The notes under the pieces: model-generated | The model's input: only the letters and a program-made list of their open reading frames with translations | Database searches by the model: none | What the model was told of the DNA's origin: nothing | Shown: piece after piece, positions 1-64,000 of the stretch | How the letters are laid out: the number at the start of each line of letters is the position of its first letter | Position numbering within the stretch: the first letter of the stretch is position 1 | Program-made: the position numbers and the translations under genes | Source of the DNA: a virus | Lineage: Duplodnaviria; Heunggongvirae; Uroviricota; Caudoviricetes | Direction: 5' to 3' (one strand) | IMG/VR virus record: IMGVR_UViG_2574179769_000003 | Coordinates: 13,748 to 77,747 of that record | DNA length: 64,000 nucleotides

Positions 1-253
1 CATACGCCACAGCGTTTTTATTTTCATAATAAAATTTAAATTCTTTATTTTTTCCATATTTGTTATTTGCTTCATTAAAATCATTTTTATTTCTAAAAAA
101 CATATCTATATCTTTTATATGTTCGCCATTAAAGATATTTTTAAAACAACCACCTGCTATAATCCCACTTGTTCCAATTAAATATTTTTTTAAAAACAAT
201 AGTTTGAAAAACTCTTCTTCTTCTCTCTCAATATACTCCATTATATCTCCTCC
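1..253 (-). CDS. hypothetical protein, truncated by window edge (no stop before position 1)
   Basis: Minus-strand open frame from ATG (253..251) preceded by GGAGGAGATATA RBS; reads MEYIEREEEEFFKLLFLKKYLIGTSGIIAGG... to the window edge. Absent from the ORF track because it is incomplete. Confidence 0.4.
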
Positions 254-254
254 T

Positions 255-512
255 TTATTTTCCATCGCAACCATCCAAATCTATTGCTTGACCGCATTTA
301 GGACAATATTCAAATTCAGCATATACTATTTCATACCATAGCACTTTTCCATTAGGACAGATGATTTCTATATCAGGTTCTCCTTCTGTCCCAATGTGAA
401 TGGGTATCATGTTTTGAGTATAAAACAATCCAACATTTCTACGCATTGGTATGCATCCTAACTCACTCATTTTAACCATGATTTCATTTTGTAGTTTTGT
501 TTCAGGATTCAT
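255..512 (-). CDS. small protein, possibly VRR-NUC-like nuclease
   Basis: 85 aa ORF; GEPDIEII...YEIV segment loosely resembles the VRR-NUC G-x-PD...E-x-K core; CPKCGQ zinc-ribbon-like tail. Confidence 0.3.
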   Translation of the reverse strand: MNPETKLQNEIMVKMSELGCIPMRRNVGLFYTQNMIPIHIGTEGEPDIEIICPNGKVLWYEIVYAEFEYCPKCGQAIDLDGCDGK

Positions 513-516
513 GGGT

Positions 517-1029
517 TTACCTCATTGCACATTGTACAGGATAGAAACGGTTTTCTTCAAATTTAATAGTTTCATATCTTTTTGTGTTTATGTTATTATT
601 ATGTATAAGAATATCGATTTCATTTTTCTTTTTATACAATTCACCTATTTCAAAACATTCTTCCCAATAGCTATCCCATACCCACATATCAGGCTTTAAA
701 TCTTCAAGTTTGTATGGTTTTATTGTATTATCAGCCAATTTAATATTCTCATTGTTATTTAATAGAATTGCCTTGGCAGTTGCTAAACCGTTATACAATC
801 CAATCATGTAGCTATCTGTTAAGTTATTCTTTTGTGCTTCGATAACTTTATTTAAATAATCAATACCATTAAAATAATCTGTTATTAAATCGTATAAGAA
901 ACCTTTTAAATCATTTACATTGTCATCATCATTGAGCATAAAATTATCGTTTAAGGCATTAACACAATAAATTAAAAATTCCTTTTCACTAACATTATGC
1001 TTTTTTATATATTCTTCTTTACTCGACAT
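517..1029 (-). CDS. hypothetical protein
   Basis: 170 aa ORF, tightly packed in minus-strand operon (4-bp overlap with the next gene). Confidence 0.5.
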   Translation of the reverse strand: MSSKEEYIKKHNVSEKEFLIYCVNALNDNFMLNDDDNVNDLKGFLYDLITDYFNGIDYLNKVIEAQKNNLTDSYMIGLYNGLATAKAILLNNNENIKLADNTIKPYKLEDLKPDMWVWDSYWEECFEIGELYKKKNEIDILIHNNNINTKRYETIKFEENRFYPVQCAMR

Positions 1030-1408
1030 CTTCTTCTACCTCTTTGTTATCTCTTTCGATACACTTATCTATCATATTTTTTATTTCTTCTTTAGTGAAG
1101 TTACATAAACTTACGCAACCGTTTATACTCCAATTCTTATATGCACCAATACCCTTGCCCTGATAACTAAATCCATGTTGTTTAAAACCATATTTGCCAT
1201 TATCTAATGGTTTAAATTCTTCATATTGTAATTCTATATAATAATCATATCTTTTAGATGATTTATAATACTCTAATGGTACTTCGTTTTGAGTTTGTGA
1301 ATATGTAACCACTTCATGTAATGCTTTTTTATATTCTTTAACAACGTCTAACTGCTCCAAGCTATGTAATGTGTCAGCATACTCTAATATTTCTTCTCTA
1401 GTTGGCAT
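1019..1408 (-). CDS. hypothetical protein
   Basis: 129 aa ORF, overlaps its neighbours by a few bp, typical phage operon packing. Confidence 0.5.
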   Translation of the reverse strand: MPTREEILEYADTLHSLEQLDVVKEYKKALHEVVTYSQTQNEVPLEYYKSSKRYDYYIELQYEEFKPLDNGKYGFKQHGFSYQGKGIGAYKNWSINGCVSLCNFTKEEIKNMIDKCIERDNKEVEEDVE

Positions 1409-1661
1409 CTTCTAACCACCCTTTACCTACAAATTTTTTAAATACTTCTTTAGGTGATAAACAATTTTTCCCGCTTTCTTTAATAACTTGGTGGATATGG
1501 TTACAATCAACAATACTACTTAATCCAAATTTCCCTTTAAATAATACGCTTGCAATTACATATTTTTCTTCAACACCCCTATGCAATGTACAATCGGGAC
1601 ATAATTCGTTTAATAATAAGACTAATTTTACTTCCATTCTAAGTTGCTTTTTTTCATTCAT
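1398..1661 (-). CDS. putative HNH-type endonuclease / zinc-binding protein
   Basis: 87 aa; CPDC...H...CNHIH arrangement resembles an HNH/His-Me finger with a Cys pair. Confidence 0.3.
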   Translation of the reverse strand: MNEKKQLRMEVKLVLLLNELCPDCTLHRGVEEKYVIASVLFKGKFGLSSIVDCNHIHQVIKESGKNCLSPKEVFKKFVGKGWLEDAN

Positions 1662-1703
1662 TCTTCATCACTCCTTTTAATTCTCCTTTTTCTATATAAT
1701 TTG

Positions 1704-2000
1704 TTATATTTTCTGGCTTTTTATATACCCTAGCTGATTAGTTGATAATTTTCCCTGTTTTGTATAGCTATGAAACTCATATTGATAAGAAGCAATAAGA
1801 GTATATCCATCTTTACGTATTAATATTTTTCCTTTTTTCCATTCCCTCTTATTTCTAGTCCACACATAAAATTCAACATCTTTATCTAATCCATTTTTTT
1901 CTAAAAATTCTTCATATACCTTATATTGAATTTTATTAAAATCCTCTATGTGTTGCTGTAATTCTTTTTCTTTAATTCTCAATTTCTGTAATTTTTCCAT
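1704..2000 (-). CDS. hypothetical protein
   Basis: 98 aa ORF directly downstream of a consensus minus-strand promoter. Confidence 0.5.
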   Translation of the reverse strand: MEKLQKLRIKEKELQQHIEDFNKIQYKVYEEFLEKNGLDKDVEFYVWTRNKREWKKGKILIRKDGYTLIASYQYEFHSYTKQGKLSTNQLGYIKSQKI

Positions 2001-2153
2001 TTTCTTTCACTTCCATTTTTAACAATTCTTTTTGCTTATGCCTATAATCTATCCCTAACAATTTCTTTTTTCATATTCCTTATATAACATACTTTGCTAA
2101 GTGACATCATAAATAATTTTTTTAGGAAGAACTTAGTTTTCTTCCACGTGTAT

Positions 2154-2182
2154 ACTATACACCAAACACAAGTTGATGTCAA
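2154..2182 (-). promoter_or_regulatory. sigma-70-type promoter (TTGACA-17-TATAGT) embedded in the repeated ACTTTGCTAGTTGACATC motif
   Basis: Minus-strand reading: TTGACA (2182..2177), 17 bp spacer, TATAGT (2159..2154); drives ORF 1704..2000. Confidence 0.6.
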
Positions 2183-2198
2183 CTAGCAAAGTAAAATT

Positions 2199-4350
2199 TT
2201 ATATATTTAACCATGTATTTCTACTTAAGTTTTCTTTTTTTAGTATTGCTCTATTGACCGTATCTAAATCTCCTATATGGAAACACTTTTCTTTCATTCT
2301 TGTAAGCCCAACATAAATCAAATTGCTATTGAGCATATAAGTGTGACTTGATGGTGTAAATAAAATTACCACCTTGGCAGCGGAACCTTGAAATTTATGC
2401 AGCGTACAAGAATATGCTAATTCGACATTTTGCATATCCGTCTTTTCATATCCAACAAGCAAACCATTGAAATCTATTACAATCAAGCCTCTTTTTGTAA
2501 TATCAACTATTACCCCTGATTCACCGTTTGCAATAAACGTTTGTTCGTTGATAAAGTCATAACAATCTTCGCCCCACATTGTTCCCTTTGAAACAAGAAA
2601 AGCTTTTCGATTATTTTTTGTTTGCATTACAATATCGTTAACATAAAAATTTGTGTTATGCGCTTCGATATGAATATCTGACACCTTACGTTCTTTGTTA
2701 GCTATTGGTTGTAACAATCTGTTAATATTTATACACCCATAATCACCTTTGCGATATGATGACAATACAACCACATCTGAGGTAGAATATCTTTCCAATG
2801 TTTTCGCATAAACTTTTTTTTATACAGTCTAATCCAGCCTCCTTGTCATAGTTCATAAATAAATAATCTTTGTTTTCTCCAAATGCAGTAACTTTATTAT
2901 CATATTTTGTTAGATACAGTTTACAATTTCTTACATCAGTAGCTACTTTCATCAATCCACCCTCGCCATATCTAAATACCTTTGTCAGCATGGTTTTAGG
3001 TATTTTTTTTGATGTCAGTAAGTCATGCATTACGTTTCCACAACCTACTGATGGTAACTGGGCAGGGTCACCTATTACTAGTAGTTTGGTTATATTAAAG
3101 TCGATTGCTTCCAATACAGTTTTGAACAAGAATACATCTGCCATCGAAAACTCATCGATTATAAGCACATCGCAATTCAATTTATTAAACGAGTTATATC
3201 TCCATGTAGGCGGTTGATACCCCAATCCAGTATGAATTGTTTCGGCTTTTGATCCAGTATATTCCGATAAAACTTTGGCAGCTTTTCCAGTTGGTGCAAA
3301 CAAAGCAAACCACTTACTCTTATCTGTTAACATATTAATAATAGCTTTTGCTGAAAACGACTTTCCCGTTCCTGAATATCCGACTAAAATACTAAATTGA
3401 GATTTACATAAATTATGAATGCTAGACAACTGATCATCAGTCAATTCGTATTCATCAATAGTTCTGTAATTTTCAGGATTAACTTCGTATATATCATTGA
3501 TTTCTAACGCCTCATTTATTCTGTATTTTATATACATTTCGGCTTCGTATGTAACTTTTCTCGATACAAAAACATCATTATTTTTATCCTTATTGTAATA
3601 AATATCATCATCTTTGATTGCTTCAAAGAAATGTTGTGAACATTCAGGGGTTACACTTTTAACGATTGATAACAATTTTAGAATATTTATTCTAGTACTT
3701 CCGTTATTTTCAGTTTCGGTAAGATTATATAAAATGCACTCTCTACACCTTTGTAAAGAGGTTCTTAAATTATAACCGAACTCAACAATTCTGTTTTTTT
3801 GAAGTTTTAAAAGTAATTCATCTGCACTTTTAAAACCAATTCCACTCAAAGAACACATACATTTATATGGTTCTTGAATAATTTTTTTACGTACAATTTC
3901 GATTGAAGTATACTTGCTGTACATTTTTCTTAATACATTTAATGAAATATATCCTTTAAATTCATTAATAAGGTCAATTAACATAAAATTATCAATTATT
4001 TTATTCTTGATTTTTTCAAATGTAACATCTTTAATACCTTTAACTAATGACAAATCAACATCTTCATTATCCAGAACCATTTGGATAATATTCGGATAAT
4101 GAAGATACAATTCTGAGGCTTGCCTTTCTGTACATATAGTTCTAAGAAATTGATATGTTTCTTGCTGATTCACTGGTTTATCTCTTGATATCGAAACTAC
4201 TTTATATGTTGTTCCATATTTGTTTTTAGTTGGTATTCCAGTAATTTTATAGTCAGTATTTAAATCCAATTCAGATATTTCTCCCATAATAGACACATTT
4301 CCGTAATTATTTGCAATTACCCTAGGATTTGATTTAAAATCAACATTCAT
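2199..4350 (-). CDS. RecD/TraA-like SF1 DNA helicase (two ORFs joined across an A8 homopolymer frameshift near 2806..2813)
   Basis: Walker A LVGYSGTGKSF, Walker B VLIIDEFSM, VIGDPAQLPSV motif; the downstream fragment carries AYSCTLHKFQGS (helicase motif VI) and YVGLTR. Removing one A from the A8 run fuses the frames (DCIKKVYAKTLERYSTSD). Confidence 0.75.
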
Positions 4351-4424
4351 AGCATATATCCTAAAATTTTCTTTAGAGAAGGTACATCTATTTACTTGCC
4401 CTGTAAATACCGTTTCTTTTTCTT

Positions 4425-7400
4425 CTATAGTTTTATCACCTCATAATCATTTAATATTTCTTCTACTTCATCAGTTGCTATCCATTTCCCTTCAGCATCA
4501 GGTCGCTTTTTAAATTCTTTATCTAACTCCTTTATGCTTAAAACCGAAAACTGGTCAAATGGGTTGTCTCTGAATTTTTTTCCTCTTTTAATTCTTGTTT
4601 TTATCTCTTGTCCATTGTTTAAGTTTCTTATAATTAATCTTGGGGTTGTTGGATTATTTCCTATAACAAAATCTATAACTATATAATACATATTGTTTAT
4701 TTCAGAGTTTGAATAATCAGTATATCCTAAATTTTCAATTTCAAATTTTATCTGCTTTACTACTGGCATTGGTTTTGGGCAAACTTTCTCTAAAGTTATT
4801 GATAGTTCTTTCAAAAGGCTCAAATTATCAATATCTCTATATTGTTTTGGAGTAATTTTTTTTGAATACTTCTCTAAATAATATTCCGATATTCCTATTT
4901 TTTCTAATTTAGATTTTGAAATAATTTTAGCGTTTCTTAATTGAATGTATTTATTATAAACTTCTTCCAAATAAACGTTATTGCCAAAATCCGAAAAATA
5001 ATTAAGACCAATCAAAATCCTTGTTTGTCTTTCATCTAATGATGTTTTACTCATATCATCTAATAATTCTATAAAAGAACTATAGTTATTTTTTGCTAAT
5101 TCAAACAACTCTTCTGCGATCTGACCATTACAATATTTTATACTCTCAATGCCTTGATAGATTGAATTTGTTTTCTTATCCATATAAAATTCAGCCTTAG
5201 AATATCCAAATCTTATTCCATTAACATAACAACCTTTTTGGTTTATATAATTTTTAATATTTTTCATTTTATCAGCATCGCTTTTGTAAATATTTAGTGC
5301 AGCAGTAAACGTCTCTAATGGATAATAATGTCGCAAATATCCACAAGCAAATCCTAAGAATGAATATGGATCAGAATGATTCTTACTAAATAAATACGAA
5401 CTTGCATCTTCTATTACTTTTAAAAAATTGACAATTAATTCTTCTGATTCATTCTCTTTCACCCCATAATTTTCTTTCATAGTTTTAAAAAAGCCCTTTT
5501 TTATATCAGGAATATATTTTTCAGTACCAGTTTTTTTAGCAAAACCACGTCTTATTACATCTGCTTGACCCATCGAATATCCACAAAATATATGCAAGAA
5601 TTCTATAACTTGTTCTTGATATACGAGATACCCTAATGTTGGCGCCAGGAATTCATTTAATGCATAATGTCCATTATCTCTATATAATCCTTTAGCTAAA
5701 CTATCACGATAAGATGCGCCCGCAGGCCTTATTGCCCCATTTGCCATAGACATTAAGTCTATATATGAAAAATCTGGATTTTTTTCTCTTATTTTTTCAA
5801 TTACTTCTGGCTTTAATATATCTTTTAAATAATTACCTGCAAAATCTGATTCAAATTGAAAAATCAATGTGGTATCTTTAGCTAAATCTTCCCAAACATT
5901 CATATCAGTAAAATCCATATTTTCAGGTAATAAAAAGTCTATTTTTGCAAGCTTGCAGGTTTTATAAATTAGTCCAACACAGTCTAATCCAAGTACATCC
6001 AGTTTTACATAATTTAAAGAATCAATTTCTTTCATGTTGATTTGTGAAATTGGGTTTTTGTTTGTTTTACTTCTAAACGTTCCAAATTTTCCTTCAATCG
6101 GGTAAGGCGAAACTACTAGTCCAGCAGGATGAGAACCTACAGAAACTATAGTGCCTGATACCAAATCAACATATTTAAATAATTTTGGATATCGTTTTCG
6201 GTATAATTCATCAATTTCAAACTTTTTGTTATCATTTAAGAATACTGCATTGCTAATTTCTTGAGTTTCATTTAGCGACATTCCCAAAGCACGACCGATA
6301 TCCTTAATTGCACCTTTCATTTTGATAGTGTTAAATGTAATAATATCGCAACAATAAAGACCATCTCTTTTAAACAGATAATCTCTTACCATACCTCTGT
6401 CTTCATTAAACCAATCTGTGTCAATATCTGCTAAGGTAATTCTTTCGGTATTCATAAATCTTTCAAAATTCAAATTATATTTAATACTATCTATTTCAGT
6501 AATTCCCAACAGATATGCAATTACACTTCCAGAAACCGACCCTCGTGAGTATCCAAAATTCACTCCTTGTTTTTTTAGATATGACTTGTAATCTTCTTCA
6601 AGCAACAAAAAATCAATTGCCTCATTATGCTTATAAGTTTGCAACTCATAATTAATCCTTTGAATATAGTCTTTGTAATTTGGAAATTTGTTAATCCCCC
6701 TATTTTTTACACCTTCAACAATTTTTTTCAGTAATACACCTTCAGAATCGTCATACAATTTCGGATATTTTTTTGAATAATCTAATCTGAATTCTTCAAC
6801 CATATCACTCATTATGTTTGTATTCTCAATTGCTTGAAGATACACTTCTTCTGGTAATGCATTTTGAATTTTATATGCCTCAACTAACTCATCATATGTT
6901 TTGAAAGACATATCCCAATTATTTTCATCATTTCCAAAGTTCACCCTTTTACCAATCTGCAAAACTCTTCGCCCCTCTAAATCCTCTTTTGTTAAAGCGT
7001 GAGTGTCAGTTCCAGCGATTAACGGTATTCCAGTTGTATCACTTATATTCTTTAAATATTGATTATATTTTTTTGAAAAGCATCATTATGATGTTGCACC
7101 TCTAAAAAACATCTATGCTTGTTTTTTATTAATAAATTTAAAAATCTTTTTTGAATCGCTTTATCTCCCTTTGCAAGAATGCCACCTACGCAAGCTGTAG
7201 TAATGATAATATTGTCGCTGGTTTCTTCCAATTCTTTTAAGCTAATTCTAGGGTGATAATATTTATGATCTTCTTCAAACGCAATTGAAGATAGTTTATT
7301 TAGCTCTTCAACCCCATTGCCATTTTTTGCTATTAAAACACAATGATAATTATCTCGAATCTTCTCAGATAATTCTTCGGTAACATAAAATTCTTCAGCA

Positions 7401-7606
7401 TGAATATACTTCATTCCAGCTTTTTCAATTTCATCTTTTTTATGTTTCCATTCATATATGCATCCATGTTCTGCAAAGCCAAACGACTTCATACCAAGCG
7501 ATTTAGCATAATCAATATATTGATAGTATTTGTTAATACTATCAATATTTGTTACACCATTCGATAAATCTGAATGAACATGATAAAGAACATAATTTTT
7601 AGACAT
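4425..7606 (-). CDS. dnaE: DnaE-type DNA polymerase III alpha subunit with N-terminal PHP domain (frames joined across an A7 run near 7055..7062)
   Basis: PHP motifs YVLYHVHSDLSNG and, in the shifted frame, IAGTDTHAL; polymerase core GYSRGSVSGSVIAYLLGITEID...LADIDTDW. Probable ATG start at 7606..7604 (MSKNYVLYHVHS). One extra A in the A7 run restores a continuous frame. Confidence 0.8.
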
Positions 7607-8789
7607 CTGATAATAACTCCTCAAGCATATTATCAAAATCAATGTCAATTTCATTAGAAGTATTGTTATCACCATTACTAATAGATAGCAAATCAATACC
7701 TCCCTTTTCATTTTCTAATTGTTTTAAATATTCTTTATAAGGCAACAATAAATTAGCACTATAACCACACAACGTTGAGTAATAATAGCTTTGAGTTTTT
7801 ACACTATCCTTATCATCCCAAAACAATTTAGAATCATGACTAAGTTTATACATATCAGTTTTTTCATTGATTTCATCAATTGTATTGATTAATAAATCTT
7901 TCCACTGTTGTAATAATTCTTGTGTTACTTCAACATACACCCAACAGTCTTCAAATATAAATTTTTCTTTTATGTCATCAGGCAAACAGTCTATTGAGTT
8001 ATCTTGCATTACTTTCATTATATATTCATCGACTTGTTCACTATCGTATTTAAAATGTTTTAACCAAACCATTATATTAGACACCAGTGATTCGCCAAGT
8101 TTACATCTTTCGATTTCTCTAACTTTTTTCTTGCCATTTTTTTGTTCTATAGTAACATTTTGATACTTTAGAAAATTCCAGCCAATCTTAATTTTATTTA
8201 ATGGAATACCCAACTGATGAATTCCAATTGCATACAGTGCCAGCTGACCACATTCTTCCAATGCTTTTTTACCTTTATAGATAGTGCTTGTTTTAAAATC
8301 CCCAATTATACAATTACCATCTTTTGTTGTAATCAATATATCAATATATCCTTGCAATACAATATCATGTCTTAACTTTATCAAAATAAATTGCTCAATC
8401 ATTTTTTTATCAACTATTGATTTATGATTTTTAAAAAAATGTGTTAAATCTTCGTTATATTTAATTTTTATATTATTGTTTTTTTCGGAATTATTACGGT
8501 CAAATTTCAAATCAGCCAAATCAATATTTAACATCCAGCCATCTCGAAAACGCTCTATCATATCATTATATTGAATTTTCCCCTCATAATACTCCTCTAA
8601 AACACCGTGTGCTACCCCGCCTAGGGGTGCATACGCACAATTATTATTATCTTCAGGAATATGTTTAACGTATCTTAAAAAATATTCATAATGTGATGTC
8701 ATATAGGAATGCACCCTAGACCAACTCCACAGAAAATCAACAGAGTATTTTTTACATATTCCTGAAAGTTCTTCTTTTGTCTTTCTCAA
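7599..8789 (-). CDS. putative RecB-family PD-(D/E)xK exonuclease
   Basis: 396 aa; IGDFKTSTIYKGKK and QLALYAIGI resemble the DxK and QhxxY motifs of Cas4/RecB-like nucleases; sits inside the replication module. Confidence 0.5.
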   Translation of the reverse strand: MRKTKEELSGICKKYSVDFLWSWSRVHSYMTSHYEYFLRYVKHIPEDNNNCAYAPLGGVAHGVLEEYYEGKIQYNDMIERFRDGWMLNIDLADLKFDRNNSEKNNNIKIKYNEDLTHFFKNHKSIVDKKMIEQFILIKLRHDIVLQGYIDILITTKDGNCIIGDFKTSTIYKGKKALEECGQLALYAIGIHQLGIPLNKIKIGWNFLKYQNVTIEQKNGKKKVREIERCKLGESLVSNIMVWLKHFKYDSEQVDEYIMKVMQDNSIDCLPDDIKEKFIFEDCWVYVEVTQELLQQWKDLLINTIDEINEKTDMYKLSHDSKLFWDDKDSVKTQSYYYSTLCGYSANLLLPYKEYLKQLENEKGGIDLLSISNGDNNTSNEIDIDFDNMLEELLSDV

Positions 8790-9922
8790 TTTTTATTTTT
8801 TAAACTATCTAAGTATTTTTTATGTTCTTTTTCGTCATATTTTATTTTATACTTCATTAAAAATTCGAATATATTACTGCTCTTATCTGCAATAGAATCT
8901 TTGGGATTTAATAAATTATATTTATCATATGTGTAATAAACATTTCTGATACCATAAAATTTTTCGCACATATGACGTATTTCATTAATACTTATATCTT
9001 TATCCAAACTAATGATAATATCTACATTTAAACCAATTAAAATCCTTGCCTGTTCCGAACTTAATGTGTGTCCACTTAAAGCTACTCCAGTTGGATCTTT
9101 TCTAGAATGTCTTTTTAATACACTTTTTTCCGATTCATATACAACTACATAACCATATTTTGTTATATCTTCTTTATTTTCCCATAATCCATATAGGTTA
9201 TGACTTTTTGGGTAAGTAGGAGTAATAAAATATTTTTTTATTCCCAATTCTTCATAATTATCAATAACTGTTCTCTGATTATATCCTAGCAATTTACCAT
9301 CAAGCCAGTATCTTAAGGGAATTATATTTCTCTTATATAAGTGACTATATGCTAACCCGAATTTTTTTATGGTTTGTGGAACAATGCCTTCACGAAACCA
9401 ATCAATATGGATATACGGTATATAATCAATATTCTCCATTTCATCCAAATCTATGTCTTGTACATAAACAGTGCTTCGTTTGATTTTTTTAAACACTTCT
9501 AATGGATCATTAACTTGTTTTTTTACTTTAACATCTTTATTGTATGTTAATGGTATATCAAACAATTTGTGTACATATTTAATTGCTTCTCGAAAATCAA
9601 AATTTTGATTAGTTCTAGAAAAATTATACTGTATCAGTGTAAATATATCTGATTTGATCTCATCATTACTTTTAAAGTATTCTTCTCTTGTATAGTTACG
9701 AACATTAATATATTTATTATTATTAACAACTATACAAGAAGGATTATCTCCATCAATGTTCCCACAAGTAAAATATTCTTTATTTTTATTATATTTAATA
9801 TGATGACATCCAATTTCATTTAGAACATATTCGATCTTACAATTATTAAAAATGTATTCTTTTAGTTCTAATCCTGTCATCTTTAACCCTCTAATAATCC
9901 ATTGGAACGTTTGTGAATCCAA
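8786..9922 (-). CDS. dnaG: DnaG-like DNA primase (zinc-finger + TOPRIM)
   Basis: N-terminal CHH...C...C zinc-binding segment; TOPRIM-like YVVVYESEKSVL ... SLDKD acidic motifs; lies between the helicase loader/helicase and polymerase genes. Confidence 0.55.
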   Translation of the reverse strand: MDSQTFQWIIRGLKMTGLELKEYIFNNCKIEYVLNEIGCHHIKYNKNKEYFTCGNIDGDNPSCIVVNNNKYINVRNYTREEYFKSNDEIKSDIFTLIQYNFSRTNQNFDFREAIKYVHKLFDIPLTYNKDVKVKKQVNDPLEVFKKIKRSTVYVQDIDLDEMENIDYIPYIHIDWFREGIVPQTIKKFGLAYSHLYKRNIIPLRYWLDGKLLGYNQRTVIDNYEELGIKKYFITPTYPKSHNLYGLWENKEDITKYGYVVVYESEKSVLKRHSRKDPTGVALSGHTLSSEQARILIGLNVDIIISLDKDISINEIRHMCEKFYGIRNVYYTYDKYNLLNPKDSIADKSSNIFEFLMKYKIKYDEKEHKKYLDSLKNKN

Positions 9923-11342
9923 CTTCTTTCAAAATATTTCTACTTAAATCATGTTCAACTACTATCTGATATGTATTGGCTGCACCCTCTCTGTTTTTAA
10001 CAATAAATATTATTTGATAATGCTTATTATCAGCCAATCTTACTGGCACCTTTGACAATCCATTTTTACCAGCATACGTATAGATATTTAACGCCCGTTT
10101 ACCGCCTGGTCTTTCATCGTCAAATAATGTTCTTATCATCAAACAGGTACTTGCAGGATCAACAATATTTTTTGCCATACCAATATTGTCTTGAGTATAA
10201 TATCTTTGCATTACACTTCCTTTTGATAATTGAAATGTGATAAGTATATGTACATTTTTACTCTCTGGTTTTACAATATCGTTAATTTCAACCATGTTTT
10301 GTTGCATTTGCAACCATGCATGACTCTCAACCTTTCCTGCATCCATTTTATAAGTGTCTAGTGCAAAATATCTAATACCAAGACTTATGTATTTATTCAT
10401 AATTTTAATAACATTTTTAGTTTTATACTTTTTAAAAGGAATTATAGTAATAACATTATCTTTGTCTTTATTTTCTATCCATTTTGCTGCTTCAAGTAAT
10501 AATTCTTTGGTCTCATTTTTGAAAGAGCCATCTCTAACTGTTTGTTTTTGAAGATCTTTTTTTATAACATTATTGGCCACATATACCAAAAATTCACGTT
10601 GCCATTTTTTTAGTCCATCCTCATTAAGCATAATGACTATTTTCTCATTATTTTCAATAATGCTTGGTATCGTAGAACTTCTTAAAAAAGCAGATTTTCC
10701 AACATTAGAGAGCCCACCAATTAAAGTAATTGAACCCATATATTGTCCGCCAGTTTCATTAGTTAACATCCTCATGTTGTGATATGGTAAACCAACTGCC
10801 AACCCTTCATCTAATTCATCAATTAAATCTCTAATTTTGTAAGATATACTGTATGACTTCATATCTGTATCAGCATTGATGAATATATCATTAAACATAC
10901 ATTCATATTCTTCATAGATTTCTTCAGTTGTACAATCTATAAATTCTTTTAACTTGTTGTCATCAACAATAATTCCCATTTTACAGAGTTTTATTACTAT
11001 GTTCCATTTTTTCAATTCACTAATATATCCATTAAAATTATCTTCAGAAATATATTCGATAGCATTTTTTATAGTATTATAACCGCCAAAATTTTCATAA
11101 ACTGTTTTTAATTTTGGATGTTTTTCTAAATATAAACCAACAGTAATAACATCTAATACATTCTTTTTTTCAATATTATATAAGTCATTCACTATTGCAA
11201 AATATACCTTCCAAGCATTATTGGTAAAATCATTAATGCTTAATTCAACGTTGGATAATAATTCAGGTTTTTTAAATAATATTGAAACTATATTTGCTTC
11301 ACAAGGCAACTTGATTTCAGCAACCTTTTTAATAGTACTCAA
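9891..11342 (-). CDS. dnaB: DnaB-like replicative DNA helicase
   Basis: DnaB N-terminal domain-like start (EANIVSILFKKPELLSNVELSINDFTNNAWKVYFAI); P-loop GGLSNVGKSAF in a RecA-like C-terminal domain. Confidence 0.7.
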   Translation of the reverse strand: MSTIKKVAEIKLPCEANIVSILFKKPELLSNVELSINDFTNNAWKVYFAIVNDLYNIEKKNVLDVITVGLYLEKHPKLKTVYENFGGYNTIKNAIEYISEDNFNGYISELKKWNIVIKLCKMGIIVDDNKLKEFIDCTTEEIYEEYECMFNDIFINADTDMKSYSISYKIRDLIDELDEGLAVGLPYHNMRMLTNETGGQYMGSITLIGGLSNVGKSAFLRSSTIPSIIENNEKIVIMLNEDGLKKWQREFLVYVANNVIKKDLQKQTVRDGSFKNETKELLLEAAKWIENKDKDNVITIIPFKKYKTKNVIKIMNKYISLGIRYFALDTYKMDAGKVESHAWLQMQQNMVEINDIVKPESKNVHILITFQLSKGSVMQRYYTQDNIGMAKNIVDPASTCLMIRTLFDDERPGGKRALNIYTYAGKNGLSKVPVRLADNKHYQIIFIVKNREGAANTYQIVVEHDLSRNILKEVGFTNVPMDY

Positions 11343-11392
11343 CCTTTCTTTTTCATATCCATTTAATATATTTTTTTCTATAATACAACCTC

Positions 11393-11839
11393 TTACCAGT
11401 ATCCTTTTAATTTTTTATTTGTCTTTTTAGTTTTTGGTTTATATTTTGCTTTAAAATTATTTTCCAAATTAGTTAAATCGATTCCTTCTATTTTGCTTTT
11501 GGCTTTTTCAGATTCTTTAATTTTTGTATATAAATTGTTTAAATCACTCTCGACAATCTTTTTAATATATACAAATTTTGAATGTTCATTTTTAAAATTC
11601 TTTGTTTTAATTGCATAATCAATTTTATTTTTATTTAATTTAAACGACAATAAAATGATTTTAAACGGATAATGAGCATTATCCTTAATCTTTCGATTTT
11701 CAATTGCCTTACCCGTTTGCAATCCTTTTAAACCTAAAACAATATTAGAAGGAAGCGACTGATTCTGATCATAATTAAACACATTAAGTTTTACATATTG
11801 ATATAATTCATCCCAATCTTGTTTTTCTTGTTTAGTCAT
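11393..11839 (-). CDS. hypothetical protein
   Basis: 148 aa, basic C-terminus. Confidence 0.45.
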   Translation of the reverse strand: MTKQEKQDWDELYQYVKLNVFNYDQNQSLPSNIVLGLKGLQTGKAIENRKIKDNAHYPFKIILLSFKLNKNKIDYAIKTKNFKNEHSKFVYIKKIVESDLNNLYTKIKESEKAKSKIEGIDLTNLENNFKAKYKPKTKKTNKKLKGYW

Positions 11840-11856
11840 CGCTTCCTCCTTTAATT

Positions 11857-12999
11857 TTATTTAGTCAACTTTAATATCTCTTTAGATAAGTTCAAATCAG
11901 TAATTTCTTGTAAATTAGTAAGTCCATATTTTTTTAGAATTAATAATATTGGAGTAACAACTTCTTTGTTTGTTTTATTTTTTACAATAAATGCTTGAAT
12001 GGTTTCAATATTTTCTTTTAATTCTTTTTCTTCTTTGATAATTTTTTGTTGAACTTCGATTTCTTTCATTCTTTTCTTAATTTCTTCATCTTGCTCCATT
12101 TTTGTTTCATCAAATGATTTATTTGATTTAGCCTGTTCTGCCTTAATTGCATCTGTTAAAGCTTTAATGAATTCAACAGAATCAAACTCTATTTCAGGTA
12201 CAATTTCCGCAAATCTTGAACCAGAGTCGATTACATATGCATCATCTCTAAATTTAATTTTTCGAGATTGCGATTTTAAAGTCTTTTTAATTACTTCGTT
12301 TCCTTTGAAATCTTTTTTTCCTGTTTTTTCTGATGAGATAGTTCTGTCAAAGTATGCCAATGCTAAGAAATGAACTTTCTTTTTTAAACCATTGAAATAA
12401 ACTTTTTCAACATCATTTGTCAATGTCGTATATGTTTCACCACTAACAGTGTCAGTGATTTCTTTTGGTTTCACGTGACCAATTACAATAAAGTTAATAC
12501 CAACTTCTTTAAATTCCCACAAAGCATCAAGCATTAGTTCCAACGCTTTCTTTTGTCCTCTTTGATATCCCTTCCAAGCTGCATCGATTGATTTGACTTT
12601 AGCATCTGGATATTCTTTATTACTTTGACGAATAGATTCAGCTTCTGCTAATTCAATAAAACCATCATATGTATCTATAACAACTACTTTTAAGTCTTTA
12701 TAATCAGTGGTTCTATTTTCAATAATGTCATCTTTAATATCTTCAAAAGTATCCCAATCTGATACGTCTTCAGCAATAATTCCCTCAATGGCATCTGCAC
12801 CACTTTCTTTTCCCATTTCTAAGAATAAATAGCCATCTTCGCCAACTAATTCTTCACAAACCTCTTTAATTAATGTTGTATTGTGAGTAACAATATAGTC
12901 TTTTTGTAATATATGTATGATCGGGGTTATCAACCATAATACATTGTGATTCTTCTTTTCCAACCAATTTAATATCTCTAATGATTTTAGAATATTCAA
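11857..12999 (-). CDS. hypothetical protein; possible Sak4/AAA_24-like recombination ATPase core with an aberrant N-terminus
   Basis: VVVIDTYDGF (Walker-B-like) and FIVIGHVKPKE strands resemble AAA_24. No Walker A is found in any frame at the N-terminus, so the call is weak; an N-terminal frameshift is possible. Confidence 0.3.
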   Translation of the reverse strand: MNILKSLEILNWLEKKNHNVLWLITPIIHILQKDYIVTHNTTLIKEVCEELVGEDGYLFLEMGKESGADAIEGIIAEDVSDWDTFEDIKDDIIENRTTDYKDLKVVVIDTYDGFIELAEAESIRQSNKEYPDAKVKSIDAAWKGYQRGQKKALELMLDALWEFKEVGINFIVIGHVKPKEITDTVSGETYTTLTNDVEKVYFNGLKKKVHFLALAYFDRTISSEKTGKKDFKGNEVIKKTLKSQSRKIKFRDDAYVIDSGSRFAEIVPEIEFDSVEFIKALTDAIKAEQAKSNKSFDETKMEQDEEIKKRMKEIEVQQKIIKEEKELKENIETIQAFIVKNKTNKEVVTPILLILKKYGLTNLQEITDLNLSKEILKLTK

Positions 13000-13014
13000 A
13001 ACTTCTCTCTTTAT

Positions 13015-14049
13015 TTAACTTGTTTTTATGTTTTGTGGATAAATGCAATTTTCATAATCACCATAAATTGACATAGAATATTCAATTTCATTGCTACACT
13101 TTTTTGTACTGTTCTCATCTGTATGGTTATATTCGGTAATCTTAACAATATAACCCAACGATCTTGCTAAACTAGAAATATCATTGGCAAGATGCTTAGA
13201 ATAAATACTAATGCAAATATTATTCCCTCTTGCTATATGCCCCGTATTAATGATTCCACTTAATAAAGCAAGCCTATTTTCAATAGATGAATAAATATAA
13301 ATTTCAGGAACAAACTTCTCTTTTGACCCACGATTATTTAATCCTAATTTCTTAATTACTTCTTTGAAAGTATTCGATTTATCTGTTTCACATACAATAC
13401 TTGCTTGTTTATAATTATCAAAACATCTTGTATGAAGTTTAACATTTAAGGATGAAATCTCATTAGCTAACTCTTCAAATAGCTCATTCTCTGAGTTTGT
13501 AAAAGTATATACATCACCAGTGAACCCACCATTACCCAGCATTAATCCTAGAGCATAGGGCGATAATGGTAATTTATTTTGATTATCAAATTCAATAGGT
13601 AAGTTTATAGGGACACTATATTTATAGTTAAATTTACTTTTTTTATTAATGTTGTTAACGGGAGTTTTATAATCTTTTAAAATTTCCTCCAATGTTACTA
13701 CTTTATAACGATAGTCATTATATTTTCCCATATTTGAACGTTGCTTTGCTGTTTGCACTGTCCATAAATGTTTTAGTCCACATCGTGTAGAAGTACCATC
13801 TTCAAATGTTACTTCATAAACATCTTTTACACCTTGTGGGAAAACTCCAGTTACGGGATATGTTTTACCATCTCTACCATAAACCAAGTCTCCAATTTGA
13901 ATCTCTCCCATTGGTTTCCAACCTGCGCTTGTAAGCACTGGTTCTGAGATAGGTTGTTCTTTACCAATCTTAGGTTCTCCTAATAAGATTGTATTATATG
14001 ATAAAGGATCAACTTTTACGTGATTCTTTTTACCAAATCTTCTAACCAT
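13015..14049 (-). CDS. Hint-domain LAGLIDADG homing endonuclease (free-standing)
   Basis: Hint-like N-terminus (VLTSAGWKPMGEIQIGDLVYGRDGKTYPVTGV); two LAGLIDADG-type motifs LGLMLGNGGF and LLSGIINTGH. The start overlaps the upstream stop (TAATG), so it is a separate gene rather than an in-frame intein. Confidence 0.6.
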   Translation of the reverse strand: MVRRFGKKNHVKVDPLSYNTILLGEPKIGKEQPISEPVLTSAGWKPMGEIQIGDLVYGRDGKTYPVTGVFPQGVKDVYEVTFEDGTSTRCGLKHLWTVQTAKQRSNMGKYNDYRYKVVTLEEILKDYKTPVNNINKKSKFNYKYSVPINLPIEFDNQNKLPLSPYALGLMLGNGGFTGDVYTFTNSENELFEELANEISSLNVKLHTRCFDNYKQASIVCETDKSNTFKEVIKKLGLNNRGSKEKFVPEIYIYSSIENRLALLSGIINTGHIARGNNICISIYSKHLANDISSLARSLGYIVKITEYNHTDENSTKKCSNEIEYSMSIYGDYENCIYPQNIKTS

Positions 14050-15185
14050 TAGTCACCTAATTCTTTCAATAATTTTTCTAAATCTGCCGCTTCTTCATCA
14101 TCCAATTTTGGATCAACTACTTTCATTTCTGTATCTTGTTTTTTATTTGTTGCTTTAGGCAAGATAAATTCTAAATCAGATTCTTCATATTTTTTTCTAT
14201 CAATTTGAAGTTTTGGAGTTTTTGTTCCATCTTCATTAATAATCATTTTGATGTCAGGTTTGATTAACATCATTCTTCGTTCTCTATTTGAACTTACTGA
14301 ACATTTATCCAATGCTTCGTCAAGTTCATATATTCCCATATCAACCATTTGTTTAATATCATCATCCAAATCGTCATATGTAGCTGTTACAATGGTTCCA
14401 CCTTCAATAAATCTTCCTACAAAAGTAATTGCTGTAACGCCCTCTTTAACTTTGAATAATAATCGTATTAATTTTAAATATTTTTCATTATCTGAATTAT
14501 CTATTTTATATTCAAAGTTCACTTTAAATGGATAAGTTTGTTTTACATCAACGCCTTTATAATCTTTAAGGTAATCCGCCACATAACCATCTATTAATAA
14601 ACATCCTTTATCTTTGTCATATTTTTTAACATCTAGGCAGTCCTTATCGAATAATACTGTTTGAGTAAATTTGGCATCATATTCTTCTGGTTTTTTATTT
14701 GAAAGATAGATTGCTTTAATTTCTTTATTTACCACTACATTATCATCATTATTAAATGAATATTTTAAATTTCCTTTGACATTAACAATCATACCTTCTT
14801 CAAGGTTTTCTTTAATATAATTTATAAAATCATAAGAACTCAAAAATTCTTCAATAACTAAATTATCATTAACATCCTTTTTTAAGCCTGCTTTATAGAA
14901 ACAATTTTTACCAATAGTCATTAAAATATCTTTATTGTCTCTATCTTCCCAAGCAATATCAAATCTGTTATCAAAATCATCATATCCATTTTCATCTTTA
15001 CCATGAACATATACTAAATTTTTACGATCTTTTCCATAACCACCCATTGCTTTCCCGTATATCACACCACATTCTTCTCCGCAGTTGATTCCAAGATTTA
15101 GGCTGTTATAAATCCAATCACTCTTTTTTGACTTTTCATCTATTTGGAAAGTAAATTTATTAAATTTAGCAACTTTCCCCACCAA
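14049..15185 (-). CDS. hypothetical protein
   Basis: 378 aa acidic protein in the replication module; no recognisable motifs. Confidence 0.5.
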   Translation of the reverse strand: MVGKVAKFNKFTFQIDEKSKKSDWIYNSLNLGINCGEECGVIYGKAMGGYGKDRKNLVYVHGKDENGYDDFDNRFDIAWEDRDNKDILMTIGKNCFYKAGLKKDVNDNLVIEEFLSSYDFINYIKENLEEGMIVNVKGNLKYSFNNDDNVVVNKEIKAIYLSNKKPEEYDAKFTQTVLFDKDCLDVKKYDKDKGCLLIDGYVADYLKDYKGVDVKQTYPFKVNFEYKIDNSDNEKYLKLIRLLFKVKEGVTAITFVGRFIEGGTIVTATYDDLDDDIKQMVDMGIYELDEALDKCSVSSNRERRMMLIKPDIKMIINEDGTKTPKLQIDRKKYEESDLEFILPKATNKKQDTEMKVVDPKLDDEEAADLEKLLKELGD

Positions 15186-15280
15186 ACTAAAGCTTGATGC
15201 ACCTCTTTTTAATCCATTTTGTTTTCTGCCATTAAATCCTCCATTTTCTTTTTTTTATTTTAAATTTATTTTCAACGTTA

Positions 15281-15556
15281 CTATCGGACTACTTTTTCTT
15301 CGTCATCTTTCACGTTTGAAACTTTTTTGTCATACTCAGCCATAATTGCCATGTATTTATTTTCTGAAATTTCTTCTAAACAATCATGGTCATGCCATTC
15401 GCCACAATTTGTTTGTGTATAATAAATCACACCTTCCTGATCAAAATACCTATATTCATATTTACCGACATTTTTCAAATATGGCTCTAATGATGGTTTT
15501 ACAACATTCTTTTTTATACTATTTTCTAATAGTAGCTTATGCCACTCTTCCATCAA
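15281..15556 (-). CDS. hypothetical protein
   Basis: 91 aa ORF. Confidence 0.4.
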   Translation of the reverse strand: MMEEWHKLLLENSIKKNVVKPSLEPYLKNVGKYEYRYFDQEGVIYYTQTNCGEWHDHDCLEEISENKYMAIMAEYDKKVSNVKDDEEKVVR

Positions 15557-15831
15557 TTAGATTTTTGTTTCAATTTATAAAACCAAGTGCCATCAACAAT
15601 TGTTTTATTTTTATCTAGTTGTTTTTTGACGCTAAAATTTAACTGTCCTTTTCTCAAATAAAATGAGTCAAACAAAGGTATAAATGCGCTTGTATCTATG
15701 TTATTTTCTTTAAGAAATTCATTAGCCAATTCGACCATTTTCTTTTTATGTTCTTTCCAAGTAAAATATTTTTTGTGTAAGGGCGAATCTCTAACAACTT
15801 TAAAGAAACGTTCTTTTCTTTCTTCCATCAA
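15553..15831 (-). CDS. hypothetical protein
   Basis: 92 aa ORF, 4-bp overlaps on both sides. Confidence 0.4.
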   Translation of the reverse strand: MMEERKERFFKVVRDSPLHKKYFTWKEHKKKMVELANEFLKENNIDTSAFIPLFDSFYLRKGQLNFSVKKQLDKNKTIVDGTWFYKLKQKSN

Positions 15832-16757
15832 TCTGCTACTTTCACGAATAGACTAGGCTTAATTAATTTAATTTGATTTGTAATCTCAGCTTGCAAAACT
15901 TTAAAATTTATAGTTGGTTTTTTATAGTCTTGAACAATATTCCAAATTTCTTCATCAATTATAGTGTGATATAGTACACTTAATAAACATGGAATTAATC
16001 TTTTTCTATCATTTATAGGATCAAAATTATCACCATTTATAATTTTTTGATATTCTTTTTCAACTAATGCCTCTGTTACATATTTTTTAGATATTTTTGT
16101 TTCAATAGAAGTTGTATCTTCGTTTAGTTGAGCTTTGGATTTTTTACCAGAGTTATTGAGATACTCACTATGAATTGCTTTTGCCCATGTTTTTCTACCA
16201 TACTTGTTAACATATTGATAATTTTTAATTACAATTCCTTCACCATACCCCATACCTTCTTTAATAAGGTAGGTATTAGAGTTTAATTCTTTAACAATTT
16301 GATCAATTGTAGGATTCTCTAATATATTAATAACTGGAATATAATCAATCTTATATTTATCTAGTAGTGGACTATATTCTTCAAAACTTAAATATCTTAT
16401 ATCTTCGCCTAAATCTTCGCAAACGTCAAATACATAAAATTTATCCCATGCATCATCATTGTAAGTTTTTAGCGAATGGGGTTTTAAAAACTCTCCAAAC
16501 AACCTGTGGTTAGGATGTTCTCTTAAATAATTTGTTATATTTTCATTTTTATTATAATGATTATAAAACCCTTGATTATCTTGAAATAATGTCAGCTCTC
16601 TTCGTCTACTTCCACAACCTAGTGTTCCATCGTCATTTAACCAAATTGAAGCATTAGTTCCATCAATTTTAGGTTGGATAAATACCTTTCCATTTAAAAT
16701 ACCCTCGGTTTCAGAAGTTCCGAGTCTTGCAATATGTTGATACTTTTTAAACTCCAT
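15828..16757 (-). CDS. Rnl2-family RNA ligase (nucleotidyltransferase KxDG motif)
   Basis: IQPKIDGTNASIW (KxDGxN lysine-adenylylation motif), FGEF and FYVFDV motifs; the order matches T4 Rnl2-like ligases. Confidence 0.65.
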   Translation of the reverse strand: MEFKKYQHIARLGTSETEGILNGKVFIQPKIDGTNASIWLNDDGTLGCGSRRRELTLFQDNQGFYNHYNKNENITNYLREHPNHRLFGEFLKPHSLKTYNDDAWDKFYVFDVCEDLGEDIRYLSFEEYSPLLDKYKIDYIPVINILENPTIDQIVKELNSNTYLIKEGMGYGEGIVIKNYQYVNKYGRKTWAKAIHSEYLNNSGKKSKAQLNEDTTSIETKISKKYVTEALVEKEYQKIINGDNFDPINDRKRLIPCLLSVLYHTIIDEEIWNIVQDYKKPTINFKVLQAEITNQIKLIKPSLFVKVAD

Positions 16758-16773
16758 TTACTATTCCTTCTCC

Positions 16774-16986
16774 TTATCTTAATACCAAACTAAATTGTTC
16801 TTTTTTAGATGCTCCAGGCGTAATCCAAATAGGCTGATGGTTATCATCTTCTATTCTAATATCGTGAGTACTGTTCTTAAGCCTTAAAATTTTATAAATC
16901 TTACCTACTGTCAAACTTGGTCTATTTGTTTTCACACATTTCATATATTGATATTTTTTTCTTTTTTTGTTTCTTTCTTTTATCAT
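16774..16986 (-). CDS. hypothetical small basic protein
   Basis: 70 aa ORF. Confidence 0.35.
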   Translation of the reverse strand: MIKERNKKRKKYQYMKCVKTNRPSLTVGKIYKILRLKNSTHDIRIEDDNHQPIWITPGASKKEQFSLVLR

Positions 16987-16987
16987 T

Positions 16988-17012
16988 TATATATATATAT
17001 ATATATATATAT
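16988..17012. repeat. (TA)n dinucleotide microsatellite, ~12 units
   Basis: tatatatatatatatatatatatat read directly in the sequence. Confidence 0.9.
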
Positions 17013-17063
17013 TTCAATATACATTGTTAACATCATTTAACTCATTCTCGATTCATATTAATA

Positions 17064-17600
17064 TTTTCCCATTTTTCTACCTCATTCTTTCTATTTATTT
17101 CTATTCATCAATTTTCTTTTTTTACATATTTTTCCCATTTATACAATTTACAAACTGTATATTTGTTTATTTTCCTAAACATCAAGATACAATAAAACCA
17201 TTCTGATATCTTTAACATATACCAGTACTTGCACTTATTCTTCTACGACACCAATAATTTCAACTTTCTCACATCTGATTTTACCATCTGTTTGATAAGG
17301 TACGCACACACCCATTAGCCATTCGTTTCTAATAAGAACTTTATATATTGTTCGACCTGAAGTTGTTATGTCTCCTTTAACCCAATCTAAAGTTGCTACA
17401 TTTATACCGCACCCACAGCCACTTGTTCTATTGAAATTGACATTTTCTTCTATTACTTCTCCTATTTCAATTTTCCAATTAGGATTTGGTTTATAGCATA
17501 GACCAAATGTTTTATAGGCAATATATCCCTCATCAGTTTTTTCGAAATATTTATTCATAATTTCGATTGCTGATGGTAAGCCTTTTGCATTACTTAAATT
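17064..17600. repeat. copy 1 of a ~0.53 kb direct repeat (3' end of a pentapeptide-repeat gene plus the downstream region); copy 2 at 51062..51605
   Basis: Near-identical to 51062..51605; the differences I found on a read-through comparison are single-base homopolymer length changes (T7/T8, T4/T3, A4/A5, T3/T4, T4/T5). Confidence 0.85.
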
Positions 17601-18125
17601 TGCACCTCTTAAATCTGCATTATTTAAATCTGCATATCTTAAATTTGCATTACTTAATTTTGCACCACTTAAATTTGCATTACTTAATTTTGCACCACTT
17701 AAATCTGCATTATTTAAATCTGCATATCTTAAATTTGCATTACTTAATTTTGCACCACTTAAATTTGCATTACTTAATTTTGCACCACTTAAATTTGCAT
17801 ATCTTAAATTTGCACCACTTAAATCTGCACCTCTTAAATCTGCATTACTTAAATTTGCATTACTTAATTTTGCACCACTTAAATTTGCATATCTTAAATT
17901 TGCACCACTTAAATCTGCATAACTTAAATCTGCATTACTTAAATCTGCATTACTTAAATCTGCATAACTTAAATCTGCATTACTTAAATCTGCATTACTT
18001 AAATTTGCATTAATTAAATTTGCGTCAATTAAATCTGCTCTAGCTCCACCATATTCATTATTTAACCATTTTTCATGAAGATTTAATATTTTATTTAGTT
18101 CTTCTTGTGTTATTTGTTTTAGCAT
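17235..18125 (-). CDS. pentapeptide-repeat protein with a Cys-containing C-terminal domain
   Basis: About 35 tandem A(D/N)LSx pentapeptides encoded by 15-bp DNA repeats (17580..18050); C-terminal domain ...[18 protein letters not shown]...; paralogs at 51278..52110 and 55268..55522. Confidence 0.85.
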
Positions 18126-18156
18126 TTTTATTTTCTCCTTGTTTTTTTAATGTTTC

Positions 18157-18897
18157 TTAGTTTGCTATATATTCAAAACATGGCATTGGTTGAAATTTAA
18201 ATAAATTTTTTTTATGCATTTTATCAATTGTGTTTTTAATATCTAAATCATCTATTTCCTCAGTGCGAATATATTTGTCTAAAATTTCATAGGAAAAACC
18301 AAAATTTTCTTCATCGGTTTTCCCACAAAGTCCATCAGTTGGAACTTTATCTATTAGTATATTGGATAGTCCCAATTCTTTGCCAATAAGTTTTACTTCT
18401 GTCTTTGTAAGTTTTGATAGTGGGCTAAAATCCCCAACACTATCTCCATATCTGGTTGAATATCCTATCCAATCCTCTGATAAATTACAAGTATTGACAA
18501 CTCTGCCATTAACCGATTGAGAATATGCATATAATGTAGCCATTCTAATTCTAGCAGGAAGATTTATAATAGTTTGTTTTGAAACCTCAACACTTGGTGG
18601 AAATTGATTATTAATAGCAGTTACTGCATTAAATATATTCATAACATCAAAACTGATCCCAAGTTGTCCACAAAGAAAATAAGAATAGCTGATATCTTCT
18701 TGTTCTCCACAAGGCATAAGCAATCCTCTTACTCTTTCTTTCCCTAATGCCTCTACACATAAGGCTGCTGCAACTGAAGAGTCAACTCCGCCAGATATTC
18801 CAACAACAGCATTACAATCTTTGCCATTTTTATCAAACCAATCTTTTATAAAAGAAACTATTTCATCTTTTACTTTTTTAGCATCAAACTTATACAT
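18157..18897 (-). CDS. nadE: NH3-dependent NAD+ synthetase (PP-loop ATP pyrophosphatase)
   Basis: VGISGGVDSSVAAALCVEALG PP-loop SGGxDS motif and overall NadE-like layout. Confidence 0.7.
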   Translation of the reverse strand: MYKFDAKKVKDEIVSFIKDWFDKNGKDCNAVVGISGGVDSSVAAALCVEALGKERVRGLLMPCGEQEDISYSYFLCGQLGISFDVMNIFNAVTAINNQFPPSVEVSKQTIINLPARIRMATLYAYSQSVNGRVVNTCNLSEDWIGYSTRYGDSVGDFSPLSKLTKTEVKLIGKELGLSNILIDKVPTDGLCGKTDEENFGFSYEILDKYIRTEEIDDLDIKNTIDKMHKKNLFKFQPMPCFEYIAN

Positions 18898-18898
18898 G

Positions 18899-19303
18899 CT
18901 AAATCACTCCTTTTTCTATTTTTTCAATTAATGTATTAAGATGATCATATACCATAGGCAATCCACCTCTATCGTCTAAATAAGCATTGGCATATATCTT
19001 ACGTCCATTTACTTTTACCATTGAATTACAATTAATCCCATCATAAGGAATTCCATATCTATTGCAATAAGATTTTATTTCGGAAAGTTTATCTACTCCA
19101 TTACCCGTAAAGATAATAATTTGTGCATATCTATCCCATCTTTTTAATAAGTTAATAACATTTGTATATGTTCGTCCAAGCCTATGGAAATCATAAATTG
19201 TATCATCAAAATCTACAGCAATGATTAATTTGCCATATTTTATAAACTCATCTTCTAATCTTTGATAACAATTATCTGGGCTTAAATAATAGTCCATTAT
19301 CAA
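18899..19303 (-). CDS. small HAD-superfamily phosphatase (DxDxT)
   Basis: IIAVDFDDTIYDF motif I, C-terminal YLDDRGG acidic motif; size and motifs are compatible with a nucleotide/polynucleotide phosphatase. Confidence 0.45.
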   Translation of the reverse strand: MIMDYYLSPDNCYQRLEDEFIKYGKLIIAVDFDDTIYDFHRLGRTYTNVINLLKRWDRYAQIIIFTGNGVDKLSEIKSYCNRYGIPYDGINCNSMVKVNGRKIYANAYLDDRGGLPMVYDHLNTLIEKIEKGVI

Positions 19304-19731
19304 ATCTCACTTCTAACTTTCATTAAAATTTTGCCTAGTTTGTTTTCTCCTACAATATCTTTACACTTAGGACACTCACAATTGCCCCAAATATTATCAT
19401 GCCAACCAGTCGTTCCTTCAATCAATTCATGAGGATATGTATCTAATAACTTTTTCTTTAAATATTGGTGTTGAGTAAATTTTGCTTTAACAATTTCATA
19501 CATATATTTTTCTTTTACTTTTTCCCAATCATCTCTTAAAAGTATTTTTCTCCCTAGTTTCTTGGCTTCGACAGGATTTAAATTTTGAAATTTAATCTTT
19601 TCACTAATTCTAGTTATTTTTTGTGCTTGAAAAGCAGCTTCATTATTAAGATAAACTATCCCATCATATTCAATTGGTGTTTCATAATAATTGCTTAAAA
19701 AACGATATTTACCTCTAAAGTTATCAATCAT
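19300..19731 (-). CDS. NADAR (YbiA-like, DUF1768) domain protein
   Basis: FLSNYY...IEYDGIVYLNNEAAFQAQK...GWHDNIWGNC resembles the YbiA/NADAR fold. Confidence 0.55.
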   Translation of the reverse strand: MIDNFRGKYRFLSNYYETPIEYDGIVYLNNEAAFQAQKITRISEKIKFQNLNPVEAKKLGRKILLRDDWEKVKEKYMYEIVKAKFTQHQYLKKKLLDTYPHELIEGTTGWHDNIWGNCECPKCKDIVGENKLGKILMKVRSEI

Positions 19732-21195
19732 TAAAATTCTCCTTTATTTAATCTTTGACGAATTTGTTCAAATGATTCTTCTCTTTTTAACATACCATTG
19801 CTAAACATTTTTTCTAATGACGTATTTTCTGTAGAAACTAAACAATTATATCCATCTACGCATTTATATCCATCTTCTGTTTTAATAACAGCACAACAAC
19901 CTTTATGAGATTTCTTTAATTTTGATGTGTCTGTTTTAGGATTTTTATAAATAGGGAATTTGAAATTTCCAACTTCCCCATAAGTAGCCTTCATAGCAAT
20001 ACCAAATGTATCTCTTGTATTAACAATAAACTTTCCATCATCTTCAAAAATAGCATGGAAGCAGAACGCTCCTACTCCAAATACAATGTTGTTAGCAGCA
20101 AACCCTAGTTTATATAACTCTTCATAGATTTCTTCGACTTTATTTATAGTACATCCATCCCCATAAATAATGCCAATATGAGGATCTAATACTTTATATC
20201 CTTTACTATTGATACTTCCACCAAATGTTTTCCACAAGAGTTTAATTGTTTCAATTGATATTTCAACAATATCTCCGCTATCAGGTCTAATTAATAACTT
20301 TCCATTGTGATTCATAATTTCTTCTTTGCATTGAGGTAAAATATTTTTTACTATATTCCAATAATCATAAGTATCAGATACCATGCTGAATGAAGTATTA
20401 GGATATAATTCTGTTAATAATCTTTTTACAAAAGTGATTTCATCGCCATCAACTGAGAAGTTAGCTCCCATAACTGCATGCTCTGTAGATACAGCTCCAA
20501 TTCCAATATTTTTATCAGCATTATAATATTCTCTAATATATTGCAATGCGGGGATTGTACTTGTCTTATCAAAAGATAACAGCCATGATGCAGATGTTCT
20601 AATAGAATCTTCTAAACATGACATACCTCTCATTCCAAAGTCTGACATAGCCATTCTAGAATCCATATTATCAACTGTTAGATCATAATATTTGTTTGCT
20701 ACTTCCTTATAAATCTTTCCAATAGTAGCGTAATTACATGTTGGCCATAATTCTACTTGTAGAATACATTCTAGCCATTGTACAACCCACGCAAAATCTG
20801 GATGAGTATTTGTCAATTCAATACAAGGAACTCCCATATTAACAATACTTCCTTCAGGCAATGCTCTAATTAGAATGGGTAGATACCCTAATTTATGAAG
20901 ATTTATGATTGCGTCCAAATCATAGTTTCCTTCGCCTAATTGTGTGTCCATATAGGAATTATATTCTCCAATAACCTCATCTATTGGTTTGTTAAAAAAG
21001 TTATTATTAAAAATCTTCGACAAGATACTTTTTGATAAACTCCTGCAAACCAAAGAACACCATTTTATCATACTTCTCTGACATCGCTTTTCTAGGTGTC
21101 CAATAAGAAACCAATTTTGTTAAATCCTTAGGAAACATTCGCAGATGTGTTTGTTTATATGTATCCGACAATAATAAGGTTGTTAAATTTTTCAT
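19731..21195 (-). CDS. nadV: nicotinamide phosphoribosyltransferase family protein (NadV/NAMPT or Namat-like); frames joined across a T5 run near 21010..21020
   Basis: N-terminal fragment LLSDTYKQTH...VFFGLQEFIKKYL matches the NAMPT N-terminus; the main ORF has LIRPDSGD and EHAVMG-region motifs. T5 to T4 fuses the frames (LVEDFNNNFFNKP). Confidence 0.8.
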
Positions 21196-21209
21196 TTCAT
21201 TTTCCTTTC

Positions 21210-22040
21210 TTAAACCTTTATAACTTCAATTTTCTCGTGTTTTCCAGTAAATAAACTATTAGTAGTAAACAGTCTTTCTACTGTGCCATCTTCCAGTGAT
21301 TTAATTAAAGTTCCTCTTTCTCTATCTAAAATACTATTTTCGCAATGACTTACATAAGCATAAATCTTTTTTGCTCCAAGTTCTTTTAATTTATTTGCAC
21401 CATAATACATTGATCCACCATAACTACAAATATCATCAAACATTAATACGGTCTTGTCTTTCAAATCAATTTCGTTTGTAATTATTTCAAGCCCCATAAT
21501 TTTCCCGCTTGTCCAATCACGATGTTTTACTCCATAACAAGTTTTAAACCCACGAAATAAATCTTCGTATTTTTTACTAGCCCCATTATCGGGGAAATAA
21601 ACAATTAAGTCATCTTCATTAATATTTTCGTTAATATTAATATCTCTTAATATAAGTCGTCTTACAAATACATTTAAGTCAAGTAAATATAAATTATCAA
21701 TCAAAGCTTCGCTAACTGGCGAATGTGGATCAATTGATAGCACTTTTTTAAATCCTAATGAATTTATAATATTGGCGAAATATTTTAATGTAAATACATC
21801 TCTCTTTGTCTTGATTCTATCCATTCTTGCGTTAGGAATATATGGCATATGTAATTCATTTTCTTTTCCACCATGCTCTTTTAAATAATTTGTAATATAA
21901 ATTAAAGCAATTAATTCTTCTTCATTTTCATAATACCATTTGATAATATTAACTGTTTTAATTTCGCATGAAGGAGTTAAATGTAATGTGCCATCAGGAA
22001 AATGATTTAGTTTTAATTTACTATCATTAATTAAAATCAT
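21210..22040 (-). CDS. prs: ribose-phosphate pyrophosphokinase family protein (Prs- or Adps-like)
   Basis: VLMFDDICSYGGSMYYGANKLKELGAKKIYAYVSHC corresponds to the PRPP-binding loop of Prs-family enzymes. Confidence 0.7.
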   Translation of the reverse strand: MILINDSKLKLNHFPDGTLHLTPSCEIKTVNIIKWYYENEEELIALIYITNYLKEHGGKENELHMPYIPNARMDRIKTKRDVFTLKYFANIINSLGFKKVLSIDPHSPVSEALIDNLYLLDLNVFVRRLILRDININENINEDDLIVYFPDNGASKKYEDLFRGFKTCYGVKHRDWTSGKIMGLEIITNEIDLKDKTVLMFDDICSYGGSMYYGANKLKELGAKKIYAYVSHCENSILDRERGTLIKSLEDGTVERLFTTNSLFTGKHEKIEVIKV

Positions 22041-22041
22041 T

Positions 22042-22573
22042 TTATATCACCTCTATTTGGCAGGAATTTATTGTTTTAAGTGCATATTTATGATTTTCTG
22101 AAGTTGTTCCAGCACAACACTTTGAATTAATAACAATATGTATTTCTGGACAGAACGTCTTAATTAGCAATGCGTTACTTACTACACAGATATCAGTACA
22201 TAATCCAACAATTTCAATATCAGTAAACTGATGTTTTTTTTACATATTGAGCTAATTTTACTGACCCAAATGTTTTCTTTTCAAATAATTGTTTTGGTTT
22301 AGGTTTAATTAATTTTAATATTTCTCCATTCAAACACCAACCATAGCTCCCCTTAATACAATGAATTATTGGTAAATTTATACCTTCGTTTGTATTGAGA
22401 TAATTCTCGTTATGTGTATCTAAAGTAAATACTATTCTTGAATCAGGCTTGTCTTTATATTCTTTAATTTTATCTATAACATTTGGTAAAATTGCCCTAG
22501 CTTCATTTGTTCCCAAAGAACCATCAATAAAGTCATTTTGCATATCCACCACAATTAATAATTTCTTTTTCAT
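22042..22573 (-). CDS. pncA: isochorismatase-family cysteine hydrolase, nicotinamidase (PncA)-like; frames joined across an A8 run at 22232..22239
   Basis: N-terminus LLIVVDMQNDFIDGSL...TLDTH; the shifted C-terminal part has IVGLCTDICVVSNALL with the catalytic Cys. A7 instead of A8 fuses the frames. Confidence 0.6.
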
Positions 22574-22582
22574 TTCTTTCTC

Positions 22583-23338
22583 CTATTGTTCTAGCATAAC
22601 TAAATTGTTAATATAATCTCTTTCATCTGTAAATAATGGTATGTTATAATCAATAACCCAATTTCCATCACCATCTTTAATACAACAAACACCTCTTTGT
22701 AATTCATTGGGTAATTTATCCCAATGAACACCTTCCTCAACAGACAGTTTCTCTTTTAATTCATCACAATTCAAGCCTTGCATTTCATTATGTGAGAATC
22801 TAGATTGAGCCAATGCTTGAATACTATTTCTAATAGCATCCTGTTGTCTCCAAATCAAGCAGTTCACAACTTCATGCTTAGGCAAATTAAATGCCCTTGA
22901 ATCAAATGAAGCTTTAAAGCATCTCTTTTCCCATAAATTTTCTTCATCTGGAAAATATACCGCACTAAAACAATTTTTTGATTCAACTTCTTGATTGAAA
23001 TATAAAGTGGCTAAAGCTGCACTTGTTGAAACCATTTTTTGAACTTTATTATCAAACCAAGCATCGCTGTTGATATTTTTATAGTCTACTAAAACAAGTG
23101 TTATCTCATCGCTTTGACAATAAGCCAAAACGCATCCTTGAATTTGTTGACATAATTTTTTCATTGTATGCTTCATAACATCACAAAAGTCTATATCAAA
23201 CGGTTTATTTAGACCTTTAGTAAATGTATGGAAAGCTTTGCCATCAACACGAATAATAACAGGCAATCTTCTTAACAGCTTTGTTTGTGATTGATTTTCG
23301 TATTCTTTCATACGATTTCCTAATTTTGTTTTATCCAT
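22583..23338 (-). CDS. Thg1-like protein (tRNA-His guanylyltransferase family, 3'-5' nucleotidyltransferase)
   Basis: RLPVIIRVDGKAFHTFTKGLNKPFD matches the Thg1 palm-domain signature (VRxDGRxFHxF...KPxD). Confidence 0.6.
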   Translation of the reverse strand: MDKTKLGNRMKEYENQSQTKLLRRLPVIIRVDGKAFHTFTKGLNKPFDIDFCDVMKHTMKKLCQQIQGCVLAYCQSDEITLVLVDYKNINSDAWFDNKVQKMVSTSAALATLYFNQEVESKNCFSAVYFPDEENLWEKRCFKASFDSRAFNLPKHEVVNCLIWRQQDAIRNSIQALAQSRFSHNEMQGLNCDELKEKLSVEEGVHWDKLPNELQRGVCCIKDGDGNWVIDYNIPLFTDERDYINNLVMLEQ

Positions 23339-23717
23339 TTAGACTCCTTTAAATCTCCATTTTAATTCTCACTTTCATTAATATTATCGTTAAATAATTC
23401 ACCTAGTTTCTTAAACTCTAGATAGCTAATAGTTAACTCATAGAATAAAACACCTGTTTTTTTGACTAATTTGTTTACCATTTTAACTTCTTCGTTAGTT
23501 AATCCATTTTTTTGTTAAATCAACATACAAATCACAACTATTATTGTTCACAATCATCTTTCTCGATTGCAACTATTTCAGCAATTTTGTGATCAGTCTC
23601 ATCATAAATATCATCGTAACAGCCAGTTAATATTTTTTGCTTTGCATCTTCTAATGAATCAGCTTCAACATACCCCTTGCCAGTACATGTCATATTACAA
23701 GTAAATTTATAATACAT

Positions 23718-24944
23718 CTAACACTCCTCTAACCTTTCATTAATATATTTATCTTCCAAACACTCTGGCAAACTATCTTTTACAACCTCTTGAATGTATT
23801 TAAAACTGTAATCAGATACATCAATTGCAATATCATATAGTTCGTCATGTTCACTTTTAGATAATTTATTTTGTATTTTATATAATAATCTAAGTATTCT
23901 TCTGGTATTAGAGTCTTCAAATTCTGACCAAGCACTTGATTCATTTGATTGTTTTCTCATTTTATCTTTAGCCTCATCTAATATATCCTCTTTATCTTTT
24001 GCTTTAGCTACAATAGCTGATACATTTTCATTAGATTCAAATGTTTTGTACCCCTCTTTTTCTAATAATTTTCCTACACCAGAAGTAGCTACCATAACAT
24101 CATCATCAAGTTTATTTTCCTCATAAAATTTTGCAGTAAATTCTTTTGCAAAGTCATCATCTAAAAAATCTATTATGTCGGCTATTTTCGAAGTATCGGT
24201 ACTACTTCTAACTATCTGTTTGTAAATTTCATCATTACATTCTTCTACCGTAATTGCTGCTTTTGCAGTTAATTTTTTTAAATCATAATAGTTAATAGCC
24301 TTTCTATCACGATCCAATTTAACTTCACATGCATTAAAATTATATCCAAATTGAAAGTTGTCATCTGATTGTACATATAAACCCTCAACGAACATCTTCC
24401 CTTTGAATTTCATATCTAATAGAATTTGTCCATTAACTGTATTAATTACCTTTCCAAAATCATTTTCTATACAAGGAAAATCATTTTTTAAATCTTCAAA
24501 TACTAATGATGAAATGTTATTAATTTTAAATTCTAGATTATTATTATCTAAACATTTTGTTGATTTAACTTTTAATAATTCTGTATTAAAAGTATCAGAA
24601 TATTCAAAGTAAGGTTCCCATAAATATTCGCTATTAGAAATAACAACATTGTGATTATTTCTTAATAAGACCACTAATGCTAATTTATATCCTTCAGCAT
24701 TTCCGCCGATCATTTTATTATTATTAGTTTTATCACCAATTCCAAGAATTAGAGTACTTTTATCAATATATGTATGTTTATTCCCAATTAACAACTCTTC
24801 ATTTTCTACATCATAATTTACATACATTTTATGACCATCTTTTTCACTATCAATTGCGTTTTGAAGAATCTCTCTTATTGCATCACTAATTGTCCAACTA
24901 CTTACATAATTTTTACTCAAACTTAATTCATAGACTTCAGACAT
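23718..24944 (-). CDS. GHKL-type (HATPase_c-like) ATP-binding protein
   Basis: N-box-like ISDAIREILQNAIDS and G-rich IGGNAEGYKLALVV segment near the N-terminus. Confidence 0.45.
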   Translation of the reverse strand: MSEVYELSLSKNYVSSWTISDAIREILQNAIDSEKDGHKMYVNYDVENEELLIGNKHTYIDKSTLILGIGDKTNNNKMIGGNAEGYKLALVVLLRNNHNVVISNSEYLWEPYFEYSDTFNTELLKVKSTKCLDNNNLEFKINNISSLVFEDLKNDFPCIENDFGKVINTVNGQILLDMKFKGKMFVEGLYVQSDDNFQFGYNFNACEVKLDRDRKAINYYDLKKLTAKAAITVEECNDEIYKQIVRSSTDTSKIADIIDFLDDDFAKEFTAKFYEENKLDDDVMVATSGVGKLLEKEGYKTFESNENVSAIVAKAKDKEDILDEAKDKMRKQSNESSAWSEFEDSNTRRILRLLYKIQNKLSKSEHDELYDIAIDVSDYSFKYIQEVVKDSLPECLEDKYINERLEEC

Positions 24945-25132
24945 TAGACAATCAATCTCCCAGTTGTTTTGTCAATTATATTGTAAGCAGTCAAAATTTC
25001 TTTAAAGTCATGGTCACTTTCACATGTTAATATTAACATTTTGACCTGGCTTAGTAATTCATTTAAATTACCCAATTCAGTATTTTTTAATGTAGCTAAT
25101 CTTGATAGTGCAGTTTTATCTTCCTCCGACAA
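24944..25132 (-). CDS. hypothetical protein
   Basis: 62 aa ORF, ATGA overlap with the upstream gene. Confidence 0.35.
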   Translation of the reverse strand: MSEEDKTALSRLATLKNTELGNLNELLSQVKMLILTCESDHDFKEILTAYNIIDKTTGRLIV

Positions 25133-25177
25133 ACATAATTTAACTTCTTCATTGTTTTTATCTATTAACTTAAGCCC

Positions 25178-25708
25178 TTAAATAGCAATAGATAACTCAT
25201 TTTCAGCATAACCATCTGGCAAACAATTTTTAATTTTACTAACATCTATTTTGTATGAATTGGATGCTATTTTTTGAATTAATTTAGTTGCTGCTTCTTT
25301 GTTAGATTTTTCTTTTGCTTGTGTTATTAATTCATTATATTTATCAATTATTCTATTTTTCTTCAAGTCATAATAATTATTTAAAAACTCTTCCATTCTT
25401 TCATTTAGTGTTTTCATTTGCTCTCTTTTCTCCTTTGAATTATTAATTTCTTCTTTATCTTCAAGCCAATATAATAGCTTTTTGATTAATTTGTCTCTTG
25501 CATATACGTGCCCTCTCCCCCAACTAAGATTTCCTTCGGTTAGAGTATTACAATTATATTCCTTAAGCACTTCATCTACTGCGTTTACATATAACGATTC
25601 GACAATATAGAGCGGTACATTATTTTGTATTTTTGAATACATATCGCAAATGTCCTTATATGTTTTAAAGCTTATTAAGTATTGAAGTTTTTTGTTAACA
25701 TTCTTCAT
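25178..25708 (-). CDS. hypothetical protein
   Basis: 176 aa ORF. Confidence 0.45.
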   Translation of the reverse strand: MKNVNKKLQYLISFKTYKDICDMYSKIQNNVPLYIVESLYVNAVDEVLKEYNCNTLTEGNLSWGRGHVYARDKLIKKLLYWLEDKEEINNSKEKREQMKTLNERMEEFLNNYYDLKKNRIIDKYNELITQAKEKSNKEAATKLIQKIASNSYKIDVSKIKNCLPDGYAENELSIAI

Positions 25709-25929
25709 ATATTTATACCATCCTTTTAATTAAAACAGTTCTTTTATCTAATTGATTCGGCAATCAAATTTGTAATATATATAATGGCAACACAAGCCAT
25801 CATGATAATCATATATTTAGAATTATCATGTTTTTCTTGACATATCTTTATGATTGCACAAACAATCCCACCAACTCCTATAACGTACCCAATTGTAGTT
25901 ACAACAACGTCCATTATAAATTTTCTCCT

Positions 25930-26553
25930 TTATTCATATTTTCTGAAAATTCTTTGAAATATATTTCTTGATTTAAGTGTAAAGATTTCTTTATTAAGTT
26001 TCTCAACTATGTTTTTTAGCGAGTAATATGCTTTATCAATGTCATTTTGCAGATTTTCATTATTTCTATACCATTTGTTTGATAAATAGATACTTTCGCC
26101 AGATGTTTTAATCATTGCTAATGATCCGATTTGTGGCAAATCCAAATTATCAAGAAGAATTTTATTGCAGTGAATATTCCCAGCAACTGATGAGTTTCCC
26201 CACATATCGTGATGAATAATATTTGTATCACATTTATTTACAGCTTTAAATTGACAATTTTCATCATCATATTTTATATAATAATATTCAAATGTTTTAT
26301 TTGATAATTCAAAAGGTAAAATATCACCCTCATATATTAATTCATCATTCAAATCTGTTAATCCAGTACACATGTTTATAACCCAATCTTCACCACCAAA
26401 AACATACGATGCTTCAAATTTAATGTCTGAATCTTTATTGCAAACAAACCACATTTCACCCTCAATAACTTGAGAGTAAAATGTTAGATCATAGTAATCT
26501 TCAATATCGCCCTGATAAAATGCTCTAAATTTCTGTTCCATTTTACAAACCAT
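25930..26553 (-). CDS. YopX-family phage protein
   Basis: KFRAFYQGD...MCTGLTDLNDELIYEGDIL matches the YopX signature (KFRAW..., GL.DKNG..IYEGDI). Confidence 0.55.
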   Translation of the reverse strand: MVCKMEQKFRAFYQGDIEDYYDLTFYSQVIEGEMWFVCNKDSDIKFEASYVFGGEDWVINMCTGLTDLNDELIYEGDILPFELSNKTFEYYYIKYDDENCQFKAVNKCDTNIIHHDMWGNSSVAGNIHCNKILLDNLDLPQIGSLAMIKTSGESIYLSNKWYRNNENLQNDIDKAYYSLKNIVEKLNKEIFTLKSRNIFQRIFRKYE

Positions 26554-27238
26554 ATTTAATAGCTATTTCTTTAACAATTGCTATATATCCTTCAATTAGT
26601 TTTTTATCATCTGCAATAACATCTAAACTATTTGTTCTTTCTATTTTAGATTTGCAGACACCTTCTTCTAACATTCTTCTACGTTTGTTAGTCAATCTTG
26701 TTGGCAAATTAACTCCCATTCTACGTTCAAGAAGTTTATAAGACTCATTTCTAACATCCTTAAAAGATACTTCACCATTTGAACTTGTACTTATTTTTCG
26801 TAACAACTTATTAGTTTCATCTCGCCATGATGTGTGATCAATAGCTACAACTTCTCTAATACCCTTAACATCATCTTTGACTTGTTTAAGTTGTTTTTCA
26901 TGTTCATTTTGTTTTAGTTCTAGTGAAATCAATAATCTTAGTTCGGGTGATAAATTCTGTAACTGCAATTGAGTATCACGTGCTTTATTTTCAACTGTTA
27001 CAAAATAATCTCTTGCTTCTTTTCCTCTAACCGAATGAGATTCCATAGATAAGTGTTTGGCAAAGTCTGTTGTTAGCTTATAATCTTTACATTTATTACC
27101 GCTCGACATGATGTCGAACCCCCACCAATCCTTGTTCTCATCATAAAATATATTCTTCTCTATGTTCTTTTTAGCCCATCTTGCAAATTGCGTTGGTGCT
27201 AATTCTAAAAAATCATACAACTTTCTGGCAGTTGTCAT
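26543..27238 (-). CDS. AntA-like phage antirepressor
   Basis: RKLYDFLELAPTQFARWAKKNIEKNIFYDENKDW resembles the AntA N-terminal domain. Confidence 0.5.
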   Translation of the reverse strand: MTTARKLYDFLELAPTQFARWAKKNIEKNIFYDENKDWWGFDIMSSGNKCKDYKLTTDFAKHLSMESHSVRGKEARDYFVTVENKARDTQLQLQNLSPELRLLISLELKQNEHEKQLKQVKDDVKGIREVVAIDHTSWRDETNKLLRKISTSSNGEVSFKDVRNESYKLLERRMGVNLPTRLTNKRRRMLEEGVCKSKIERTNSLDVIADDKKLIEGYIAIVKEIAIKYGL

Positions 27239-27303
27239 ACCGTTTTCATCTATTCCTAAAGCAATCTCGATAGGAGTTTGCTCTGTTGTTTTTAATATAT
27301 TAT

Positions 27304-28275
27304 TTATAATTGTTCATTCCTTTCTTGTTTTTTAATTACATCAAACATTTCTTCAATGTTATTTGTTAGCTTATACCTCTTAGTTGATGTACTGTTTCGA
27401 GCAAACTTACCTTCAACTGCATCTACATACATATTAGAAGATCCTTCTTCTCCTTGGTAAAACTTATCCCATGCAGAATCTGAAATCCATCTACGTACAT
27501 TTAGTTGAGTTAAAGCTAAATTATCAAAGCTAACTACCTTAAAATTTTTAAATAACCAATCGATGTTTCTACTTAATTTAATGATTCTATTTTCTATTTC
27601 AACTCCATTTTTTTCATATAACTTATTTCCTCGTCGAAAATGTTTATAACCTAAAATTAATACTTTTGGATTAGAAAAATTATTGATTAAATATGATAAT
27701 TCTTTGTAGTCAACTAATCCTGCAATAACATGGAATACCACATTTTCTACCTCACCATATACTTCTTTCAAACATTCTGATTCTTTTATAAAAGATACTC
27801 CAATTCCATGAAGATATCCTTTTTCTTGCCAAGACTTTATCTTATCTATATTAGATACAAATTCATCTTGATGAAAAGTAGCATTAGTAACAATTCCTTT
27901 TTTATATAACTTTTCTAGCAATTCATCTAAATGTGGGTAACTAGTCAACATTCCACCGCCGAGCGCTGCTTCAGAACCAGATACCCAACTATTGATAAAA
28001 TCAAAGTTTTCTAGTGGTGCATGTTTACCTTCTGGGGATGAGTTTTCGTGACACATGTCACATCCAAACGTGCAACAATTAGTCACTTTAATGTCCATGT
28101 TCATTGGCATTTTAAAATTAAATTCTTTATCTTCTGTTTGACATATTCTTGTTCCATCAGTATATAATTCAATATTTGCATTGCCATTTCTATATGTTCG
28201 CAATAAACTAACCGTCATAACCATATTCTCCAAATGCCACAACAATTTCACCTGAAGAAGTTGTAAATTCATCAT
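27304..28275 (-). CDS. radical SAM enzyme (CxxxCxxC)
   Basis: VTNCCTFGCDMCHE contains CTFGCDMC = CxxxCxxC; GGGMLTS glycine-rich segment downstream. The true start is probably internal (overlaps the next ORF by 68 bp). Confidence 0.55.
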   Translation of the reverse strand: MMNLQLLQVKLLWHLENMVMTVSLLRTYRNGNANIELYTDGTRICQTEDKEFNFKMPMNMDIKVTNCCTFGCDMCHENSSPEGKHAPLENFDFINSWVSGSEAALGGGMLTSYPHLDELLEKLYKKGIVTNATFHQDEFVSNIDKIKSWQEKGYLHGIGVSFIKESECLKEVYGEVENVVFHVIAGLVDYKELSYLINNFSNPKVLILGYKHFRRGNKLYEKNGVEIENRIIKLSRNIDWLFKNFKVVSFDNLALTQLNVRRWISDSAWDKFYQGEEGSSNMYVDAVEGKFARNSTSTKRYKLTNNIEEMFDVIKKQERNEQL

Positions 28276-28588
28276 AGAATTTTTCTAATTCATAATTATC
28301 ATCATCATAAAACCCAAAATCCAAATCATCTAATAATATTCTAATTGATTTCTTGTCGGTTAAATTATAGTCTTTAATTTTGTTTTTGTAGTATTCTTCT
28401 GTTTTAATAAAATCAAGAGCTTCGTCAATAGTTATAAACGTTTTGTCACCTTTATATAGGTATACATTCTCAGTTGAAACAACTTCTCCACGTTGCCATG
28501 CTTCATAATCTGATTTCAGGCACATTGTTAAACTGTGAGTAGAGCTACTATTTGTCTCAAAAGTGTTATTTCTAATTATTTTCTTCAT
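28208..28588 (-). CDS. hypothetical protein, paralog A (conserved N-terminus MKKIIRNNTFETNSSSTHS)
   Basis: 126 aa; N-terminal ~25 aa nearly identical to the adjacent gene 28604..29092. Confidence 0.5.
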   Translation of the reverse strand: MKKIIRNNTFETNSSSTHSLTMCLKSDYEAWQRGEVVSTENVYLYKGDKTFITIDEALDFIKTEEYYKNKIKDYNLTDKKSIRILLDDLDFGFYDDDNYELEKFYDEFTTSSGEIVVAFGEYGYDG

Positions 28589-28603
28589 TAATTTTCTCCT
28601 TAA

Positions 28604-29092
28604 TTATTCATATTTAACATCACCGATTACAAATCGATCATTTCCGCCAGTTACACCTGAATAATCATAGTCTCCTGTAATCAGTACATCTGTTTTATCA
28701 TCCAATAAGTAGTTTATTAATAAGACACTATCTTCCAAGACTCTGTCTAAGAGATCTGACCCCGCATATTGTGCTTGATGATTAATTAAATAGGTATTTT
28801 TTATTTCTCTATATTCGTGTTCAAACTTTAACTTAGTATTAGGTAATGCTTTTTGTAACGCCTCTTTTAATTTATTTTCCATAAAACATTGAATAGCTAT
28901 AGAATAAAGATAATTTGCTCTACCTTGCATTGAACTCATATCGTCGCCATCAAATGGATAATTATGAAATTCATGTGCCTCAAAGTTAATTTCCTTGGGG
29001 TGAGATATTTTTTTATCTTTAATACAAATCGAAAACGAATGTGATGAACTAGAGTTAGTTTCAAAAGTATTTTTTCTAATAATTCTTTTCAT
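28604..29092 (-). CDS. hypothetical protein, paralog B (N-terminus MKRIIRKNTFETNSSSSHS)
   Basis: 162 aa; tandem paralog of 28208..28588. Confidence 0.5.
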   Translation of the reverse strand: MKRIIRKNTFETNSSSSHSFSICIKDKKISHPKEINFEAHEFHNYPFDGDDMSSMQGRANYLYSIAIQCFMENKLKEALQKALPNTKLKFEHEYREIKNTYLINHQAQYAGSDLLDRVLEDSVLLINYLLDDKTDVLITGDYDYSGVTGGNDRFVIGDVKYE

Positions 29093-29215
29093 TTATAATC
29101 CTTCCTTTCCAATATCTTTATATTGACGATAAATAACTTCTAAATGTTATAACCATCATGTTTCACAAAGCCTGTATTTACAACTAGGGGTTCAATCCTT
29201 TATAAAACCTACTTT

Positions 29216-29911
29216 TTATTTAATTTCTTGCTCAACTCTTTCAAGTCTTTTATTTGCTATGTTGAAATAATTTTTATCAATCTCAATTCCTAAAAATTTT
29301 CTACCTGTTCTGAGCGCAGCTTCACCCGTAGAACCACTTCCTGCAAACCCATCAAATACAATATCGTTTTCATCACTGTGTTTTCTAATACATTGTTCTA
29401 ATAACTCTATTGGTTTTTGATTTTGGTGTAATTGCTTTTTACCACTAACTCTATCAAAGTACCAAACGTCAGTCAGGCGCTTCCCATTAAAAAATTTTCT
29501 TCCTTTGTTTACCAAAATTATCATTTCATATTGTTTTCCAAATTGTGCCTTTAAATCGCCTGCTGTCCAATTGTTTTTAATCCATATAATTATATTCTTT
29601 ATTTTAAAACCAGTCTTTTCTAATTCGGTTTTAAAAAAATCAATTTTATTGGAATTGCAGAACATATACATTGCTGTATTATTTTTCATAATTCTATAGC
29701 ACTCCGATATATATAATTGTATTAACAAGCTATCATTATCGCCACTAATAGGTGTACAAAACATATGTGACTTATCTTTTCTGCGGTTTGTTTTATAATT
29801 CATTAAATATGGTGGATCTGTTACAATTAAATCTACGCTTTCATCAGGTATTTGTTTCATTACCTCTAGACAATCGTCTTGTTTTAGAATAAACTTTTTA
29901 TTATTACTCAA
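29216..29911 (-). CDS. DNA methyltransferase, N6-adenine/N4-cytosine class (DPPY)
   Basis: LIVTDPPYLMNY catalytic motif IV and C-terminal FDGFAGSGSTGEAA SAM-binding motif I (beta-class permutation). Confidence 0.75.
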   Translation of the reverse strand: MSNNKKFILKQDDCLEVMKQIPDESVDLIVTDPPYLMNYKTNRRKDKSHMFCTPISGDNDSLLIQLYISECYRIMKNNTAMYMFCNSNKIDFFKTELEKTGFKIKNIIIWIKNNWTAGDLKAQFGKQYEMIILVNKGRKFFNGKRLTDVWYFDRVSGKKQLHQNQKPIELLEQCIRKHSDENDIVFDGFAGSGSTGEAALRTGRKFLGIEIDKNYFNIANKRLERVEQEIK

Positions 29912-30057
29912 TTTATTACCTTATAATCGAAAATATTTTCTTTAACTAGTATTATTTTATTTCCTTTCTCTTCTTTATTTTCTATATTTGTTTTATTTGA
30001 TATTCTTTGTCTTTTTATCCACGTCTGAATAAAAAGTTTATTTTATTTCTTAATCAA

Positions 30058-30112
30058 CCATTTGTAATTGTAAAGTAATTAATTTTAATAAATCTAAATG
30101 AATTACAAATGG
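30058..30112. promoter_or_regulatory. perfect 12-bp inverted repeat (CCATTTGTAATT ... AATTACAAATGG) between the two methyltransferase genes
   Basis: Arms at 30058..30069 and 30101..30112, 31-bp AT-rich spacer; operator-like. Confidence 0.5.
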
Positions 30113-30132
30113 ATTAATATATCTATTTCTAT

Positions 30133-30732
30133 CTATTTAAATTCCAATAGATGCAATCTAGTAATACCCTTATACCCCTTTTTCCATACAAAGTGAGCAT
30201 ATTCTACACTATCGGTTCCACCATCTTTTGTAAAGCTCATACGTTTTGAATGCACGTATATTTCATATGGCATATTATTTCTTAGCCAGATATTTCTATC
30301 TTTACTTCCAAGAAAATTCAATCTAAGCAACATAATTACATAACCATTTTCACTTACATCACACATTGCTTTTTTGACAAAATCCATTGCTAAATTAAAT
30401 GGCGGATTAGTAAAAATAATATCAGCGTTATAATCGGGTAAAATTTTTGATATGTCTGTATCCAAATAATTTACTCCCTTAAAATTTGCTTTACTATCCA
30501 TTCTTATGTCCAAAGTTTCAATATTCCAAACTGGAAAAACTTTTTTTATAGCTTCTGGATAACTCATATCGTTATCTTTATCTCCACCAGCACAAGGATC
30601 TAATACGTTTTCTATGTTATTCAATTCATTATGATTTCCCTTGAAAACTTTTAAAAAATTAATTATATCCTTTTGAGGTGTTACATAATAATCAAACTTA
30701 TTACGCTCTTTCCCTCTATTTGTACTGCTCAT
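30133..30732 (-). CDS. DNA adenine methyltransferase (NPPF)
   Basis: VLDPCAGGD (motif I) and IIFTNPPFN (motif IV, NPPF). Confidence 0.6.
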   Translation of the reverse strand: MSSTNRGKERNKFDYYVTPQKDIINFLKVFKGNHNELNNIENVLDPCAGGDKDNDMSYPEAIKKVFPVWNIETLDIRMDSKANFKGVNYLDTDISKILPDYNADIIFTNPPFNLAMDFVKKAMCDVSENGYVIMLLRLNFLGSKDRNIWLRNNMPYEIYVHSKRMSFTKDGGTDSVEYAHFVWKKGYKGITRLHLLEFK

Positions 30733-30818
30733 TAATTATAAAAACCTCCAAAACAGTTGGTTTCTTTTAGAAAACTTTTTATATTTTACCTCCATAAATT
30801 ATTAATAAAAGTAATATT

Positions 30819-31397
30819 TTAATTACTAAAACCAAAGTGATTTCTTATTTTGGTTCTTATATTTTTAATGACTCTTGATACTTGAACCTGAGAAATACTA
30901 TATCTTTTTGCAATATCTACTTGATTTTCACCATTAATATATAAATTAAACATTTCTAAATCTCTTGAACTAAAATTTGACTTTAAATACGCTAATATTT
31001 CATTTAACAATACATGATTATTTTGGTTTGAAAACTTGTTAAATTTATATTGTATTAATTCTATAAATTCTGTTGGCTTACCATTTTCGTTTCTTATTTC
31101 ACTATTTAACGACATTGCCCCAATCGTTTTAAATTTACAATTTTTATTTCTATTATAATAATGGTTAATTCTATATTTTATTGGCTTTGTTAAAAAATAT
31201 GAAAACTTAACATTTTTTTCCACATCAAATTTTTGACAATAAGAAAGATAAGTTGTTAAACAATAATCAATTAAATCTTGTGGTGGTGTATGATAATTTT
31301 TCCTATTGTACTTATTTACCATCCATATAAACAAAGGATAGTTTTTTTTCAACAAATTCATCAATACACTCTCCTTTAAAGTTAAGCACAACTCCAA
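30819..31397 (-). CDS. phage-encoded sigma-70-family sigma factor
   Basis: C-terminal region-4 HTH LSSRDLEMFNLYINGENQVDIAKRYSISQVQVSRVIKNIRTKIR; region-2-like N-terminal half. Confidence 0.6.
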   Translation of the reverse strand: MELCLTLKESVLMNLLKKNYPLFIWMVNKYNRKNYHTPPQDLIDYCLTTYLSYCQKFDVEKNVKFSYFLTKPIKYRINHYYNRNKNCKFKTIGAMSLNSEIRNENGKPTEFIELIQYKFNKFSNQNNHVLLNEILAYLKSNFSSRDLEMFNLYINGENQVDIAKRYSISQVQVSRVIKNIRTKIRNHFGFSN

Positions 31398-31401
31398 CCT
31401 C

Positions 31402-32279
31402 CTATTTTTCTAATAGTTTGCTAATATCAATCATATTATTATTGCTTCCACTAACAGTTGGTAATTCTCCATCCCATTTTTCAATCCATTGTTCAATTAA
31501 AATTTGATCTGTCAACTGACTTGTCTTAACAGCATTTGCATTTGCTTCGCCTTGAGCTTTAATCAACTTTGTTTCCGCTTCTTTTTGAGCTATTTGCTTG
31601 TTTTGCTCTGCTGTTTCTACATTTTTCTTAGCAACAGCTTCTTGTTTGATTGCATTTTCAATTTCAGCTCCAGCATCCATATCTTTTATGGTTAGATCTT
31701 TAAAGTTACGCCTTCTGAAGCATATTTTTCTTTCAATAAATTACTTGCTTTACCAATAACTTCATTACGTTTGTCACCTAAAATATCAATAATATTATAT
31801 TGAGTACATACTTCTGATAAAGCACTTTGAGCATAGTTGGCAATAATATTTTTATTTAATGCTTCTAACGTCTTATATCCCTTATATACTTTAAACGCAT
31901 CTTTACTAGATACCTGGTATTTAATATTTACTACCATTTCCAAAAATTGAGCATCTGAAGTTTGAACTTTAATTTTTTCTCCTGTTCTTTCTTGGACAGT
32001 TGTATCAATTTCATAAATAGTATCAAATGGTGTTTTAAAGTGTACCCCCTCACCTAAAGTGTTTTCACTAGTTCCACTAAATGAACTATATTTAACGCCA
32101 ACTGTATTTGCTGGAACAACTGCAACACACATTGAACTAATAAATAAAACTAACGGAATTAATGCATATAATCCTCTTTTATTTGGCTTAAATTTTTCTT
32201 CTGTAAAATCAAATAGCCCCCATACAACTAAACTAACAACTGTAATTAATAAAATAGCCTGTAAAGTAAATTTAAACAT
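31402..32279 (-). CDS. SPFH/band-7 (prohibitin/HflC-like) membrane protein; frames joined near 31682..31690
   Basis: N-terminal TM helix then SPFH core (GVKYSSFSG...QERTGEKIKVQTSDAQFLEMVVNIKYQV); the shifted C-terminal fragment FKDLTIKDMDAGAEIENAIKQEAVAKK... is the typical SPFH C-terminal coiled-coil. Confidence 0.6.
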
Positions 32280-32309
32280 TTTTCTTTTCCTCTTCTTTCG
32301 TTTTTTTTA

Positions 32310-32765
32310 TTATCCTAAATAAAGTAAAAATTTATATATATCTTTAGTTACTTTCATTAATTTTAAATCCTTTATTTTTTGACTGTTTTCTATGTAAAGA
32401 TCAACTTGTTTTAAAACAAGTTCATTTGATTTAAGTTCTGGACACACCACTGCCAATACAGTTGGATTGTCTATGATTTCTTTAAAAGTACTGTTTTCAT
32501 AAATCTGATAATTACCCACAGCTATTGATACATCAGACTCAATCTTTTTGTTTTCTTCTATATATATATCTATTTTTTTATCTACATTAAAAACATCAAT
32601 ATAATAGACAATGATATCTAGTATCAAAAATCCAAGGATAATAGCCAATGCAACATTTAATATTGCTCCAGTAAAATATAGTCCTTCATATTTGCAATTC
32701 CGACTTGTTTTTTTAAATAAAATAACCGCCAATATTAACGATATAATAAAGATTAAACTTAACAT
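32310..32765 (-). CDS. hypothetical membrane protein
   Basis: 151 aa with two predicted TM segments. Confidence 0.45.
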   Translation of the reverse strand: MLSLIFIISLILAVILFKKTSRNCKYEGLYFTGAILNVALAIILGFLILDIIVYYIDVFNVDKKIDIYIEENKKIESDVSIAVGNYQIYENSTFKEIIDNPTVLAVVCPELKSNELVLKQVDLYIENSQKIKDLKLMKVTKDIYKFLLYLG

Positions 32766-32855
32766 TTTTTTCCTCTTTCCTGTTTTTTTACAACTCTGCT
32801 TTTAAAACTCTCTTTAAACTGATTAATTACCTTGTTTAATAAAGATGAAATTTTA

Positions 32856-33533
32856 TTAATTTTTATTGCTCAATAATAATCGCAATGCTTCTCGTCCTCT
32901 TGGTGTTACTAATGTTTGAACACCTACAGCTTTGTTGTTTGCATATTCTTTGATCTCAAAATATCCATTTTCCACATGTTTTGCATAAGGTTTGGTATTT
33001 CCTCTTTTATCTTTATAAATATATTTTTTATCATACAAATACTCCATCAACACCTTTTGCTTAACATGAATCTCTTTTGCTGTATCTCTAAAATTTGTTA
33101 GTAAATTTCTGTCAACTAAAGCATCGAAGTATTCTCCTTTGGGCTTTAATTCTTTGTTCTCAAGCATTAGAGCTTCCACTTGTTTTCTAGAAATTTCCAA
33201 AGCTCTATTCATAATAAATTCAGGACTATTTAACTTGGTTTCCATGTTATTGAATGCCTCAATATATTTGAACTTCCACTCTAGAGCCTCTTTCCCAGTA
33301 AATCCCATAGCCAACAATGTGAATCCATCCCTATTCATTGTAAACATTGGGTATTTTTTACCACGATTCTCATACTCACTTTCAAAGAATACTAATTTGG
33401 CTGCCGAATTTTCGGCCACCAAATTTCTTATACTTTCCAATACATGTCTATGTCTTTTTCCAAAGTTTTCTGCAACTTGTAAGCTAGTTACTAACATTTG
33501 ATTATTTTCATATTTAATTATTACTTCGTTCAT
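32856..33533 (-). CDS. Rha-family phage regulatory protein / antirepressor with KilAC-like C-terminus
   Basis: LVTSLQVAENFGKRHRHVLESIRNL...FTMNRDGFTLLAMGFTGKEALEWKFKYIEAFN matches Phage_pRha. Confidence 0.65.
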   Translation of the reverse strand: MNEVIIKYENNQMLVTSLQVAENFGKRHRHVLESIRNLVAENSAAKLVFFESEYENRGKKYPMFTMNRDGFTLLAMGFTGKEALEWKFKYIEAFNNMETKLNSPEFIMNRALEISRKQVEALMLENKELKPKGEYFDALVDRNLLTNFRDTAKEIHVKQKVLMEYLYDKKYIYKDKRGNTKPYAKHVENGYFEIKEYANNKAVGVQTLVTPRGREALRLLLSNKN

Positions 33534-33545
33534 CTGTTCTCTATT

Positions 33546-34334
33546 TTATCCTTTCCAGTCTTCTGGACTTACAATTAAGCCATTAACTCTAAATTTCTGA
33601 TTATCTAAAAATTCATTAATTTGATCAGTTGTTGTACATAAGTATAATGAATTAATAATGTTATCAAATTTTTTGACAATTTGTTTTCTTTCTTCTTTAA
33701 AATCGTTTACCGTTTTCTGTTTCTCATTTTTCTCATCTGTTGTTAGATAACCATCACTATCTAGAAAATTAACTGTGGTTAAAAAATTACTATATGCTAA
33801 CAAGTTGGAAGAATCATTACTACAATCTCTACCTAATAAATTTTGAATATCTTTTTGTAATAATTCTGCGTGTTTTTTAGCTAATTTGTTTACTTCTATT
33901 TGTTTAGTAAGTTCCTCAATTTTCTTACTGTACTCATCTCTAGCAGATGTAATTTTATAATTTTTAACATTCCTAATAATATTTAATGCTAAATCTCTAA
34001 TTCTTTTTAATTCATTGTTTTCCATATTTTTCATCTCTCCTTCTTTATTACTGTATATTTCTAACTGATCTTCTTCAAAGCAAAGACGCCAAAATCTACA
34101 AAAGTTATTTTCAATAATTAGAACATCATATTTATAGATCATTCTCTCATTAAGTCCCCATATATTCATTACTTCACCAATTCCATGCTTTGTTTTTACC
34201 CTATCTCCAGGTTTAAATAATGGTTCGCTAATTGTATTTACTTTAGGAATGTCTTTTCTTAAATTAAATGAAAATATTTTTGTTTGACCATCATAGACTG
34301 TAATATGATCTTTTTTTTCTTTGTCAAACTTCAT
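33546..34334 (-). CDS. hypothetical coiled-coil protein
   Basis: 262 aa ORF. Confidence 0.45.
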   Translation of the reverse strand: MKFDKEKKDHITVYDGQTKIFSFNLRKDIPKVNTISEPLFKPGDRVKTKHGIGEVMNIWGLNERMIYKYDVLIIENNFCRFWRLCFEEDQLEIYSNKEGEMKNMENNELKRIRDLALNIIRNVKNYKITSARDEYSKKIEELTKQIEVNKLAKKHAELLQKDIQNLLGRDCSNDSSNLLAYSNFLTTVNFLDSDGYLTTDEKNEKQKTVNDFKEERKQIVKKFDNIINSLYLCTTTDQINEFLDNQKFRVNGLIVSPEDWKG

Positions 34335-34363
34335 ACAATCTCTCCTTTCGTAAAATCGCTATT

Positions 34364-35155
34364 TTAATTAGTCTGCTCAATCATTGGCAGTATATTATTC
34401 TCTTTTAGTAAGTTATATAAGAACAACCGTCCTTTTTGAGTCCACTTTGTGTTCAATTTAGCATCAGATCGACCATCATTTCTTTTAATAAGAATTGTTT
34501 CAGATTGAGTGTACCCCTTATCTTGGAATTTGCTATATAATAACCATTGCCCCGATTGCTTATATTGAATTTTTAGCTCATTTAAAATTTTATTAAACGC
34601 TTTACCACTCTTTCCATAATCTTTAGCAATTTGAGAAATGGTCACTAATCTATCACTTTTCAAAATAAGATCACAATAATCTACTTTTGGCTTCATTTCA
34701 CAAATTTGTTGAGTTTGAATTCTGTTTTGTAATTCCAATCTTTCATTTTCCTCAACTTGTTCAATTAGTTGGATTAAAGCCTCTTTGTATGTCATAGGTA
34801 AAGCTTTTGGTTTTGCTTCTCTTGATTTAAAATAATGCTCAACTAACGAATCGTACACTTCCCACGCTTTATCAGTATTTAAAGACTTAGCATGAAGAAA
34901 TGCACCTCGCTCTGTCCAAAGGTAAAGTGTTTTGGCGTTTTTTAAACCATCTTGAATTTCAAGACAGTTAACAAAATCCTTTTTTTCTTTCCCCTCAAGT
35001 TTGAAATAATGCTTCTCTTCAACATATCTATCCTTATTGTTATTAAAATTATAAGAAATAATTTTGTTCGTTGTTCCATAACCTTTTGCTAATCTATTTG
35101 TTGTTAAAACTCTTTGGTTTTTATATTCAACAATTTGCAATCCTTCTATAATCAT
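34364..35155 (-). CDS. KilA-N/ORF6N + KilAC-domain antirepressor
   Basis: N-terminus LQIVEYKNQRVLTTNRLAKGYG (ORF6N-like); C-terminus LVTISQIAKDYGKSGKAFNKILNELKIQYKQSGQWLLYSKFQDKGY (KilAC-like). Confidence 0.6.
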   Translation of the reverse strand: MIIEGLQIVEYKNQRVLTTNRLAKGYGTTNKIISYNFNNNKDRYVEEKHYFKLEGKEKKDFVNCLEIQDGLKNAKTLYLWTERGAFLHAKSLNTDKAWEVYDSLVEHYFKSREAKPKALPMTYKEALIQLIEQVEENERLELQNRIQTQQICEMKPKVDYCDLILKSDRLVTISQIAKDYGKSGKAFNKILNELKIQYKQSGQWLLYSKFQDKGYTQSETILIKRNDGRSDAKLNTKWTQKGRLFLYNLLKENNILPMIEQTN

Positions 35156-35170
35156 CTACCTCCTCTTTGT

Positions 35171-35404
35171 TTACCGTGCTTTAATAATACAGAATTGATT
35201 ATCTAACATATCTCTTGGAGTAATGACATATTTACCTCTCAAGCAATCCCTAGAATAGCAATCAATTTCTACATTATTAAACCCGTTACCTTCAATGTCT
35301 TTAATAATATTATCTGTACCAAATAATTTTATCCATTTAGGATTTATGCTTACATTGCCATATCTTCTTAAATTTCTATAAACCCACTCGTCAAACAGCT
35401 TCAC
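35171..35404 (-). CDS. hypothetical protein
   Basis: 77 aa ORF. Confidence 0.35.
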   Translation of the reverse strand: MKLFDEWVYRNLRRYGNVSINPKWIKLFGTDNIIKDIEGNGFNNVEIDCYSRDCLRGKYVITPRDMLDNQFCIIKAR

Positions 35405-35416
35405 TTTTAACTCCTT

Positions 35417-36235
35417 TTAAAATTTTGAACATGTGTTCCAAATTTCTTGTTGAAGTTTAACAACATCATTTTCAAATAACTTACAAGCAATTTCATACAA
35501 CTGAGGAATTTTGTGTAACCCTCTATCCATTTTATTTTTAATTTTTGGTTTAATGTTTTTATATTTATCAGAATCCATCCTCCGATTTAAGTCCATTTTA
35601 TATTTCATTTCAAATTCATGATAAAGCAGATTGTATCTTTCGCTATACTTATCGCTACCTTGTCTAATAATTTGAGTAATTCTTCTACGCTTTTCAGCTA
35701 AGTCAATATCATCAACTAATCCGCCTATTACATCTTCTTTATACATAACTTCCTTTGTTAATTCTTTATTTTCTAACCGTAAATTTTGACGCTCAGTTTC
35801 TTCTTCAATCCATCTCTTAGCTCGTTCAATTGGATTTTCGATCATATAGCTATCTTTAACTGTTCTAATCGAATAATTTCCCGTTTTTCTAATAGTAGGC
35901 AACACATCTTTGGCTACCCAAATTTGAAACTTCTTAGCAATATTATTATTTGCTTTCATAGCTAATAAATAAAATACTGGTTCAGGGATAAAAATGTCTT
36001 CCCCCACAAGTGGGGGAACGCCGAATTCGCTTAAGAAATTTTTAATTCTTTCCCACCTGATACTTGTATATTGTTTACCTTTTTTATTTTGAGTTTGAGT
36101 AAATCCTAATCCTCTAGCAGCATCTTCTAAACTTACTGAAATACTGCCATCATCATTGTACTTTACCCCAATATCCAATCCTAATTCTTTGTTTTTAAAT
36201 ATTTGTAATTCACACAATTCCAAAATTGCCTCCAT
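35417..36235 (-). CDS. Bro-N-domain antirepressor
   Basis: ELQIFKNKELGLDIGV... and FQIWVAKDVLPTIRKTGNY (the Bro-N W...VLPxIRKTG signature). Confidence 0.6.
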   Translation of the reverse strand: MEAILELCELQIFKNKELGLDIGVKYNDDGSISVSLEDAARGLGFTQTQNKKGKQYTSIRWERIKNFLSEFGVPPLVGEDIFIPEPVFYLLAMKANNNIAKKFQIWVAKDVLPTIRKTGNYSIRTVKDSYMIENPIERAKRWIEEETERQNLRLENKELTKEVMYKEDVIGGLVDDIDLAEKRRRITQIIRQGSDKYSERYNLLYHEFEMKYKMDLNRRMDSDKYKNIKPKIKNKMDRGLHKIPQLYEIACKLFENDVVKLQQEIWNTCSKF

Positions 36236-36237
36236 TC

Positions 36238-36630
36238 TTATTCTACAACCTTTAATACATTTGTAATTTCACCATTAAATTTATCTGAGTAATTAAAATC
36301 ACCCCATACATTAATTGCCAATGGATATGTTTCAGCAGCAGTTTCTCTGTTTACTAATACTTCGACCATTGAATTATCTGAACGATGATAGCATCCATTG
36401 ATCGTATCTTTATCGGCTTTTTCATCTAACTTGATAACTTTAAGCTCCCTTTTATTATCAAATTCAATGATAAATTTATCTCCGATGTTTCCGTACTTAC
36501 TCCCTAAGGCAACTCCTATGTATCCATCAATTGAATACAACAATCCATCTTCACCAACATTAATTAATCCACTCTTATTAATTAATTGGTACTGAGGAGA
36601 AGTTTTATCAGTGATTTTTTGGTAAGGCAT
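36238..36630 (-). CDS. hypothetical protein
   Basis: 130 aa ORF. Confidence 0.45.
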   Translation of the reverse strand: MPYQKITDKTSPQYQLINKSGLINVGEDGLLYSIDGYIGVALGSKYGNIGDKFIIEFDNKRELKVIKLDEKADKDTINGCYHRSDNSMVEVLVNRETAAETYPLAINVWGDFNYSDKFNGEITNVLKVVE

Positions 36631-36687
36631 CCATGATTTGTACCAGGATCCAGTTACACATACTCCTAATTTAACAGTTGGGATTCT

Positions 36688-36921
36688 TCAATTAGTTTTT
36701 TCTGAAATTAACTCATTTATTGAATTGATTTCACCAACTAACTTATTTAGCTCGTCTTTTAACCCCTCGTATTCAACTTTATCTTTTTTTAAAGATTCCA
36801 ATTCATGTTTGAGATGTTGATAATTACTAATATCTCTTTGATAATCCAAATAACTAATAAAGCTAGATACTAGCATAATAATCAGAACTGAAATTCCACC
36901 AATTATATATTTAAATTTCAT
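36688..36921 (-). CDS. small membrane/coiled-coil protein
   Basis: 77 aa; one N-terminal TM helix followed by a charged coiled-coil. Confidence 0.4.
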   Translation of the reverse strand: MKFKYIIGGISVLIIMLVSSFISYLDYQRDISNYQHLKHELESLKKDKVEYEGLKDELNKLVGEINSINELISEKTN

Positions 36922-36974
36922 AGTTCTCTCCTTTTTTATTTGAAGTCTTATTGGCCAAATATTTCTTCGCTGAT

Positions 36975-37030
36975 GTTCATTCGTGGAATCGAACCACCAT
37001 AGATTTAATCTACTGCACCTAACATGAACA
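36975..37030 (-). other. tRNA-like element, ~58 nt, lacking one arm (acceptor + single arm + T-arm); degenerate tRNA or att-site remnant
   Basis: Minus-strand reading: acceptor TGTTCAT/ATGAACA (7 bp) with T-arm GGTGG-TTCGATT-CCACG; only 25 nt lie between the acceptor and T stem; no CCA. Confidence 0.3.
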
Positions 37031-37486
37031 TTTTATGATGATTAATACACGTTCTGTGATTTTATGGTACTCATAGTTTTAATCATCATGATTGACAACA
37101 AATTAATAAGGGGGCTATCAATTTATTGTCAGATTTGTTAATCTCAACTACAGTGTGAGCTAACTCAATATAGCTGGTGGGGCGATTGTTCCCACATCTC
37201 ATCGGATATTACAAAATACCCTAACTTTACATATTGCTATGTGTGATAGCCATCTTTCTATCCTCAGCTACTTTGATTGATAAAACAGTCTACCCAAACA
37301 TTTACAGCATTATGTCTATAATGTTTCTTCACTTACTGTCATGTACATGGTTTAATCCATTAGCTTCCCTTGGCAAACTTGTCTAGAATTATTTACCAAG
37401 ATAGTACCCCTAATCAATTAATAGCTACCAATCAAAACTATTAGTTGATTTCAAATATTTTTTTTTGAGATGAGTTTTTGCAATTA

Positions 37487-37550
37487 CAAGGAGTTGAACC
37501 TTGTTATAGTGGAAGAACTATAGCTGCCTGCAATTGCACATTGTTAAGTA
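37487..37550 (-). other. tRNA-like element, ~60 nt, lacking one arm
   Basis: Minus-strand reading: acceptor TGCAATT/AATTGCA, T-arm CAAGG-TTCAACT-CCTTG, one internal hairpin TATAG/CTATA; too short for a canonical tRNA. Confidence 0.3.
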
Positions 37551-37617
37551 TCATTCAAGAATGGGAAGAAATTCACTGAACAATACTTAACTATCAATAA
37601 AAGAAAGGATTAATAGT

Positions 37618-37690
37618 GCCCTAGAAGAATCGAACTCCTACGAAAACCGTTGAACACATAGTCAGTCACTTTGCTAAGTGACATCTTGTA
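37618..37690 (-). other. tRNA-like fragment (T-arm AGGAG-TTCGATT-CTTCT + AGGGCAC 3' acceptor strand) with no matching 5' acceptor strand; overlaps a copy of the repeated GCTAAGTGAC motif
   Basis: T-arm consensus is present but the complementary 5' acceptor strand GTGCCCT is not found upstream. Confidence 0.25.
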
Positions 37691-37697
37691 TTAAAAA

Positions 37698-37774
37698 TAT
37701 GGTGGACGTTATCGGATTTGAACCGATCAACTGAGAATTATGAGTTCTCTGCTCTAACCTATTGAGCTAAACGT
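37698..37774 (-). tRNA. tRNA-Met (anticodon CAU; elongator or Ile2-type), CCA encoded
   Basis: Hand-folded cloverleaf: acceptor GGACGTT/AACGTCC, D-arm GCTC-AATAGGTTA-GAGC, anticodon arm GAGAA-CTCATAA-TTCTC, T-arm ATCGG-TTCAAAT-CCGAT, discriminator A, CCA. Confidence 0.8.
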
Positions 37775-37802
37775 CCAAATTGTAGAAAATAATTTCTACA
37801 AA

Positions 37803-38066
37803 CTATTTCTTTTTAAATACAACTCTATGTTCAATTAAATTGCCATTTGTTAAATCGAATATAATTTTCAATGAATTGTTACTTGATTTAACAAAAATTT
37901 CATTCAATGTATCTTTATTTACATCATGTTTATTTAACAAATCTTGTAATGAAAGAAATGTTAACTTTTGCCTAAAACTACTTGTTCCATTAGTAAATCT
38001 ATATGTATTGTCCTTAATGTTATTATTGTCAGCATATATTCTTTTTATATCTTTAAGATTGATCAA
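37803..38066 (-). CDS. hypothetical protein
   Basis: 87 aa ORF. Confidence 0.35.
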   Translation of the reverse strand: MINLKDIKRIYADNNNIKDNTYRFTNGTSSFRQKLTFLSLQDLLNKHDVNKDTLNEIFVKSSNNSLKIIFDLTNGNLIEHRVVFKKK

Positions 38067-38134
38067 AATTTTTTTCCTCCTATATCATTTTACTTTGCTA
38101 AGTGACGCTATACTTTTGAATAATAATCAAGGTT

Positions 38135-38848
38135 TTATTTGCCTTGATTATTATAATAATCTTCTATCAGGTTTCTATAAGTTATTTCCCAATAGAAACC
38201 TGAATTTTTGTACCCTTCATTTTCAAAAGGGTCTCTATCTTTTCGTTGTTTTACTTTGTTTTTCTGAAAGTTTTCTTCTTTCAAATTGGAGCAAACAAAA
38301 TTTACGATACCTGATATTCTAAGTTCATCTATTGAACACTTAAACAAATTAGCGACATCATCTCTTATAAATCTACCAATAGATTTTCTTAAATAATTCT
38401 CGTATTGAGAATCGTTTTCAAATTTTTTTGACACATTATTTATGTGTACTGTTTTAAATATATAGTCTTTATAGCACTTCAAAGGAAATGCTTTGTACCC
38501 ACTATATCTTGTATGAACAAACTCTAAAGACTTAAGAATTTCTACAAGATTTCTAGATACAGCTATTTCATTTTCGTCTATTTCTAAAGTTATATTTTTT
38601 TTAAAATATTCACCATCTCCTAGCATAACAAGCTCATTTTTTTTAATAATTGATGATTTTCTTATTTTAGAAATGGTTTTCAACTCTAAACCCTCATATA
38701 ATGCTAACAATATTGCCTTTTTCTCATTTGACAAATTGCTATTTTCTAATACCTTATAAAACCTTGAGTCTGATATAAATTTTATACCATCCTCAATTAT
38801 ATTGCCATATTCAAATCTTTTATCGTACTGTATGTAATTGAGTTCCAT
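38135..38848 (-). CDS. hypothetical protein
   Basis: 237 aa ORF. Confidence 0.45.
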   Translation of the reverse strand: MELNYIQYDKRFEYGNIIEDGIKFISDSRFYKVLENSNLSNEKKAILLALYEGLELKTISKIRKSSIIKKNELVMLGDGEYFKKNITLEIDENEIAVSRNLVEILKSLEFVHTRYSGYKAFPLKCYKDYIFKTVHINNVSKKFENDSQYENYLRKSIGRFIRDDVANLFKCSIDELRISGIVNFVCSNLKEENFQKNKVKQRKDRDPFENEGYKNSGFYWEITYRNLIEDYYNNQGK

Positions 38849-38883
38849 TTCTCCTTGAATAACTAAATAAGAGAAATATTTGT

Positions 38884-39117
38884 TTAAAAGGATCTGAAAG
38901 TTTTTTTTGTTCCCCTATTGTAGTTTTCCATACATTCTAATAACTCATCTGGAGTAAAATGACTTATTTTTTTTCCAACAAGCATTTCAAACTTGTTTAC
39001 TATTTTTGTATATATAGAAAAATACTCATTGTCTTTATTAAAATCAGGGTTATCTTCCAAAATATATTGAACATAATTATCAAAATTAGTTATATAATCT
39101 TTCTTCATTTTGTCCAT
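38884..39117 (-). CDS. hypothetical protein
   Basis: 77 aa ORF downstream of a consensus promoter. Confidence 0.4.
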   Translation of the reverse strand: MDKMKKDYITNFDNYVQYILEDNPDFNKDNEYFSIYTKIVNKFEMLVGKKISHFTPDELLECMENYNRGTKKTFRSF

Positions 39118-39131
39118 CTCCTTTCGTCAAT

Positions 39132-39161
39132 ATAATAGCACACAATACAACTTGATGTCAA
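39132..39161 (-). promoter_or_regulatory. sigma-70-type promoter (TTGACA-18-TATTAT) inside a copy of the GCTAGTTGACATCAA repeat
   Basis: Minus-strand reading: TTGACA 39161..39156, TATTAT 39137..39132. Confidence 0.55.
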
Positions 39162-39179
39162 CTAGCAAAGTAAAATTTT

Positions 39180-40161
39180 TTACATTTTTAACAAAACCTG
39201 TTTAGAATCGCTTGTACCATGAGTATAAACATTCATAGTTACAGTTGATCCTAAAGAATGCCCACACTGCTCTTGTACAAAAGCCAAATCCTTAGTTGTT
39301 CTATATAGTTCGCTCGTGTAAAAATGTCGCAGCATATGTGGAGTAATGGTGCCTTGAGAATATTTTTTAAAAGCCTTAATAATATTATCCTCTTTAATTC
39401 TATCACCACTTCTTGTTAGAAATAATGCATCACATTTTGGACTTAAATAACTTCTGTATTTAAGCCACTCTTGAATAGCATCAGAAGCAGATTTTGACAT
39501 ATAAACCACTTCGTATTCTTCTTTGATGTAAGAGCCTTTCCTTAACACATCAATATAAGGTAAGTCTTCATCTAAATGCACGTCGTTCAAATCTAGTCCA
39601 CACAACTCAACTTCTCTCAAACCTGTTCCTTTTAGAACTTGGTATATCGAAAAGTATTTATTTTTTGATATTAAATTAGGAATTTTTTTTCAAGTTATTT
39701 TCTAACATAATTAAATCTTCTGTTTTGGGCAACTTGTTTGAATTTTTTTTATGTTTAGTTTTACATACAACTGTAACACTCCTTTTTATTGGAGTATTCT
39801 CAATTATTCTTTCTTCAACAAGGTAATTGAAGAAAGATGCTAATTGATTTATTTTAGTGTTTACTGTAGAATGCTTATACTTCTTTACTTCTATTAAATA
39901 AATCAGATATTCTCTTACAGTTCCTGGTGTTACAATATTAATATCATCAAAACTGTCTATAACATTCTTTTCCAAACACCATTGAATAAAATTATTGATA
40001 GTGCTTAGATAATTTAACAATGCCTGATTACTTCTTACAGTACTATTGTTAAAATAATTTGCAAACTGTTTTGGAAATTTATACTGATTAAGCAATTTAT
40101 TTAATTTAGTTTTATTTTGTAGTTGCTTTTCATCTTTATACATATTTATATTCCTTTCCAC
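39180..40161 (-). CDS. tyrosine recombinase/integrase (SAM-like N-domain + catalytic domain; frames joined across an A8 run at 39683..39690)
   Basis: C-terminal ORF has ITPHMLRHFYTS (HxxR) and CGHSLGSTVTMNVYTH (catalytic Tyr); the N-terminal ORF 39676..40161 resembles the Phage_int_SAM domain. Confidence 0.7.
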
Positions 40162-40166
40162 ATAAT

Positions 40167-40484
40167 TTATTTTTCTGCAAACTTATGTATTTCCTTATAA
40201 ATTAGAGTTTTTTCTAATTTTCCCAATTCTAATTCAGTTTTATTTCCATCTATTATCAAGTAGTATTTTAATTTGTTTCCCTGTTTTAAAACACTTAATA
40301 ATACTTTTTCTGCTTTAAAGACTTTATTTCCCAAATCTTTGTTAGTTAAAACATTTTTCATTCTATTGTTTCTTAATAGAATTACGATCCCTTCTTTATC
40401 ATATTTAACACATTTACCAATAATATCTCTGCAAAATGTTTTAAATACTCTTACATCATATTTGTTTAATAATTCACAATTCAT
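40167..40484 (-). CDS. hypothetical protein
   Basis: 105 aa ORF. Confidence 0.4.
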   Translation of the reverse strand: MNCELLNKYDVRVFKTFCRDIIGKCVKYDKEGIVILLRNNRMKNVLTNKDLGNKVFKAEKVLLSVLKQGNKLKYYLIIDGNKTELELGKLEKTLIYKEIHKFAEK

Positions 40485-40595
40485 TTTAACTTCCCCCTGA
40501 TTATTCTATTTTTTATTTACTTTACGTATAAAAAACTTATTATAAACCAATAATAGAATTGTCAATAATATTTATATTTTTTATTATTGATTAAC

Positions 40596-40645
40596 GGACT
40601 AAACAAGGGAGTTGTCGAAGGTTTCTGTTTAGTCCTTTTTTGTTT
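40596..40645 (+). terminator. Rho-independent terminator-like hairpin (10-bp stem GGACTAAACA/TGTTTAGTCC, 20-nt loop, T6 tail), oriented for plus-strand transcripts
   Basis: Perfect stem followed by TTTTTTGTTTT on the plus strand; there is no plus-strand gene upstream. Confidence 0.5.
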
Positions 40646-40927
40646 TCCTCTTTGCTGATAAAACAAAGATGGTAAAGCAACTAACTTAACAATACCCTTA
40701 TTCATTTTATTAGTAAAGAGGAATAGCGTATAATATCATTTTATATACGTGAAATACATATTTATAACAAATATTTAACTAATTAAGAATAATACAAGGT
40801 ATAAAAAAGTTTCTTTATTCAATAACGTAAATATATTCATTTATTTCACCTCCCATATTCAAATTTTAACATAATTCTTATTTTTTTCATTATTCTGGGA
40901 AAATTTCCCATATTTAGGGAAGATTTT

Positions 40928-41635
40928 TCAACGTTTAACTTTTTTTCTTAAAATTTCATGAATTATATCAATAACCTTATTCTCATATTTCTCACTGATC
41001 GGTATTTTAATATCATCATTTAGAACAAAGAAATGTTTTTGATTATTGAAATTTGTAACATGTTTGTAGTTAACTATATAAGATGTGTGACATCTTATAA
41101 AATCAAATTTCTTTAGCTCGGCTTCTATTGTTGAAAGCTTAGCTCTTCTTTTTATATGGCTTCCATCAATAAAATTGTAATAAACATAATTTGACTTCGA
41201 TTCAACATAAATAATGTCAGTTAGTTTAACTATTTTTCCTTCCAAAATAAAACGCATTTCTCTTATTCTTTTCCACTCATTAAGAACTGTGACAGCTTTT
41301 ATTAAGTCTGTTCTGTAATATTCTGAACTTTTTCTAATATATGCTCGAGGGAAAGCGATTATAGAATCATGAACATAGTTATCATGAGAAGATATAAACA
41401 CTGTATCTATATTGTCATGTCCTTCATTCCAGTATTCAATGGCTAAATCAATCCCATTTACCCCATCTCCAAGCTCAATATCCAAGAATAAGATTTCAAC
41501 ATCATTGTTTAAGATAAAATTTTTGTCATAGTAAGTCATTAATTCGATTTGCACATTAAAATTCTCATAAAATCTAAGCAAATCATTTTTAAGTTTTACT
41601 GCAAATTCAAGATCATCATCAACTATTAATATCAT
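40928..41635 (-). CDS. LytTR-family response regulator (REC + LytTR DNA-binding domain; AgrA/ComE-like)
   Basis: REC: MILIVDDD...ILFLDIELGDGVNGIDLA; LytTR: IIYVESKSNYVYYNF...FIRCHTSYIVNYKHV. Confidence 0.75.
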   Translation of the reverse strand: MILIVDDDLEFAVKLKNDLLRFYENFNVQIELMTYYDKNFILNNDVEILFLDIELGDGVNGIDLAIEYWNEGHDNIDTVFISSHDNYVHDSIIAFPRAYIRKSSEYYRTDLIKAVTVLNEWKRIREMRFILEGKIVKLTDIIYVESKSNYVYYNFIDGSHIKRRAKLSTIEAELKKFDFIRCHTSYIVNYKHVTNFNNQKHFFVLNDDIKIPISEKYENKVIDIIHEILRKKVKR

Positions 41636-41667
41636 AGAATTCCTCCTACAATATTATGTTGAAAAAC

Positions 41668-42969
41668 TTAATTTTTATTCAGAGTTTGTTGAAACATTTT
41701 TGTTGGAGATTTACCATAATCAGCACACATAGCATTAAATGTTTCCATAACCATACCCCACTCTTCTTCTCTAACACGTGATATTAGTGAATCATTTTTA
41801 TTTTGTTTTCTTGAATTAAGGTAAATCCCATATTTATACTGAAGCTGTTTATACAATTGTTTCCAAATAGTTCCAATATAATGATTAGTTTGAGCTGCTA
41901 ACATCCTTACACCTGCATTTAATTTATTTCTATCGTTCCAAGTAAGAATTTCAGATTTTAACGCCTTAACGTCTGTTTCCAACAACTCATTCTGTTCTTG
42001 TAAAACTTTATTAGATGCTAACAGTTCTGTTACCATGGCTCTTTTAGTATCTTCACTAAAATTACTAAAACGTGATTCTATAAATTTTTCTTCTGATCCA
42101 TATTCTATTGCACCACCTGTTTTGCGAATTGATGGTAAAACCTCACTTGTTACCCATTGTTTAAATTCCCTTGCTTGAGATAATTTGCTAGACAATATTA
42201 GTGAATATAATCCAGATTCATTAATAGCAGTTAGTCCTCTGTTTGGAATGTCTAAAGTAACGAATCGTGACTTTAGCATTCTAAACTTATCATCCTCATC
42301 TACATGATCGTCAATTGCCTTTCTAGCATTTGAATATCCTAAAACATCACAAATTTCTTTTCCAATAAAAAATACTACATTGTTAATATTCAAGCACCTT
42401 ATTTTAAATCCTCTAAAATTAAAAATGTCAAATTCTAAATTTTCTATTTCTTGGTCTATCTTTACTTCATTATTTTTATCTTTATATGGTTCTACTGTGC
42501 CACCTGTTTTGCGAATATCACGAAGATAACTTTTAATTTTTGACTTAATTTCTTTTGCAATAGGCTTACGTGACTGCATCAATACCTCATATAAGCCATC
42601 TTCAGTAAGAAACCACATGTTTTGAGTTTTTCTAGCTTTTGATTTGGTTTTGTCTGATGGTGAAATTGCTCCATAAAATGAATTAAACGTACTTTTATTA
42701 GAATTATTGCCTTCATTTGTGATAGGAAAATTTTTCCTATCATATAAATTACACACTCCTTTTATCTTTTCGTCTGAATCAATATTTTTAATCATTTTAG
42801 ATATATCTCTTGAAGTTCTTTTTGCATTAGTAAAAGCATAATCAATCCATTCTGCAACATCTCTTGCTAAAAACAATGGATTCTCAACTGTGTTATATAG
42901 ATTAATTTTCTTCCCTAGAATTTCTACTGATTCAATTAAATTAAATGTTTGTAAACTTGTTTCTTTCAT
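41668..42969 (-). CDS. BRO-family protein with two Bro-N domains
   Basis: First Bro-N near the N-terminus; second: FNFRGFKIRCLNINNVVFFIGKEICDVLGY ... WVTSEVLPSIRKTGG. Confidence 0.65.
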   Translation of the reverse strand: MKETSLQTFNLIESVEILGKKINLYNTVENPLFLARDVAEWIDYAFTNAKRTSRDISKMIKNIDSDEKIKGVCNLYDRKNFPITNEGNNSNKSTFNSFYGAISPSDKTKSKARKTQNMWFLTEDGLYEVLMQSRKPIAKEIKSKIKSYLRDIRKTGGTVEPYKDKNNEVKIDQEIENLEFDIFNFRGFKIRCLNINNVVFFIGKEICDVLGYSNARKAIDDHVDEDDKFRMLKSRFVTLDIPNRGLTAINESGLYSLILSSKLSQAREFKQWVTSEVLPSIRKTGGAIEYGSEEKFIESRFSNFSEDTKRAMVTELLASNKVLQEQNELLETDVKALKSEILTWNDRNKLNAGVRMLAAQTNHYIGTIWKQLYKQLQYKYGIYLNSRKQNKNDSLISRVREEEWGMVMETFNAMCADYGKSPTKMFQQTLNKN

Positions 42970-43215
42970 TATTTTTTCTCCTTTTATTTATTGATTTTTG
43001 CATAAAAAAAAAGAACATTTAAAAATTTAAACATTCTTTCATTTTTATATTTTTTTTAAACTTTTTTTTACTTTTTTCTTGGCTCTACCCATAAAGCAAA
43101 AAGTAATACTCCAAAAAATAACAAATATAACATTTTTCTTCTCCTTTTTTCTACTAATTTATTTAGATCTATTACAATCCTTATCAAACTGTTCACTTTA
43201 ATCCTTTTTTTATTT

Positions 43216-43243
43216 TTGAACCAAATATATATTATGTTATAAT
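43216..43243 (+). promoter_or_regulatory. candidate plus-strand promoter TTGAAC-16-TATAAT for the ImmA-like gene
   Basis: TTGAAC, 16-bp spacer, TATAAT ~70 bp upstream of the ATG at 43312. Confidence 0.4.
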
Positions 43244-43311
43244 ATACTTGTTGTCAAACGCAGTATTAACAATATGAAAGATTAATAACAAAAAAAAGAA
43301 AGGATTTAATT

Positions 43312-43746
43312 ATGAACGATACTAATAATATAGTTGCTCAAGTTTGCGACTTACTTAAAATAAAGACTCCTAAAATTGTTGTATCTCCTAAAAAAATGTT
43401 AACTAAAACAATGTTAGCATTATACGAAACTGAGCACAATACCATATATTTAAAGAATAAAACAATTGATTTAGACATGATTTTTACTATTGCCCACGAA
43501 CTAAGACATGTTTGGCAGCTTAAACCAGAAAATAAAAATCGTTTCTTTAACAACTATAAAGAGCGAACAGAAATTGATTTATTAGAATACAACAAACAAC
43601 TTCCAGAAGTGGATGCAAATGCTTTTGCTTCTATTACAATAATAGAGTTATTTCAATGTATGCCTTTATACAAAGGAATGGATCAAGAAATTGTTAAGCT
43701 CATAAAAACTAGAATTCAAGAAATATATAAAGAGATGAACTCATAG
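43312..43746 (+). CDS. ImmA/IrrE-family zinc metallopeptidase domain protein (HExxH)
   Basis: TIAHELRHVWQ HExxH motif; 144 aa; one of the few plus-strand genes in this part of the window. Confidence 0.65.
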   Translation: MNDTNNIVAQVCDLLKIKTPKIVVSPKKMLTKTMLALYETEHNTIYLKNKTIDLDMIFTIAHELRHVWQLKPENKNRFFNNYKERTEIDLLEYNKQLPEVDANAFASITIIELFQCMPLYKGMDQEIVKLIKTRIQEIYKEMNS

Positions 43747-43747
43747 T

Positions 43748-43779
43748 AAAAAAAAGAAACCAGAGTTTCTTTTTTTATT
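43748..43779. terminator. bidirectional Rho-independent terminator (A-run, AAGAAAC/GTTTCTT stem, T-run) between convergent genes
   Basis: aaaaaaaagaaaccagagtttctttttttattt lies between the plus ORF ending at 43746 and the minus ORF ending at 43779. Confidence 0.65.
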
Positions 43780-44132
43780 TAAGATAGATCAAACACATAT
43801 TTGTTGTCAAATTTGCTATTGAACAATCTGTTTATATCGCAAACATCCATTTTTTCATCAAAAGAATATAAATAGCAGAAAGTACTATCTTCATATTTGA
43901 TCTCAAGAGAATACAGATATTGTTCTTTGTATTCACCATCGGTTTCTTTGAAATATTCGTAACTTTTATATGTTGCATCAATATTTAATTCTTTTAATGC
44001 CTCACATATGTTCACTTCTATTTTTATTTTTTTGCATGTGGAAAGATTTTTTTGAATATATTCCCAATAATCATTTTCTAATATAAAAAGTGTTGTTGCT
44101 CTACTTTTAAAAATAGTATACTTAACTTCCAT
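43779..44132 (-). CDS. hypothetical protein
   Basis: 117 aa ORF. Confidence 0.45.
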   Translation of the reverse strand: MEVKYTIFKSRATTLFILENDYWEYIQKNLSTCKKIKIEVNICEALKELNIDATYKSYEYFKETDGEYKEQYLYSLEIKYEDSTFCYLYSFDEKMDVCDINRLFNSKFDNKYVFDLS

Positions 44133-44348
44133 ATATTAATACCTCATTTCATATATTCATATATTCAATTTTATATTTAATTGTTGTGTTCCTTTCTTTT
44201 TATATTATATTTTGTAATATTCTATTTTACAAACATAATATTATAAACTCTTGTCCTCATTCTGCTCACATATCCTTTATATAATTATTCTTATATTAAG
44301 TTTGTTATTTAGATTTTAGCATTTGATTTACCTAAAAACACGTCCAAT

Positions 44349-44597
44349 TTAAACATATTGTTTTCCTCCTAAATAGTTCATTCTATTTTCCATAATAGCC
44401 ATTAAACAAGGCAAAGTTCCCTTGTCTCTAAATTCAATTTCTTCTGCTTTTACAAGGTGTTTTTCGTCACCGTTAAAACTAGTAACCTCGTATTCTTTTG
44501 AGTCACCAACGTTAAATACAAAGGTTATAACAAATAGTTTTTTCTTATTTTTATGTGTAACTACATCTCCCAATTGCATATAAATTCCTCCTTTCAT
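44349..44597 (-). CDS. hypothetical protein
   Basis: 82 aa ORF. Confidence 0.4.
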   Translation of the reverse strand: MKGGIYMQLGDVVTHKNKKKLFVITFVFNVGDSKEYEVTSFNGDEKHLVKAEEIEFRDKGTLPCLMAIMENRMNYLGGKQYV

Positions 44598-44612
44598 TAA
44601 AATTATATTTTT

Positions 44613-44930
44613 TTATCTATCTTCATTATTTTTTAAAGAATTTAACACTAGCTCCATTCGATCAAGCATTAATTTATTAAAACATAAATTGATATTTTTG
44701 TAAGTTTTATATGTATTATCTAAATTTGTAAAAATGAGTAAAATTAACCATATTGAAAACCCTTCTTTTACAATTGCCAAATATATAAGTCCATAACTAA
44801 TTCCATTTATTAATAACGATGAATATATAATTATTTGATCTTTTAAATTTAATTCTTTAAATTTCCAATATGTTCTTCTAATATAAAAATGATAACAACG
44901 ATATAATTTAAACATATTCAACAACTCCAT
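44613..44930 (-). CDS. hypothetical membrane protein
   Basis: 105 aa with hydrophobic segments. Confidence 0.4.
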   Translation of the reverse strand: MELLNMFKLYRCYHFYIRRTYWKFKELNLKDQIIIYSSLLINGISYGLIYLAIVKEGFSIWLILLIFTNLDNTYKTYKNINLCFNKLMLDRMELVLNSLKNNEDR

Positions 44931-45099
44931 TTCTTAACATCTCAACATCCTCAATTTCCATAACATCAGTTGTATTGTTAATTGTTTCAATATATATACA
45001 CCCGTAATTATGTAAATGACATTTAGCTATAGTATCATTATATTGATTTCGTAGAGATGGAATATTTAAATATTCTTCATAAGTCAAATTGACAACCAT
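44908..45099 (-). CDS. hypothetical protein
   Basis: 63 aa ORF. Confidence 0.3.
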   Translation of the reverse strand: MVVNLTYEEYLNIPSLRNQYNDTIAKCHLHNYGCIYIETINNTTDVMEIEDVEMLRNGVVEYV

Positions 45100-45109
45100 G
45101 TTCTCACCT

Positions 45110-46378
45110 TCAATTTATTCTTATTTTATCTTTGATGACTTCATCTTTTGTTTCAGTAATCATCGTCCAAGAATTAATATATTTTTTAGCATAATACAAG
45201 GAAAACTTACTGTTTGTTACTTTAGCATAAGACATTGCCATGTCTAATACATCTAATATTTTGTCTGGAAAATATCTTAATGGAACTTTTGAACTTTCTT
45301 CTATTAATTTTCTGACATTTTCTTCTGAAACTAAAACACCATGAAACTTTTCTAAATGTTTTATTTTCTTTTCAATCATTGAAAATACTTTGTCTTTATG
45401 AGGCTCCTCGACGTTTACTTGTCTAAAACGTCTGTTTAATGCAGCATCTGATTGAATAAATTTGTATTCATCTTTTGTAGTAGCGATTATAAATTTGTAT
45501 CCCTCTTGACACAATACAGGCTTTAACATCTCTCCTAATCCAAAACTGTTTTCACCTACTCCTGCTTGTACTATTTGGTGTCCTTCATCAATAAAAGTAA
45601 TAACCTTTTTGTCTTTTATTGATTTCAAATAATTATCTATTTTTTCTTCAAACTCACCACGATATTTAGTTCCAGCAACAATACTTGTTAAATTTAATTT
45701 AACAACAGTATAATCTTTCAAATTCCCTTGATTTTTACCAAACTTTAATTTCCGTGCTAACTCTTCAACAATTGCAGTTTTACCAACTCCAGCATATCCA
45801 GTAATAGCTATATTAGATTTAGTTTGACAAGAAAGTCCGACTAAAATTTGTAACACCTCATCATCTCTTTCTAAAATCAGTTTTTCTTCTTTTGGTTCAT
45901 AAACTTCTACAAAATTAAATGTTTTTATTTTACTTAAATTATTTATTTTTTCTTCCTCATATTTAATCAACTGATGTATAATGTCTTTAAAATTTACTTG
46001 ATATTTTTTTAACAATTCATATGCTATACTCTCTTCATCTTCCAACAACACAATTGTTAAAATATCTAAGCTGACTTTATCTTTATCTAACTCTTTGACT
46101 GTTTCAACTGCTATATTGAAAATACTTGTTAGTTTTTGACTATATTCTAAACAAAAAGGTTTATTGTCACTTGTTCCAAGCAGTCTTTTTACATCGTTAT
46201 ATACATCTTTATAATATATGTCATCTCTTTCTAACAATTCTTTTAATTTTGAATCACTTATTTTTAATAATGATAATAACAGATGTTCACTACCAACATT
46301 ATTATGTCCTAAATCAAAAGCAATACTTTCACCTACAACAATTGCTTTTTGGGCTTGTTCATCAAATTTTGTTAACAT
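45110..46378 (-). CDS. Clp N-domain + single AAA+ module ATPase (ClpC/ClpB-like fragment architecture)
   Basis: Clp_N-like QKAIVVGESIAFDLGHNNVGSEHLLLSLL; Walker A ITGYAGVGKTAIV; Walker B KVITFIDEGHQI. Confidence 0.6.
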   Translation of the reverse strand: MLTKFDEQAQKAIVVGESIAFDLGHNNVGSEHLLLSLLKISDSKLKELLERDDIYYKDVYNDVKRLLGTSDNKPFCLEYSQKLTSIFNIAVETVKELDKDKVSLDILTIVLLEDEESIAYELLKKYQVNFKDIIHQLIKYEEEKINNLSKIKTFNFVEVYEPKEEKLILERDDEVLQILVGLSCQTKSNIAITGYAGVGKTAIVEELARKLKFGKNQGNLKDYTVVKLNLTSIVAGTKYRGEFEEKIDNYLKSIKDKKVITFIDEGHQIVQAGVGENSFGLGEMLKPVLCQEGYKFIIATTKDEYKFIQSDAALNRRFRQVNVEEPHKDKVFSMIEKKIKHLEKFHGVLVSEENVRKLIEESSKVPLRYFPDKILDVLDMAMSYAKVTNSKFSLYYAKKYINSWTMITETKDEVIKDKIRIN

Positions 46379-46396
46379 GTTTCATTCTCTTCTCCT

Positions 46397-46873
46397 TTAC
46401 AACAAATCCTCAATTGCTATATTAAATGTTCCTAATATCATTTTATTATCATTATTAGCAAAGCTAATTTCTTGCTCTAAATAGTTAATTAATTTTAATT
46501 CCATACTATAAACACCATTTGTGTGTCTAACATTAGCAAAACCATTGTATTTGAAATCACAACTAATATAATCATCATTCATCATATCTTTTAACTCAAC
46601 TGATTTTAATAAATATTTACAAACTTCATTACAATATTTTTTTACAATATTTTTTAAATGATCATCAATTATTTTTAAACTTTCTTTAAATTCTTTTGCA
46701 ATTAATCCAACAGCTTGCTGAATATCGTGTCTAGTTGGATTTTTAAAATATACTATTATCCAATCGTCGTAATCACCAAACCTGTCTTTATTTCTAGGAA
46801 ATGTTTTACAATTCCAACAAAAATCTCCATCAGTATCAACTTTAAATATTAACATTTTAATATCATCTTTCAT
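46397..46873 (-). CDS. hypothetical protein
   Basis: 158 aa ORF. Confidence 0.45.
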   Translation of the reverse strand: MKDDIKMLIFKVDTDGDFCWNCKTFPRNKDRFGDYDDWIIVYFKNPTRHDIQQAVGLIAKEFKESLKIIDDHLKNIVKKYCNEVCKYLLKSVELKDMMNDDYISCDFKYNGFANVRHTNGVYSMELKLINYLEQEISFANNDNKMILGTFNIAIEDLL

Positions 46874-46876
46874 TTA

Positions 46877-47146
46877 TCACCACTCCAACCTTTTCCCAAA
46901 TGTAATAACCTGACCAATTTCTCCATCAGACATTTCGACATTCATAATTGCACAAATTGAACCATTCTCGTCAACACCTTTAAAATTCTTTTCAATTAAG
47001 CCAATTGTTTCTTTTTTAGAAAACTGTCTAGTCTCCATTTGACTCATGTGTAAATCATTAGACAGTTCACAATAATCGCTGTGTTTACTTTGCGAAGATT
47101 TATTTTGAGTAACCTTTTTGTCAATTATCATATTAACCCTCCACAA
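46877..47146 (-). CDS. hypothetical protein
   Basis: 89 aa ORF. Confidence 0.4.
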   Translation of the reverse strand: MWRVNMIIDKKVTQNKSSQSKHSDYCELSNDLHMSQMETRQFSKKETIGLIEKNFKGVDENGSICAIMNVEMSDGEIGQVITFGKRLEW

Positions 47147-47978
47147 CTGTAATTGCGTTTTCTATAGTTGGTACAATGCCATGTTCTTTTAGTGTCTTAT
47201 AGATAAACAACACCCCGTCTTTAGTCCATGCGTTAAATTTTCTTTTACCTACAATTTCCTTATTTTCCCACATATTTTTAAAAGTTGATATCATATACTC
47301 TTCTTCGCTTCCTTCGTACTGTTTGGTTAAAGTCCATACTCCACCTACTTTTTTCTGAATCTTAAATTGGTTTAATAGTTTGTTAAATGAAATGGCACTC
47401 ATTCCATAACACTGAGCAATTTCACTAGCCAAATATCTATCTTTAGACCCCTGTAACAGTTCCATTAAACTTGTCTTTTCTACATTTTCATTTTTTAACC
47501 GTTCGTTCTTTTCTTCTAAAGCAATAAGTTTACTGTTAGCCACAATCAATGCTCTCGACATAATTTCATCATCTGTCATATTTTCTTGTCCATATATATA
47601 ACCGCCATGTTTCCTAATAGATGGTAGCACATCATGTGTTATCCACTTTTTAAATCTTGTAACATTATCTGTTTGAAGTTTACTACCCATTATCAACGAG
47701 TACATTCCTGGTTCATTAATTAAAGTTGGATATGCTCTTTTATTGTTGTTACCGTAAAATATATTTGACGATAGGCTATCATTCCCTAAGGTGGAAATTT
47801 TATCATCTTTATCCAATTTCCTCATAGCGCTTATAGGATCAGTATATTCTAAAGCTTCAGCTAAATCTTTTCCCACAAACCAAGGATCACCATCAATTAA
47901 AATCGACCTAATTTGATGACCTTCAAACTCAAAATTAAATATTTCATTTTCTTTATTTTTAATTACTATTTCATTCAT
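47133..47978 (-). CDS. Bro-N + KilAC antirepressor
   Basis: NFEFEGHQIRSILIDGDPWFVGKDLAEAL and WITHDVLPSIRKHGGY (Bro-N); QCYGMSAISFNKLLNQFKIQKKVGGVWTL (KilAC-like). Confidence 0.65.
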   Translation of the reverse strand: MNEIVIKNKENEIFNFEFEGHQIRSILIDGDPWFVGKDLAEALEYTDPISAMRKLDKDDKISTLGNDSLSSNIFYGNNNKRAYPTLINEPGMYSLIMGSKLQTDNVTRFKKWITHDVLPSIRKHGGYIYGQENMTDDEIMSRALIVANSKLIALEEKNERLKNENVEKTSLMELLQGSKDRYLASEIAQCYGMSAISFNKLLNQFKIQKKVGGVWTLTKQYEGSEEEYMISTFKNMWENKEIVGKRKFNAWTKDGVLFIYKTLKEHGIVPTIENAITVVEG

Positions 47979-48000
47979 TTTTTATTTTCTGTCCCCTAAC

Positions 48001-48681
48001 TTATTTGCAATGTGTAGTTATATCTACTACACTAGTTTTATTAACTTTGTCAATTATATTAACTTCTAACTCTATTATATTTGAATAGATACTACTGTTT
48101 TTTATGATTGTATGTTTTAACAGCTGCTTTCTTATTATTTTTTTATTAGGTTTTGAAATTTTAAAATAACAAACTACAACACCTGTTTGAGTAACTTTCA
48201 TTTCTTTAAAACTTAAATGGAATCCTAATTTTTCAAAATGTAATTTGGCATCGTTTATTGTGTCAAAAAAACCATAATACTCATCATCTTTATGAACGTC
48301 AACTTTACGAGACAATATAAATTTAATTGTATGTTCGACAATTGGTTCAGATAAATCTCTCATACTTTTTAAAATCAATTTTTTATTCTTACCACAGTAA
48401 ATATCCATATCTCTTATTATACATTCTGTTATGAGTTGTCTTTTTACATTCATATTGTCCACAACTAAAGTGTGTCTATCCCATGAATATGATTTTTTAG
48501 AATCTTCAATTATCCTGATTGTTTCATCATCACCTTTAGTTAGAACGAATATAACTTCATTTCCATTAAAGCAACCCAATTTAATTAATTCTAATCTTTT
48601 ATTTGGCTTAACTTTTAATACAACACAATTTTCATTATTTTCTTCAATCGTAACCAATTCACATAACTTTTTCATCATCAT
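48001..48681 (-). CDS. hypothetical protein
   Basis: 226 aa ORF. Confidence 0.45.
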   Translation of the reverse strand: MMMKKLCELVTIEENNENCVVLKVKPNKRLELIKLGCFNGNEVIFVLTKGDDETIRIIEDSKKSYSWDRHTLVVDNMNVKRQLITECIIRDMDIYCGKNKKLILKSMRDLSEPIVEHTIKFILSRKVDVHKDDEYYGFFDTINDAKLHFEKLGFHLSFKEMKVTQTGVVVCYFKISKPNKKIIRKQLLKHTIIKNSSIYSNIIELEVNIIDKVNKTSVVDITTHCK

Positions 48682-48761
48682 TTTCCCTCATTTTTTTCTT
48701 TCTGAAATGTCAAATTTTATTAATTTTAAATTAAACCTTTAACTTTTATTAAAACCTCCTT

Positions 48762-49082
48762 TTAATAAAGTAAATCATGAACTAAGCGAGTAATTCTTGT
48801 TTCCATTTCCTCGTAAGTACATATTTCATTGTTTTCAAATGGTGGATAAAGCAAAATATCATCAAACTGACTTTGTTCTATGTTCCAATCTCCACCTGAA
48901 GCATGACATAAATCCCCATTTGATCTAATGCCTAAATTATCCAATCTCATTTGAGAGATTATTAATCCTCTAACATATCTTGATAATTTGCTACCATCTG
49001 CAAGCATATAATTGCCCTTTCTTTTATCAATTTTCCAAATACTTCTTATTTTTATTATTTTTTCAAAATCACTTCTTCTCAC
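48762..49082 (-). CDS. hypothetical protein, possible HNH-like nuclease
   Basis: 106 aa; ...NGDLCHASGGDWN... is weakly HNH-like. A 14-codon remnant of its C-terminus plus the downstream RBS is duplicated at 55750..55830. Confidence 0.3.
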   Translation of the reverse strand: MRRSDFEKIIKIRSIWKIDKRKGNYMLADGSKLSRYVRGLIISQMRLDNLGIRSNGDLCHASGGDWNIEQSQFDDILLYPPFENNEICTYEEMETRITRLVHDLLY

Positions 49083-49224
49083 AACGTACCTCCTTATAAA
49101 ACGCTTGTTTTATTCGTATACGAAATATTCTTCTAATCCATATTCAGTAAGTATTTTCCAAACATTCTTACAAGCACTATGATTATCTAACCAACCTATT
49201 AGTGCCCAAATATTAGTATCATCT

Positions 49225-49485
49225 TCACATTCTTGTTGTAACTGTTCGTCCACTAACATTTTCATAATTCCCATAATAATCGCAACGCACTAACTCTCTA
49301 GGATCATTTACATTTCCATATGTCAATTTTTCAACCAACTCTTCAATATTAATATTGTCAGCAAAGTGCAGAGCGTTAAAAAGATAGTCTACACATGAAA
49401 ATTTAAACACTGTATTATCTATATAGTTAATCTCTTGATATAAATTCAACAAAACTGTATAGTCATCTTTTGCTAAACTATGCAA
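49225..49485 (-). CDS. hypothetical protein
   Basis: 86 aa ORF. Confidence 0.35.
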   Translation of the reverse strand: MHSLAKDDYTVLLNLYQEINYIDNTVFKFSCVDYLFNALHFADNINIEELVEKLTYGNVNDPRELVRCDYYGNYENVSGRTVTTRM

Positions 49486-49559
49486 TTTTTGGTTATTTGT
49501 TCTTTTCTATTAAATTATTGTTATGTATTTTTACCATATTTTTCCTCATATCCAACAAA

Positions 49560-49995
49560 TACAGTTAATCCACTTCTTTGTTTAGTAAATTTTCTACCGC
49601 CTGATTAAAAATATTTGTTAGCTTTCTACTTTCTTTGATAAGGCTAAGTTTTGTAATAGAAGTTTTACGACTTTTTTATGTTATGTTTCTTTCTATATTG
49701 TCTTTTATAATAAGCCCAATCAACAATATTTGTATTGTCCATTTCTTTATAAATAGCTTTACAAGCTAGAATTTTCTTCCTTGGTTTATCACCTATAAGT
49801 TCACAAACTTCATCAATTGCCTTGTCAATTGGATGTTGTCTAATTAATACAGTTGCGATTTTCCATCTTTTAATTTAATTTCCTTAGTTTTAGTTCCTGG
49901 TTCATTTATAGGGGTTGAGAATAACTTATTAAAAGTATCTTTAGTAGACTGTATATCAGAACTATATTCTGTTATGGGCTTGTTTTGTAATTCCT
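49560..49995 (-). pseudogene. frameshifted 3' portion of the KilA-N/ORF6N antirepressor gene whose intact 5' part is ORF 49996..50472
   Basis: Region without ORFs >60 aa; manual translation gives two adjacent frames (…KELQNKPITEYSSDIQSTKDTF… and …LIRQHPIDKAIDEVCELIGDKPRKKILACKAIYKEMDN…) directly 3' of the ORF6N ORF. Confidence 0.4.
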
Positions 49996-50472
49996 TTAGT
50001 ACAGAAGTTTGGAATGACGTAATGCACCCATTTCAGTCCAAAGATAAAAAGTGTTAACGTTTCTAGACACGAAGGGACAATTAGTCACTTCGCCATCTGT
50101 GACAAGGGTATCACTTTTACTATTTTCTGCGAAGTCAGTAATATTGACCTTGCGTTTAAATTTCTTGAGCTCATCACCTTTTAACATAAAATAATCCTTG
50201 CCATCTCTGAATCTATCTTTATTTCTTTGAAAATTCTTTTTAATATTTTCAACATTTGTTCCATAACAAGCAGCCAGTTGTTTAGTTGTTAAAACTCTTT
50301 CGCTATCGTGCTCTAGAATTTGCAAACAGTTTATATTATTTGTATTAGTATTTTCTATTTCATTTGATATATCATTAATATTACCATTAATTTTATTTAC
50401 TAACTCTTCTAAGTTTTTCGTTTGATTTATATTTTGATTTATATAATTTTCCATTTTTTTATATCTATCCAT
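49996..50472 (-). CDS. KilA-N/ORF6N-domain antirepressor, N-terminal part
   Basis: LQILEHDSERVLTTKQLAACYGTNVENIKKNFQRNKDRF...FYLWTEMGALRHSKLL parallels the N-terminus of 34364..35155. Confidence 0.5.
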   Translation of the reverse strand: MDRYKKMENYINQNINQTKNLEELVNKINGNINDISNEIENTNTNNINCLQILEHDSERVLTTKQLAACYGTNVENIKKNFQRNKDRFRDGKDYFMLKGDELKKFKRKVNITDFAENSKSDTLVTDGEVTNCPFVSRNVNTFYLWTEMGALRHSKLLY

Positions 50473-50575
50473 TTCTTCCTAAGTTTAAATATAATCTTCT
50501 GTAACAGTTACTGTTACGATAGTTCTTTTAACTACATCTAATTTTTTCAAAAGTTGTTCATTTTTTATATAAAGA

Positions 50576-51068
50576 TCAGTCAAATTTTTTTTCAATACCA
50601 TCAAATAACAGTTTTTTAATTTCTTCATAATTATTAATAAAACCTTTTACAAGTATTATAATTTCAATTAAAGCTTTATTATCTAACCGAGTAGAAATAT
50701 TAGGATTTTCACAAGAAATTTTATAACCTAACTTAGTGGATTCTGAATAAATCGCAAAAAGATCGCCATTCAAAAGAATTTCAAAATCGTTACAACCACG
50801 TTTTTTATATGTGAAAAAATGACTATTACTAGTTGTAAATATAGCTTTTTCTGATCTAAAACCACTACTGTAAATATCTTCAAGTTTTAATTTACTTCTA
50901 ATTTTTTAATAAAATTTTTATTTCATCTTTTAATGGAACAATTTTTGGTATTAGTTCTTTACATTCTTCTGCCAATCTAGTCCATTCAATCTGTTCTAAT
51001 TTATTTTTTGTGTTTAAAAGATTATCAATTTCGTTTAAGAAATCATTATAATTTTTAATATTTTCCAT
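50576..51068 (-). CDS. hypothetical protein, apparently one ~160 aa gene broken by a frameshift in a T/A run near 50890..50910
   Basis: A 56-aa ORF (ATG at 51068, MENIKNYNDFLNEIDNLL...) continues after a frame change into the 65-aa ORF 50576..50773 with an in-frame upstream extension. Confidence 0.35.
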
Positions 51069-51605
51069 TTTTCTACCTCATTCTTTCTATTTATTTCTAT
51101 TCATCAATTTTCTTTTTTTTACATATTTTTCCCATTTATACAATTTACAAACTGTATATTTGTTTATTTCCTAAACATCAAGATACAATAAAAACCATTC
51201 TGATATCTTTAACATATACCAGTACTTGCACTTATTCTTCTACGACACCAATAATTTCAACTTTCTCACATCTGATTTTACCATCTGTTTGATAAGGTAC
51301 GCACACACCCATTAGCCATTCGTTTTCTAATAAGAACTTTATATATTGTTCGACCTGAAGTTGTTATGTCTCCTTTAACCCAATCTAAAGTTGCTACATT
51401 TATACCGCACCCACAGCCACTTGTTCTATTGAAATTGACATTTTCTTCTATTACTTCTCCTATTTCAATTTTCCAATTAGGATTTGGTTTATAGCATAGA
51501 CCAAATGTTTTTATAGGCAATATATCCCTCATCAGTTTTTTCGAAATATTTATTCATAATTTCGATTGCTGATGGTAAGCCTTTTGCATTACTTAAATTT
51601 GCATA
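51062..51605. repeat. copy 2 of the ~0.53 kb direct repeat (see 17064..17600)
   Basis: Same sequence as copy 1 except for homopolymer length differences. Confidence 0.85.
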
Positions 51606-52110
51606 TCTTAAATTTGCACCACTTAATTTTGCACCACTTAAATTTGCATCAGTTAAATTTGCACCACTTAAATTTGCCATCAGTTAAATTTGCATATCTT
51701 AAATTTGCATATCTTAAATTTGCATATCTTAAATTTGCACCACTTAATTTTGCACCACTTAAATTTGCATCAGTTAAATTTGCACCACTTAAATTTGCAT
51801 CAGTTAAATTTGCATATCTTAAATTTGCATATCTTAAATTTGCATATCTTAAATTTGCATATCTTAAATTTGCACCACTTAAATTTGCATCAGTTAAATT
51901 TGCACCACTTAAATTTGCATCAGTTAAATTTGCACCTCTTAAATCTGCATTACTTAAATTTGCATTAATTAAATTTGCGTCAATTAAATCAGTATAACTC
52001 AAATCAGCTTTTACACTTTCTTTTTCCCCTTTTAACCACTTTTTATGAAGTTCTAATATTTTATCTAAATCTTCTCTTGTAATTTTTCTTAATTCACTGT
52101 TATCTAACAT
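51278..52110 (-). pseudogene. pentapeptide-repeat protein paralog, split into three ORFs by frameshifts (51649..52110, 51489..51680, 51278..51532)
   Basis: Same N-terminus (ELRKITREDLDKILELHKKWL), A(N/D)LSx repeats and C-terminal domain as 17235..18125; the frame breaks coincide with homopolymer differences against copy 1. Confidence 0.7.
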
Positions 52111-52285
52111 AATTTATCCTTCCTTTTCGTTAAAATCTCTCTTTTAATCAAACAATATTTGTTCTAAAACTTTAGCATAAACTGTAATTAATGCGTCGCT
52201 AAATTCATCAAATTCTTCTAAACTTTCACTTTCAATTTCTAAATTATATTTTTCAATTTCTTTATGCAAATCATCTTCAAAGTTA

Positions 52286-52870
52286 TTATTTTTTTTTAAC
52301 AAGTTCTAAATATTCTTTATCGTCTCGCTCAACATAATATATGTAATTGCTACTTAGCTCCAAACATTTTATTAACATTTGCAAATAAATACTCAGTTGT
52401 TTGATATTAACTTTGTTCATGTTCATCTTATAATTTGCAATATAATCAAGTTTGTTGTAATAATGATTTAATTTTTCTATGTTATGATTAGGCAAAGTAT
52501 CCTCAATATAATATCCAAAATTTCCACTATCATTTTGATAATGAATTAGGTAAACTTTGTTTTCATTATCAAGATCAGTCTTTTCAAAACTTATAATTAT
52601 TACTTTTTTCATCATATAATTTACATCATTGTCTACCAAGTTCAATAATTCATTCACATAATCACTTTCTATATCACTAATTTCTTTATAATAATGTGTA
52701 TAACTATTACCATTAATACAAGTGTGTTTGTACAAAATCCATTTACCAACATCATTTATATGCAAATTACTTGTCTCACTGCAATTGATTGAATCAAATA
52801 TAAATTTGTTTACCTCGTTTTTTAATTCTAATTTCCTATAATAGTTTAATTCGTTGTTTGTATTTTTCAT
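52286..52870 (-). CDS. hypothetical protein
   Basis: 194 aa ORF. Confidence 0.45.
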   Translation of the reverse strand: MKNTNNELNYYRKLELKNEVNKFIFDSINCSETSNLHINDVGKWILYKHTCINGNSYTHYYKEISDIESDYVNELLNLVDNDVNYMMKKVIIISFEKTDLDNENKVYLIHYQNDSGNFGYYIEDTLPNHNIEKLNHYYNKLDYIANYKMNMNKVNIKQLSIYLQMLIKCLELSSNYIYYVERDDKEYLELVKKK

Positions 52871-53126
52871 TATTCTATACCTTTTATTTCACATTCCTCA
52901 ATTTTCCATTCTATAAAACCATTGCAATATTCAGTTTTAAACCAATCATTGTCGTTAATTTCAGCGTTACTAATTTGCCTAAACTGATTTTTTTTCAATC
53001 ATATATAAATTTGATTGCACAATGTTTATGTGCATATACTCCTAAAATACTTGATTCACGTATGCAATTACTATCTTCATATGTTTCTACAACGATGTAT
53101 GCTTTCATTTTTTGTATTTCCTTTCT

Positions 53127-53567
53127 CTAAATTATCTCTATTTTTTCTCTTGTAGAACTAAATTTTTTATTTTGATTTATTACGATACTATCTAACAATT
53201 CGATTTCCATTAAATCAGCAACCTGCTTCATTGTTTTATATATTTTAATATCATCTTTTGATAATAATAAATTGCCACTAGGATGATTGTGAGCTAAAAC
53301 AAATTTGCTTGCATTAGATAAAATAATGCGTTTTACAATTTCTCTTGGACAGGCAATTGTTTGATCAATTGCCCCTCTAGAAACTTCAAAATAATTTATA
53401 ATTGTATTATCTATATTGAGATTAATTAAAATTAAAACTTCTTCAGGTTCACATGCCAAAGAAGTATTTGTTACTAAAAAATTTCTAATATCACTTGGGT
53501 TCTTGATTTTTTCATTGTACTTAAATTCTTTTTCTTTAACTAAATAAAGTCTTCCTTTATAACACAT
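53127..53567 (-). CDS. radC: RadC-like JAB/MPN-domain protein
   Basis: FVLAHNHPSGNLLLSKDDIKIYKTMKQVADLMEIELLDSIVI corresponds to the RadC HNHPSG...S..D signature. Confidence 0.65.
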   Translation of the reverse strand: MCYKGRLYLVKEKEFKYNEKIKNPSDIRNFLVTNTSLACEPEEVLILINLNIDNTIINYFEVSRGAIDQTIACPREIVKRIILSNASKFVLAHNHPSGNLLLSKDDIKIYKTMKQVADLMEIELLDSIVINQNKKFSSTREKIEII

Positions 53568-53609
53568 TTTCTTACCTCTACTTTCTTTCTAAAATATAAA
53601 ATTTATTTA

Positions 53610-53951
53610 TTATTCTTGGTAATCAACATCCATACCCAAATAGTACATGTCTTCTTTACCATTCCAAAAATGGTTTGATAAATCTTCTAAGGTTTTAACC
53701 CCCATTTTTAACGCTTTAAAATCTGCTAAAACATCTTCATTAGTATAATTACAATAAGGATTCATTGATATTGCTAGCAAAAATTTATTATTTCGTTTAA
53801 TAATTTTATATTTACTTGTTCTTTTGGCAATAGGGTATGCATGAATTTGTAACCCATAAAAATTAGGAAAGTTTTTGGTATTATGCTCGCTCCAATCTGT
53901 TAATAAAATTTTTGTACCATCTTTCATGGTAGTTTTTTCTATAATTTTCAT
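53610..53951 (-). CDS. hypothetical protein
   Basis: 113 aa ORF. Confidence 0.4.
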   Translation of the reverse strand: MKIIEKTTMKDGTKILLTDWSEHNTKNFPNFYGLQIHAYPIAKRTSKYKIIKRNNKFLLAISMNPYCNYTNEDVLADFKALKMGVKTLEDLSNHFWNGKEDMYYLGMDVDYQE

Positions 53952-53954
53952 TTT

Positions 53955-54632
53955 TTATCTTTCTTTCTTTAAAAAAACAGCATCATTCTGATTAGTTGGG
54001 TTAGTCAATGGCATCAATAGTGCAAAATTGCCAGTTAAAGTATCTGTCAAATATAAAATTTTATATGTATCATATTCAATTTTTAATTCATTCGCCCCTA
54101 AAATTTCAAATATCTCTTTGATAAAATTTAAGTTATAAAAATTTGAACCATCAAAGGTACAACGAATTATTTTTTCATATTCTTTACTTTTATTTAGCTT
54201 AACAGCTGTGGTAACATCTTTGTATACTAGTTCTGCAATATTTTTTCTGTCATTGCTAATTATCCTTGATATCTCAGGATAATTTAATTTTTTAATATTT
54301 TCATCTTCTGCATTTTTTAAAAATGGTAAACTATTGTCATTTTTGTATAAGCAAAACAATTTAATACGATCTGAAAAACATACATAATCATGATTGTTAA
54401 TGTTTTGGATGTCAGCATATCCAAGAATAGGACGATCTCCTTTTCTTAATTTGTTCAAAAACGACAATCGTTTTTTTAATGCTTTTTTTTCTGATGGGTT
54501 AGACACTTTACTAAGCATAATCTTTTCTTCTTGTTTAGCTATCAACCAATTTACATCATTTGTATCTAAGCAACTTTCTTCTAATGTTGCTTTTATTTTT
54601 TTTAATTTTAATAATATTGTTGTTTCTTCCAT
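53955..54632 (-). CDS. hypothetical protein
   Basis: 225 aa ORF. Confidence 0.45.
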   Translation of the reverse strand: MEETTILLKLKKIKATLEESCLDTNDVNWLIAKQEEKIMLSKVSNPSEKKALKKRLSFLNKLRKGDRPILGYADIQNINNHDYVCFSDRIKLFCLYKNDNSLPFLKNAEDENIKKLNYPEISRIISNDRKNIAELVYKDVTTAVKLNKSKEYEKIIRCTFDGSNFYNLNFIKEIFEILGANELKIEYDTYKILYLTDTLTGNFALLMPLTNPTNQNDAVFLKKER

Positions 54633-54654
54633 TTTATAACCTTCCTTTTTTTTA

Positions 54655-54891
54655 TTATTTAAATATAAAACTAAAAACGCTTTTTATATAAATTTTTCCA
54701 ACAATGATAAATATAATTAAATTAAATATTTTAAATAATATCTGGTATTTAACAATTGTTTTTTCTATTTTCCAATCAACTAAGCAACAAACTAATGTTA
54801 TTGTTAAAGTTGGAATTAATAAAACAATTACAAACATTTGTAAATATGTTAAATTACTCATTAAAAACCCCCTCTTTTTCAACAAGCACAC
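54655..54891 (-). CDS. hypothetical membrane protein
   Basis: 78 aa with two hydrophobic helices. Confidence 0.35.
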   Translation of the reverse strand: MCLLKKRGFLMSNLTYLQMFVIVLLIPTLTITLVCCLVDWKIEKTIVKYQILFKIFNLIIFIIVGKIYIKSVFSFIFK

Positions 54892-55135
54892 AACACGCTA
54901 GTGCCCGATTTTCGCTATTATTTAATAAATAATGTTCAACTAAGTACATTTCTTGTGTACGTTCGTTTACTAAAAATTCTAATTCACTTTCTAATTCATT
55001 GTTGCTAATGGTGTGATACTCAAAAGCATACAAATCTATTTTTTGTGTATATGTGTTATAATAATAAAATTCTGTATTACACATAAATTCTTTAATTAGA
55101 TATAGATTTACTGCTTTGTTTTTATTTCTTTTCAT
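54854..55135 (-). CDS. hypothetical protein
   Basis: 93 aa ORF. Confidence 0.35.
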   Translation of the reverse strand: MKRNKNKAVNLYLIKEFMCNTEFYYYNTYTQKIDLYAFEYHTISNNELESELEFLVNERTQEMYLVEHYLLNNSENRALACCVLVEKEGVFNE

Positions 55136-55267
55136 TCACAATTAACCAGATGTAAAATCACCTAGTTCCCCCTTTTTTTTATACTTTTAAATTAAAGCTC
55201 ACAAACGTTTTTTATATCCTAGTATCTATCAAAAAAAAATCCATAGGTTTAGTGTATTTTGTAGCGC

Positions 55268-55522
55268 CTAATTTGCTGGCAAAATACGTAAGCCTTTTGC
55301 ACAGCTTAAATCTGTATATCTTAAATCTGTATTAAATAATTTTGCACAATTTAAAATTGCATATCTTAATTTTGTGTTAGTTAAATTTGTACCACTTAAA
55401 TCTTTGTTGGTTAAATCATAACAATTTAAATCTGCTCTAACTCCACCCTCTTCATCATTTAACCATTTTTCATAAAGCTTTAAGATTTTATTTAATTCTT
55501 TTTGTGTTATTTGCTTTTTCAT
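55268..55522 (-). CDS. short pentapeptide-repeat protein paralog
   Basis: MKKQITQKELNKILKLYEKWLNDEEGGVRADL N-terminus is homologous to the two larger pentapeptide proteins; followed by DLSGTNLTNTKLRYAILNCAKLFNTDLRYTDLS repeats. Confidence 0.6.
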   Translation of the reverse strand: MKKQITQKELNKILKLYEKWLNDEEGGVRADLNCYDLTNKDLSGTNLTNTKLRYAILNCAKLFNTDLRYTDLSCAKGLRILPAN

Positions 55523-55558
55523 TTTCTTTTTCTCCTTGTGTTTTTTTTGTTACCAATT

Positions 55559-55747
55559 TTAATACTTACAATAAACATCAAATGTTTGACTATCACTTGT
55601 TTTAACGTCAAACCATGTAAAACCTATATTTTTTCCAGAACTTCCAAGGATGTTAAACTCTAATACTTCCTCATGTTCTTCTACTTCTTCAATTTCACTT
55701 TCTGTTAAAATTTCTTTTTCTAACAGAAATTTTAATCTTTTGTTCAT
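55559..55747 (-). CDS. hypothetical protein
   Basis: 62 aa ORF with strong RBS. Confidence 0.35.
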   Translation of the reverse strand: MNKRLKFLLEKEILTESEIEEVEEHEEVLEFNILGSSGKNIGFTWFDVKTSDSQTFDVYCKY

Positions 55748-55838
55748 GTTAAAACCTCCCTTTAATAAAGTAAATCGTCAACTAAACGAGCAACTCTTTT
55801 TTTCATGTCCTCATAAGTACATATCTATATTAAACTTC

Positions 55839-56306
55839 CTATTTCTCTCCCAAAAGTTCGTAAACTTTGTTGTTTATTTTGGGAATTATAATTTTATTTA
55901 TTCTTTTGTATTCCTCATCATTTTTTAAAATATCTTGACAAGGATTTTCAGAAATATGCGCTCCACCAAGATGCAGCATATCGCTATATTCTCTAAATAT
56001 GTACAAAGATTTCATTAACTCTAACAGTTGCCAAATCTCATTGTTAGTTAAAGTGATTTTAGAAAAATATTCAATAAACGAATCATGTATATTTTCTTTT
56101 AAAAATAAACGATCAAAATGAGTGTGTTCTTTTATGTCAGAATAATTTTTATTAAATTTTTCAACATAACCTAAACCCCAGTACCAACCACAATCAAATG
56201 AGGCTTCTTCTAACCACACCTTGTTATCATCTAAATCTTTACCCAATAAATAATATTTTTTCTTAAATTTATTAATTACTTGTTTGTTGATTATTTGCTT
56301 TTTCAT
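55839..56306 (-). CDS. hypothetical protein
   Basis: 155 aa ORF. Confidence 0.45.
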   Translation of the reverse strand: MKKQIINKQVINKFKKKYYLLGKDLDDNKVWLEEASFDCGWYWGLGYVEKFNKNYSDIKEHTHFDRLFLKENIHDSFIEYFSKITLTNNEIWQLLELMKSLYIFREYSDMLHLGGAHISENPCQDILKNDEEYKRINKIIIPKINNKVYELLGEK

Positions 56307-56321
56307 TTTCTTTTTTTCCTC

Positions 56322-56591
56322 CTATTTAACAAAAATGCAAATTGTGTTTTTTACATCATCACAAATAGCAATTTCTACAACTTTTTTATTTAGTAAAGCT
56401 GGTTTTAAATCTTCTGCTTTACCTCTGTAAATAATTTTTAAATCTTTTTTTACAATTACATTTTCTGTTACAAGTTTAGACACATTGTCTAATGTAACAT
56501 TGTTAGTTTTATTAGAATTAATATTAAAATTACAACCTAATATAGTTATAATTATTAAAATTATTGTTATTTTTTTCATTCTTACCCTCAC
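56322..56591 (-). CDS. putative lipoprotein
   Basis: Signal peptide with lipobox MKKITIILIIITILGC. Confidence 0.45.
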   Translation of the reverse strand: MRVRMKKITIILIIITILGCNFNINSNKTNNVTLDNVSKLVTENVIVKKDLKIIYRGKAEDLKPALLNKKVVEIAICDDVKNTICIFVK

Positions 56592-56696
56592 AATTTACTT
56601 TGCTAGTTTACTCTATGTTAACATTAAACTTGAGTTGATGTCAACTAGCAAAGTAGAATTAATTATTAAAAAAGAAGTTCTACTAAAAAACTTCTT

Positions 56697-56921
56697 TTAA
56701 ATATTCTTTTTAGCGTACTCGTTAAGAATTAAAAATAATTCTAAGTTTTCCTTACTTAAATTGTTGTTGTCATACCATTTTTCAACTTGCTTTAGCATAA
56801 CATTATTGTTTTTATCAACAATGATAAGATCAAGTTCTATTTCATTAACAATTTTATCATTGTCAATAAATTGCAATGTAGCATTATAGCCATTTTTCCA
56901 TATTGCTTTAATTTTTATCAC
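56697..56921 (-). CDS. hypothetical protein
   Basis: 74 aa ORF. Confidence 0.35.
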   Translation of the reverse strand: MIKIKAIWKNGYNATLQFIDNDKIVNEIELDLIIVDKNNNVMLKQVEKWYDNNNLSKENLELFLILNEYAKKNI

Positions 56922-56936
56922 CTCTTATTTTTAATC

Positions 56937-57302
56937 TTACCATAAATTTGAATTAATGTCTTTAACTTGTACCGCTACACTTTCTTGATTTAAAGTAGTT
57001 TTTAATATACTAACAACCCTTTTTAAGTTATCAATATATTTATTTTCTGCTTTTTCGTCAAACATGATTGTTTTTATAATCAAGGTTGTTTCTCTAATCT
57101 TAATTCCGTTTTCATGTTTATAGATGCCTCTACCCTCGTAGATAGTAGCTCCTTCAACATCATTGTTTAGTAATGTGTTTTCTACCATCTTATAAGCCTC
57201 TATGGTAGAAATTTTTTGATTTTTTGTGTCTTTGTCATTTAATCCAACATATAACGTATATTCTTTCATTTTCTTTTTCTCCTTTTTTATAATTTTTTGC
57301 AA
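56937..57302 (-). CDS. hypothetical protein
   Basis: 121 aa ORF. Confidence 0.4.
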   Translation of the reverse strand: MQKIIKKEKKKMKEYTLYVGLNDKDTKNQKISTIEAYKMVENTLLNNDVEGATIYEGRGIYKHENGIKIRETTLIIKTIMFDEKAENKYIDNLKRVVSILKTTLNQESVAVQVKDINSNLW

Positions 57303-57318
57303 GAAAAAAAAGAACTTT

Positions 57319-57531
57319 TTAAAGTTCTTCTAATAAACTAAATGCTATATCATCTTCATTGACAAATATGTAAGCGTCTCTCATATCTGACATTTCATAA
57401 AATAAACTTCCTGGGTAATACTTTTTTATTGTATGTTCTACATTATATTCACAATCACAATTTTTAAACATGTCAATAAGTTCATCTTTTTCAAACTTAT
57501 CGACTGCTTCGTCACTTATATAAGTTTTCAT
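57319..57531 (-). CDS. hypothetical protein
   Basis: 70 aa ORF. Confidence 0.35.
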   Translation of the reverse strand: MKTYISDEAVDKFEKDELIDMFKNCDCEYNVEHTIKKYYPGSLFYEMSDMRDAYIFVNEDDIAFSLLEEL

Positions 57532-57555
57532 TGTTTTTCCTCCATTTTTAATTAT

Positions 57556-58011
57556 TTAATTTAATTCTTCAAACCAATAATGAAAGGCCAACGCCTCCCA
57601 ATGACACCCAGCCACCCCCGTGTATCCATCATAAAAACATAGATTACGCTCACCATCACAAATCTTGTACCCAAAATAATATGGGTTGTTTGGAAATTGT
57701 TTATCATATGTATCAATATTCCTAACTTCATAATATTTTGGTAATTCATTGTAAAAAGTGTTCGTGATAAATTCGTATATATCTATATAAGCACTCCATT
57801 CATCATATGACATATCTTCTTCACCAAATGCAAATGCACGAGGGCGATCTAATGTCAATACGCCTTCTATATCATTGAGATTTATAGTTTCTTTTGTTAC
57901 GATATCAAAAAACCACTTGTACCCAATATAGTTGAAGTATTTAGAAATCAAATTTATATTTTTTTGATATTCTTTTAACTCTTCTCCTTTTAATTTGAAG
58001 ATATTTTTCAT
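57556..58011 (-). CDS. hypothetical protein (first gene of the leftward operon)
   Basis: 151 aa ORF at the edge of the divergent control region. Confidence 0.45.
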   Translation of the reverse strand: MKNIFKLKGEELKEYQKNINLISKYFNYIGYKWFFDIVTKETINLNDIEGVLTLDRPRAFAFGEEDMSYDEWSAYIDIYEFITNTFYNELPKYYEVRNIDTYDKQFPNNPYYFGYKICDGERNLCFYDGYTGVAGCHWEALAFHYWFEELN

Positions 58012-58484
58012 TAATTCTTCCTCCTTAAATTAATTTTATTTTTAATTAATAACGCCAATCAGTTAGCTTTTAATGTATGAAAAATACAACTTTTTGATGT
58101 ATAGTTTAAACATTTATTGATAATTATATTGTATCTTTGTTTCTCTTAATTATCAACAAATTTTAAACATCAACCAAAGAAGAGCTTTTTTGATTGGCAT
58201 TATGGTATTAAAAATAAAATGTTTATTTTTAATTTTTATGTTAAAAACCAAGATTGAATTAACCTTGGTTGCAATGATTTAAATTTGATTAGTTAAGTAG
58301 GTACTTGTAAATAATAAATACAAGCGTATCTAATCACCCGATACTATCAAGGATTTTCACCATCTCAAGCCAATCATTATTGCTATGTTATCACAACATT
58401 GCAACTACTGTTTAGGGTATTAGGAATCTAACGACTTTCTAACTCTCTAAATATATTGGTAGAGATTTGATATCAAGTATCTAA

Positions 58485-58538
58485 TTGTCAATGAACTAAT
58501 AAGAAATAATTACCCAATCTCCCAAAGTTCATTGACAA
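58485..58538. promoter_or_regulatory. 13-bp perfect inverted repeat (TTGTCAATGAACT ... AGTTCATTGACAA) overlapping the -35 of the plus-strand promoter; operator-like
   Basis: Arms at 58485..58497 and 58526..58538. Confidence 0.55.
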
Positions 58539-58560
58539 TTATTGATTAATAATATATAAT
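58532..58560 (+). promoter_or_regulatory. consensus sigma-70 promoter TTGACA-17-TATAAT (plus strand)
   Basis: TTGACA 58532..58537, TATAAT 58555..58560. Confidence 0.65.
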
Positions 58561-58586
58561 CGTAATTGACCTTTAGGGGTCTGGTT

Positions 58587-58637
58587 GGTTAATCGTTTCA
58601 GTTTTTGCGGACTTTCAACGATTAACCCTTTTTTTTT
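58587..58637 (+). terminator. promoter-proximal hairpin + T9 (GGTTAATCGTT ... AACGATTAACC); intrinsic terminator or end of a ~70-nt small RNA
   Basis: 11-bp perfect stem, 19-nt loop, followed by CTTTTTTTTT; begins ~25 nt after the predicted TSS of the 58532..58560 promoter. Confidence 0.5.
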
Positions 58638-58704
58638 ATTTCTTGTGATATTTGTAAGTTTAGGATTGATTCGATCAATCTTATCTCTCCTACCTTACAA
58701 CTTA

Positions 58705-58733
58705 ATTATACACGAATTACTTGTATTTGTCAA
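58705..58733 (-). promoter_or_regulatory. consensus sigma-70 promoter TTGACA-17-TATAAT (minus strand) with conserved downstream leader AAGTTGTAAGGTAGGAG
   Basis: Minus-strand reading: TTGACA 58733..58728, TATAAT 58710..58705; points into the leftward gene block. Confidence 0.6.
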
Positions 58734-58951
58734 GTATTCCTTGTATTTTTTTGAGGATTTCTTTTTTTTATAACTTCCTTAGATTTCAAATCATCCTCAA
58801 TCAATTTTTTAATATAGCCTGCTTTATTGTCTAAATTATCAAGATAATCAAGTATTTCTTTATCTTTATTTTTAGAAAATTTGATAGTGATAACTTTAGA
58901 ATTTTTTTTATCACTTTTAGCATTGGCTTTTCTTTTAGCTTCACTCACCAT
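58730..58951 (-). CDS. small basic protein, possibly ribbon-helix-helix DNA-binding
   Basis: 73 aa; KVITIKFSKNKDKEILDYLDNL...AGYIKKLIEDDL resembles a CopG/RHH fold; flanked by the two duplicated minus-strand promoters. Confidence 0.4.
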   Translation of the reverse strand: MVSEAKRKANAKSDKKNSKVITIKFSKNKDKEILDYLDNLDNKAGYIKKLIEDDLKSKEVIKKRNPQKNTRNT

Positions 58952-59086
58952 AATATCACCTCGCTATATTTATTATAGCACAATTCAACGCTATGGTTCA
59001 TAAGGCTTTTATTTGTAAGATATTGACATTTAGCTAAGTCAAGTTTTTGATCTTTTGACTTAACCTTTCCTTTACCTTACAACTAT

Positions 59087-59115
59087 ATTATACATGACAA
59101 ACGCTAAAAAGTCAA
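59087..59115 (-). promoter_or_regulatory. sigma-70 promoter TTGACT-17-TATAAT (minus strand), paralogous to 58705..58733 including the leader ATAGTTGTAAGGTAAAGG
   Basis: Minus-strand reading: TTGACT 59115..59110, TATAAT 59092..59087; drives ORF 58730..58951. Confidence 0.6.
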
Positions 59116-59198
59116 TACTTTTTTATAAATTATTTAATTATTTTAATGAATTATTATATATTAAATTAAATCAATTTATTAAAACGATCAAATATGGT

Positions 59199-59227
59199 TT
59201 GACAATTAAATAATACAAGTATATTAT
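59199..59227 (+). promoter_or_regulatory. sigma-70 promoter TTGACA-17-TATTAT for the rightward HTH gene
   Basis: TTGACA 59199..59204, TATTAT 59222..59227, RBS TAGGAGG, ATG at 59250. Confidence 0.6.
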
Positions 59228-59249
59228 TAATTATAGGAGGTATTATATT

Positions 59250-59792
59250 ATGTCTAAAGAAATTATTTTTAAATATAACAACAATAACCAATTAAAAAAA
59301 ACTATTAAAGAAATAGCTTTGTATAATGATATTAAAATGTCTAGTATAGCTAACAACCTAAACATTAGCAATAGTCAATTAACAAATACTTTAAATAAAA
59401 AAAATATTAACTTTAATGATATTAAAAAGATATTAGACGTAGTTGGATATGATTTAGTGTTAGAATTTAGACCTAAAGACAACTTTAGTATCAAAAATAA
59501 ATTACCTGATACAATTAGTATAAATACGAATAACAATATGGAAATCAACACAGATATTGTTGACGATGATATATTGGCATTGCTAAATGATACAATCAAA
59601 TATGGCTACAGTGGTATAAACGTTGTAGATAATTGGTTGGAAAATAACGGTTACATTATAAATAGCAAGTTGTTTGATAGTGATGGTAAGATATTAGATA
59701 ATGCTAGAGCGCTATTGGTTAAAGGTGTATCGTTTGGAAAAACCAACGAACTAATTAAGAAGAAAGTCTTTATTAAAGATAAGAAGTTGTAG
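59250..59792 (+). CDS. XRE-family helix-turn-helix transcriptional regulator (CI/Cro-like position)
   Basis: HTH segment IKEIALYNDIKMSSIANNLNISNSQLTNTLNKKN...DIKKILDVVGYDLVLEF; first gene of the rightward transcription unit. Confidence 0.55.
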   Translation: MSKEIIFKYNNNNQLKKTIKEIALYNDIKMSSIANNLNISNSQLTNTLNKKNINFNDIKKILDVVGYDLVLEFRPKDNFSIKNKLPDTISINTNNNMEINTDIVDDDILALLNDTIKYGYSGINVVDNWLENNGYIINSKLFDSDGKILDNARALLVKGVSFGKTNELIKKKVFIKDKKL

Positions 59793-59799
59793 CCTATGC

Positions 59800-61000
59800 T
59801 AGTATAGTCCTTTTACATGCTATAAGCTATTTATTTAACGTATAAAGGCTAAAATGATATTATAGTAGGTAAGCTAAGGTATATAGGTAATGTGGCTTAG
59901 AATGGAAATATTTGATTTATAGAGTATGTGAGTAGAGATATGATAATTGTAATAGTAGATATGCTAATGTAGTAATGTGGATATAGGATACACATAAAAA
60001 CATAGAGTGATGTAAGCTACATATACAGAAAATATTATAGCAATGTACCAATATAACATATTAATGTAATATATTAATGTAGTGCTCCAATATAGTATAT
60101 TAGTACTATGCTATAGTAATATTACAGTTATAGTAGATAGAGTTAGTGGGTTAGTTAGATGAATCTGGTTAATTGACTTGATATGGTTGATTGATATGGT
60201 TGGTTGGATTGGATATGTAGTGTAATTGACATAACTGTATTAATGTAATAGTACAGTAGTACAGTTGATAGTGTCAACTAATATAGTCGGTATATAGATA
60301 TAATTACTACTAAAAGTAGTTTTCGATACCGTTTCTAAGCTGATACCAATTAACAACCCTATCATCAACCAGACCAACTCACCAACTCAATAAATTGTAT
60401 TAAAATCAGTACAATACAATAAATAATACTGTACTACTATAAGTAGTATGGTATTTTATTTTAGATAACCCGGGGTATATCGAACTTTTCAAGCTATTTA
60501 AAACTGCTTAAAATCGCCTATCTACCCCATTTTTCTACCACACGATCACCCCAAATTTCACCGACCGATTAAAATTTACTATCCAACAACCATAAAAATC
60601 ACCCTATTTTAACTTTTTCAAAAAAATACAATTTTGCATCATATTTGTCCACAAACCTATCGGTAACTTATCGGTATAACTACCTTAAATACCCCTACTT
60701 TATTACCATAATCTTCGTATATTCTAACCATAACTATCCAACCATCTAATTAGCAATTTATTGTATTTTACAATTAATCATTAAATCACCTTTTCACTTT
60801 ATCCCTAAACATCCGTATTATCTCCGAAGAACAAAAAGTTGTATATTTTGATTTAAAACCGACCTTTAAAATACCTATTTCTATCCTTATTAATATATTG
60901 ACTTATTTGCGAAATTTTTCAGCATTATTAACAACATTAAAACCTAATTTACCGAATCGGTATATCCGAACCTGAAATAGTCAAATTTTAAATCCCAAAA
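59800..61000. other. 1.2 kb ORF-free region with extreme strand asymmetry (C-poor until ~60300, then G-poor), internal inverted and direct repeats and TATCGGTA/TACCGATA iteron-like motifs; candidate origin of replication or long non-coding locus
   Basis: No ORF >60 aa in any frame; left half is almost only A/G/T (TAG/GTA-rich), right half A/C/T; repeated words (GATATGGTTG x2, AGTACAGT x2 with inverted partner TACTGTACTACT at 60430, TATCGGTA x2-3, GATACCG x2). Confidence 0.4.
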
Positions 61001-61042
61001 AATCAAACTTGCAATTTTGATATATTTTTTTACTTTGCTAGT

Positions 61043-61071
61043 TGACATCAACTTATATTTAGTGTATAGTG
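61043..61071 (+). promoter_or_regulatory. sigma-70 promoter TTGACA-17-TATAGT inside a copy of the ACTTTGCTAGTTGACATCAACTT repeat (plus strand)
   Basis: TTGACA 61043..61048, TATAGT 61066..61071; an inverted partner of the repeat lies at 61131..61146. Confidence 0.6.
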
Positions 61072-61439
61072 ATTGTAGTAACGATAGCTGGATTGTTTTT
61101 CAGTCCAGTTTAAATTCAAATATATAATGTTACTTAGCAAAGTAGATATTAGCTTATTAAATCAATTTTAAGAAACGTTTTATTGATTTGTGACTATTTA
61201 TACCTATTCAATTAAATGTTTCTTAGAATTAAAATATAAGCCATATTTAGATATATGACTATTTTGGTGATGACATATATATTTGATATGAATAATTACT
61301 AAATCTAATCGAAAGGAGAAATATTATGAATACAGGTTAATCTATTACAATAATTCAATCTATCTTAATTTATGATATGGTTATCTACTGTCATCCTACT
61401 CAGTAATTAACAAGATAGCAGAAAATATAATACGTCCAA

Positions 61440-61600
61440 TCCCGAATCGAGTTTACGTCAGTAAACGACGATAAGGGTTGGCGAGCGCCGAGCACGTTAG
61501 TGCGAAGGTAAGACAAGTGAAGCGCAGCGAAACGATTCTCTTTCTGTTCTTTTTGAAAGGGTAAAAGCATTCTCTGTGCGCCCCCATATAACAATTTGTA
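61440..61600 (+). ncRNA. GC-rich structured element (candidate cis-regulatory RNA or small RNA) in the 5' leader of the rightward early operon
   Basis: ~50% GC island inside ~25% GC flanks; hairpins GTTTAC-GTCA-GTAAAC, GCGCAG...CTGTGCGC and GAGGC...GCCTC; lies between the 61043 promoter and the first gene, preceded by a 4-codon mini-ORF (ATGAATACAGGTTAA) with RBS. Confidence 0.35.
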
Positions 61601-61821
61601 TCTATTTCATTTATTTTAAGAGGCAAGGGTACGCCAGTAACCGCCTCGAATATCTCATTTATATTGAAAGTAACAAAAAGATTATATTTGTATATTTAAT
61701 TTGGCATTACATTTGAATAAAAAATATTTACTTTTTGCCAAGCGAGGTATAAAAAATATTAACCTTTTGTCTTAATTTAAGTATAAAAAATATTAACTTA
61801 TTGTCAAAAAGGAGGAAATCA

Positions 61822-62601
61822 ATAATAAAAGATCAAACAAAAAAAGATAATTTCATAATCATTCCCAAACATATTATTCAAGAAGGTGTCAAAAATAATA
61901 TTTACTTAATGACTTACATTTATCTTATGTATAGAAAAAATGGCAATGACGGTGTTGAATTTTCAAAAAAATCGTATTATTCGTTTATGGGAATAAAAAA
62001 GCCACAATTAAAAAAACAAGCTGATATTATTTTGGGTGATATATTAGAAAAATACAGCAATGCAATTATTAATATTGTTGATTTGAGTTTAAACGACTTA
62101 ATTAACATTAAGCTCAATGTTGTAGATAGTAAAAAAAAATTTAAGGAATTGCATCCTGAAAAAAATGTATTTAAATTTGCTAAAATATATTTTGACGAAA
62201 TAGATTTAATTATTGAGCAGGAAAAAAAATCTGAATTATCAGTATCAGCAAAAAAAATATTCCTATTCTTATCCTACCATCGCCTAAAGATGATTAAAAG
62301 AAATGGCGCCTTAGTAGAAACAGCTCCTGAAATTTCATATTTTCGTATAAATGATTTATCAGAACAGATAAATATAAGTATGCGAACTATATCACGTATG
62401 CTTAAAATCTTAAGCGATATTAAAATTATCAAGACTAATCAAACAAAAACATTAAAAATCCCAGACACCACTTTTTTTATCAAGGGGTATATCATCGTGG
62501 CGGATTACCATTCTCGGGATATTAAATACTCAGCAGAAGAAAATCTCAAATATGGTGTTGAGTATGTAAATAACAAACTGAACGAAAGGAGGAAATTATA
62601 G
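61822..62601 (+). CDS. putative replication initiation / replisome-organizer-like protein (HTH); probable ATA start
   Basis: ORF track begins at TTG 61801, but the RBS AAGGAGG (61809..61815) is followed 6 nt later by ATA ATA (61822); C-terminal HTH-like ISMRTISRMLKILSDIKIIK; position typical for a replication initiator. Confidence 0.4.
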   Translation: MIKDQTKKDNFIIIPKHIIQEGVKNNIYLMTYIYLMYRKNGNDGVEFSKKSYYSFMGIKKPQLKKQADIILGDILEKYSNAIINIVDLSLNDLINIKLNVVDSKKKFKELHPEKNVFKFAKIYFDEIDLIIEQEKKSELSVSAKKIFLFLSYHRLKMIKRNGALVETAPEISYFRINDLSEQINISMRTISRMLKILSDIKIIKTNQTKTLKIPDTTFFIKGYIIVADYHSRDIKYSAEENLKYGVEYVNNKLNERRKL

Positions 62602-62614
62602 TGCATAAAGATGA

Positions 62615-62975
62615 TGAGTTATTTTTGGATGGATTAATAGAATCTGTAAATAACAAGTCAAGATATAAGGATTTATCCTATAAATCTGTTAATACCGCAT
62701 GGAAATCGGACATATTTAAAGATGTTAAATTTTTAGCATTGGAAAATCAGATCGCATTAAATCAGCAGTTTAGAAAAATCTATACAATATTTAACAATTT
62801 AAGCAAGATGTCTGTTAGCGATATTCAAAAAGAATATTGTAAAAATAAGAGTTTCGCAAAATGTTATCCATTAGACGCAATCGAGGCTGATGCTAAATAT
62901 AAAGAATTATTTAAACAAATTATAGATGCTTTAAAAGATAAAAATAAGGAAATTAAACCAAAGGAGGAAAATTAA
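62615..62975 (+). CDS. hypothetical protein (GTG start after GGAGGA RBS)
   Basis: 124 aa ORF; GGAGGAAATTATAGTG start context. Confidence 0.45.
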
Positions 62976-62976
62976 A

Positions 62977-63816
62977 ATAGAATTACAAGTTTTTAAAAAT
63001 AATGAATTTGGCGAAGTGAGAAGTTTATTAATTAATGGAGAACCTTACTTTGTTGGAAAAGATGTATGTTTGGCATTTGGAGATACTAACCATAAAAGAT
63101 CTTTATCAAAAATTGATGAGAATGATAAAGATACATATAGGGTTGATACTTCTGGAGGCAAACAAAACATGGTTATTATTAACGAAAGTGGTTTGTATTC
63201 TTTATTATTTGCCATGCAACCTCAAAAAGCCAAGGGGGTGTCACAAAACGAACCCCTTATACAGCAGCGTATTGAAAAATTACGTGAATTTAAAAGATGG
63301 GTAACTCATGATGTTTTGCCTACTATTCGTAAAACTGGAGGCTATGCTAATAATGAAGAAATTTTTGTTGAGTCATATTTTCCTGAGATGGACGAAGCCT
63401 CAAAACAATTTATGGTCAATTCACTAGTTCAAATTAAAGAGAAAAATAAACTCATACAAAAGCAAAAAGAAGAAATTGCTTATAAGGAAGAAGTTATTAT
63501 CAATTTAGTTGACGATGTTTCGCTTGCTGAAAAACGTCAAGTTCTTAATCGTGTTGTTAGACATAATAAAGCTAATGCACAAAAACGATGGAATACTCTT
63601 TATCGTGAATTTGATAATAAATACCATATTAGAGTTTATAGCAGAATGGAAGCATACAATAAACACAACAAACCTAAATGCAAGAATAGAGTCGACTATA
63701 TTGATAAAGTAATGGGTAAATTGCCCGAGCTTTACGAAATCGCATGTAAACTCTATGAGAACGATGTTAAAGAACTGGTACAGGAAATGTATGAGCTTAA
63801 CAATATTAAAAATTAA
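62977..63816 (+). CDS. Bro-N-domain antirepressor; start must be the ATA at 62977
   Basis: Bro-N conserved N-terminus ELQVFKNNEFGEVRSLLINGEPYFVGKDV lies upstream of the first GTG/ATG (63016); the frame opens at 62935 and contains no ATG/GTG/TTG; AAGGAGGA RBS 8 nt before the ATA; WVTHDVLPTIRKTGGY motif downstream. Confidence 0.6.
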   Translation: MELQVFKNNEFGEVRSLLINGEPYFVGKDVCLAFGDTNHKRSLSKIDENDKDTYRVDTSGGKQNMVIINESGLYSLLFAMQPQKAKGVSQNEPLIQQRIEKLREFKRWVTHDVLPTIRKTGGYANNEEIFVESYFPEMDEASKQFMVNSLVQIKEKNKLIQKQKEEIAYKEEVIINLVDDVSLAEKRQVLNRVVRHNKANAQKRWNTLYREFDNKYHIRVYSRMEAYNKHNKPKCKNRVDYIDKVMGKLPELYEIACKLYENDVKELVQEMYELNNIKN

Positions 63817-63834
63817 ACTAAAGGAGGATAAGGA

Positions 63835-64000
63835 ATAGCCGTTTATTTAGATAACGCTGCTAAGAGTAAGCCTAAAAAAGAGGTCTTGGACGTTATCGTT
63901 AAATCATTACACGAAGACTGGTATAACCCCTCTTCTCTTTACCATCCTGCCCAGGAGGTAAAAAAGAAACTTGAAGATGCCAGGTCAGTGATTGCAAAAA
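63835..64000 (+). CDS. cysteine desulfurase (NifS/IscS family, class V aminotransferase), N-terminal part, continues beyond window; ATA start
   Basis: AVYLDNAAKSKPKKEVLDVIVKSLHEDWYNPSSLYHPAQEVKKKLEDARSVIAK matches the NifS/IscS N-terminus; the frame opens at 63832 with only ATA (63835) available, 6 nt after AAGGAGGA. Confidence 0.6.
   Translation, partial: MAVYLDNAAKSKPKKEVLDVIVKSLHEDWYNPSSLYHPAQEVKKKLEDARSVIAK

Follow-up and report, generated by a model that had tools for sequence, protein, structure and literature searches.

Dispersed asymmetric repeats in an SPbeta-like gut prophage: probable operators of a candidate integrase-fold repressor

Introduction

What is the function of a short asymmetric sequence that recurs nine times between the genes of one phage? 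The question is raised by a 64-kb stretch of phage DNA (the window), in which a sequence-only reading had described a family of intergenic repeats carrying consensus promoters. The window belongs to an SPbeta-like prophage of Thomasclavelia cocleata, a gut bacterium of the Erysipelotrichales, as follows from a 237-aa open reading frame (ORF) that matches a T. cocleata protein at 100% identity and from the YorH, YonJ, YonG, and DnaE/YorL-type genes found in the window. The prophage contig is PHNQ01000039.1; the phage itself is absent from the T. cocleata representative genome. Comparison of the window and its promoter module with phage and plasmid DNA records returned pentapeptide-repeat matches or noise only. 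A scan of IMG/VR for the exact 18-mer gave no match, and the matches to a degenerate pattern were single-copy loci that we judged to be due to chance. In GTDB genomes and JGI metagenomes, the exact 18-mer was found only at a host toxin–antitoxin-like locus, which is discussed below, and in apparently unrelated matches.

Nine Copies of One Motif Lie between Genes

The sequence-only reading had called for a motif search; run on the window with a weight matrix, this search returns exactly nine copies of an ~18-bp asymmetric motif, spread over 59 kb, and all nine coordinates given in that reading are confirmed, each with an offset of at most 5 nt. The nine sites score 24.5-33.3 bits, and the next best site in the window reaches 10.6 bits. 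The 9-mer ACTTTGCTA is exact in 9/9 copies and occurs nine times in the window versus 0.83 expected, a count that is reached in 0/100 shuffles; two 18-mers, with up to three mismatches allowed, have six and eight matches versus 0.04 and 0.06 expected. The repeats had been described as intergenic, and rather than being equally frequent inside coding regions, all nine copies lie within the 14.9% of the window that is outside ORFs of at least 50 aa (P ~4e-8); they also fall between genes as called on independent contigs. Rfam has no match at any of the nine copies.

These operator-like sites are nonpalindromic, at least 18 bp long, and of two types. The four A copies (ACTTTGCTAGTTGACATC) each hold the -35 box of a near-consensus sigma-70 promoter. 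The five B copies (beginning ACTTTGCTAAGTGAC) each lie on the downstream side of an A promoter, either in a leader or between two cistrons, and are always in the orientation opposite to A; the weight-matrix scan shows that they differ from A systematically at the -35 positions. Three of the A/B pairs have 31-76 bp between their arms and span a -10 and leader region without genes, the B copy at 37668 has no partner, and the 39171/38092 pair, whose members are 1.06 kb apart, is the only one that brackets a gene. The earlier suggestion that inverted partners bracket gene cassettes thus holds for this last pair and fails for the other copies.

A Copies Are Consensus Promoters and B Copies Have a Spoiled -35 Box

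By consensus, the A copies are strong sigma-70-type promoters: the four GTTGACATC copies combine TTGACA with TATAGT, TATTAT, TAACAT, and TATAGT, respectively, at 17-18 bp. The promoters with this spacing in the sequence-only reading are therefore borne out, and a fourth (56654), which had been missed, joins them. Copy A1 (ACTTTGCTAGTTGACATC, 2175-2192, minus strand; -35 TTGACA at 2177-2182, -10 TATAGT at 2154-2159) is predicted to direct transcription leftward into the ORF at 1704-2000 and the genes downstream; its inverted partner B1 (ACTTTGCTAAGTGACATC, 2091-2108, plus strand) is at ~+40 to +57 of the predicted transcript, 84 bp from A1 centre-to-centre. Copy A2 (39154-39171, minus strand; -35 at 39156-39161, -10 TATTAT at 39132-39137) forms the promoter of a gene that we refer to as sroF-like for reasons given below. 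The inverted B copy beyond this gene (ACTTTGCTAAGTGACGCT, 38092-38109, plus strand) follows the terminator of the sroF-like gene and precedes the ribosome-binding site of an 87-aa ORF, and the unpaired B copy (ACTTTGCTAAGTGACATC, 37668-37685, plus strand), likewise inverted, lies 15 nt downstream of a tRNA-Met gene (37700-37776, minus strand). Copy A3 (56637-56654, minus strand; -35 at 56639-56644, weaker -10 TAACAT at 56615-56620) is predicted to drive leftward transcription of the ORF at 56322-56591 and the genes downstream, and its inverted B copy (ACTTTGCTAGTTTACTCT, 56597-56614, plus strand; 40 bp centre-to-centre) spans the predicted start of transcription and is ~10 nt in front of the ribosome-binding site. 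Copy A4 (61032-61049, plus strand; -35 at 61042-61047, -10 TATAGT at 61065-61070) forms a rightward promoter with an inverted B copy (ACTTTGCTAAGTAACATT, 61126-61143, minus strand; 94 bp centre-to-centre) at ~+50 to +67.

The B copies have a spoiled -35 box (GTGACA, GTAACA, or TTTACT). We considered and rejected the B copies as divergent promoters because, read by eye, they have no acceptable -10 at 16-18 bp. We also rejected promoters for a phage sigma factor: since the A promoters already match the host-type consensus, such a factor is not needed, and the sigma protein at 30819, listed earlier among the potential binders, is not favored.

A Candidate Repressor with an Integrase Fold

In Bacillus phages, MrpR/SroF is an integrase-fold protein that binds as a monomer to a 15-26-bp asymmetric box, SPBRE, in about ten scattered promoter regions, among them the one in front of its own operon (PMC10516654; bioRxiv 10.1101/2025.11.27.690993). 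The sroF-like gene of the window (38135-39117, minus strand) is present as a 77-aa and a 237-aa ORF, ~314 aa in total, which are separated by a 1-nt difference in a T-run near 38886; six relatives have a single ORF of 296-317 aa. The split is probably a homopolymer assembly error, given that an independent contig, compared over 11 kb, differs at three places, all of them in homopolymer length. A structure model was made for P0122, a 50%-identical homolog to which the two ORFs of the window align over its full length. The first model, from a five-row alignment, had a pLDDT of 66, and addition of distant homologs gave a better one (pLDDT 82.7, pTM 0.69). The top four PDB matches of the P0122 model in Foldseek are SroF-Sar, YopR (two chains), and MrpR (E 2e-8 to 2e-6), and every catalytic recombinase ranks below them. 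Judged from this model, the phage encodes a protein with a tyrosine-integrase fold composed of CB and CAT domains.

Pfam MrpR_N_CB is the top match, below threshold, for the 77-aa ORF of the window and for four distant homologs. An hhalign comparison of the candidate with MrpR was not significant (probability 1.9%), and a PDB sequence search with the candidate returned noise only; since sequence homology is not significant, the link to MrpR/SroF rests on predicted fold and synteny. In a multiple sequence alignment of the sroF-like family (alignment A3), invariant residues are limited to N88, I129, G136, R197, K210, D211, and Y212; reading by eye shows no family-wide conservation of the usual GLRxxE arginine or of the HxxR box.

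Directly upstream of A2 is a tyrosine recombinase gene (39180-40161, minus strand) that retains its catalytic boxes, is split here and encodes 320 aa in relatives, and belongs to the variable cassette. An integrase-like gene is thus located ahead of the repressor gene, in the same way as yopP is ahead of yopR in SPbeta, and there is no YopQ-sized gene. Directly downstream of the repressor gene, with a B site in front, is the 87-aa ORF (37803-38066, minus strand). This ORF co-varies with the repressor (28-66% identity), and we speculate, by analogy with Phi3T (bioRxiv 10.1101/2025.11.27.690993), that it could encode a Sar-like antirepressor.

Motif and Cassette Vary Together among Related Phages

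Six metagenomic relatives encode six variant proteins (P0121, P0122/3, P0125, P0127, P0126, and P0128), each accompanied by its own motif. In all six types the cassette order is small ORF, integrase, sroF-like gene, small ORF, and the motif occupies the same positions: at the -35 of the sroF-like promoter, inverted before the next gene, and inverted after the next gene. A B site like that at 38092 is found at the same position in L109, L111, L114, L116, L119, and L120, and sites orthologous to 37668 are found in L109, L111, L116, and L119. The sites accompanying P0122 (type 2) read ACTGTACTA, whereas those of the window (type 1) begin with ACTTTGCTA. Within the cassette, divergence is greatest in the sroF-like gene (30-55% identity versus 78-89% for flanking genes). 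Because the integrase, a 105-aa ORF, and the 87-aa ORF also vary between motif types, co-variation does not by itself distinguish the sroF-like protein from these other cassette members.

Contig L104 encodes a DnaE 98% identical to that of the window, from which we infer a common host, and has a different motif type. Its pair is in an intergenic region homologous to 2091-2192 and contains the substitutions T4G and G6A, the same in both arms. A distant relative, L106 (DnaE 61% identical), was set aside as uninformative, as its promoter palindrome is different.

A Model for Repression and Its Alternatives

Taking sequence, predicted structure, and analogy together, we consider it likely that the nine repeats are the cognate operators of an SroF/MrpR-like phage master repressor encoded at 38135-39117. 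This candidate would be a non-helix–turn–helix (HTH) counterpart of SroF and MrpR (YopR) of the Bacillus phages Phi3T and SPbeta, and one monomer would clamp each asymmetric site of ~18-24 bp. Given that A-site operators contain the -35 hexamer of strong host-type promoters, binding there would exclude RNA polymerase. The B sites, which have the same recognition sequence and the spoiled -35, could act by analogy as second locks or roadblocks, placed inverted 40-94 bp downstream or before the ribosome-binding site of the next gene. The repressor gene itself would be autoregulated, as it is predicted to be transcribed from an A promoter and is closed by a terminator and a B site. Immunity specificity may be set by the 5' half of the motif (ACTTTGCTA), the TGAC-like half being common to the types. 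The earlier idea of a phage-specific promoter and regulator-binding module hence named the right class, in that the whole family behaves like binding sites of a factor encoded by the phage, with a specificity that changes from one related phage to another.

There is a small chance that the operators are real and the binder is another phage protein: the tyrosine recombinase, the 105-aa or 87-aa protein, a Cro/CI-type HTH protein (59250), a ribbon–helix–helix (RHH)-like protein (58730), or a REC-LytTR regulator (40928-41635). The integrase and the two small ORFs diverge between motif types, HTH and LytTR proteins are encoded in the window, and integrases are able to act as repressors (PMC10516654); however, the integrase has diverged less than the sroF-like protein, whose closest structural relatives, according to the model, are proven repressors of this type. 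The motif is also long and asymmetric, unlike the site of an HTH or RHH dimer, and 18-24 bp suits a monomeric clamp; the HTH and RHH proteins, proposed earlier as binders, are not favored because it is the integrase-fold protein at 38135-39117 that travels and co-varies with the motif. LytTR proteins bind two ~9-bp direct repeats ~12-13 bp apart, upstream of a weak -35, whereas the motif has no direct-repeat partner 21-22 bp away and the -35 of the motif promoters is perfect; in addition, the 16 kb around the L114 cassette contains no LytTR gene and the architecture is retained.

The remaining explanations dispense with a repressor. In read-through transcripts, A and inverted B copies could form a ~20-bp stem around the promoter and serve as an RNase III processing or stability element, in the manner of the stems that separate T7 or SP82 early genes. 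The stems predicted for three pairs are strong (-35.5, -17.6, and -35.3 kcal/mol; z = -5.4, -3.2, and -5.5) and the arms change together between phages, yet we regard an RNA-level role as improbable given that two B copies have no local partner (37668 is unpaired and 38092 is 1.06 kb from A), B departs from A at the -35 positions instead of preserving pairing, A is upstream of its own transcription start, and the dispersed copies within one phage share one sequence, which is not required of hairpins. Sites for inversion or excision by the adjacent tyrosine recombinase, or hot spots of modular exchange, are very improbable. Recombination between sites dispersed over 59 kb would scramble the genome, the 18-mer is without the dyad-plus-spacer core of recombinase sites, three pairs have only the 31-76 bp between arms that is very short for tyrosine-recombinase inversion, and cassette order and the orientation of the 1.06-kb pair are constant in every fetched contig with readable gene order. 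These observations weigh against the inverted repeats that surround the sroF-like gene beside a recombinase gene in 6/6 cassette types, and against the genes downstream of the 2091-2192 pair, which differ between the window and L104. Since this intergenic region is homologous across motif types, the homology break is not at the motif, and we found no direct support for the earlier proposal of boundary elements for modular recombination. We give the least credence to the motif as a promoter feature only, serving host RNA polymerase or a phage sigma factor as an extended upstream element, with B copies as decayed promoter duplicates. Four copies are indeed consensus promoters and an identical 22-nt stretch is a promoter on the host chromosome; against this, B copies keep the 9-mer perfectly though without a -10 box, their presence at orthologous positions is conserved across six phage types, other consensus promoters of the window are without the motif, and the 9-mer differs between phages with 98%-identical DnaE and an inferred common host.

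A Host Chromosomal Copy and the Significance of the System

T. cocleata DSM 1551 and two metagenomic copies contain an identical 22-nt A module that forms the promoter of a small terminator-ended RNA. This RNA converges on a 40-aa hydrophobic ORF, and the locus consists of two tandem modules that resemble type I toxin–antitoxin systems. We consider it unlikely that this operator functions on the host chromosome as well as in the phage. If it did, and if the small RNA is an antitoxin, an incoming type-1 phage repressor would silence the small RNA; the chromosomal locus would then sense the phage repressor as an anti-lysogeny or abortive-infection defense, or the prophage would gain an addiction hold.

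To our knowledge, integrase-fold master repressors with dispersed asymmetric operators were first described in 2023-2025, and the known cases are all from Bacillus arbitrium phages. The candidate SroF/MrpR-like system described here is most likely an example, outside Bacillus, of this recently described kind. If so, this mode of repression is also used by large SPbeta-like prophages of gut Erysipelotrichales, no fewer than six natural repressor–operator specificity pairs are available for studying how the integrase fold reads DNA, and immunity groups of uncultured gut phages could be assigned from operators. The conserved inverted two-site architecture would also be one that has not been reported for SPBRE.

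Comparison with Known Systems

The KorB OB sites of RK2 and the SopB centromere repeats of N15 are short sequences repeated around a large replicon and are palindromic ParB-family sites. The family described here likewise places one short sequence at several promoters; unlike those sites, it is not palindromic. A ParB-type centromere was rejected on this ground and because no ParB is among the 25 Pfam families listed (of 43 matched) for proteins of the window. With the looping OR/OL operators of lambda and OR/OL/OD of TP901-1, the family shares a primary operator that overlaps the promoter and an auxiliary operator tens of base pairs downstream, but theirs are palindromes bound by HTH dimers and ours are asymmetric, inverted sites. 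The distances between the paired sites (84, 94, and 40 bp) are near whole helical turns, although three pairs are too few to establish phasing.

The resemblance to SPBRE/MrpR (PMC10516654) includes the SPbeta-like background, the integrase fold with CB and CAT domains, and a long asymmetric repeat at dispersed promoters, one copy of which controls the transcription unit of the repressor. We recovered SPBRE (ACAAATACAAAAAATATGTATA) at seven SPbeta promoters, where it is just upstream of the -35 or between the -10 and the ribosome-binding site; in both systems, copies adjoin the -35 or are in the leader before the ribosome-binding site. The operator sequences are unrelated (ACTTTGCTAGTTGACATC versus ACAAATACAAAAAATATGTATA), the -35 hexamer is inside the operator here, the proteins are similar by fold only, and the host is an Erysipelotrichales gut anaerobe. 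No arbitrium genes were seen in the window: none were found near the cassette and Pfam scans of the window found no AimR, in the 64 kb plus ~19 kb of prophage seen. Here the downstream copies are inverted and often have an upstream partner at a distance of 40-94 bp, whereas the seven SPBRE copies are all in the same orientation. The inversion of B relative to A in every case is not explained by the repressor model; this geometry may reflect an integrase-fold repressor that still pairs sites in a recombinase-like manner.

Phi3T SroF/Sar and its 26-bp box (bioRxiv 10.1101/2025.11.27.690993; PDB 9rd5, 9rgl) differ in that the small ORF is one ORF away from the repressor gene there and adjoins it here, and in that the box here is GC-richer and not an A-tract. 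Near the cassette or its small ORF we found no LexA box, the sole GAAC-N4-GTTC of the window being at 35427. In both systems a phage-specific repressor and its operator co-vary, together with a small ORF near the repressor gene, and the logic of a monomer on an asymmetric box suits the 18-24-bp motifs of this prophage.

Two Classes of Intergenic Repeats

The window contains nine copies of the motif ACTTTGCTA, for an expectation of 0.83; no shuffled sequence reached nine, and searches with the two 18-mers led to the same places again. A weight matrix derived from the nine copies themselves retrieved only those sites (24.5–33.3 bits; 128 kb, both strands), the runner-up scoring 10.6 bits. All nine lie outside ORFs of at least 50 aa, in the 14.9% of the window that such ORFs leave uncovered (P ~4e-8), and are also intergenic relative to gene calls on independent contigs; the positions listed for them by the sequence-only reading were correct to a few bases.

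We distinguish two classes of copies. The A copies, at 2192(−), 39171(−), 56654(−), and 61032(+), have identical 18-mers, ACTTTGCTAGTTGACATC, with similarity extending over ~50 nt around them. Each contains TTGACA followed at 17–18 bp by a −10 of TATAGT, TATTAT, TAACAT, or TATAGT, and each promoter points in the same direction as the genes downstream of it. In the B copies (ACTTTGCTAAGTGACATC, twice; ..AAGTGACGCT; ..AAGTAACATT; ..AGTTTACTCT), the 9-mer is perfect and the −35 is spoiled, and a reading of the flanking sequence revealed no usable −10. Without exception, B copies are inverted relative to local transcription. Three lie downstream of an A copy, at centre-to-centre distances of 40, 84, and 94 bp, either over the predicted start or at approximately +40 to +67; another lies between the terminator of the ORF at 38135–38848 and the ribosome-binding site of the following ORF, and the last directly follows tRNA-Met. 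Further consensus sigma-70 promoters of the window, at 58532, 58733, 59115, and 59199, do not carry the motif.

The tRNA-Met (37700–37776) is part of an RNA-gene cluster at 36950–37780 (−) that also contains several T-arm-like remnants and a skipping-rope RNA (37169–37272, 48.9 bits); the cluster holds one B site, likewise in relatives. Two near-consensus sigma-70 promoters in the divergent control region, beside the RHH-like and HTH genes (58693–58738 and 59069–59120 (−)), are each followed by (T/A)AGTTGTAAGG, apparently a repeat family distinct from the one above. The region 59793–61399 (1.6 kb) contains short tandem repeats throughout and no ORFs. Here ACTGTACTA, which in related phages is the specificity half of the type-2 motif (see below), is present in three exact copies within 190 bp (60249–60265 (−) and 60428–60436 (+)), one of them inside a promoter-like TTGACA-18-TACTAT at 60277(−). 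At 61400–61640, 370–600 nt beyond the A promoter of 61032, lies an island that is GC-rich in a 28% GC genome; Rfam gave no match to it even at E ≤1, and its fold z-score is only −2.5. Directly upstream of the ORF at 61801–62601, a 34-bp unit (ATAAAAAATATTAACTTTTTGTC...) is repeated 2.5 times (61717–61799); these repeats may be iterons or a second operator set.

On the chromosome of Thomasclavelia cocleata DSM 1551 (locus L089, 2378–2395 and 2932–2949), and in two metagenomic copies, L096 and L102, an A module of identical sequence over 22 nt (ttACTTTGCTAGTTGACATCaa) forms the promoter of a ~90-nt terminator-ended RNA that converges on a 40-aa hydrophobic ORF (MTTYETVMVMLTCLAFVMTVVGIIVKLLLIIIKKEFEAKK). 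The two tandem modules resemble type I toxin–antitoxin systems, and homology to the phage is limited to the promoter module.

The Phage and Its Candidate Repressor

The 237-aa ORF of the window (27.7% GC) is 100% identical to a T. cocleata protein, and the locus is contig PHNQ01000039.1 of GCA_002803405.1; no close DNA relative was found among deposited phages or plasmids. The gene content is SPbeta-like. The window encodes a DnaE-type polymerase, whose homologues lie on contigs of 100–160 kb, YorH, YonJ, and YonG domains, many Bro/Ant proteins, a sigma/Mor-like protein, and a REC-LytTR response regulator. The last (40928–41635 (−)) precedes the integrase/sroF-like cassette by two genes; it has a counterpart of 76% identity in L109 and is absent from the 16 kb retrieved around the cassette of L114. 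In the replication module, the ORF at 13015–14049 (−) matches Hint and homing-endonuclease domains of inteins, and the corresponding L104 gene yields one 731-aa product with AAA_24 and homing-endonuclease domains. A duplication of ~450 bp, with blocks 97–100% identical, is found 34 kb apart (17065–17513 and 51061–51511) and leads into two pentapeptide-repeat genes, in which repeats recur with a 15-nt period.

Two ORFs, of 77 aa and then the 237 aa mentioned above, are driven by the A promoter at 39171; their counterparts in relatives form one protein of 296–317 aa. The split reflects a 1-nt difference in a T-run (~38886) and is probably an assembly error, because an independent metagenome contig (L117) differs from the window over 11 kb by three homopolymer-length indels and nothing else; two of the three restore intact DnaE and helicase genes. 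In the window DnaE (7067), a RecD-like helicase (2814), a small ORF (1714), the sroF-like gene, and the integrase (39620–39676) are each split, and the comparison with L117 points to assembly errors and not to a decayed prophage.

Sequence searches linked the sroF-like protein significantly to nothing, the Pfam model MrpR_N_CB being the best, sub-threshold match for five independent family members. An AlphaFold model of a 50%-identical homologue, built from an 8-row alignment (pLDDT 82.7, pTM 0.69), has as its best four Foldseek matches in the PDB SroF-Sar, YopR (two chains), and MrpR (E 2e-8 to 2e-6), with lambda Int, Cre, and Xer next at E 8e-5 or worse.

Co-variation of Motif and Candidate Repressor

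In metagenomic relatives the cassette consists of a ~105-aa ORF, a tyrosine integrase with intact catalytic boxes, the sroF-like gene, and an 82–87-aa ORF (visible only in part on the short contigs L116 and L120). In every case, the promoter of the sroF-like gene has a motif specific to the type fused to its −35, and an inverted copy lies between the end of that gene and the following ribosome-binding site; an additional inverted copy follows the small ORF or tRNA where the contig reaches far enough. The −35-linked and inverted forms are, respectively, ACTTTGCTAG-TTGACA and ACTTTGCTAA-GTGACA in the window (type 1); ACTGTACTAG-TTGACA and ACTGTACTAT-GTGACA in L109, L111, and L104 (type 2); ACTGTACAC-TTGACA and ACTGTACAC-TTGACA or -TTGCCA in L114 and L105 (type 3); ACTGTTGCAC-TTGACA and ACTGTTGCAC-ATAATA in L116 (type 4); CATATTATTA-TTGACT-AGTGAACG and CATATTATTA-GATACT-AGTGAACG in L119 (type 5); and AACTATTACCG-TTGACT and AACTATTACAC-TTAACC in L120 (type 6). 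Within the cassette, the sroF-like gene has diverged most, with identities between types of 55% and 30%; the flanking genes are 78–89% identical. The intergenic region downstream of the L104 helicase is homologous to that of the window, internal hairpin included, and yet T4G and G6A are found together in both arms of its pair, despite a DnaE 98% identical to that of the window; therefore, the motif goes with the immunity cassette and not with the replication module, and, given this DnaE identity, probably does not follow the host.

Proposed Mechanism and Alternatives

The analysis shows where the sites lie, that the promoters fit the consensus, which fold is predicted for the protein, and that motif and protein co-vary. 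Beyond this, we infer that each site would be occupied by one repressor monomer. At A sites the repressor would block the −35, and B sites, over the start or ahead of the next gene, would act as roadblocks or second locks. The repressor would autoregulate through its own A promoter, with the terminator and B site insulating the genes downstream. The promoters at 56654(−) and 61032(+) flank the divergent control region at 58–61 kb and may serve as the principal early promoters in the two directions, leftward and rightward. The constant inversion of B is not explained by this model; the spacings of 84, 94, and 40 bp are near-integral in helical turns, which is suggestive, although three values prove nothing.

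The binder could instead be another cassette protein, the LytTR protein, or the HTH or RHH protein named by the sequence-only reading; however, the shape of the site and structural precedent speak against these, and for LytTR so does the lack of such a gene in the 16 kb around the L114 cassette. We also argue against RNA stems formed by A with inverted B: these are predicted to be very stable, but they leave unaccounted for the unpaired copies, the one sequence common to all copies of a phage, and the systematic differences that spoil the −35 in B. That the repeats serve inversion or, as had been suggested, bound units of modular recombination is difficult to reconcile with spacings of only 31–76 bp, the dispersal of the copies, and an orientation that is invariant in all contigs with readable gene order.

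Comparison with SPbeta and Phi3T

The master repressor of SPbeta, MrpR (YopR, SroF), has the fold of a tyrosine recombinase and binds a repeated element (SPBRE) in ~10 promoter regions (PMC10516654). SroF of Phi3T is a monomer that encircles DNA on a 26-bp asymmetric box, with sites scattered over distant parts of the genome; the repressor, its operator, and Sar, a small antirepressor, co-evolve and are specific to each phage (bioRxiv 10.1101/2025.11.27.690993). We recovered ACAAATACAAAAAATATGTATA from the SPbeta genome at seven of the reported promoters, in sense orientation in all seven: just upstream of the −35 at aimR and yonX, and between the −10 and the ribosome-binding site at yonT, yopV, yopM, yorE, and yonP. 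Among the papers searched, there was no publication on the repeat/repressor system described here. The principle itself is not new, and the value of the system lies in comparative work. By analogy, we consider the window repeats and the sroF-like protein to be a system of the SPBRE–MrpR/SroF kind from a new, distant lineage, which differs from the known systems in its operator sequence and in its conserved inverted two-site layout.

Follow-up and report, generated by a model that had tools for sequence, protein, structure and literature searches.

An NAD+-metabolism operon related to NARP1, bordered by RNA-repair-type genes, in an SPbeta-like prophage

Does a phage locus with a Thg1-like protein (TLP) at one end and an RNA ligase at the other form a single RNA-repair kit? 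The question is raised by positions 15828-23338 of a 64-kb stretch of DNA (hereafter the window), part of an SPbeta-like prophage whose host is Thomasclavelia cocleata. A sequence-only reading had joined these two genes and a small phosphatase into a possible RNA-repair toolkit, and had overlooked the NAD+ operon that lies between the named proteins (PncA, Adps-like, Namat-like, NADAR, HAD and NadE).

To address this question, we assigned domains to the ten genes of the interval with Pfam, PHROG and NCBIfam profiles. Leaving the HAD aside, five of the seven ligase-to-TLP genes belong by Pfam to NAD+ metabolism: a nicotinamidase, a Prs-like and a NAMPT-like protein, NADAR and NadE. The interval is not one RNA-repair kit; it is an operon that most likely rebuilds NAD+, with RNA-repair-type genes at both ends. 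We hold it to be probable that the whole is a composite counter-defence island, in which an extended NARP1 core is supplied by the HAD acting on ADP-ribose (ADPR) phosphates, with TLP and ligase as separate flanks.

The genes around the interval are a mixture of antirepressors, methylases and unknowns. Beyond the window ends, further anti-defence-type domains (Gad2, Sequestin) lie close by.

Genes of the NAD+ operon

The core operon runs on the minus strand from 22573 to 18157 and comprises six genes. From the TLP gene, which opens this tightly packed run, through NadE, neighbouring genes overlap or are separated by at most 14 nt. The PncA-like nicotinamidase (22042..22573; Pfam Isochorismatase) starts 9 nt past the TLP stop. 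In the present assembly, a 1-nt insertion that can be read in the A-run 22234-22241 reduces it to 117 aa plus a remainder; the intact protein has 176 aa, and the repaired one is identical at 176/176 positions to the intact gene of the sister assembly GCA_024622895.1. Its best PDB matches are mostly nicotinamidases/pyrazinamidases (1ILW, 2H0R, 3O90, 3PL1), the top one, 5ZN8, being deposited merely as "isochorismatase".

The next gene (21210..22040, minus strand, 276 aa) encodes a divergent homologue of ribose-phosphate pyrophosphokinase, predicted to be the Adps (ADPR pyrophosphokinase) of NARP1. It has weak matches to Pfam Pribosyltran_N and Pribosyltran, a strong one to PHROG 619 (E 8e-64), and falls under every NCBIfam Prs cut-off. 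In fact, it matches FADO gp078, a validated phage Adps, at E 9e-44 and Bacillus subtilis Prs only at E 1.5e-18. It directly adjoins the Namat-like gene of the NAMPT family (19731..21195, minus strand; Pfam NAPRTase; intact, 487 aa), which a 1-nt insertion read in the T-run 21009-21013 splits in the present assembly and which, once repaired, is identical at 487/487 positions to the intact sister gene. Its score is 372 bits with the crystal structure of SPbetaL1 Namat (9W5X), about 187 bits with human NAMPT and 158 bits with PDB 7YQO, which we take to be a bacterial (Xanthomonas) Nampt. Its adenine-clamp motif, published as GSX-phi-X-phi-X-phi-TRD, is broken by a 10-aa insertion, and a linear alignment shows no conservation at its second aromatic position; the assignment of ADPR-PP, and not PRPP, as substrate of this protein is therefore tentative. 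The insertion is common to 12 of the 14 PncA/NadE-linked Namat sequences compared, being absent from L064 and Phass-1.

Three smaller genes, all on the minus strand, complete the operon: a NADAR-domain protein as accessory gene (19300..19731, 143 aa; Pfam NADAR E 7e-27), a capless HAD-superfamily phosphatase (18899..19303; 134 aa, or 132 aa in the NCBI call) and, as final gene, the NH3-dependent NAD+ synthetase NadE (18157..18897, 246 aa; Pfam NAD_synthase E 6e-51; TIGR00552 166 bits, cut-off 64). A pentapeptide-repeat gene (17235..18125, minus strand, 296 aa; Pfam Pentapeptide E 5e-79), with a C-terminal domain that has no known family, begins 31 nt after NadE. Elsewhere it lies outside the conserved operon, a homologue of its C-terminal part occurring in 1 of 87 related loci, and in the sister assembly it has 266 aa, with a different number of repeats.

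Gene order and the accessory slot in related phages

Among the closest relatives of this arrangement is NARP1 (Adps and Namat; phages Bas63, FADO and SPbetaL1; Osterman et al. 2024), in which a phage Prs-like gene likewise directly adjoins a NAMPT-like gene. The Namat-like protein is most similar to that of SPbetaL1, which is SPbeta-like as is our element, and the Prs-like protein is nearer to FADO Adps than to Prs. NARP1 has two genes whereas six are seen here from sequence, PncA preceding the Adps-Namat pair and NADAR, HAD and NadE following it, and the clamp insertion is a further difference. PncA and NadE are also carried together with a NAMPT-family gene in other phage NAD+ clusters (KVP40 NadV/NatV, i.e. 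NARP2, and the Preiss-Handler clusters of gut jumbo phages, PMC11662467). Unlike these, the window has neither an NMN/NaMN adenylyltransferase nor PncB, and it pairs a Namat-type member of the NAMPT family with an Adps-like partner.

Is the extended form found in other phages? Of the 80 Adps loci in IMG/VR that are closest to this one, 79 have PncA, 78 Namat, 71 NadE, 28 NADAR, 21 the HAD, 3 a TLP and 2 the ligase. Their order is fixed, PncA-Adps-Namat-[accessory slot]-NadE, with NADAR, where present, in the accessory region, and it is kept in about 80 contigs down to Namat identities of 32%. The slot of the 78 complete operons holds a Macro domain only (48), a HAD only (26) or neither (4), never both. 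This exclusivity gives a Fisher p of 8e-17, a value uncorrected for phylogeny and inflated by the kinship of metagenomic contigs; a single Namat cluster (at least 85% identity) nevertheless contains Macro-NADAR, Macro-only and HAD architectures. A HAD gene likewise adjoins NARP1 in Phass-1, Bacillus phage Belinda and the crAss-like cr111_1, three phages that are cultured or complete and unrelated to one another.

The slot recalls NARP1-AP (Adps, the Macro-domain phosphatase Adpp and Namat; Vibrio phage Gary; Osterman et al. 2026 preprint), which also has a small accessory hydrolase inside the operon. In 18 of 79 HAD homologue loci, the HAD occupies the exact place of Adpp, between Adps and Namat. 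A Namat lies within 6 kb of the HAD in 71 of these 79 loci and an Adps in 68, while a Macro-domain gene was found within 6 kb in none, nor is there one in the 64-kb window. Because its placement mirrors the published NARP1-AP operon, the HAD is most likely a phosphatase of ADPR derivatives rather than an RNA 3'-phosphatase, as gene context and family chemistry suggest. Since its fold is HAD and not Macro, its mechanism, with an aspartyl-phosphate intermediate, is unrelated to that of Adpp. The Macro proteins of the slot belong to the Poa1p/DarG/TARG1 class, with stronger matches to DarG-type proteins than to Poa1p (E 1e-4 to 0.1); as they are not established as Adpp orthologues, Macro and HAD could differ in substrate.

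The HAD itself has a DFDDT motif and all four HAD motifs. The label "phosphoheptose isomerase" given to its phage family (PHROG 1238, RefSeq) conflicts with these phosphatase motifs and the fold, and we rejected it. Among capless HAD phosphatases, the BT0820 family (PDB 2OBB) is distant: the window protein reaches only 30 bits against an NCBIfam cut-off of 165.

PRPP salvage, RNA repair and chance as alternatives

Could the operon run classical PRPP salvage instead? The Prs-like protein would then make PRPP and the NAMPT-like protein NMN, host PncC/NadD and PncB would lead to NaAD, PncA and NadE would boost the Preiss-Handler route, and the HAD would act on a mononucleotide (NMN, NaMN). The Pfam and NCBIfam names are indeed those of Prs and NAMPT/NAPRT, NadE is sensible only with flux through NaAD, the broken clamp fits such a reading, and some sister operons (L019, L155, L157) have added an NMNAT-like gene. 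Moreover, gut jumbo phages carry Preiss-Handler clusters (PMC11662467) and Namat keeps NMN-forming activity in vitro (PMC12774641). Against this, the Prs-like protein fails all Prs cut-offs and sits nearer to the validated Adps, the NAMPT-like protein matches crystallised Namat with twice the score that it reaches for any Nampt, and the adjacency of the two genes, rare for bacterial prs, is diagnostic of the Adps clade, in which 97% of Adps genes adjoin a Namat (10.1101/2024.02.11.579819). Operons of this kind also carry accessory genes that handle ADPR (Macro, NADAR), which suggests ADP-ribose as the substrate, and an NMNAT was not found in the 64-kb window. We consider PRPP salvage fairly unlikely.

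The proteins named at the two ends by the RNA-repair reading are real. The TLP (22583..23338, minus strand, 251 aa) is, as the sequence-only reading had it, a Thg1-family enzyme (Pfam PF04446 E 3.8e-32; PHROG 4717 E 9e-87). Its closest structure is the TLP of B. thuringiensis (PDB 4KGK, E 1e-58; eukaryotic Thg1 2e-9), a bacterial protein that repairs tRNA 5' ends and aligns over its full, equal length, and the metal-binding Asp/Asp/Glu is kept as D32, D77 and E78, invariant in a 6-sequence alignment. Unlike it, our TLP is phage-encoded and heads a run of NAD+ genes. That Thg1 is rare in phages was overstated: among 50,697 phage records, 164 (0.3%) encode a TLP, as do at least 548 stretches of IMG/VR, and many of these proteins are already annotated as such.

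The ligase (15828..16757, minus strand, 309 aa) is likewise an Rnl2-like, ATP-dependent enzyme with a KIDGTN motif, as proposed: it matches PF09414 (E 4e-19) and PHROG 548 (E 3e-42), T4 Rnl2 entries are the sole PDB relatives of its family profile (E 2e-5), and its AF2 model (pLDDT 88) finds T4 Rnl2, 2HVR, as best full-length fold (Foldseek E 6e-13), a remote relationship of 17-18% identity in the fold alignment. In 33 homologues, the motif I residues K30, D32, G33 and N35 do not vary, nor do further conserved positions. The ligase lies about 1.4 kb downstream of the operon, in a unit with a small 70-aa ORF upstream (16774..16986, minus strand) that matches no Pfam family, and a 248-nt gap with a TA dinucleotide repeat precedes this unit.

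Do these genes form a heal-and-seal toolkit against tRNA nucleases, in the manner of T4 Pnkp/Rnl1/Rnl2 against the anticodon nuclease PrrC? The HAD would remove 3'-phosphates, the TLP rebuild 5' ends and the ligase seal. The window does share with T4 a KxDGxN Rnl2-type ligase and a DxDxT HAD on the same element, the TLP retains its catalytic residues, and both have suitable neighbours in other phages: in 11 of 35 lineages the TLP has PNKP, kinase-HD or an OB-fold RNA ligase nearby, and ligase homologues adjoin P-loop kinases or RtcB. In fact, Thg1, ligases and HAD phosphatases have already been grouped as phage RNA repair (Iyer et al. 2021, PMC7824862). The small phosphatase is a real HAD, but its end-healing role does not hold up, nor does the unity of the three genes. 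Unlike the T4 system, the HAD here is free-standing, with no match to Pfam HAD_PNKP and no polynucleotide kinase fused or nearby, and it is embedded in NAD+ genes; just one of its 71 NARP1-linked loci has a window-type ligase. None of 87 TLP loci carries this ligase and none of 80 ligase loci the TLP, and in the interval the NAD+ genes and the 248-nt gap separate the three. Neither polynucleotide kinase, 2',3'-cyclic phosphodiesterase nor RtcB was found in the window plus 10 kb past each end (84 kb), and therefore a T4-type pathway is incomplete here. The element has its own tRNA-Met(CAT), as noted earlier (37700..37776, minus strand; ARAGORN; Rfam 69 bits), outside the unit; the supposed adjacent tRNA cluster dissolves, since this is the only tRNA that ARAGORN finds anywhere in the 64 kb, it lies 14.4 kb away from the TLP, and Rfam, over 36000-39500 and 15000-24000, gives none of the claimed degenerate tRNA-like elements even at E<=1. 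TLP and ligase are separate RNA-repair-type genes, unlinked to each other and to the HAD, and a joint toolkit is unlikely.

A chance pile-up of prophage accessory (moron) genes, with PncA and Namat as decaying pseudogenes and the packing devoid of functional meaning, is highly improbable: the two genes are interrupted in the present assembly and their neighbours are the mixture described above, but both are intact in the second assembly, 100% identical once repaired, and gene order is conserved across phages. The frameshifts are thus assembly errors, because the 10 indels that distinguish the two assemblies over 20 kb disrupt further genes too, the DNA polymerase among them.

Proposed role of the operon

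To explain these results, we propose an extended NARP1. Host NADase defences split NAD+ into ADP-ribose and nicotinamide; judging from the chemistry of the homologues (10.1101/2024.02.11.579819), Adps would pyrophosphorylate ADP-ribose and Namat couple the product to nicotinamide, giving NAD+. PncA and NadE would catalyse the opening and the final step of deamidated (Preiss-Handler) salvage. Counting against NARP1, the described system yields NAD+ directly without PncA or NadE, and PncA would compete with Namat for nicotinamide, yet both genes are near-universal in the clade.

In the extended NARP1, NADAR and HAD would be accessory "feeder" enzymes. Such enzymes have precedents: the Adps-Macro phosphatase-Namat operon removes the phosphate from ADPR-1''P and so defeats aRES (10.64898/2026.01.28.702374), and RyDEP is another accessory enzyme supplying ADPR to NARP1 (10.64898/2026.05.28.727677). 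From its context and family chemistry, the HAD most likely strips the phosphate from phosphorylated ADP-ribose, e.g. the ADPR-1''-phosphate left by aRES-type defences, for use by NARP1, and would thus replace the unrelated Adpp of NARP1-AP operons.

At the flanks, the ligase probably seals RNA nicks and the TLP probably mends damaged tRNA 5' ends. The TLP may have a functional tie with the NAD+ genes, because it is packed straight against the NARP1 operon here and in L019 and recurs within 10 kb of NARP1 in other arrangements (FADO, the L054 group, L064/L087, L157, L166 and L242). As for the operon itself, it most likely restores NAD+ after its destruction by host defences.

NAD+ genes between TLP and the ligase

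The interval from 15828 to 23338 holds ten genes, all on the minus strand, which carries every gene from 13 to 58 kb of this 28% G+C DNA. A sequence-only reading had seen in it a possible RNA-repair toolkit composed of an Rnl2-like ligase, a Thg1-like protein and a small HAD phosphatase. The three proteins exist, but two of them bound a block given mainly to NAD+ metabolism and the third lies inside it; they are not one toolkit. In transcription order, the block opens with a Thg1-family protein, TLP (22583-23338; Pfam PF04446, E 4e-32), followed by the isochorismatase/nicotinamidase-like PncA (22042-22573), a divergent ribose-phosphate pyrophosphokinase homologue (Adps-like, 21210-22040), a gene of the NAMPT/NAPRTase family (Namat-like, 19731-21195), a NADAR-domain protein (19300-19731), a 134-aa DxDxT protein that we call HAD (18899-19303), the NH3-type NAD+ synthetase NadE (18157-18897), a pentapeptide-repeat protein next to NadE (17235-18125), a small ORF of 70 aa (16774-16986) and, last, an RNA_ligase-family protein, the ligase (15828-16757). 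From TLP to NadE the genes overlap or are at most 14 nt apart, and a 248-nt gap with a TA dinucleotide repeat lies upstream of the small ORF and the ligase. The transcription units were deduced from gene spacing alone, a scan of this AT-rich DNA for promoters and terminators being uninformative (51 promoter-like sites where 60 were expected, and 2 terminators, just the expected number). The TA repeat itself (about 13 units at about 16990-17018) may be a slippage-prone promoter region.

NAD+ depletion is among the commonest bacterial strategies against phages, and the reconstitution pathways NARP1 and NARP1-AP are known phage answers to it. In NARP1, the Prs-like enzyme Adps pyrophosphorylates ADP-ribose (ADPR), and Namat, which is NAMPT-like, then couples nicotinamide to the product; NAD+ is thereby restored after Thoeris, DSR, SIR2-HerA or a similar defence has destroyed it. 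Namat adjoins 97% of Adps-clade genes (10.1101/2024.02.11.579819). In the window, the Adps-like gene adjoins the Namat-like gene across a 14-nt gap. Its product falls under every NCBIfam Prs cut-off and, by pairwise scores rather than a tree, matches the validated Adps of phage FADO at E 9e-44 and B. subtilis Prs at 1.5e-18. The Namat-like protein, once its frame is repaired, aligns with the SPbetaL1 Namat crystal structures (9W5X/9W5W) at 372 bits, with human NAMPT at about 187 bits and with 7YQO at 158; we take 7YQO to be a bacterial (Xanthomonas) Nampt, the PDB record naming no organism. The catalytic core is Nampt-like and keeps the equivalents of human D219 (SDFGMRG) and H247 (STEHAV); in human NAMPT, D219 dictates nicotinamide over nicotinate.

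The published adenine-clamp motif of Namat, GSX-phi-X-phi-X-phi-TRD, is not cleanly matched: the region reads GAFCFH, then a 10-aa insertion (AIFEDDGKFI), then VNTRD. The Phe of position 3 is present, and position 7 is displaced by the insertion, which itself holds two Phe. Twelve of the 14 PncA/NadE-linked homologues compared share this insertion (L064, a relative locus, and phage Phass-1 do not), and it is missing from the Namat of FADO, Belinda and cr111. Because of this imperfect match, it is by analogy with NARP1 that we infer the use of ADPR-PP: the window enzymes would make it from ADPR and ATP and then couple it to nicotinamide, giving NAD+. The main content of the interval is most likely NARP1, a pathway already known, here in an enlarged version of which we found no description.

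Two of these genes are interrupted in the window, PncA by one extra base in an A-run (22234-22241) and the Namat-like gene by one extra base in a T-run (21009-21013). In the sister assembly of the same prophage element (GCA_024622895.1), both are unbroken (176 and 487 aa), and the repaired window translations match them at every residue. Over the 20 kb compared, 10 indels and 5 substitutions separate the assemblies. Single-nucleotide indels, of which the window's assembly has many, also break up further genes, among them a PHP + DnaE polymerase (184 + 845 aa against 1060 aa in the sister assembly) and an AAA_24 protein with an intein (Hom_end; 344 + 385 aa, and 730 aa in the sister assembly). 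A tyrosine integrase also occupies two adjacent ORFs, its N-terminal SAM-like domain and its catalytic domain being called separately; this region lies outside the comparison, and an assembly indel is probably the cause here too. The split genes besides PncA and Namat lie at 7052-8789, 11857-14049 and 39180-40161. Since the sister assembly is intact and the differences are mainly indels, the frameshifts in PncA and the Namat-like gene are assembly errors, neither biology nor decay; programmed frameshifting and pseudogenisation are ruled out. Gene calls at homopolymers in the window are therefore not to be trusted.

The window lies within contig PHNQ01000039.1 of GCA_002803405.1, and both the ligase and HAD are 100% identical to Thomasclavelia cocleata proteins. 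By its neighbours, the element is an SPbeta-like prophage (homologues of YorH, YopX, YonG and YonJ, a DnaE-type polymerase, many antirepressors, an integrase). It has no close cultured relative: when the interval was compared by megablast with 50,697 phage records, only pentapeptide-repeat DNA of Listeria phages matched (80-90% nucleotide similarity). The window encodes two pentapeptide-repeat proteins (17235-18125 and 51649-52110, both on the minus strand); the first has a C-terminal domain without a family and differs in repeat number between the assemblies (296 against 266 aa).

HAD and the slot before NadE

Among the 80 IMG/VR loci closest to the window Adps, PncA is present in 79, Namat in 78, NadE in 71, NADAR in 28, HAD in 21, TLP in 3 and the ligase in 2. 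Their order, PncA-Adps-Namat-slot-NadE, holds without exception, the slot being an accessory position that contains a Macro-domain protein, HAD or nothing. These two occupants exclude each other: among 78 complete operons, 48 have Macro only, 26 HAD only, 4 neither and none both (Fisher p = 8e-17, ignoring the relatedness of the operons). The swap between them is recent and repeated, because Macro-NADAR, Macro-only and HAD architectures all mix inside a single Namat cluster of at least 85% identity. NADAR and HAD stand together in the window operon only, among the operons surveyed, and a tblastn search for a Macro homologue in the window gave chance-level matches only.

HAD has the four motifs of HAD phosphatases (DxDxT; S/T; K; DD) on a Rossmannoid core, and they are invariant in its family. 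Among 79 IMG/VR loci with a HAD homologue (35-66% identity), Namat lies within 6 kb in 71, Adps in 68 and Macro in none, and in 18 of them HAD lies between Adps and Namat. Three unrelated GenBank phages have the same adjacency: in the gut phage Phass-1, HAD follows nicotinamidase, Prs and Nampt; in Bacillus phage Belinda, it follows Adps and Namat; and in the crAss-like cr111_1, it stands between Namat and Adps.

What could such a phosphatase do? NARP1-AP has a Macro-domain ADPR-1''P phosphatase, Adpp, whereas the window operon lacks a Macro protein and has its slot filled by HAD. According to a 2026 preprint (10.64898/2026.01.28.702374), Adpp occurs in about 15% of NARP1 operons and rescues NARP1 by dephosphorylating ADPR-1''-phosphate, the product of aRES defence proteins, to ADPR; the operon tested there was Adps-Adpp-Namat. 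RyDEP is another accessory enzyme that feeds ADPR to NARP1 (10.64898/2026.05.28.727677). Given that HAD takes the positions of Macro and excludes it, HAD would be a non-homologous replacement of the Macro enzyme, turning a phosphorylated ADP-ribose into the NARP1 substrate. Candidate substrates would be ADPR-1''P, the 2'-phospho-ADPR derived from NADP+, or NADP+ itself. The Macro proteins of the slot belong to the Poa1p/DarG/TARG1 class, and their comparison gave no demonstration of orthology with Adpp. A phosphatase feeding NARP1 would nonetheless be the most economical reading of HAD, and we regard its family as a candidate for a second kind of phosphatase associated with NARP1 and as the most useful new lead of this analysis.

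This reassigns a protein that had first suggested a T4 Pnkp-type healing phosphatase. HAD does not match the Pfam PNKP phosphatase family (HAD_PNKP, PF25109) and no polynucleotide kinase is fused to it or adjoins it; genuine PNKPs beside TLP genes in other phages do match HAD_PNKP (E 3e-26). A DxDxT phosphatase near an RNA ligase thus needs a check of its context before it is called Pnkp-like. The family also carries another label, 'phosphoheptose isomerase', in PHROG 1238 and in RefSeq copies (Belinda, Nemo, Nigalana, cr111_1, cr126_1), which looks wrong given motifs and a fold that point to a HAD phosphatase. With members in 190 GenBank phage records (crAss-like, Bacillus and Klebsiella phages among them), PHROG 1238 is widespread. 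We found no mention of HAD in NARP1 operons in the NARP1 literature or in a wider literature search.

Some sister operons carry further accessory genes (L019, 9096-18755; L054, 5081-6549; L064, 9259-9990). In L019, an NMNAT-like adenylyltransferase sits between Adps and Namat, a kinase-HD protein precedes TLP, and NadE is followed by an SPFH protein and an NAD-dependent DNA ligase, beside which the operon ends. Calcineurin-like metallophosphatases lie between NadE and TLP in the L054 group and in L064/L087, the latter pair also encoding a YqeY-like protein. When homologues of the NMNAT, DNA ligase and metallophosphatase genes of these loci, and of their polynucleotide kinase and RtcB, were sought in the window, only chance-level matches were found.

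TLP, the ligase and possible RNA-end repair

The family assignments of TLP and the ligase stand. TLP has the Thg1 catalytic (palm) domain (PF04446, 111 bits against a cut-off of 29) and finds its best structure in the Bacillus thuringiensis TLP 4KGK, with which it aligns end to end (E 1e-58). Eukaryotic Thg1 (Candida, human) matches far more weakly (E 2e-9 to 6e-7), and by sequence TLP is closer to bacterial and archaeal TLPs than to the eukaryotic tRNA-His-specific enzyme. The metal-binding residues, whose absence would have counted against the sequence-only reading, are present as D32 (RVDGKAF) and D77-E78 (QSDEIT); they are invariant across 6 diverse phage TLPs and align with the equivalent motifs of 4KGK and 3WBZ. 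In human Thg1 numbering, we take these carboxylates to be D29, D76 and E77. The activity predicted from this class is templated 3'-5' nucleotide addition to RNA 5' ends.

Thg1-like proteins had been thought rare in phages. They are uncommon there without being new: a TLP gene is present in 164 of 50,697 phage records and in at least 548 IMG/VR stretches, mostly under the name tRNA-His guanylyltransferase, and Thg1 is already listed among phage RNA-repair enzymes (Iyer et al., PMC7824862). Our literature search found nothing usable on phage TLPs as counter-defence or on a defence nuclease that trims tRNA 5' ends. The supposed tRNA cluster next to these genes dissolves into a single tRNA-Met (37700-37776; ARAGORN and Rfam), 14.4 kb from TLP, and a permissive Rfam search (E<=1) over 36000-39500 and 15000-24000 added no further tRNA-like element. 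Nor are tRNAs clearly enriched near TLP genes in general (15/87 TLP loci, 14/80 Adps loci); their densities, 0.52 against 0.21 per 10 kb, differ on account of a few arrays. About 430 nt downstream of the tRNA-Met and on the same strand is a skipping-rope RNA (37169-37272, minus strand; RF02924, 48.9 bits, the gathering score being 36.7).

The ligase carries a nucleotidyltransferase domain (PF09414) with motif I at K30-I-D-G-T-N, and in 33 homologues this motif is invariant together with FGE (G88, E89), FYVFD (F107-D111), EG..K (E173, G174, K178) and W191/K193. A phmmer search of the PDB with the single sequence gave no match and a family profile was needed; built from the 33 homologues, it matched T4 Rnl2 alone among solved structures (E 2e-5), with motifs I to IIIa aligned and motifs IV and V assigned by pattern. 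The AF2 model (pLDDT 88) has helices at 218-299, forming the all-helical C-terminal domain typical of Rnl2, and its best Foldseek matches are full-length T4 Rnl2 (2HVR, 2HVQ; 340 columns, E 6e-13), the high global rmsd presumably reflecting domain orientation. The ligase is thus Rnl2-like, as proposed. Across 80 ligase loci, its family most often neighbours a P-loop kinase (12 loci) or RtcB (8 loci); judged from neighbour genes alone, sealing of 3'-OH/5'-PO4 nicks in RNA rather than DNA is its candidate activity.

Do TLP and the ligase work as a pair? Ligases of the window's type occur within 10 kb of none of 87 TLP loci, and TLP within 8 kb of none of 80 ligase loci. The first count covers the window's ligase family only and is too narrow, since the genes around TLP, once clustered, proved to include PNKP/kinase genes and another ligase family, with an OB fold. 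In 11 of 35 TLP lineages (80% identity), a T4-like PNKP, a P-loop kinase-HD fusion or an OB-fold RNA ligase lies within 10 kb, usually at 1-4 kb. Because each family neighbours RNA-repair genes in other phages, a role in RNA-end repair is reasonable for TLP and for the ligase separately, and to this extent the original proposal holds. TLP and the ligase are not a linked pair, and a T4-type heal-and-seal unit that includes HAD is unlikely: polynucleotide kinase, cyclic phosphodiesterase and RtcB are all missing from the 64-kb window and 10 kb beyond each end, so the T4-style pathway is not encoded in these 84 kb of a prophage of about 130 kb or more.

TLP lies near NARP1 in several arrangements (the window, L019, the L054 group, L064/L087, L157, L166, L242 and phage FADO), and the L019, L054-group and L064/L087 relatives also have a kinase gene. 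We read this as a clustering of counter-defence functions; conceivably, TLP could instead be linked directly to NAD+ chemistry. A TLP of 46% identity occurs in the Fusobacterium phages Fnu1 and FNU3, which lack NAD+ genes near it and are uninformative here. Several counter-defence genes seem to be present in the prophage of the window. Two of its proteins, encoded just outside the window on the side of position 1 (L334, 10765-11412 and 18246-18737), have the Pfam domains Gad2 and Sequestin, which by their names we take to be anti-defence (Gad2 being anti-Gabija). The prophage also encodes an anaerobic ribonucleotide reductase (NrdD/NrdG). Two genes upstream of TLP, a 408-aa protein (23718-24944, minus strand) has no Pfam family, and its N-terminus (EILQNAIDS ... 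GGNAEGYKLA) reads like a Bergerat (GHKL) ATPase fold.

PncA and NadE in a probable extended NARP1

The near-obligatory presence of PncA and NadE is the most puzzling feature of the operon, for canonical NARP1 can do without either, and PncA would draw on the nicotinamide that Namat uses. One answer is that the two enzymes form a parallel branch, in which they would accelerate the host Preiss-Handler route at its first and its final step. An NMNAT-like gene is likewise added in some sister operons.

A bolder answer, which we consider unlikely, is that the operon family encodes an undescribed, self-sufficient 'deamido' reconstitution of NAD+, with HAD as a new non-homologous phosphatase class replacing Adpp. 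PncA would turn the freed nicotinamide into nicotinate, the insertion-bearing Namat-like enzyme would couple nicotinate and ADPR-PP to NaAD, and NadE would amidate NaAD to NAD+, possibly with the ammonia that PncA releases. The gene order would then follow the pathway, and host enzymes would not be required. In a subclade of PncA/NadE-linked Namat-like proteins (L155, L157, L160, L166, L167), the motif xDFxMRG of the others has become GAFDFRG, so that the Asp corresponding to D219 of human NAMPT is gone (replaced by Ala, for example in L160), and these enzymes may use nicotinate. The window protein keeps this Asp (SDFGMRG), which argues for nicotinamide and against a nicotinate step here.

The near-obligatory PncA and NadE of these gut Firmicutes phages show that the two-gene picture of NARP1 is incomplete, and they raise an enzymological question, whether the substrate of Namat is nicotinamide or nicotinate. 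If HAD is indeed a second, unrelated phosphatase, more phages would be predicted to resist aRES-type defences, and a widespread protein family, PHROG 1238, would gain a function.

Follow-up and report, generated by a model that had tools for sequence, protein, structure and literature searches.

The six-gene island and its reading frames

The six-gene operon described here belongs to a prophage of Thomasclavelia cocleata, a gut bacterium, and lies in a 64,000-nucleotide stretch of viral DNA (IMGVR_UViG_2574179769_000003:13748-77747), hereafter the window. The gene set consists of PncA, Adps, a Namat-like gene, NADAR, a small HAD phosphatase and NadE, and the original prediction of six adjacent NAD-metabolism genes is borne out: all are present at positions 18157-22573, every one on the minus strand. 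Successive genes are separated by 0-14 nt or overlap, which fits a single operon, and the Adps and Namat-like genes are neighbours with a 14-nt spacer. Thg1-like and RNA-ligase genes flank the island. The features are:

22042-22573, minus strand: PncA-type nicotinamidase, 176 aa with one A removed, here split into 117 + 42 aa
22234-22241, minus strand: A8 homopolymer, the PncA frameshift site (A7 in sister assemblies)
21210-22040, minus strand: Adps (ADPR-pyrophosphate synthetase), Prs family, 276 aa
19731-21195, minus strand: predicted Namat-like ADPR-PP:pyridine transferase, NAMPT family, 487 aa with one T removed
21009-21013, minus strand: T5 homopolymer, the frameshift site of the Namat-like gene (T4 in sister assemblies)
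19300-19731, minus strand: NADAR (YbiA-family) ADP-ribosyl glycohydrolase, 143 aa, accessory gene
18899-19303, minus strand: small capless HAD phosphatase of the BT0820 type, 132-134 aa, accessory gene
18157-18897, minus strand: NadE, NH3-dependent NAD+ synthetase, 246 aa

Two of these genes are broken in the deposited sequence, which the original prediction overlooked: the A8 run splits PncA into 117 + 42 aa, and the T5 run splits the Namat-like gene into 62 + 446 aa. The window is 100% identical to contig PHNQ01000039.1 of assembly GCA_002803405.1; in assemblies of 99.9% identity (GCA_024622895.1 and several Logan runs) the two runs are A7 and T4, and both genes are intact (176 aa and 487 aa). 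All eight of the eight indels separating the window from these sister assemblies across 29 kb are +/-1 changes in homopolymers, in both directions, accompanied by only 0-2 substitutions over the same distance; among the other genes that these indels split are those for an integrase, a Band_7 protein and a 324-aa product. Because every indel is a single-base homopolymer change and there are hardly any substitutions, the frameshifts in PncA and the Namat-like gene are likely sequencing errors, namely +1 homopolymer insertions. It is very improbable that the island is a decaying remnant in this strain, with real frameshifts and inactive PncA and Namat-like enzymes: both frameshifts do stand in the deposited sequence, but the pattern of the indels, which break unrelated genes as well, is that of sequencing error.

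The core enzymes and the pyridine pocket

PncA matches the Pfam Isochorismatase family on both fragments, and its nearest solved relatives are nicotinamidases/pyrazinamidases (5zn8, 1ilw, 2h0r, 3o90, 3pl1). The D-K-C catalytic triad (D10/K99/C125) and the D/H/H metal site (D52/H54/H71) are both in place, and 187-189 of the 189 homologues share each of these residues. NadE is an NAD+ synthetase (Pfam NAD_synthase PF02540, E=6e-51; TIGR00552 at 166 bits, over the cut-off) whose nearest solved relatives are 2e18, 3p52 and 3fiu, and its SGGxDS loop is invariant in 188 homologues. It is of the short type, which also includes 3fiu, presumably the Francisella enzyme that amidates NaMN, and by homology a route through NaMN is therefore conceivable.

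The Prs-like protein scores 133.8 bits against the validated Adps of SPbetaL1, an enzyme shown not to make PRPP, and 70.5 against B. subtilis Prs, the top-scoring true Prs of the PDB. In a neighbour-joining tree with three Prs outgroups it branches within the Adps radiation, as a neighbour of the SPbetaL1 group; it keeps the catalytic lysine (SPbetaL1 K162), its PP-loop (DDICSYGGS) resembles that of SPbetaL1 (DDLSSFGGT), and it matches phrog_619 at 216 bits. By sequence, then, it belongs to the Adps clade. The Namat-like protein, encoded within 10 genes of Adps and the only PF04095 protein found in the window, scores 371.6 bits against 9w5x, the sequence of the SPbetaL1 Namat crystal structure, and about 187 against human NAMPT; at the sequence level it is far closer to Namat than to Nampt.

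[quoted passage not shown] Since the Prs-like protein falls in the Adps clade and the NAMPT-like protein lies nearest Namat, the core is NARP1-like; of the two arrangements that the original prediction had entertained for this pair, Adps with Namat stands and the NadV-based one does not. Phage-encoded restoration of NAD+, as predicted here, is also the business of NARP2 (Nampt + Nmnat, in Vibrio phage KVP40) and NARP3 (PnuC + NadR) (PMC13464706). Unlike these, the island has no Nmnat, NadR or PnuC, and its NAMPT-family protein groups with Namat and has Adps as its partner; with a relative of Namat, and with no match to NMNAT at 3-64 kb of the window, the system is not NARP2.

Separation of the two families by sequence, as had been proposed, thus resolves both proteins to Adps and Namat, but the Namat clamp, R40, D215 and A242 are not matched. 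In the crystal structure of SPbetaL1 Namat, D215 hydrogen-bonds nicotinamide (PMC12774641); its equivalent in human NAMPT, D219, reads the amide of nicotinamide, and D219S is listed among mutations that switch substrate affinity (PMC4919578), a change of preference that does not prove that Ser/Ala variants exclude nicotinamide. Of the nicotinamide-binding residues F189, R192, D215, A242 and R306, the window protein keeps the phenylalanine and both arginines, and D215 and A242 are each replaced by serine, the former as in nicotinate phosphoribosyltransferase. Position 215 is Ser or Ala in all relatives linked to PncA and NadE. The neighbouring G213 becomes K, R or N in the variant class (K in the window), so that a basic or polar side chain comes to lie next to the site; in window numbering the remodelled pocket reads K210, S212 and S239. 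An unbiased scan of 482 columns, in which residue sharing between the two Namat classes was scored, found eight columns without any residue common to both (SPbetaL1 184, 185, 187, 213, 215, 240, 242 and 304), and six of the eight lie no more than 2 residues from the five named pocket residues (hypergeometric p=1.6e-7). The variant class departs from the NARP1 enzyme in its amide-reading aspartate (Ser/Ala) and at the equivalents of human H191, G217 and A244.

A further departure is a 9-10-aa insertion in the SCH clamp of the window's clade. The window reads GAFCFH + AIFEDDGKFI + VNTRD, with GA in place of GS, 10 inserted residues and Met at the position of SPbetaL1 R40, so that neither the SCH signature GS-X-phi-X-phi-X-phi-TRD nor the SCL Arg40 is present. 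In the Phass-1 lineage, PncA, NadE and A215/S242 occur together with a canonical adenine clamp (GAYTYQYVTRD) of 11 residues, in which the aromatic positions are kept and Ala stands for Ser at position 2. This combination argues that ADPR-PP is still the donor; the disrupted adenine clamp makes its use less certain in the window's clade than in Phass-1.

Gene neighbourhoods of the variant Namat and the accessory slot

We compared 7-kb neighbourhoods in 310 viral loci, classed by position 215 into 116 with a D/E-type (canonical) Namat and 194 with an S/A-type (variant) enzyme. Neither PncA nor NadE lies within 7 kb of the D/E-type Namat in any of the 116 loci; among the S/A-type loci, PncA is found in 189/194 and NadE in 188/194, and all 11 of the 11 exceptions end at a contig edge on the relevant side. 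In an independent metagenome sample, 31 loci had 6 kb or more of flanking sequence on both sides, and 29 of them carry all four genes; two metagenome loci lack a detectable Adps and/or NadE within 8 kb. Across 390 related loci, every pocket-variant Namat with sufficient flank accompanies PncA and NadE, apart from two outliers. The order of the genes varies by subclade (PncA-Adps-Namat-x-NadE or Adps-Namat-Macro-NadE-PncA) and the set is retained; catalytic residues are invariant across homologues for all enzymes. Few independent events underlie the association: it spans about two lineages, Phass-1 and the clade that bears the insertion. Hundreds of independent contigs show this gene set again next to the Namat-like gene, the arrangement is far beyond chance, and the PncA/NadE-linked variant is very common in gut phages.

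These counts bear on the reading offered in the original prediction, in which Adps and the Namat-like enzyme would make NAD+ from ADPR-PP and nicotinamide as in canonical NARP1, with PncA and NadE pushing nicotinamide through host PncB and NadD as a parallel supply. The NARP1-type pair and the ordinary Preiss-Handler character of PncA and NadE are in keeping with it, and Ser or Ala at 215 might only relax specificity. It leaves unexplained, however, why only the PncA/NadE-linked class has a pocket altered at 6-8 positions and why 0/116 canonical D215 loci carry PncA or NadE, and a PncA from the phage would draw on the same nicotinamide as Namat; we consider it unlikely. Genes for both enzymes of the deamidated route are present, and because the Namat-like pocket has lost the amide-reading Asp, that route probably forms part of the pathway itself and does not run parallel to it.

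The two remaining genes, NADAR and the HAD phosphatase, are interchangeable accessories in a variable slot and not part of the core. NADAR (PF08719, E=7e-27, 95 bits; TIGR02464 at 87.4 bits against a cut-off of 73.7) has S13, K38, E105, D112 and W115 invariant in 40 homologues, with E105 and D112 as candidates for the acidic catalytic residue, and it recurs next to canonical as well as variant NARP1 cassettes. In line with what had been noted for this gene, NADAR enzymes are known to reverse the ADP-ribosylation of guanine, and DarTG1 is countered by orphan NADARs of phages (PMC11125620, PMC11825919). The phosphatase has the Rossmannoid fold of the HAD superfamily with motifs I-IV (DxDxT, S/T, K, DD).

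In relatives, the slot holds the known Macro phosphatase Adpp. A Macro Adpp-like gene lies within 7 kb in 142/194 S/A-type loci (73%), where it is directly adjacent in 127/194, as against 16% of canonical loci (the published frequency of Macro/Adpp in canonical NARP1 is 15%); one example, at 8461-8922 of locus L024, matches phrog_335 'phosphatase' at 128 bits. This recalls NARP1-AP (Adps + Macro phosphatase Adpp + Namat; bioRxiv 10.64898/2026.01.28.702374), in which, as expected here, an accessory enzyme of the operon turns an ADPR derivative into ADPR. The window differs in that no Macro-domain Adpp was found in its island, the slot being filled by a HAD-fold phosphatase, unrelated to Macro, and NADAR. 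Glycohydrolases with free ADPR as product are likewise encoded beside or with NAD+ reconstitution genes in the case of RyDEP, which adjoins NARP1 (bioRxiv 10.64898/2026.05.28.727677), and of the orphan phage NADAR that acts against DarTG1 (PMC11825919); the fold of NADAR is not that of RyDEP, ADP-ribosyl-guanine is the substrate known for it, and its feed into Adps is putative here.

A putative route to NAD+ through nicotinic acid

Direct support exists for the families to which the proteins belong, for their intact catalytic residues, for the substitutions in the pocket and for the strict co-occurrence. The operon most likely rebuilds NAD+ from the debris of NAD-destroying bacterial immune systems, apparently by way of nicotinic acid, and we consider it fairly probable that it is an extended, deamidated version of NARP1. 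The substrates and products named below, and the role in counter-defence, are all inferred from sequence. A host NADase (SIR2, TIR, SEFIR and similar) would split NAD+ into ADP-ribose and nicotinamide; PncA would convert nicotinamide to nicotinate, and Adps would make ADPR-PP from ADP-ribose and ATP. The Namat-like enzyme, with its nicotinate-phosphoribosyltransferase-like pocket, would then join nicotinate and ADPR-PP into nicotinate adenine dinucleotide (NaAD), which NadE would amidate to NAD+. As no adenylyltransferase is needed, the four core genes would be self-sufficient. The accessories would probably feed in a wider range of ADP-ribose derivatives: NADAR may release ADPR from ADP-ribosylated bases, and the HAD phosphatase may dephosphorylate phosphorylated ADPR such as ADPR-1''-phosphate, like the unrelated Macro Adpp in NARP1-AP.

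Unlike NARP1, then, the cassette has a conserved four-gene core including PncA and NadE, and the predicted product of its Namat is NaAD rather than NAD+. With Preiss-Handler salvage (PncA, PncB, NadD, NadE) it shares the first and last enzymes and, by prediction, deamidated intermediates; it differs in that neither PncB nor NadD was found in the window, and Adps and the Namat-like transferase acting on ADPR-PP would replace both steps. Positions 3-64 kb of the window contain no match to NMNAT/NadD (CTP_transf_like Pfam), and the G.F.P.H.GH motif is absent from the window and from the first 216 loci.

An alternative is a Preiss-Handler route based on PRPP, made by the Prs-like protein and used by the NAMPT-like protein to form NaMN, which would pass through host NadD to NaAD and then NadE, or be amidated by NadE to NMN. 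The nicotinate-type pocket, the clamp insertion in the window's clade, the ability of Namat to use PRPP in vitro and the short-type NadE are all compatible with this, yet the Prs-like protein falls in the Adps clade, beside an enzyme that does not make PRPP, no adenylyltransferase is encoded here (94% of NARP2 phages have one), and Phass-1 keeps the canonical clamp. The strong enrichment of ADPR-yielding accessories, Macro and NADAR, in the variant class only makes sense with ADPR as a substrate, and we regard the PRPP route as quite improbable.

For the deamidated version of NARP1, no description of the reaction nicotinate + ADPR-PP to NaAD was found in the literature, nor of a PncA/NadE-linked cassette in that on NARP1, NARP1-AP, NARP2, NARP3, RyDEP, or the Namat and Adps structures. 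The suggestion that the gene composition is an undescribed variant holds for the link with PncA and NadE; NADAR and HAD are accessories. Taken jointly, a new reaction, a self-contained four-enzyme pathway of Preiss-Handler type without PncB or NadD that is widespread in gut phages, a BT0820-type HAD as a non-homologous replacement of Adpp and NADAR as a further feeder of ADPR form a tentative proposal, which we would not quite call probable. If it is true, HAD, NADAR and Macro would be a modular accessory slot tuned to the differing ways in which hosts destroy or divert NAD+.

The operon might instead be a general metabolic booster, supplying NAD+ for phage needs such as Tpt1-type RNA repair or NAD-dependent ligases and having no part in counter-defence. 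The Thg1-like and RNA-ligase flanking genes would suit such a role, as would the presence of Tpt1/KptA inside the island in relatives and the finding that NAD+ rises under NARP2 also when no defence system is present. We give this little credence: an ADPR-dependent pathway yields NAD+ only after NAD+ has been cleaved, and every characterised Adps/Namat operon acts in counter-defence.

The six-gene island and its reading frames

Depletion of NAD+ is among the commonest bacterial antiviral strategies, and we predict that the island studied here is a counter-defence operon of the NARP1 type (Adps plus Namat), belonging to a distinct and widespread class whose mechanism is a testable prediction. 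All open reading frames at 14-58 kb of the window lie on the minus strand, in DNA of 25-31% G+C, and the extent of the island in the original prediction, 18157-22573, matches exactly the reading frames found. In order of transcription (22573 to 18157) the genes are as follows.

First, minus strand: isochorismatase-family nicotinamidase-type protein (PncA)
Second, minus strand: Prs-family protein, 276 aa (Adps)
Third, minus strand: NAMPT-family protein (Namat-like)
Fourth, minus strand: NADAR protein, 143 aa
Fifth, minus strand: protein of 134 aa with no Pfam match (small HAD)
Sixth, minus strand: NH3-dependent NAD+ synthetase NadE, 246 aa

Neighboring genes abut, overlap, or leave a gap of at most 14 nt, and across 31-189 homologues no catalytic residue varies in PncA, NadE, Adps, NADAR or the HAD protein. 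Promoter and terminator scans of window 16.5-25.5 kb returned signals no better than shuffled sequence.

Two of the genes are broken in the window: PncA is split into 117 and 42 aa, and the NAMPT-like gene into 62 and 446 aa. Deleting one A from the A8 run at 22234-22241 yields a 176-aa nicotinamidase, and deleting one T from the T5 run at 21009-21013 a 487-aa NAMPT-family protein; in each case the family motifs are then perfect. Contig PHNQ01000039.1 of NCBI assembly GCA_002803405.1 matches the window at 100% identity. Assemblies of 99.9% identity, namely GCA_024622895.1 (159-kb contig; intact alleles on JANJZZ010000004.1) and a number of Logan assemblies, have A7 and T4, and carry both genes intact (176 and 487 aa). 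Over 29 kb compared with sister assemblies, all eight indels are homopolymer changes of one base, occurring in both directions, with 0-2 substitutions; the other sites are 39690, 38890, 38252, 38216, 31706 and 31349. Three further genes are split here and intact in a near-identical Logan assembly:

39180-40143: integrase
38135-39108: gene for a 324-aa protein
31402-32279: Band_7 protein

Because the indels are all single-base homopolymer changes running both ways, substitutions are few, and unrelated genes are also split, we conclude that both island frameshifts are probably sequencing errors of this one assembly. Stop-codon recoding was considered as the cause of the broken frames, since the related phage Phass-1 uses code 15, and was rejected because the upstream frames end in TAA TAA TAA or yield nonsense and a one-base shift restores the family motifs.

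Adps and the pyridine pocket of the Namat-like protein

The Prs-like protein scores 133.8 bits against the Adps of phage SPbetaL1, whose activity is biochemically validated; the highest-scoring true PRPP synthetase of the PDB (B. subtilis, 1dkr) reaches 70.5 bits. A neighbor-joining tree was built from 104 representatives, and three Prs proteins of solved structure served as outgroups. In this tree a long branch divides Prs from a single Adps radiation; the window protein falls inside the radiation together with its relatives, adjoining the group that contains SPbetaL1. The PP-loop, described as the remodelled donor site in the paper on the ICP1 Adps structure (PMC13586617), reads DDICSYGGS in the window and resembles DDLSSFGGT of SPbetaL1; this motif alone fails to separate Adps from archaeal Prs (DDIISTGGT versus DDICSYGGS), and Adps clade membership therefore rests on tree and scores, by which the window protein is assigned as an Adps.

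The NAMPT-like protein scores 371.6 bits against its best solved relatives, 9w5x/9w5w, whose sequence and numbering agree with the SPbetaL1 Namat of PMC12774641, and about 187 bits against human NAMPT; judged by homology, it is a relative of Namat and not NadV/Nampt. No NMN adenylyltransferase or NadD Pfam family occurs among the genes called at window 3-64 kb, and the motif G.F.P.H.GH is absent from all frames of the window, which excludes a NARP2 identity (Nampt plus Nmnat) and leaves a core of the NARP1 type. The Adps/Namat reading of the original prediction is thus upheld by tree placement and by Namat-like bit scores. The catalytic lysine of Adps (SPbetaL1 K162) is invariant. In the Namat-like protein both D215 (S212 in window numbering) and A242 are replaced by serine.

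In the Namat-nicotinamide crystal the pyridine is held by F189, R192, D215, A242 and R306, with D215 forming a hydrogen bond (PMC12774641). The equivalent of D215 in human NAMPT, D219, reads the amide, and Ser214 of human nicotinate phosphoribosyltransferase is structurally equivalent to it (PMC4442680); D219S is given as a mutation that switches the substrate affinity of human NAMPT (PMC4919578). In an unbiased comparison of 90 canonical (D/E-type at 215) and 19 variant (S/A-type) representatives over 482 alignment columns, the two classes have no residue in common at only eight columns (SPbetaL1 184, 185, 187, 213, 215, 240, 242 and 304), and six of these lie at most two residues from the five pocket residues (p=1.6e-7). 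Class-separating columns map to human H191, G217, D219 and A244, known from specificity and inhibitor-resistance mutants (PMC4919578). G213 becomes K, R or N in the variant class (K in the window). By these changes the variant pocket gives up an acidic residue and acquires a basic or polar one, as a carboxylate ligand would require.

Many Namat homologues (P0207, P0243, P0274, P0362 and others; also 6989-8938 of the collected locus L021) reach 570-1114 aa and align with the query in two or three separate pieces, the breaks falling as a rule near query residues 226-253 or 312; one 646-aa form represents 2406 member sequences. This pattern points to insertions (inteins or homing endonucleases) or to fusions.

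Linkage to PncA and NadE and the predicted pathway

We gathered 310 IMG/VR loci with four Namat queries and one profile, and scored them with purpose-built HMMs.

Pocket type (residues at Namat 215/242) and loci with PncA or NadE within 7 kb
D/A: 109 loci; PncA 0; NadE 0
E/A: 7 loci; PncA 0; NadE 0
S/S (class of the window): 91 loci; PncA 87; NadE 85
A/S: 103 loci; PncA 102; NadE 103

All 11 incomplete S/A-type loci end at a contig edge on the expected side of the missing gene. The association persists among clusters at 70% identity (11 variant versus 78 canonical; Fisher p=3e-14), though the sequences are related and we count no more than about two lineages that are independent of each other. 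All 80 loci of a separate, independent metagenome sample are A/S; in 31 of them the flanks measure at least 6 kb on both sides, and 29 of these 31 carry all four genes. The other two, the termite-gut-like L348 (Ga0099364_10000115) and L398 (Ga0099364_10000097), have full 8-kb flanks, no detectable Adps and a divergent form (SGS[YH]SMQ...) of the clamp, the SCH adenine clamp of Namat; L348 additionally lacks a detectable NadE. The variant-pocket loci examined include no other real exception to the four-gene rule, and bar these two outliers the variant Namat, with its putative nicotinate-type pocket, is linked to PncA and NadE. Gene order differs by subclade (PncA-Adps-Namat-x-NadE versus Adps-Namat-Macro-NadE-PncA) while the set is kept.

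The class is large: the 120 closest Namat homologues in a collection of 5.8 billion proteins are all S/S, about 47 of the best 150 representatives at 50% identity have the variant pocket (about 100 being canonical H-G-D-A), which puts the variant group at no fewer than about 45 clusters at that level, and in the search of the protein collection the group exceeds 7000 clusters at 90% identity. The divergent representatives P0271 and P0249 have essentially no IMG/VR relatives, and the metagenome sample was taken in their place. Phass-1 (OQ749652) is a gut phage that has recoded stop codons (code 15) and a suppressor tRNA; at 6459-10897, adjoining a large tRNA array, it carries a PncA-Adps-Namat-HAD-NadE cassette.

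We propose that PncA would convert nicotinamide freed by NADases to nicotinate, that Adps would make ADPR-PP, that the Namat-like enzyme would join nicotinate and ADPR-PP to give NaAD, and that NadE would amidate NaAD to NAD+. The four conserved genes would then form a complete pathway in which PncB and NadD are unneeded, which would explain both the strict linkage and the pocket change. As donor we favor ADPR-PP over PRPP, because the Prs-like protein sits in the Adps clade, because Phass-1 pairs A215/S242, PncA and NadE with a canonical clamp (GAYTYQYVTRD), and because genes whose products supply free ADPR are overrepresented among variant loci. The main weakness of the mechanism lies in the clade of the window, where a 10-aa insertion interrupts the clamp (GAFCFH-AIFEDDGKFI-VNTRD) and R40 is replaced by Met. 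A further weak point is NadE, which is of the short type, with PDB relatives that include 3fiu, the Francisella enzyme preferring NaMN.

The known pathways, NARP1, NARP1-AP (NARP1 with the Macro phosphatase Adpp), NARP2 and NARP3 (PnuC plus NadR), all act on the amidated side, unlike the one proposed. In the literature as incompletely covered here, on these four, RyDEP, and the Namat and Adps structures, nicotinamidase, NadE, NADAR and a nicotinate-dependent Namat go unmentioned, and the August 2026 NARP3 paper still names NARP1-3 only (PMC13464706). The suspicion that the island is an undescribed variant thus holds within that coverage: no published account of the PncA/NadE-linked class was found, and its mechanism is predicted rather than demonstrated. 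If correct, it would add both a pathway and an enzyme activity that are new, with a large group of gut phages rebuilding NAD+ via nicotinate and NaAD, and would supply an annotation rule by which the residues at D215/A242 and linked PncA/NadE tell two kinds of Namat apart. One may speculate that hosts counter canonical NARP1 by fast nicotinamide deamidation, which starves it, and that phages of gut Firmicutes switched substrate because of this.

The accessory slot and the surrounding prophage

The variable gene position of the operon lies between Namat and NadE, and this accessory slot is modular.

Loci with each accessory gene adjacent (310 plus the window)
Macro: 135
Small HAD: 29
NADAR: 37

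No locus combines Macro with HAD (Fisher p=8e-14 within the variant class), and NADAR accompanies one or the other, its pairing with HAD in the window being unique among sampled loci. Within 7 kb of canonical loci, Macro occurs in 16%, reproducing the published 15% Macro share of NARP1-AP, and NADAR and HAD in 4-6% each. In relatives, the Macro protein has matches to phrog_335 'phosphatase' and to macro domains of the DarG type. The positional replacement of Macro suggests that the HAD protein may do the job of Adpp or a similar dephosphorylation of ADPR derivatives. Members of every NADAR subfamily tested cleave ADP-ribose off guanine (PMC11125620), and orphan phage NADARs neutralise DarTG1 (PMC11825919); because the NADAR product is free ADPR, and by analogy with RyDEP, a dual role in countering DarTG1-type systems and supplying ADPR is plausible. 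If so, the HAD phosphatase and NADAR would be two candidate accessory enzymes for products of non-canonical NAD+ cleavage, e.g. ADPR-1''-phosphate. SPbeta-like Bacillus phages also encode NADAR: in SPbetaL3 a protein 58% identical to that of the window (7915-8352), annotated as hypothetical, lies near Gad1, and NARP1 of SPbetaL1 lies some 20 kb from the coordinate corresponding to this gene.

The element is a large SPbeta-like prophage with YorH, YopX, Bro-N/ANT proteins, a DNA polymerase III alpha subunit, an integrase and one tRNA-Met. The island has relatives on viral contigs of 60-180 kb from human-associated metagenomes, and in the genomes of Clostridia, Lachnospiraceae among them; a DNA-level search of the phage collection gave no close relative, only short gene-level matches. 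Near window 58 kb the GC skew flips sign and the genes turn to the plus strand (58000-64000), which may mark the prophage boundary; a class-V aminotransferase-like gene stands at the right end.

A Thg1-like tRNA-His guanylyltransferase (22583-23338) and an RNA ligase (15828-16757) flank the island, and in some relatives a Tpt1/KptA RNA 2'-phosphotransferase, an enzyme that consumes NAD+ and releases ADPR-1'',2''-cyclic phosphate, lies between Namat and NadE (L021, 8954-9493); this hints at a connection of tRNA repair with ADPR recycling. The expanded island of L021 also holds, among its NARP genes, an adenylosuccinate-synthetase-like gene (4317-5414), a DUF3307 protein (6218-6607) and a YAcAr/YspA SLOG-family protein (10415-10840). 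Directly downstream of NadE in the window (17235-18125) is a pentapeptide-repeat protein with an unrelated C-terminal domain, which may be a DNA mimic or an anti-defence protein; its repeat number varies, the protein being 296 aa long in the window and 266 aa in the sister assembly of 99.9% identity.
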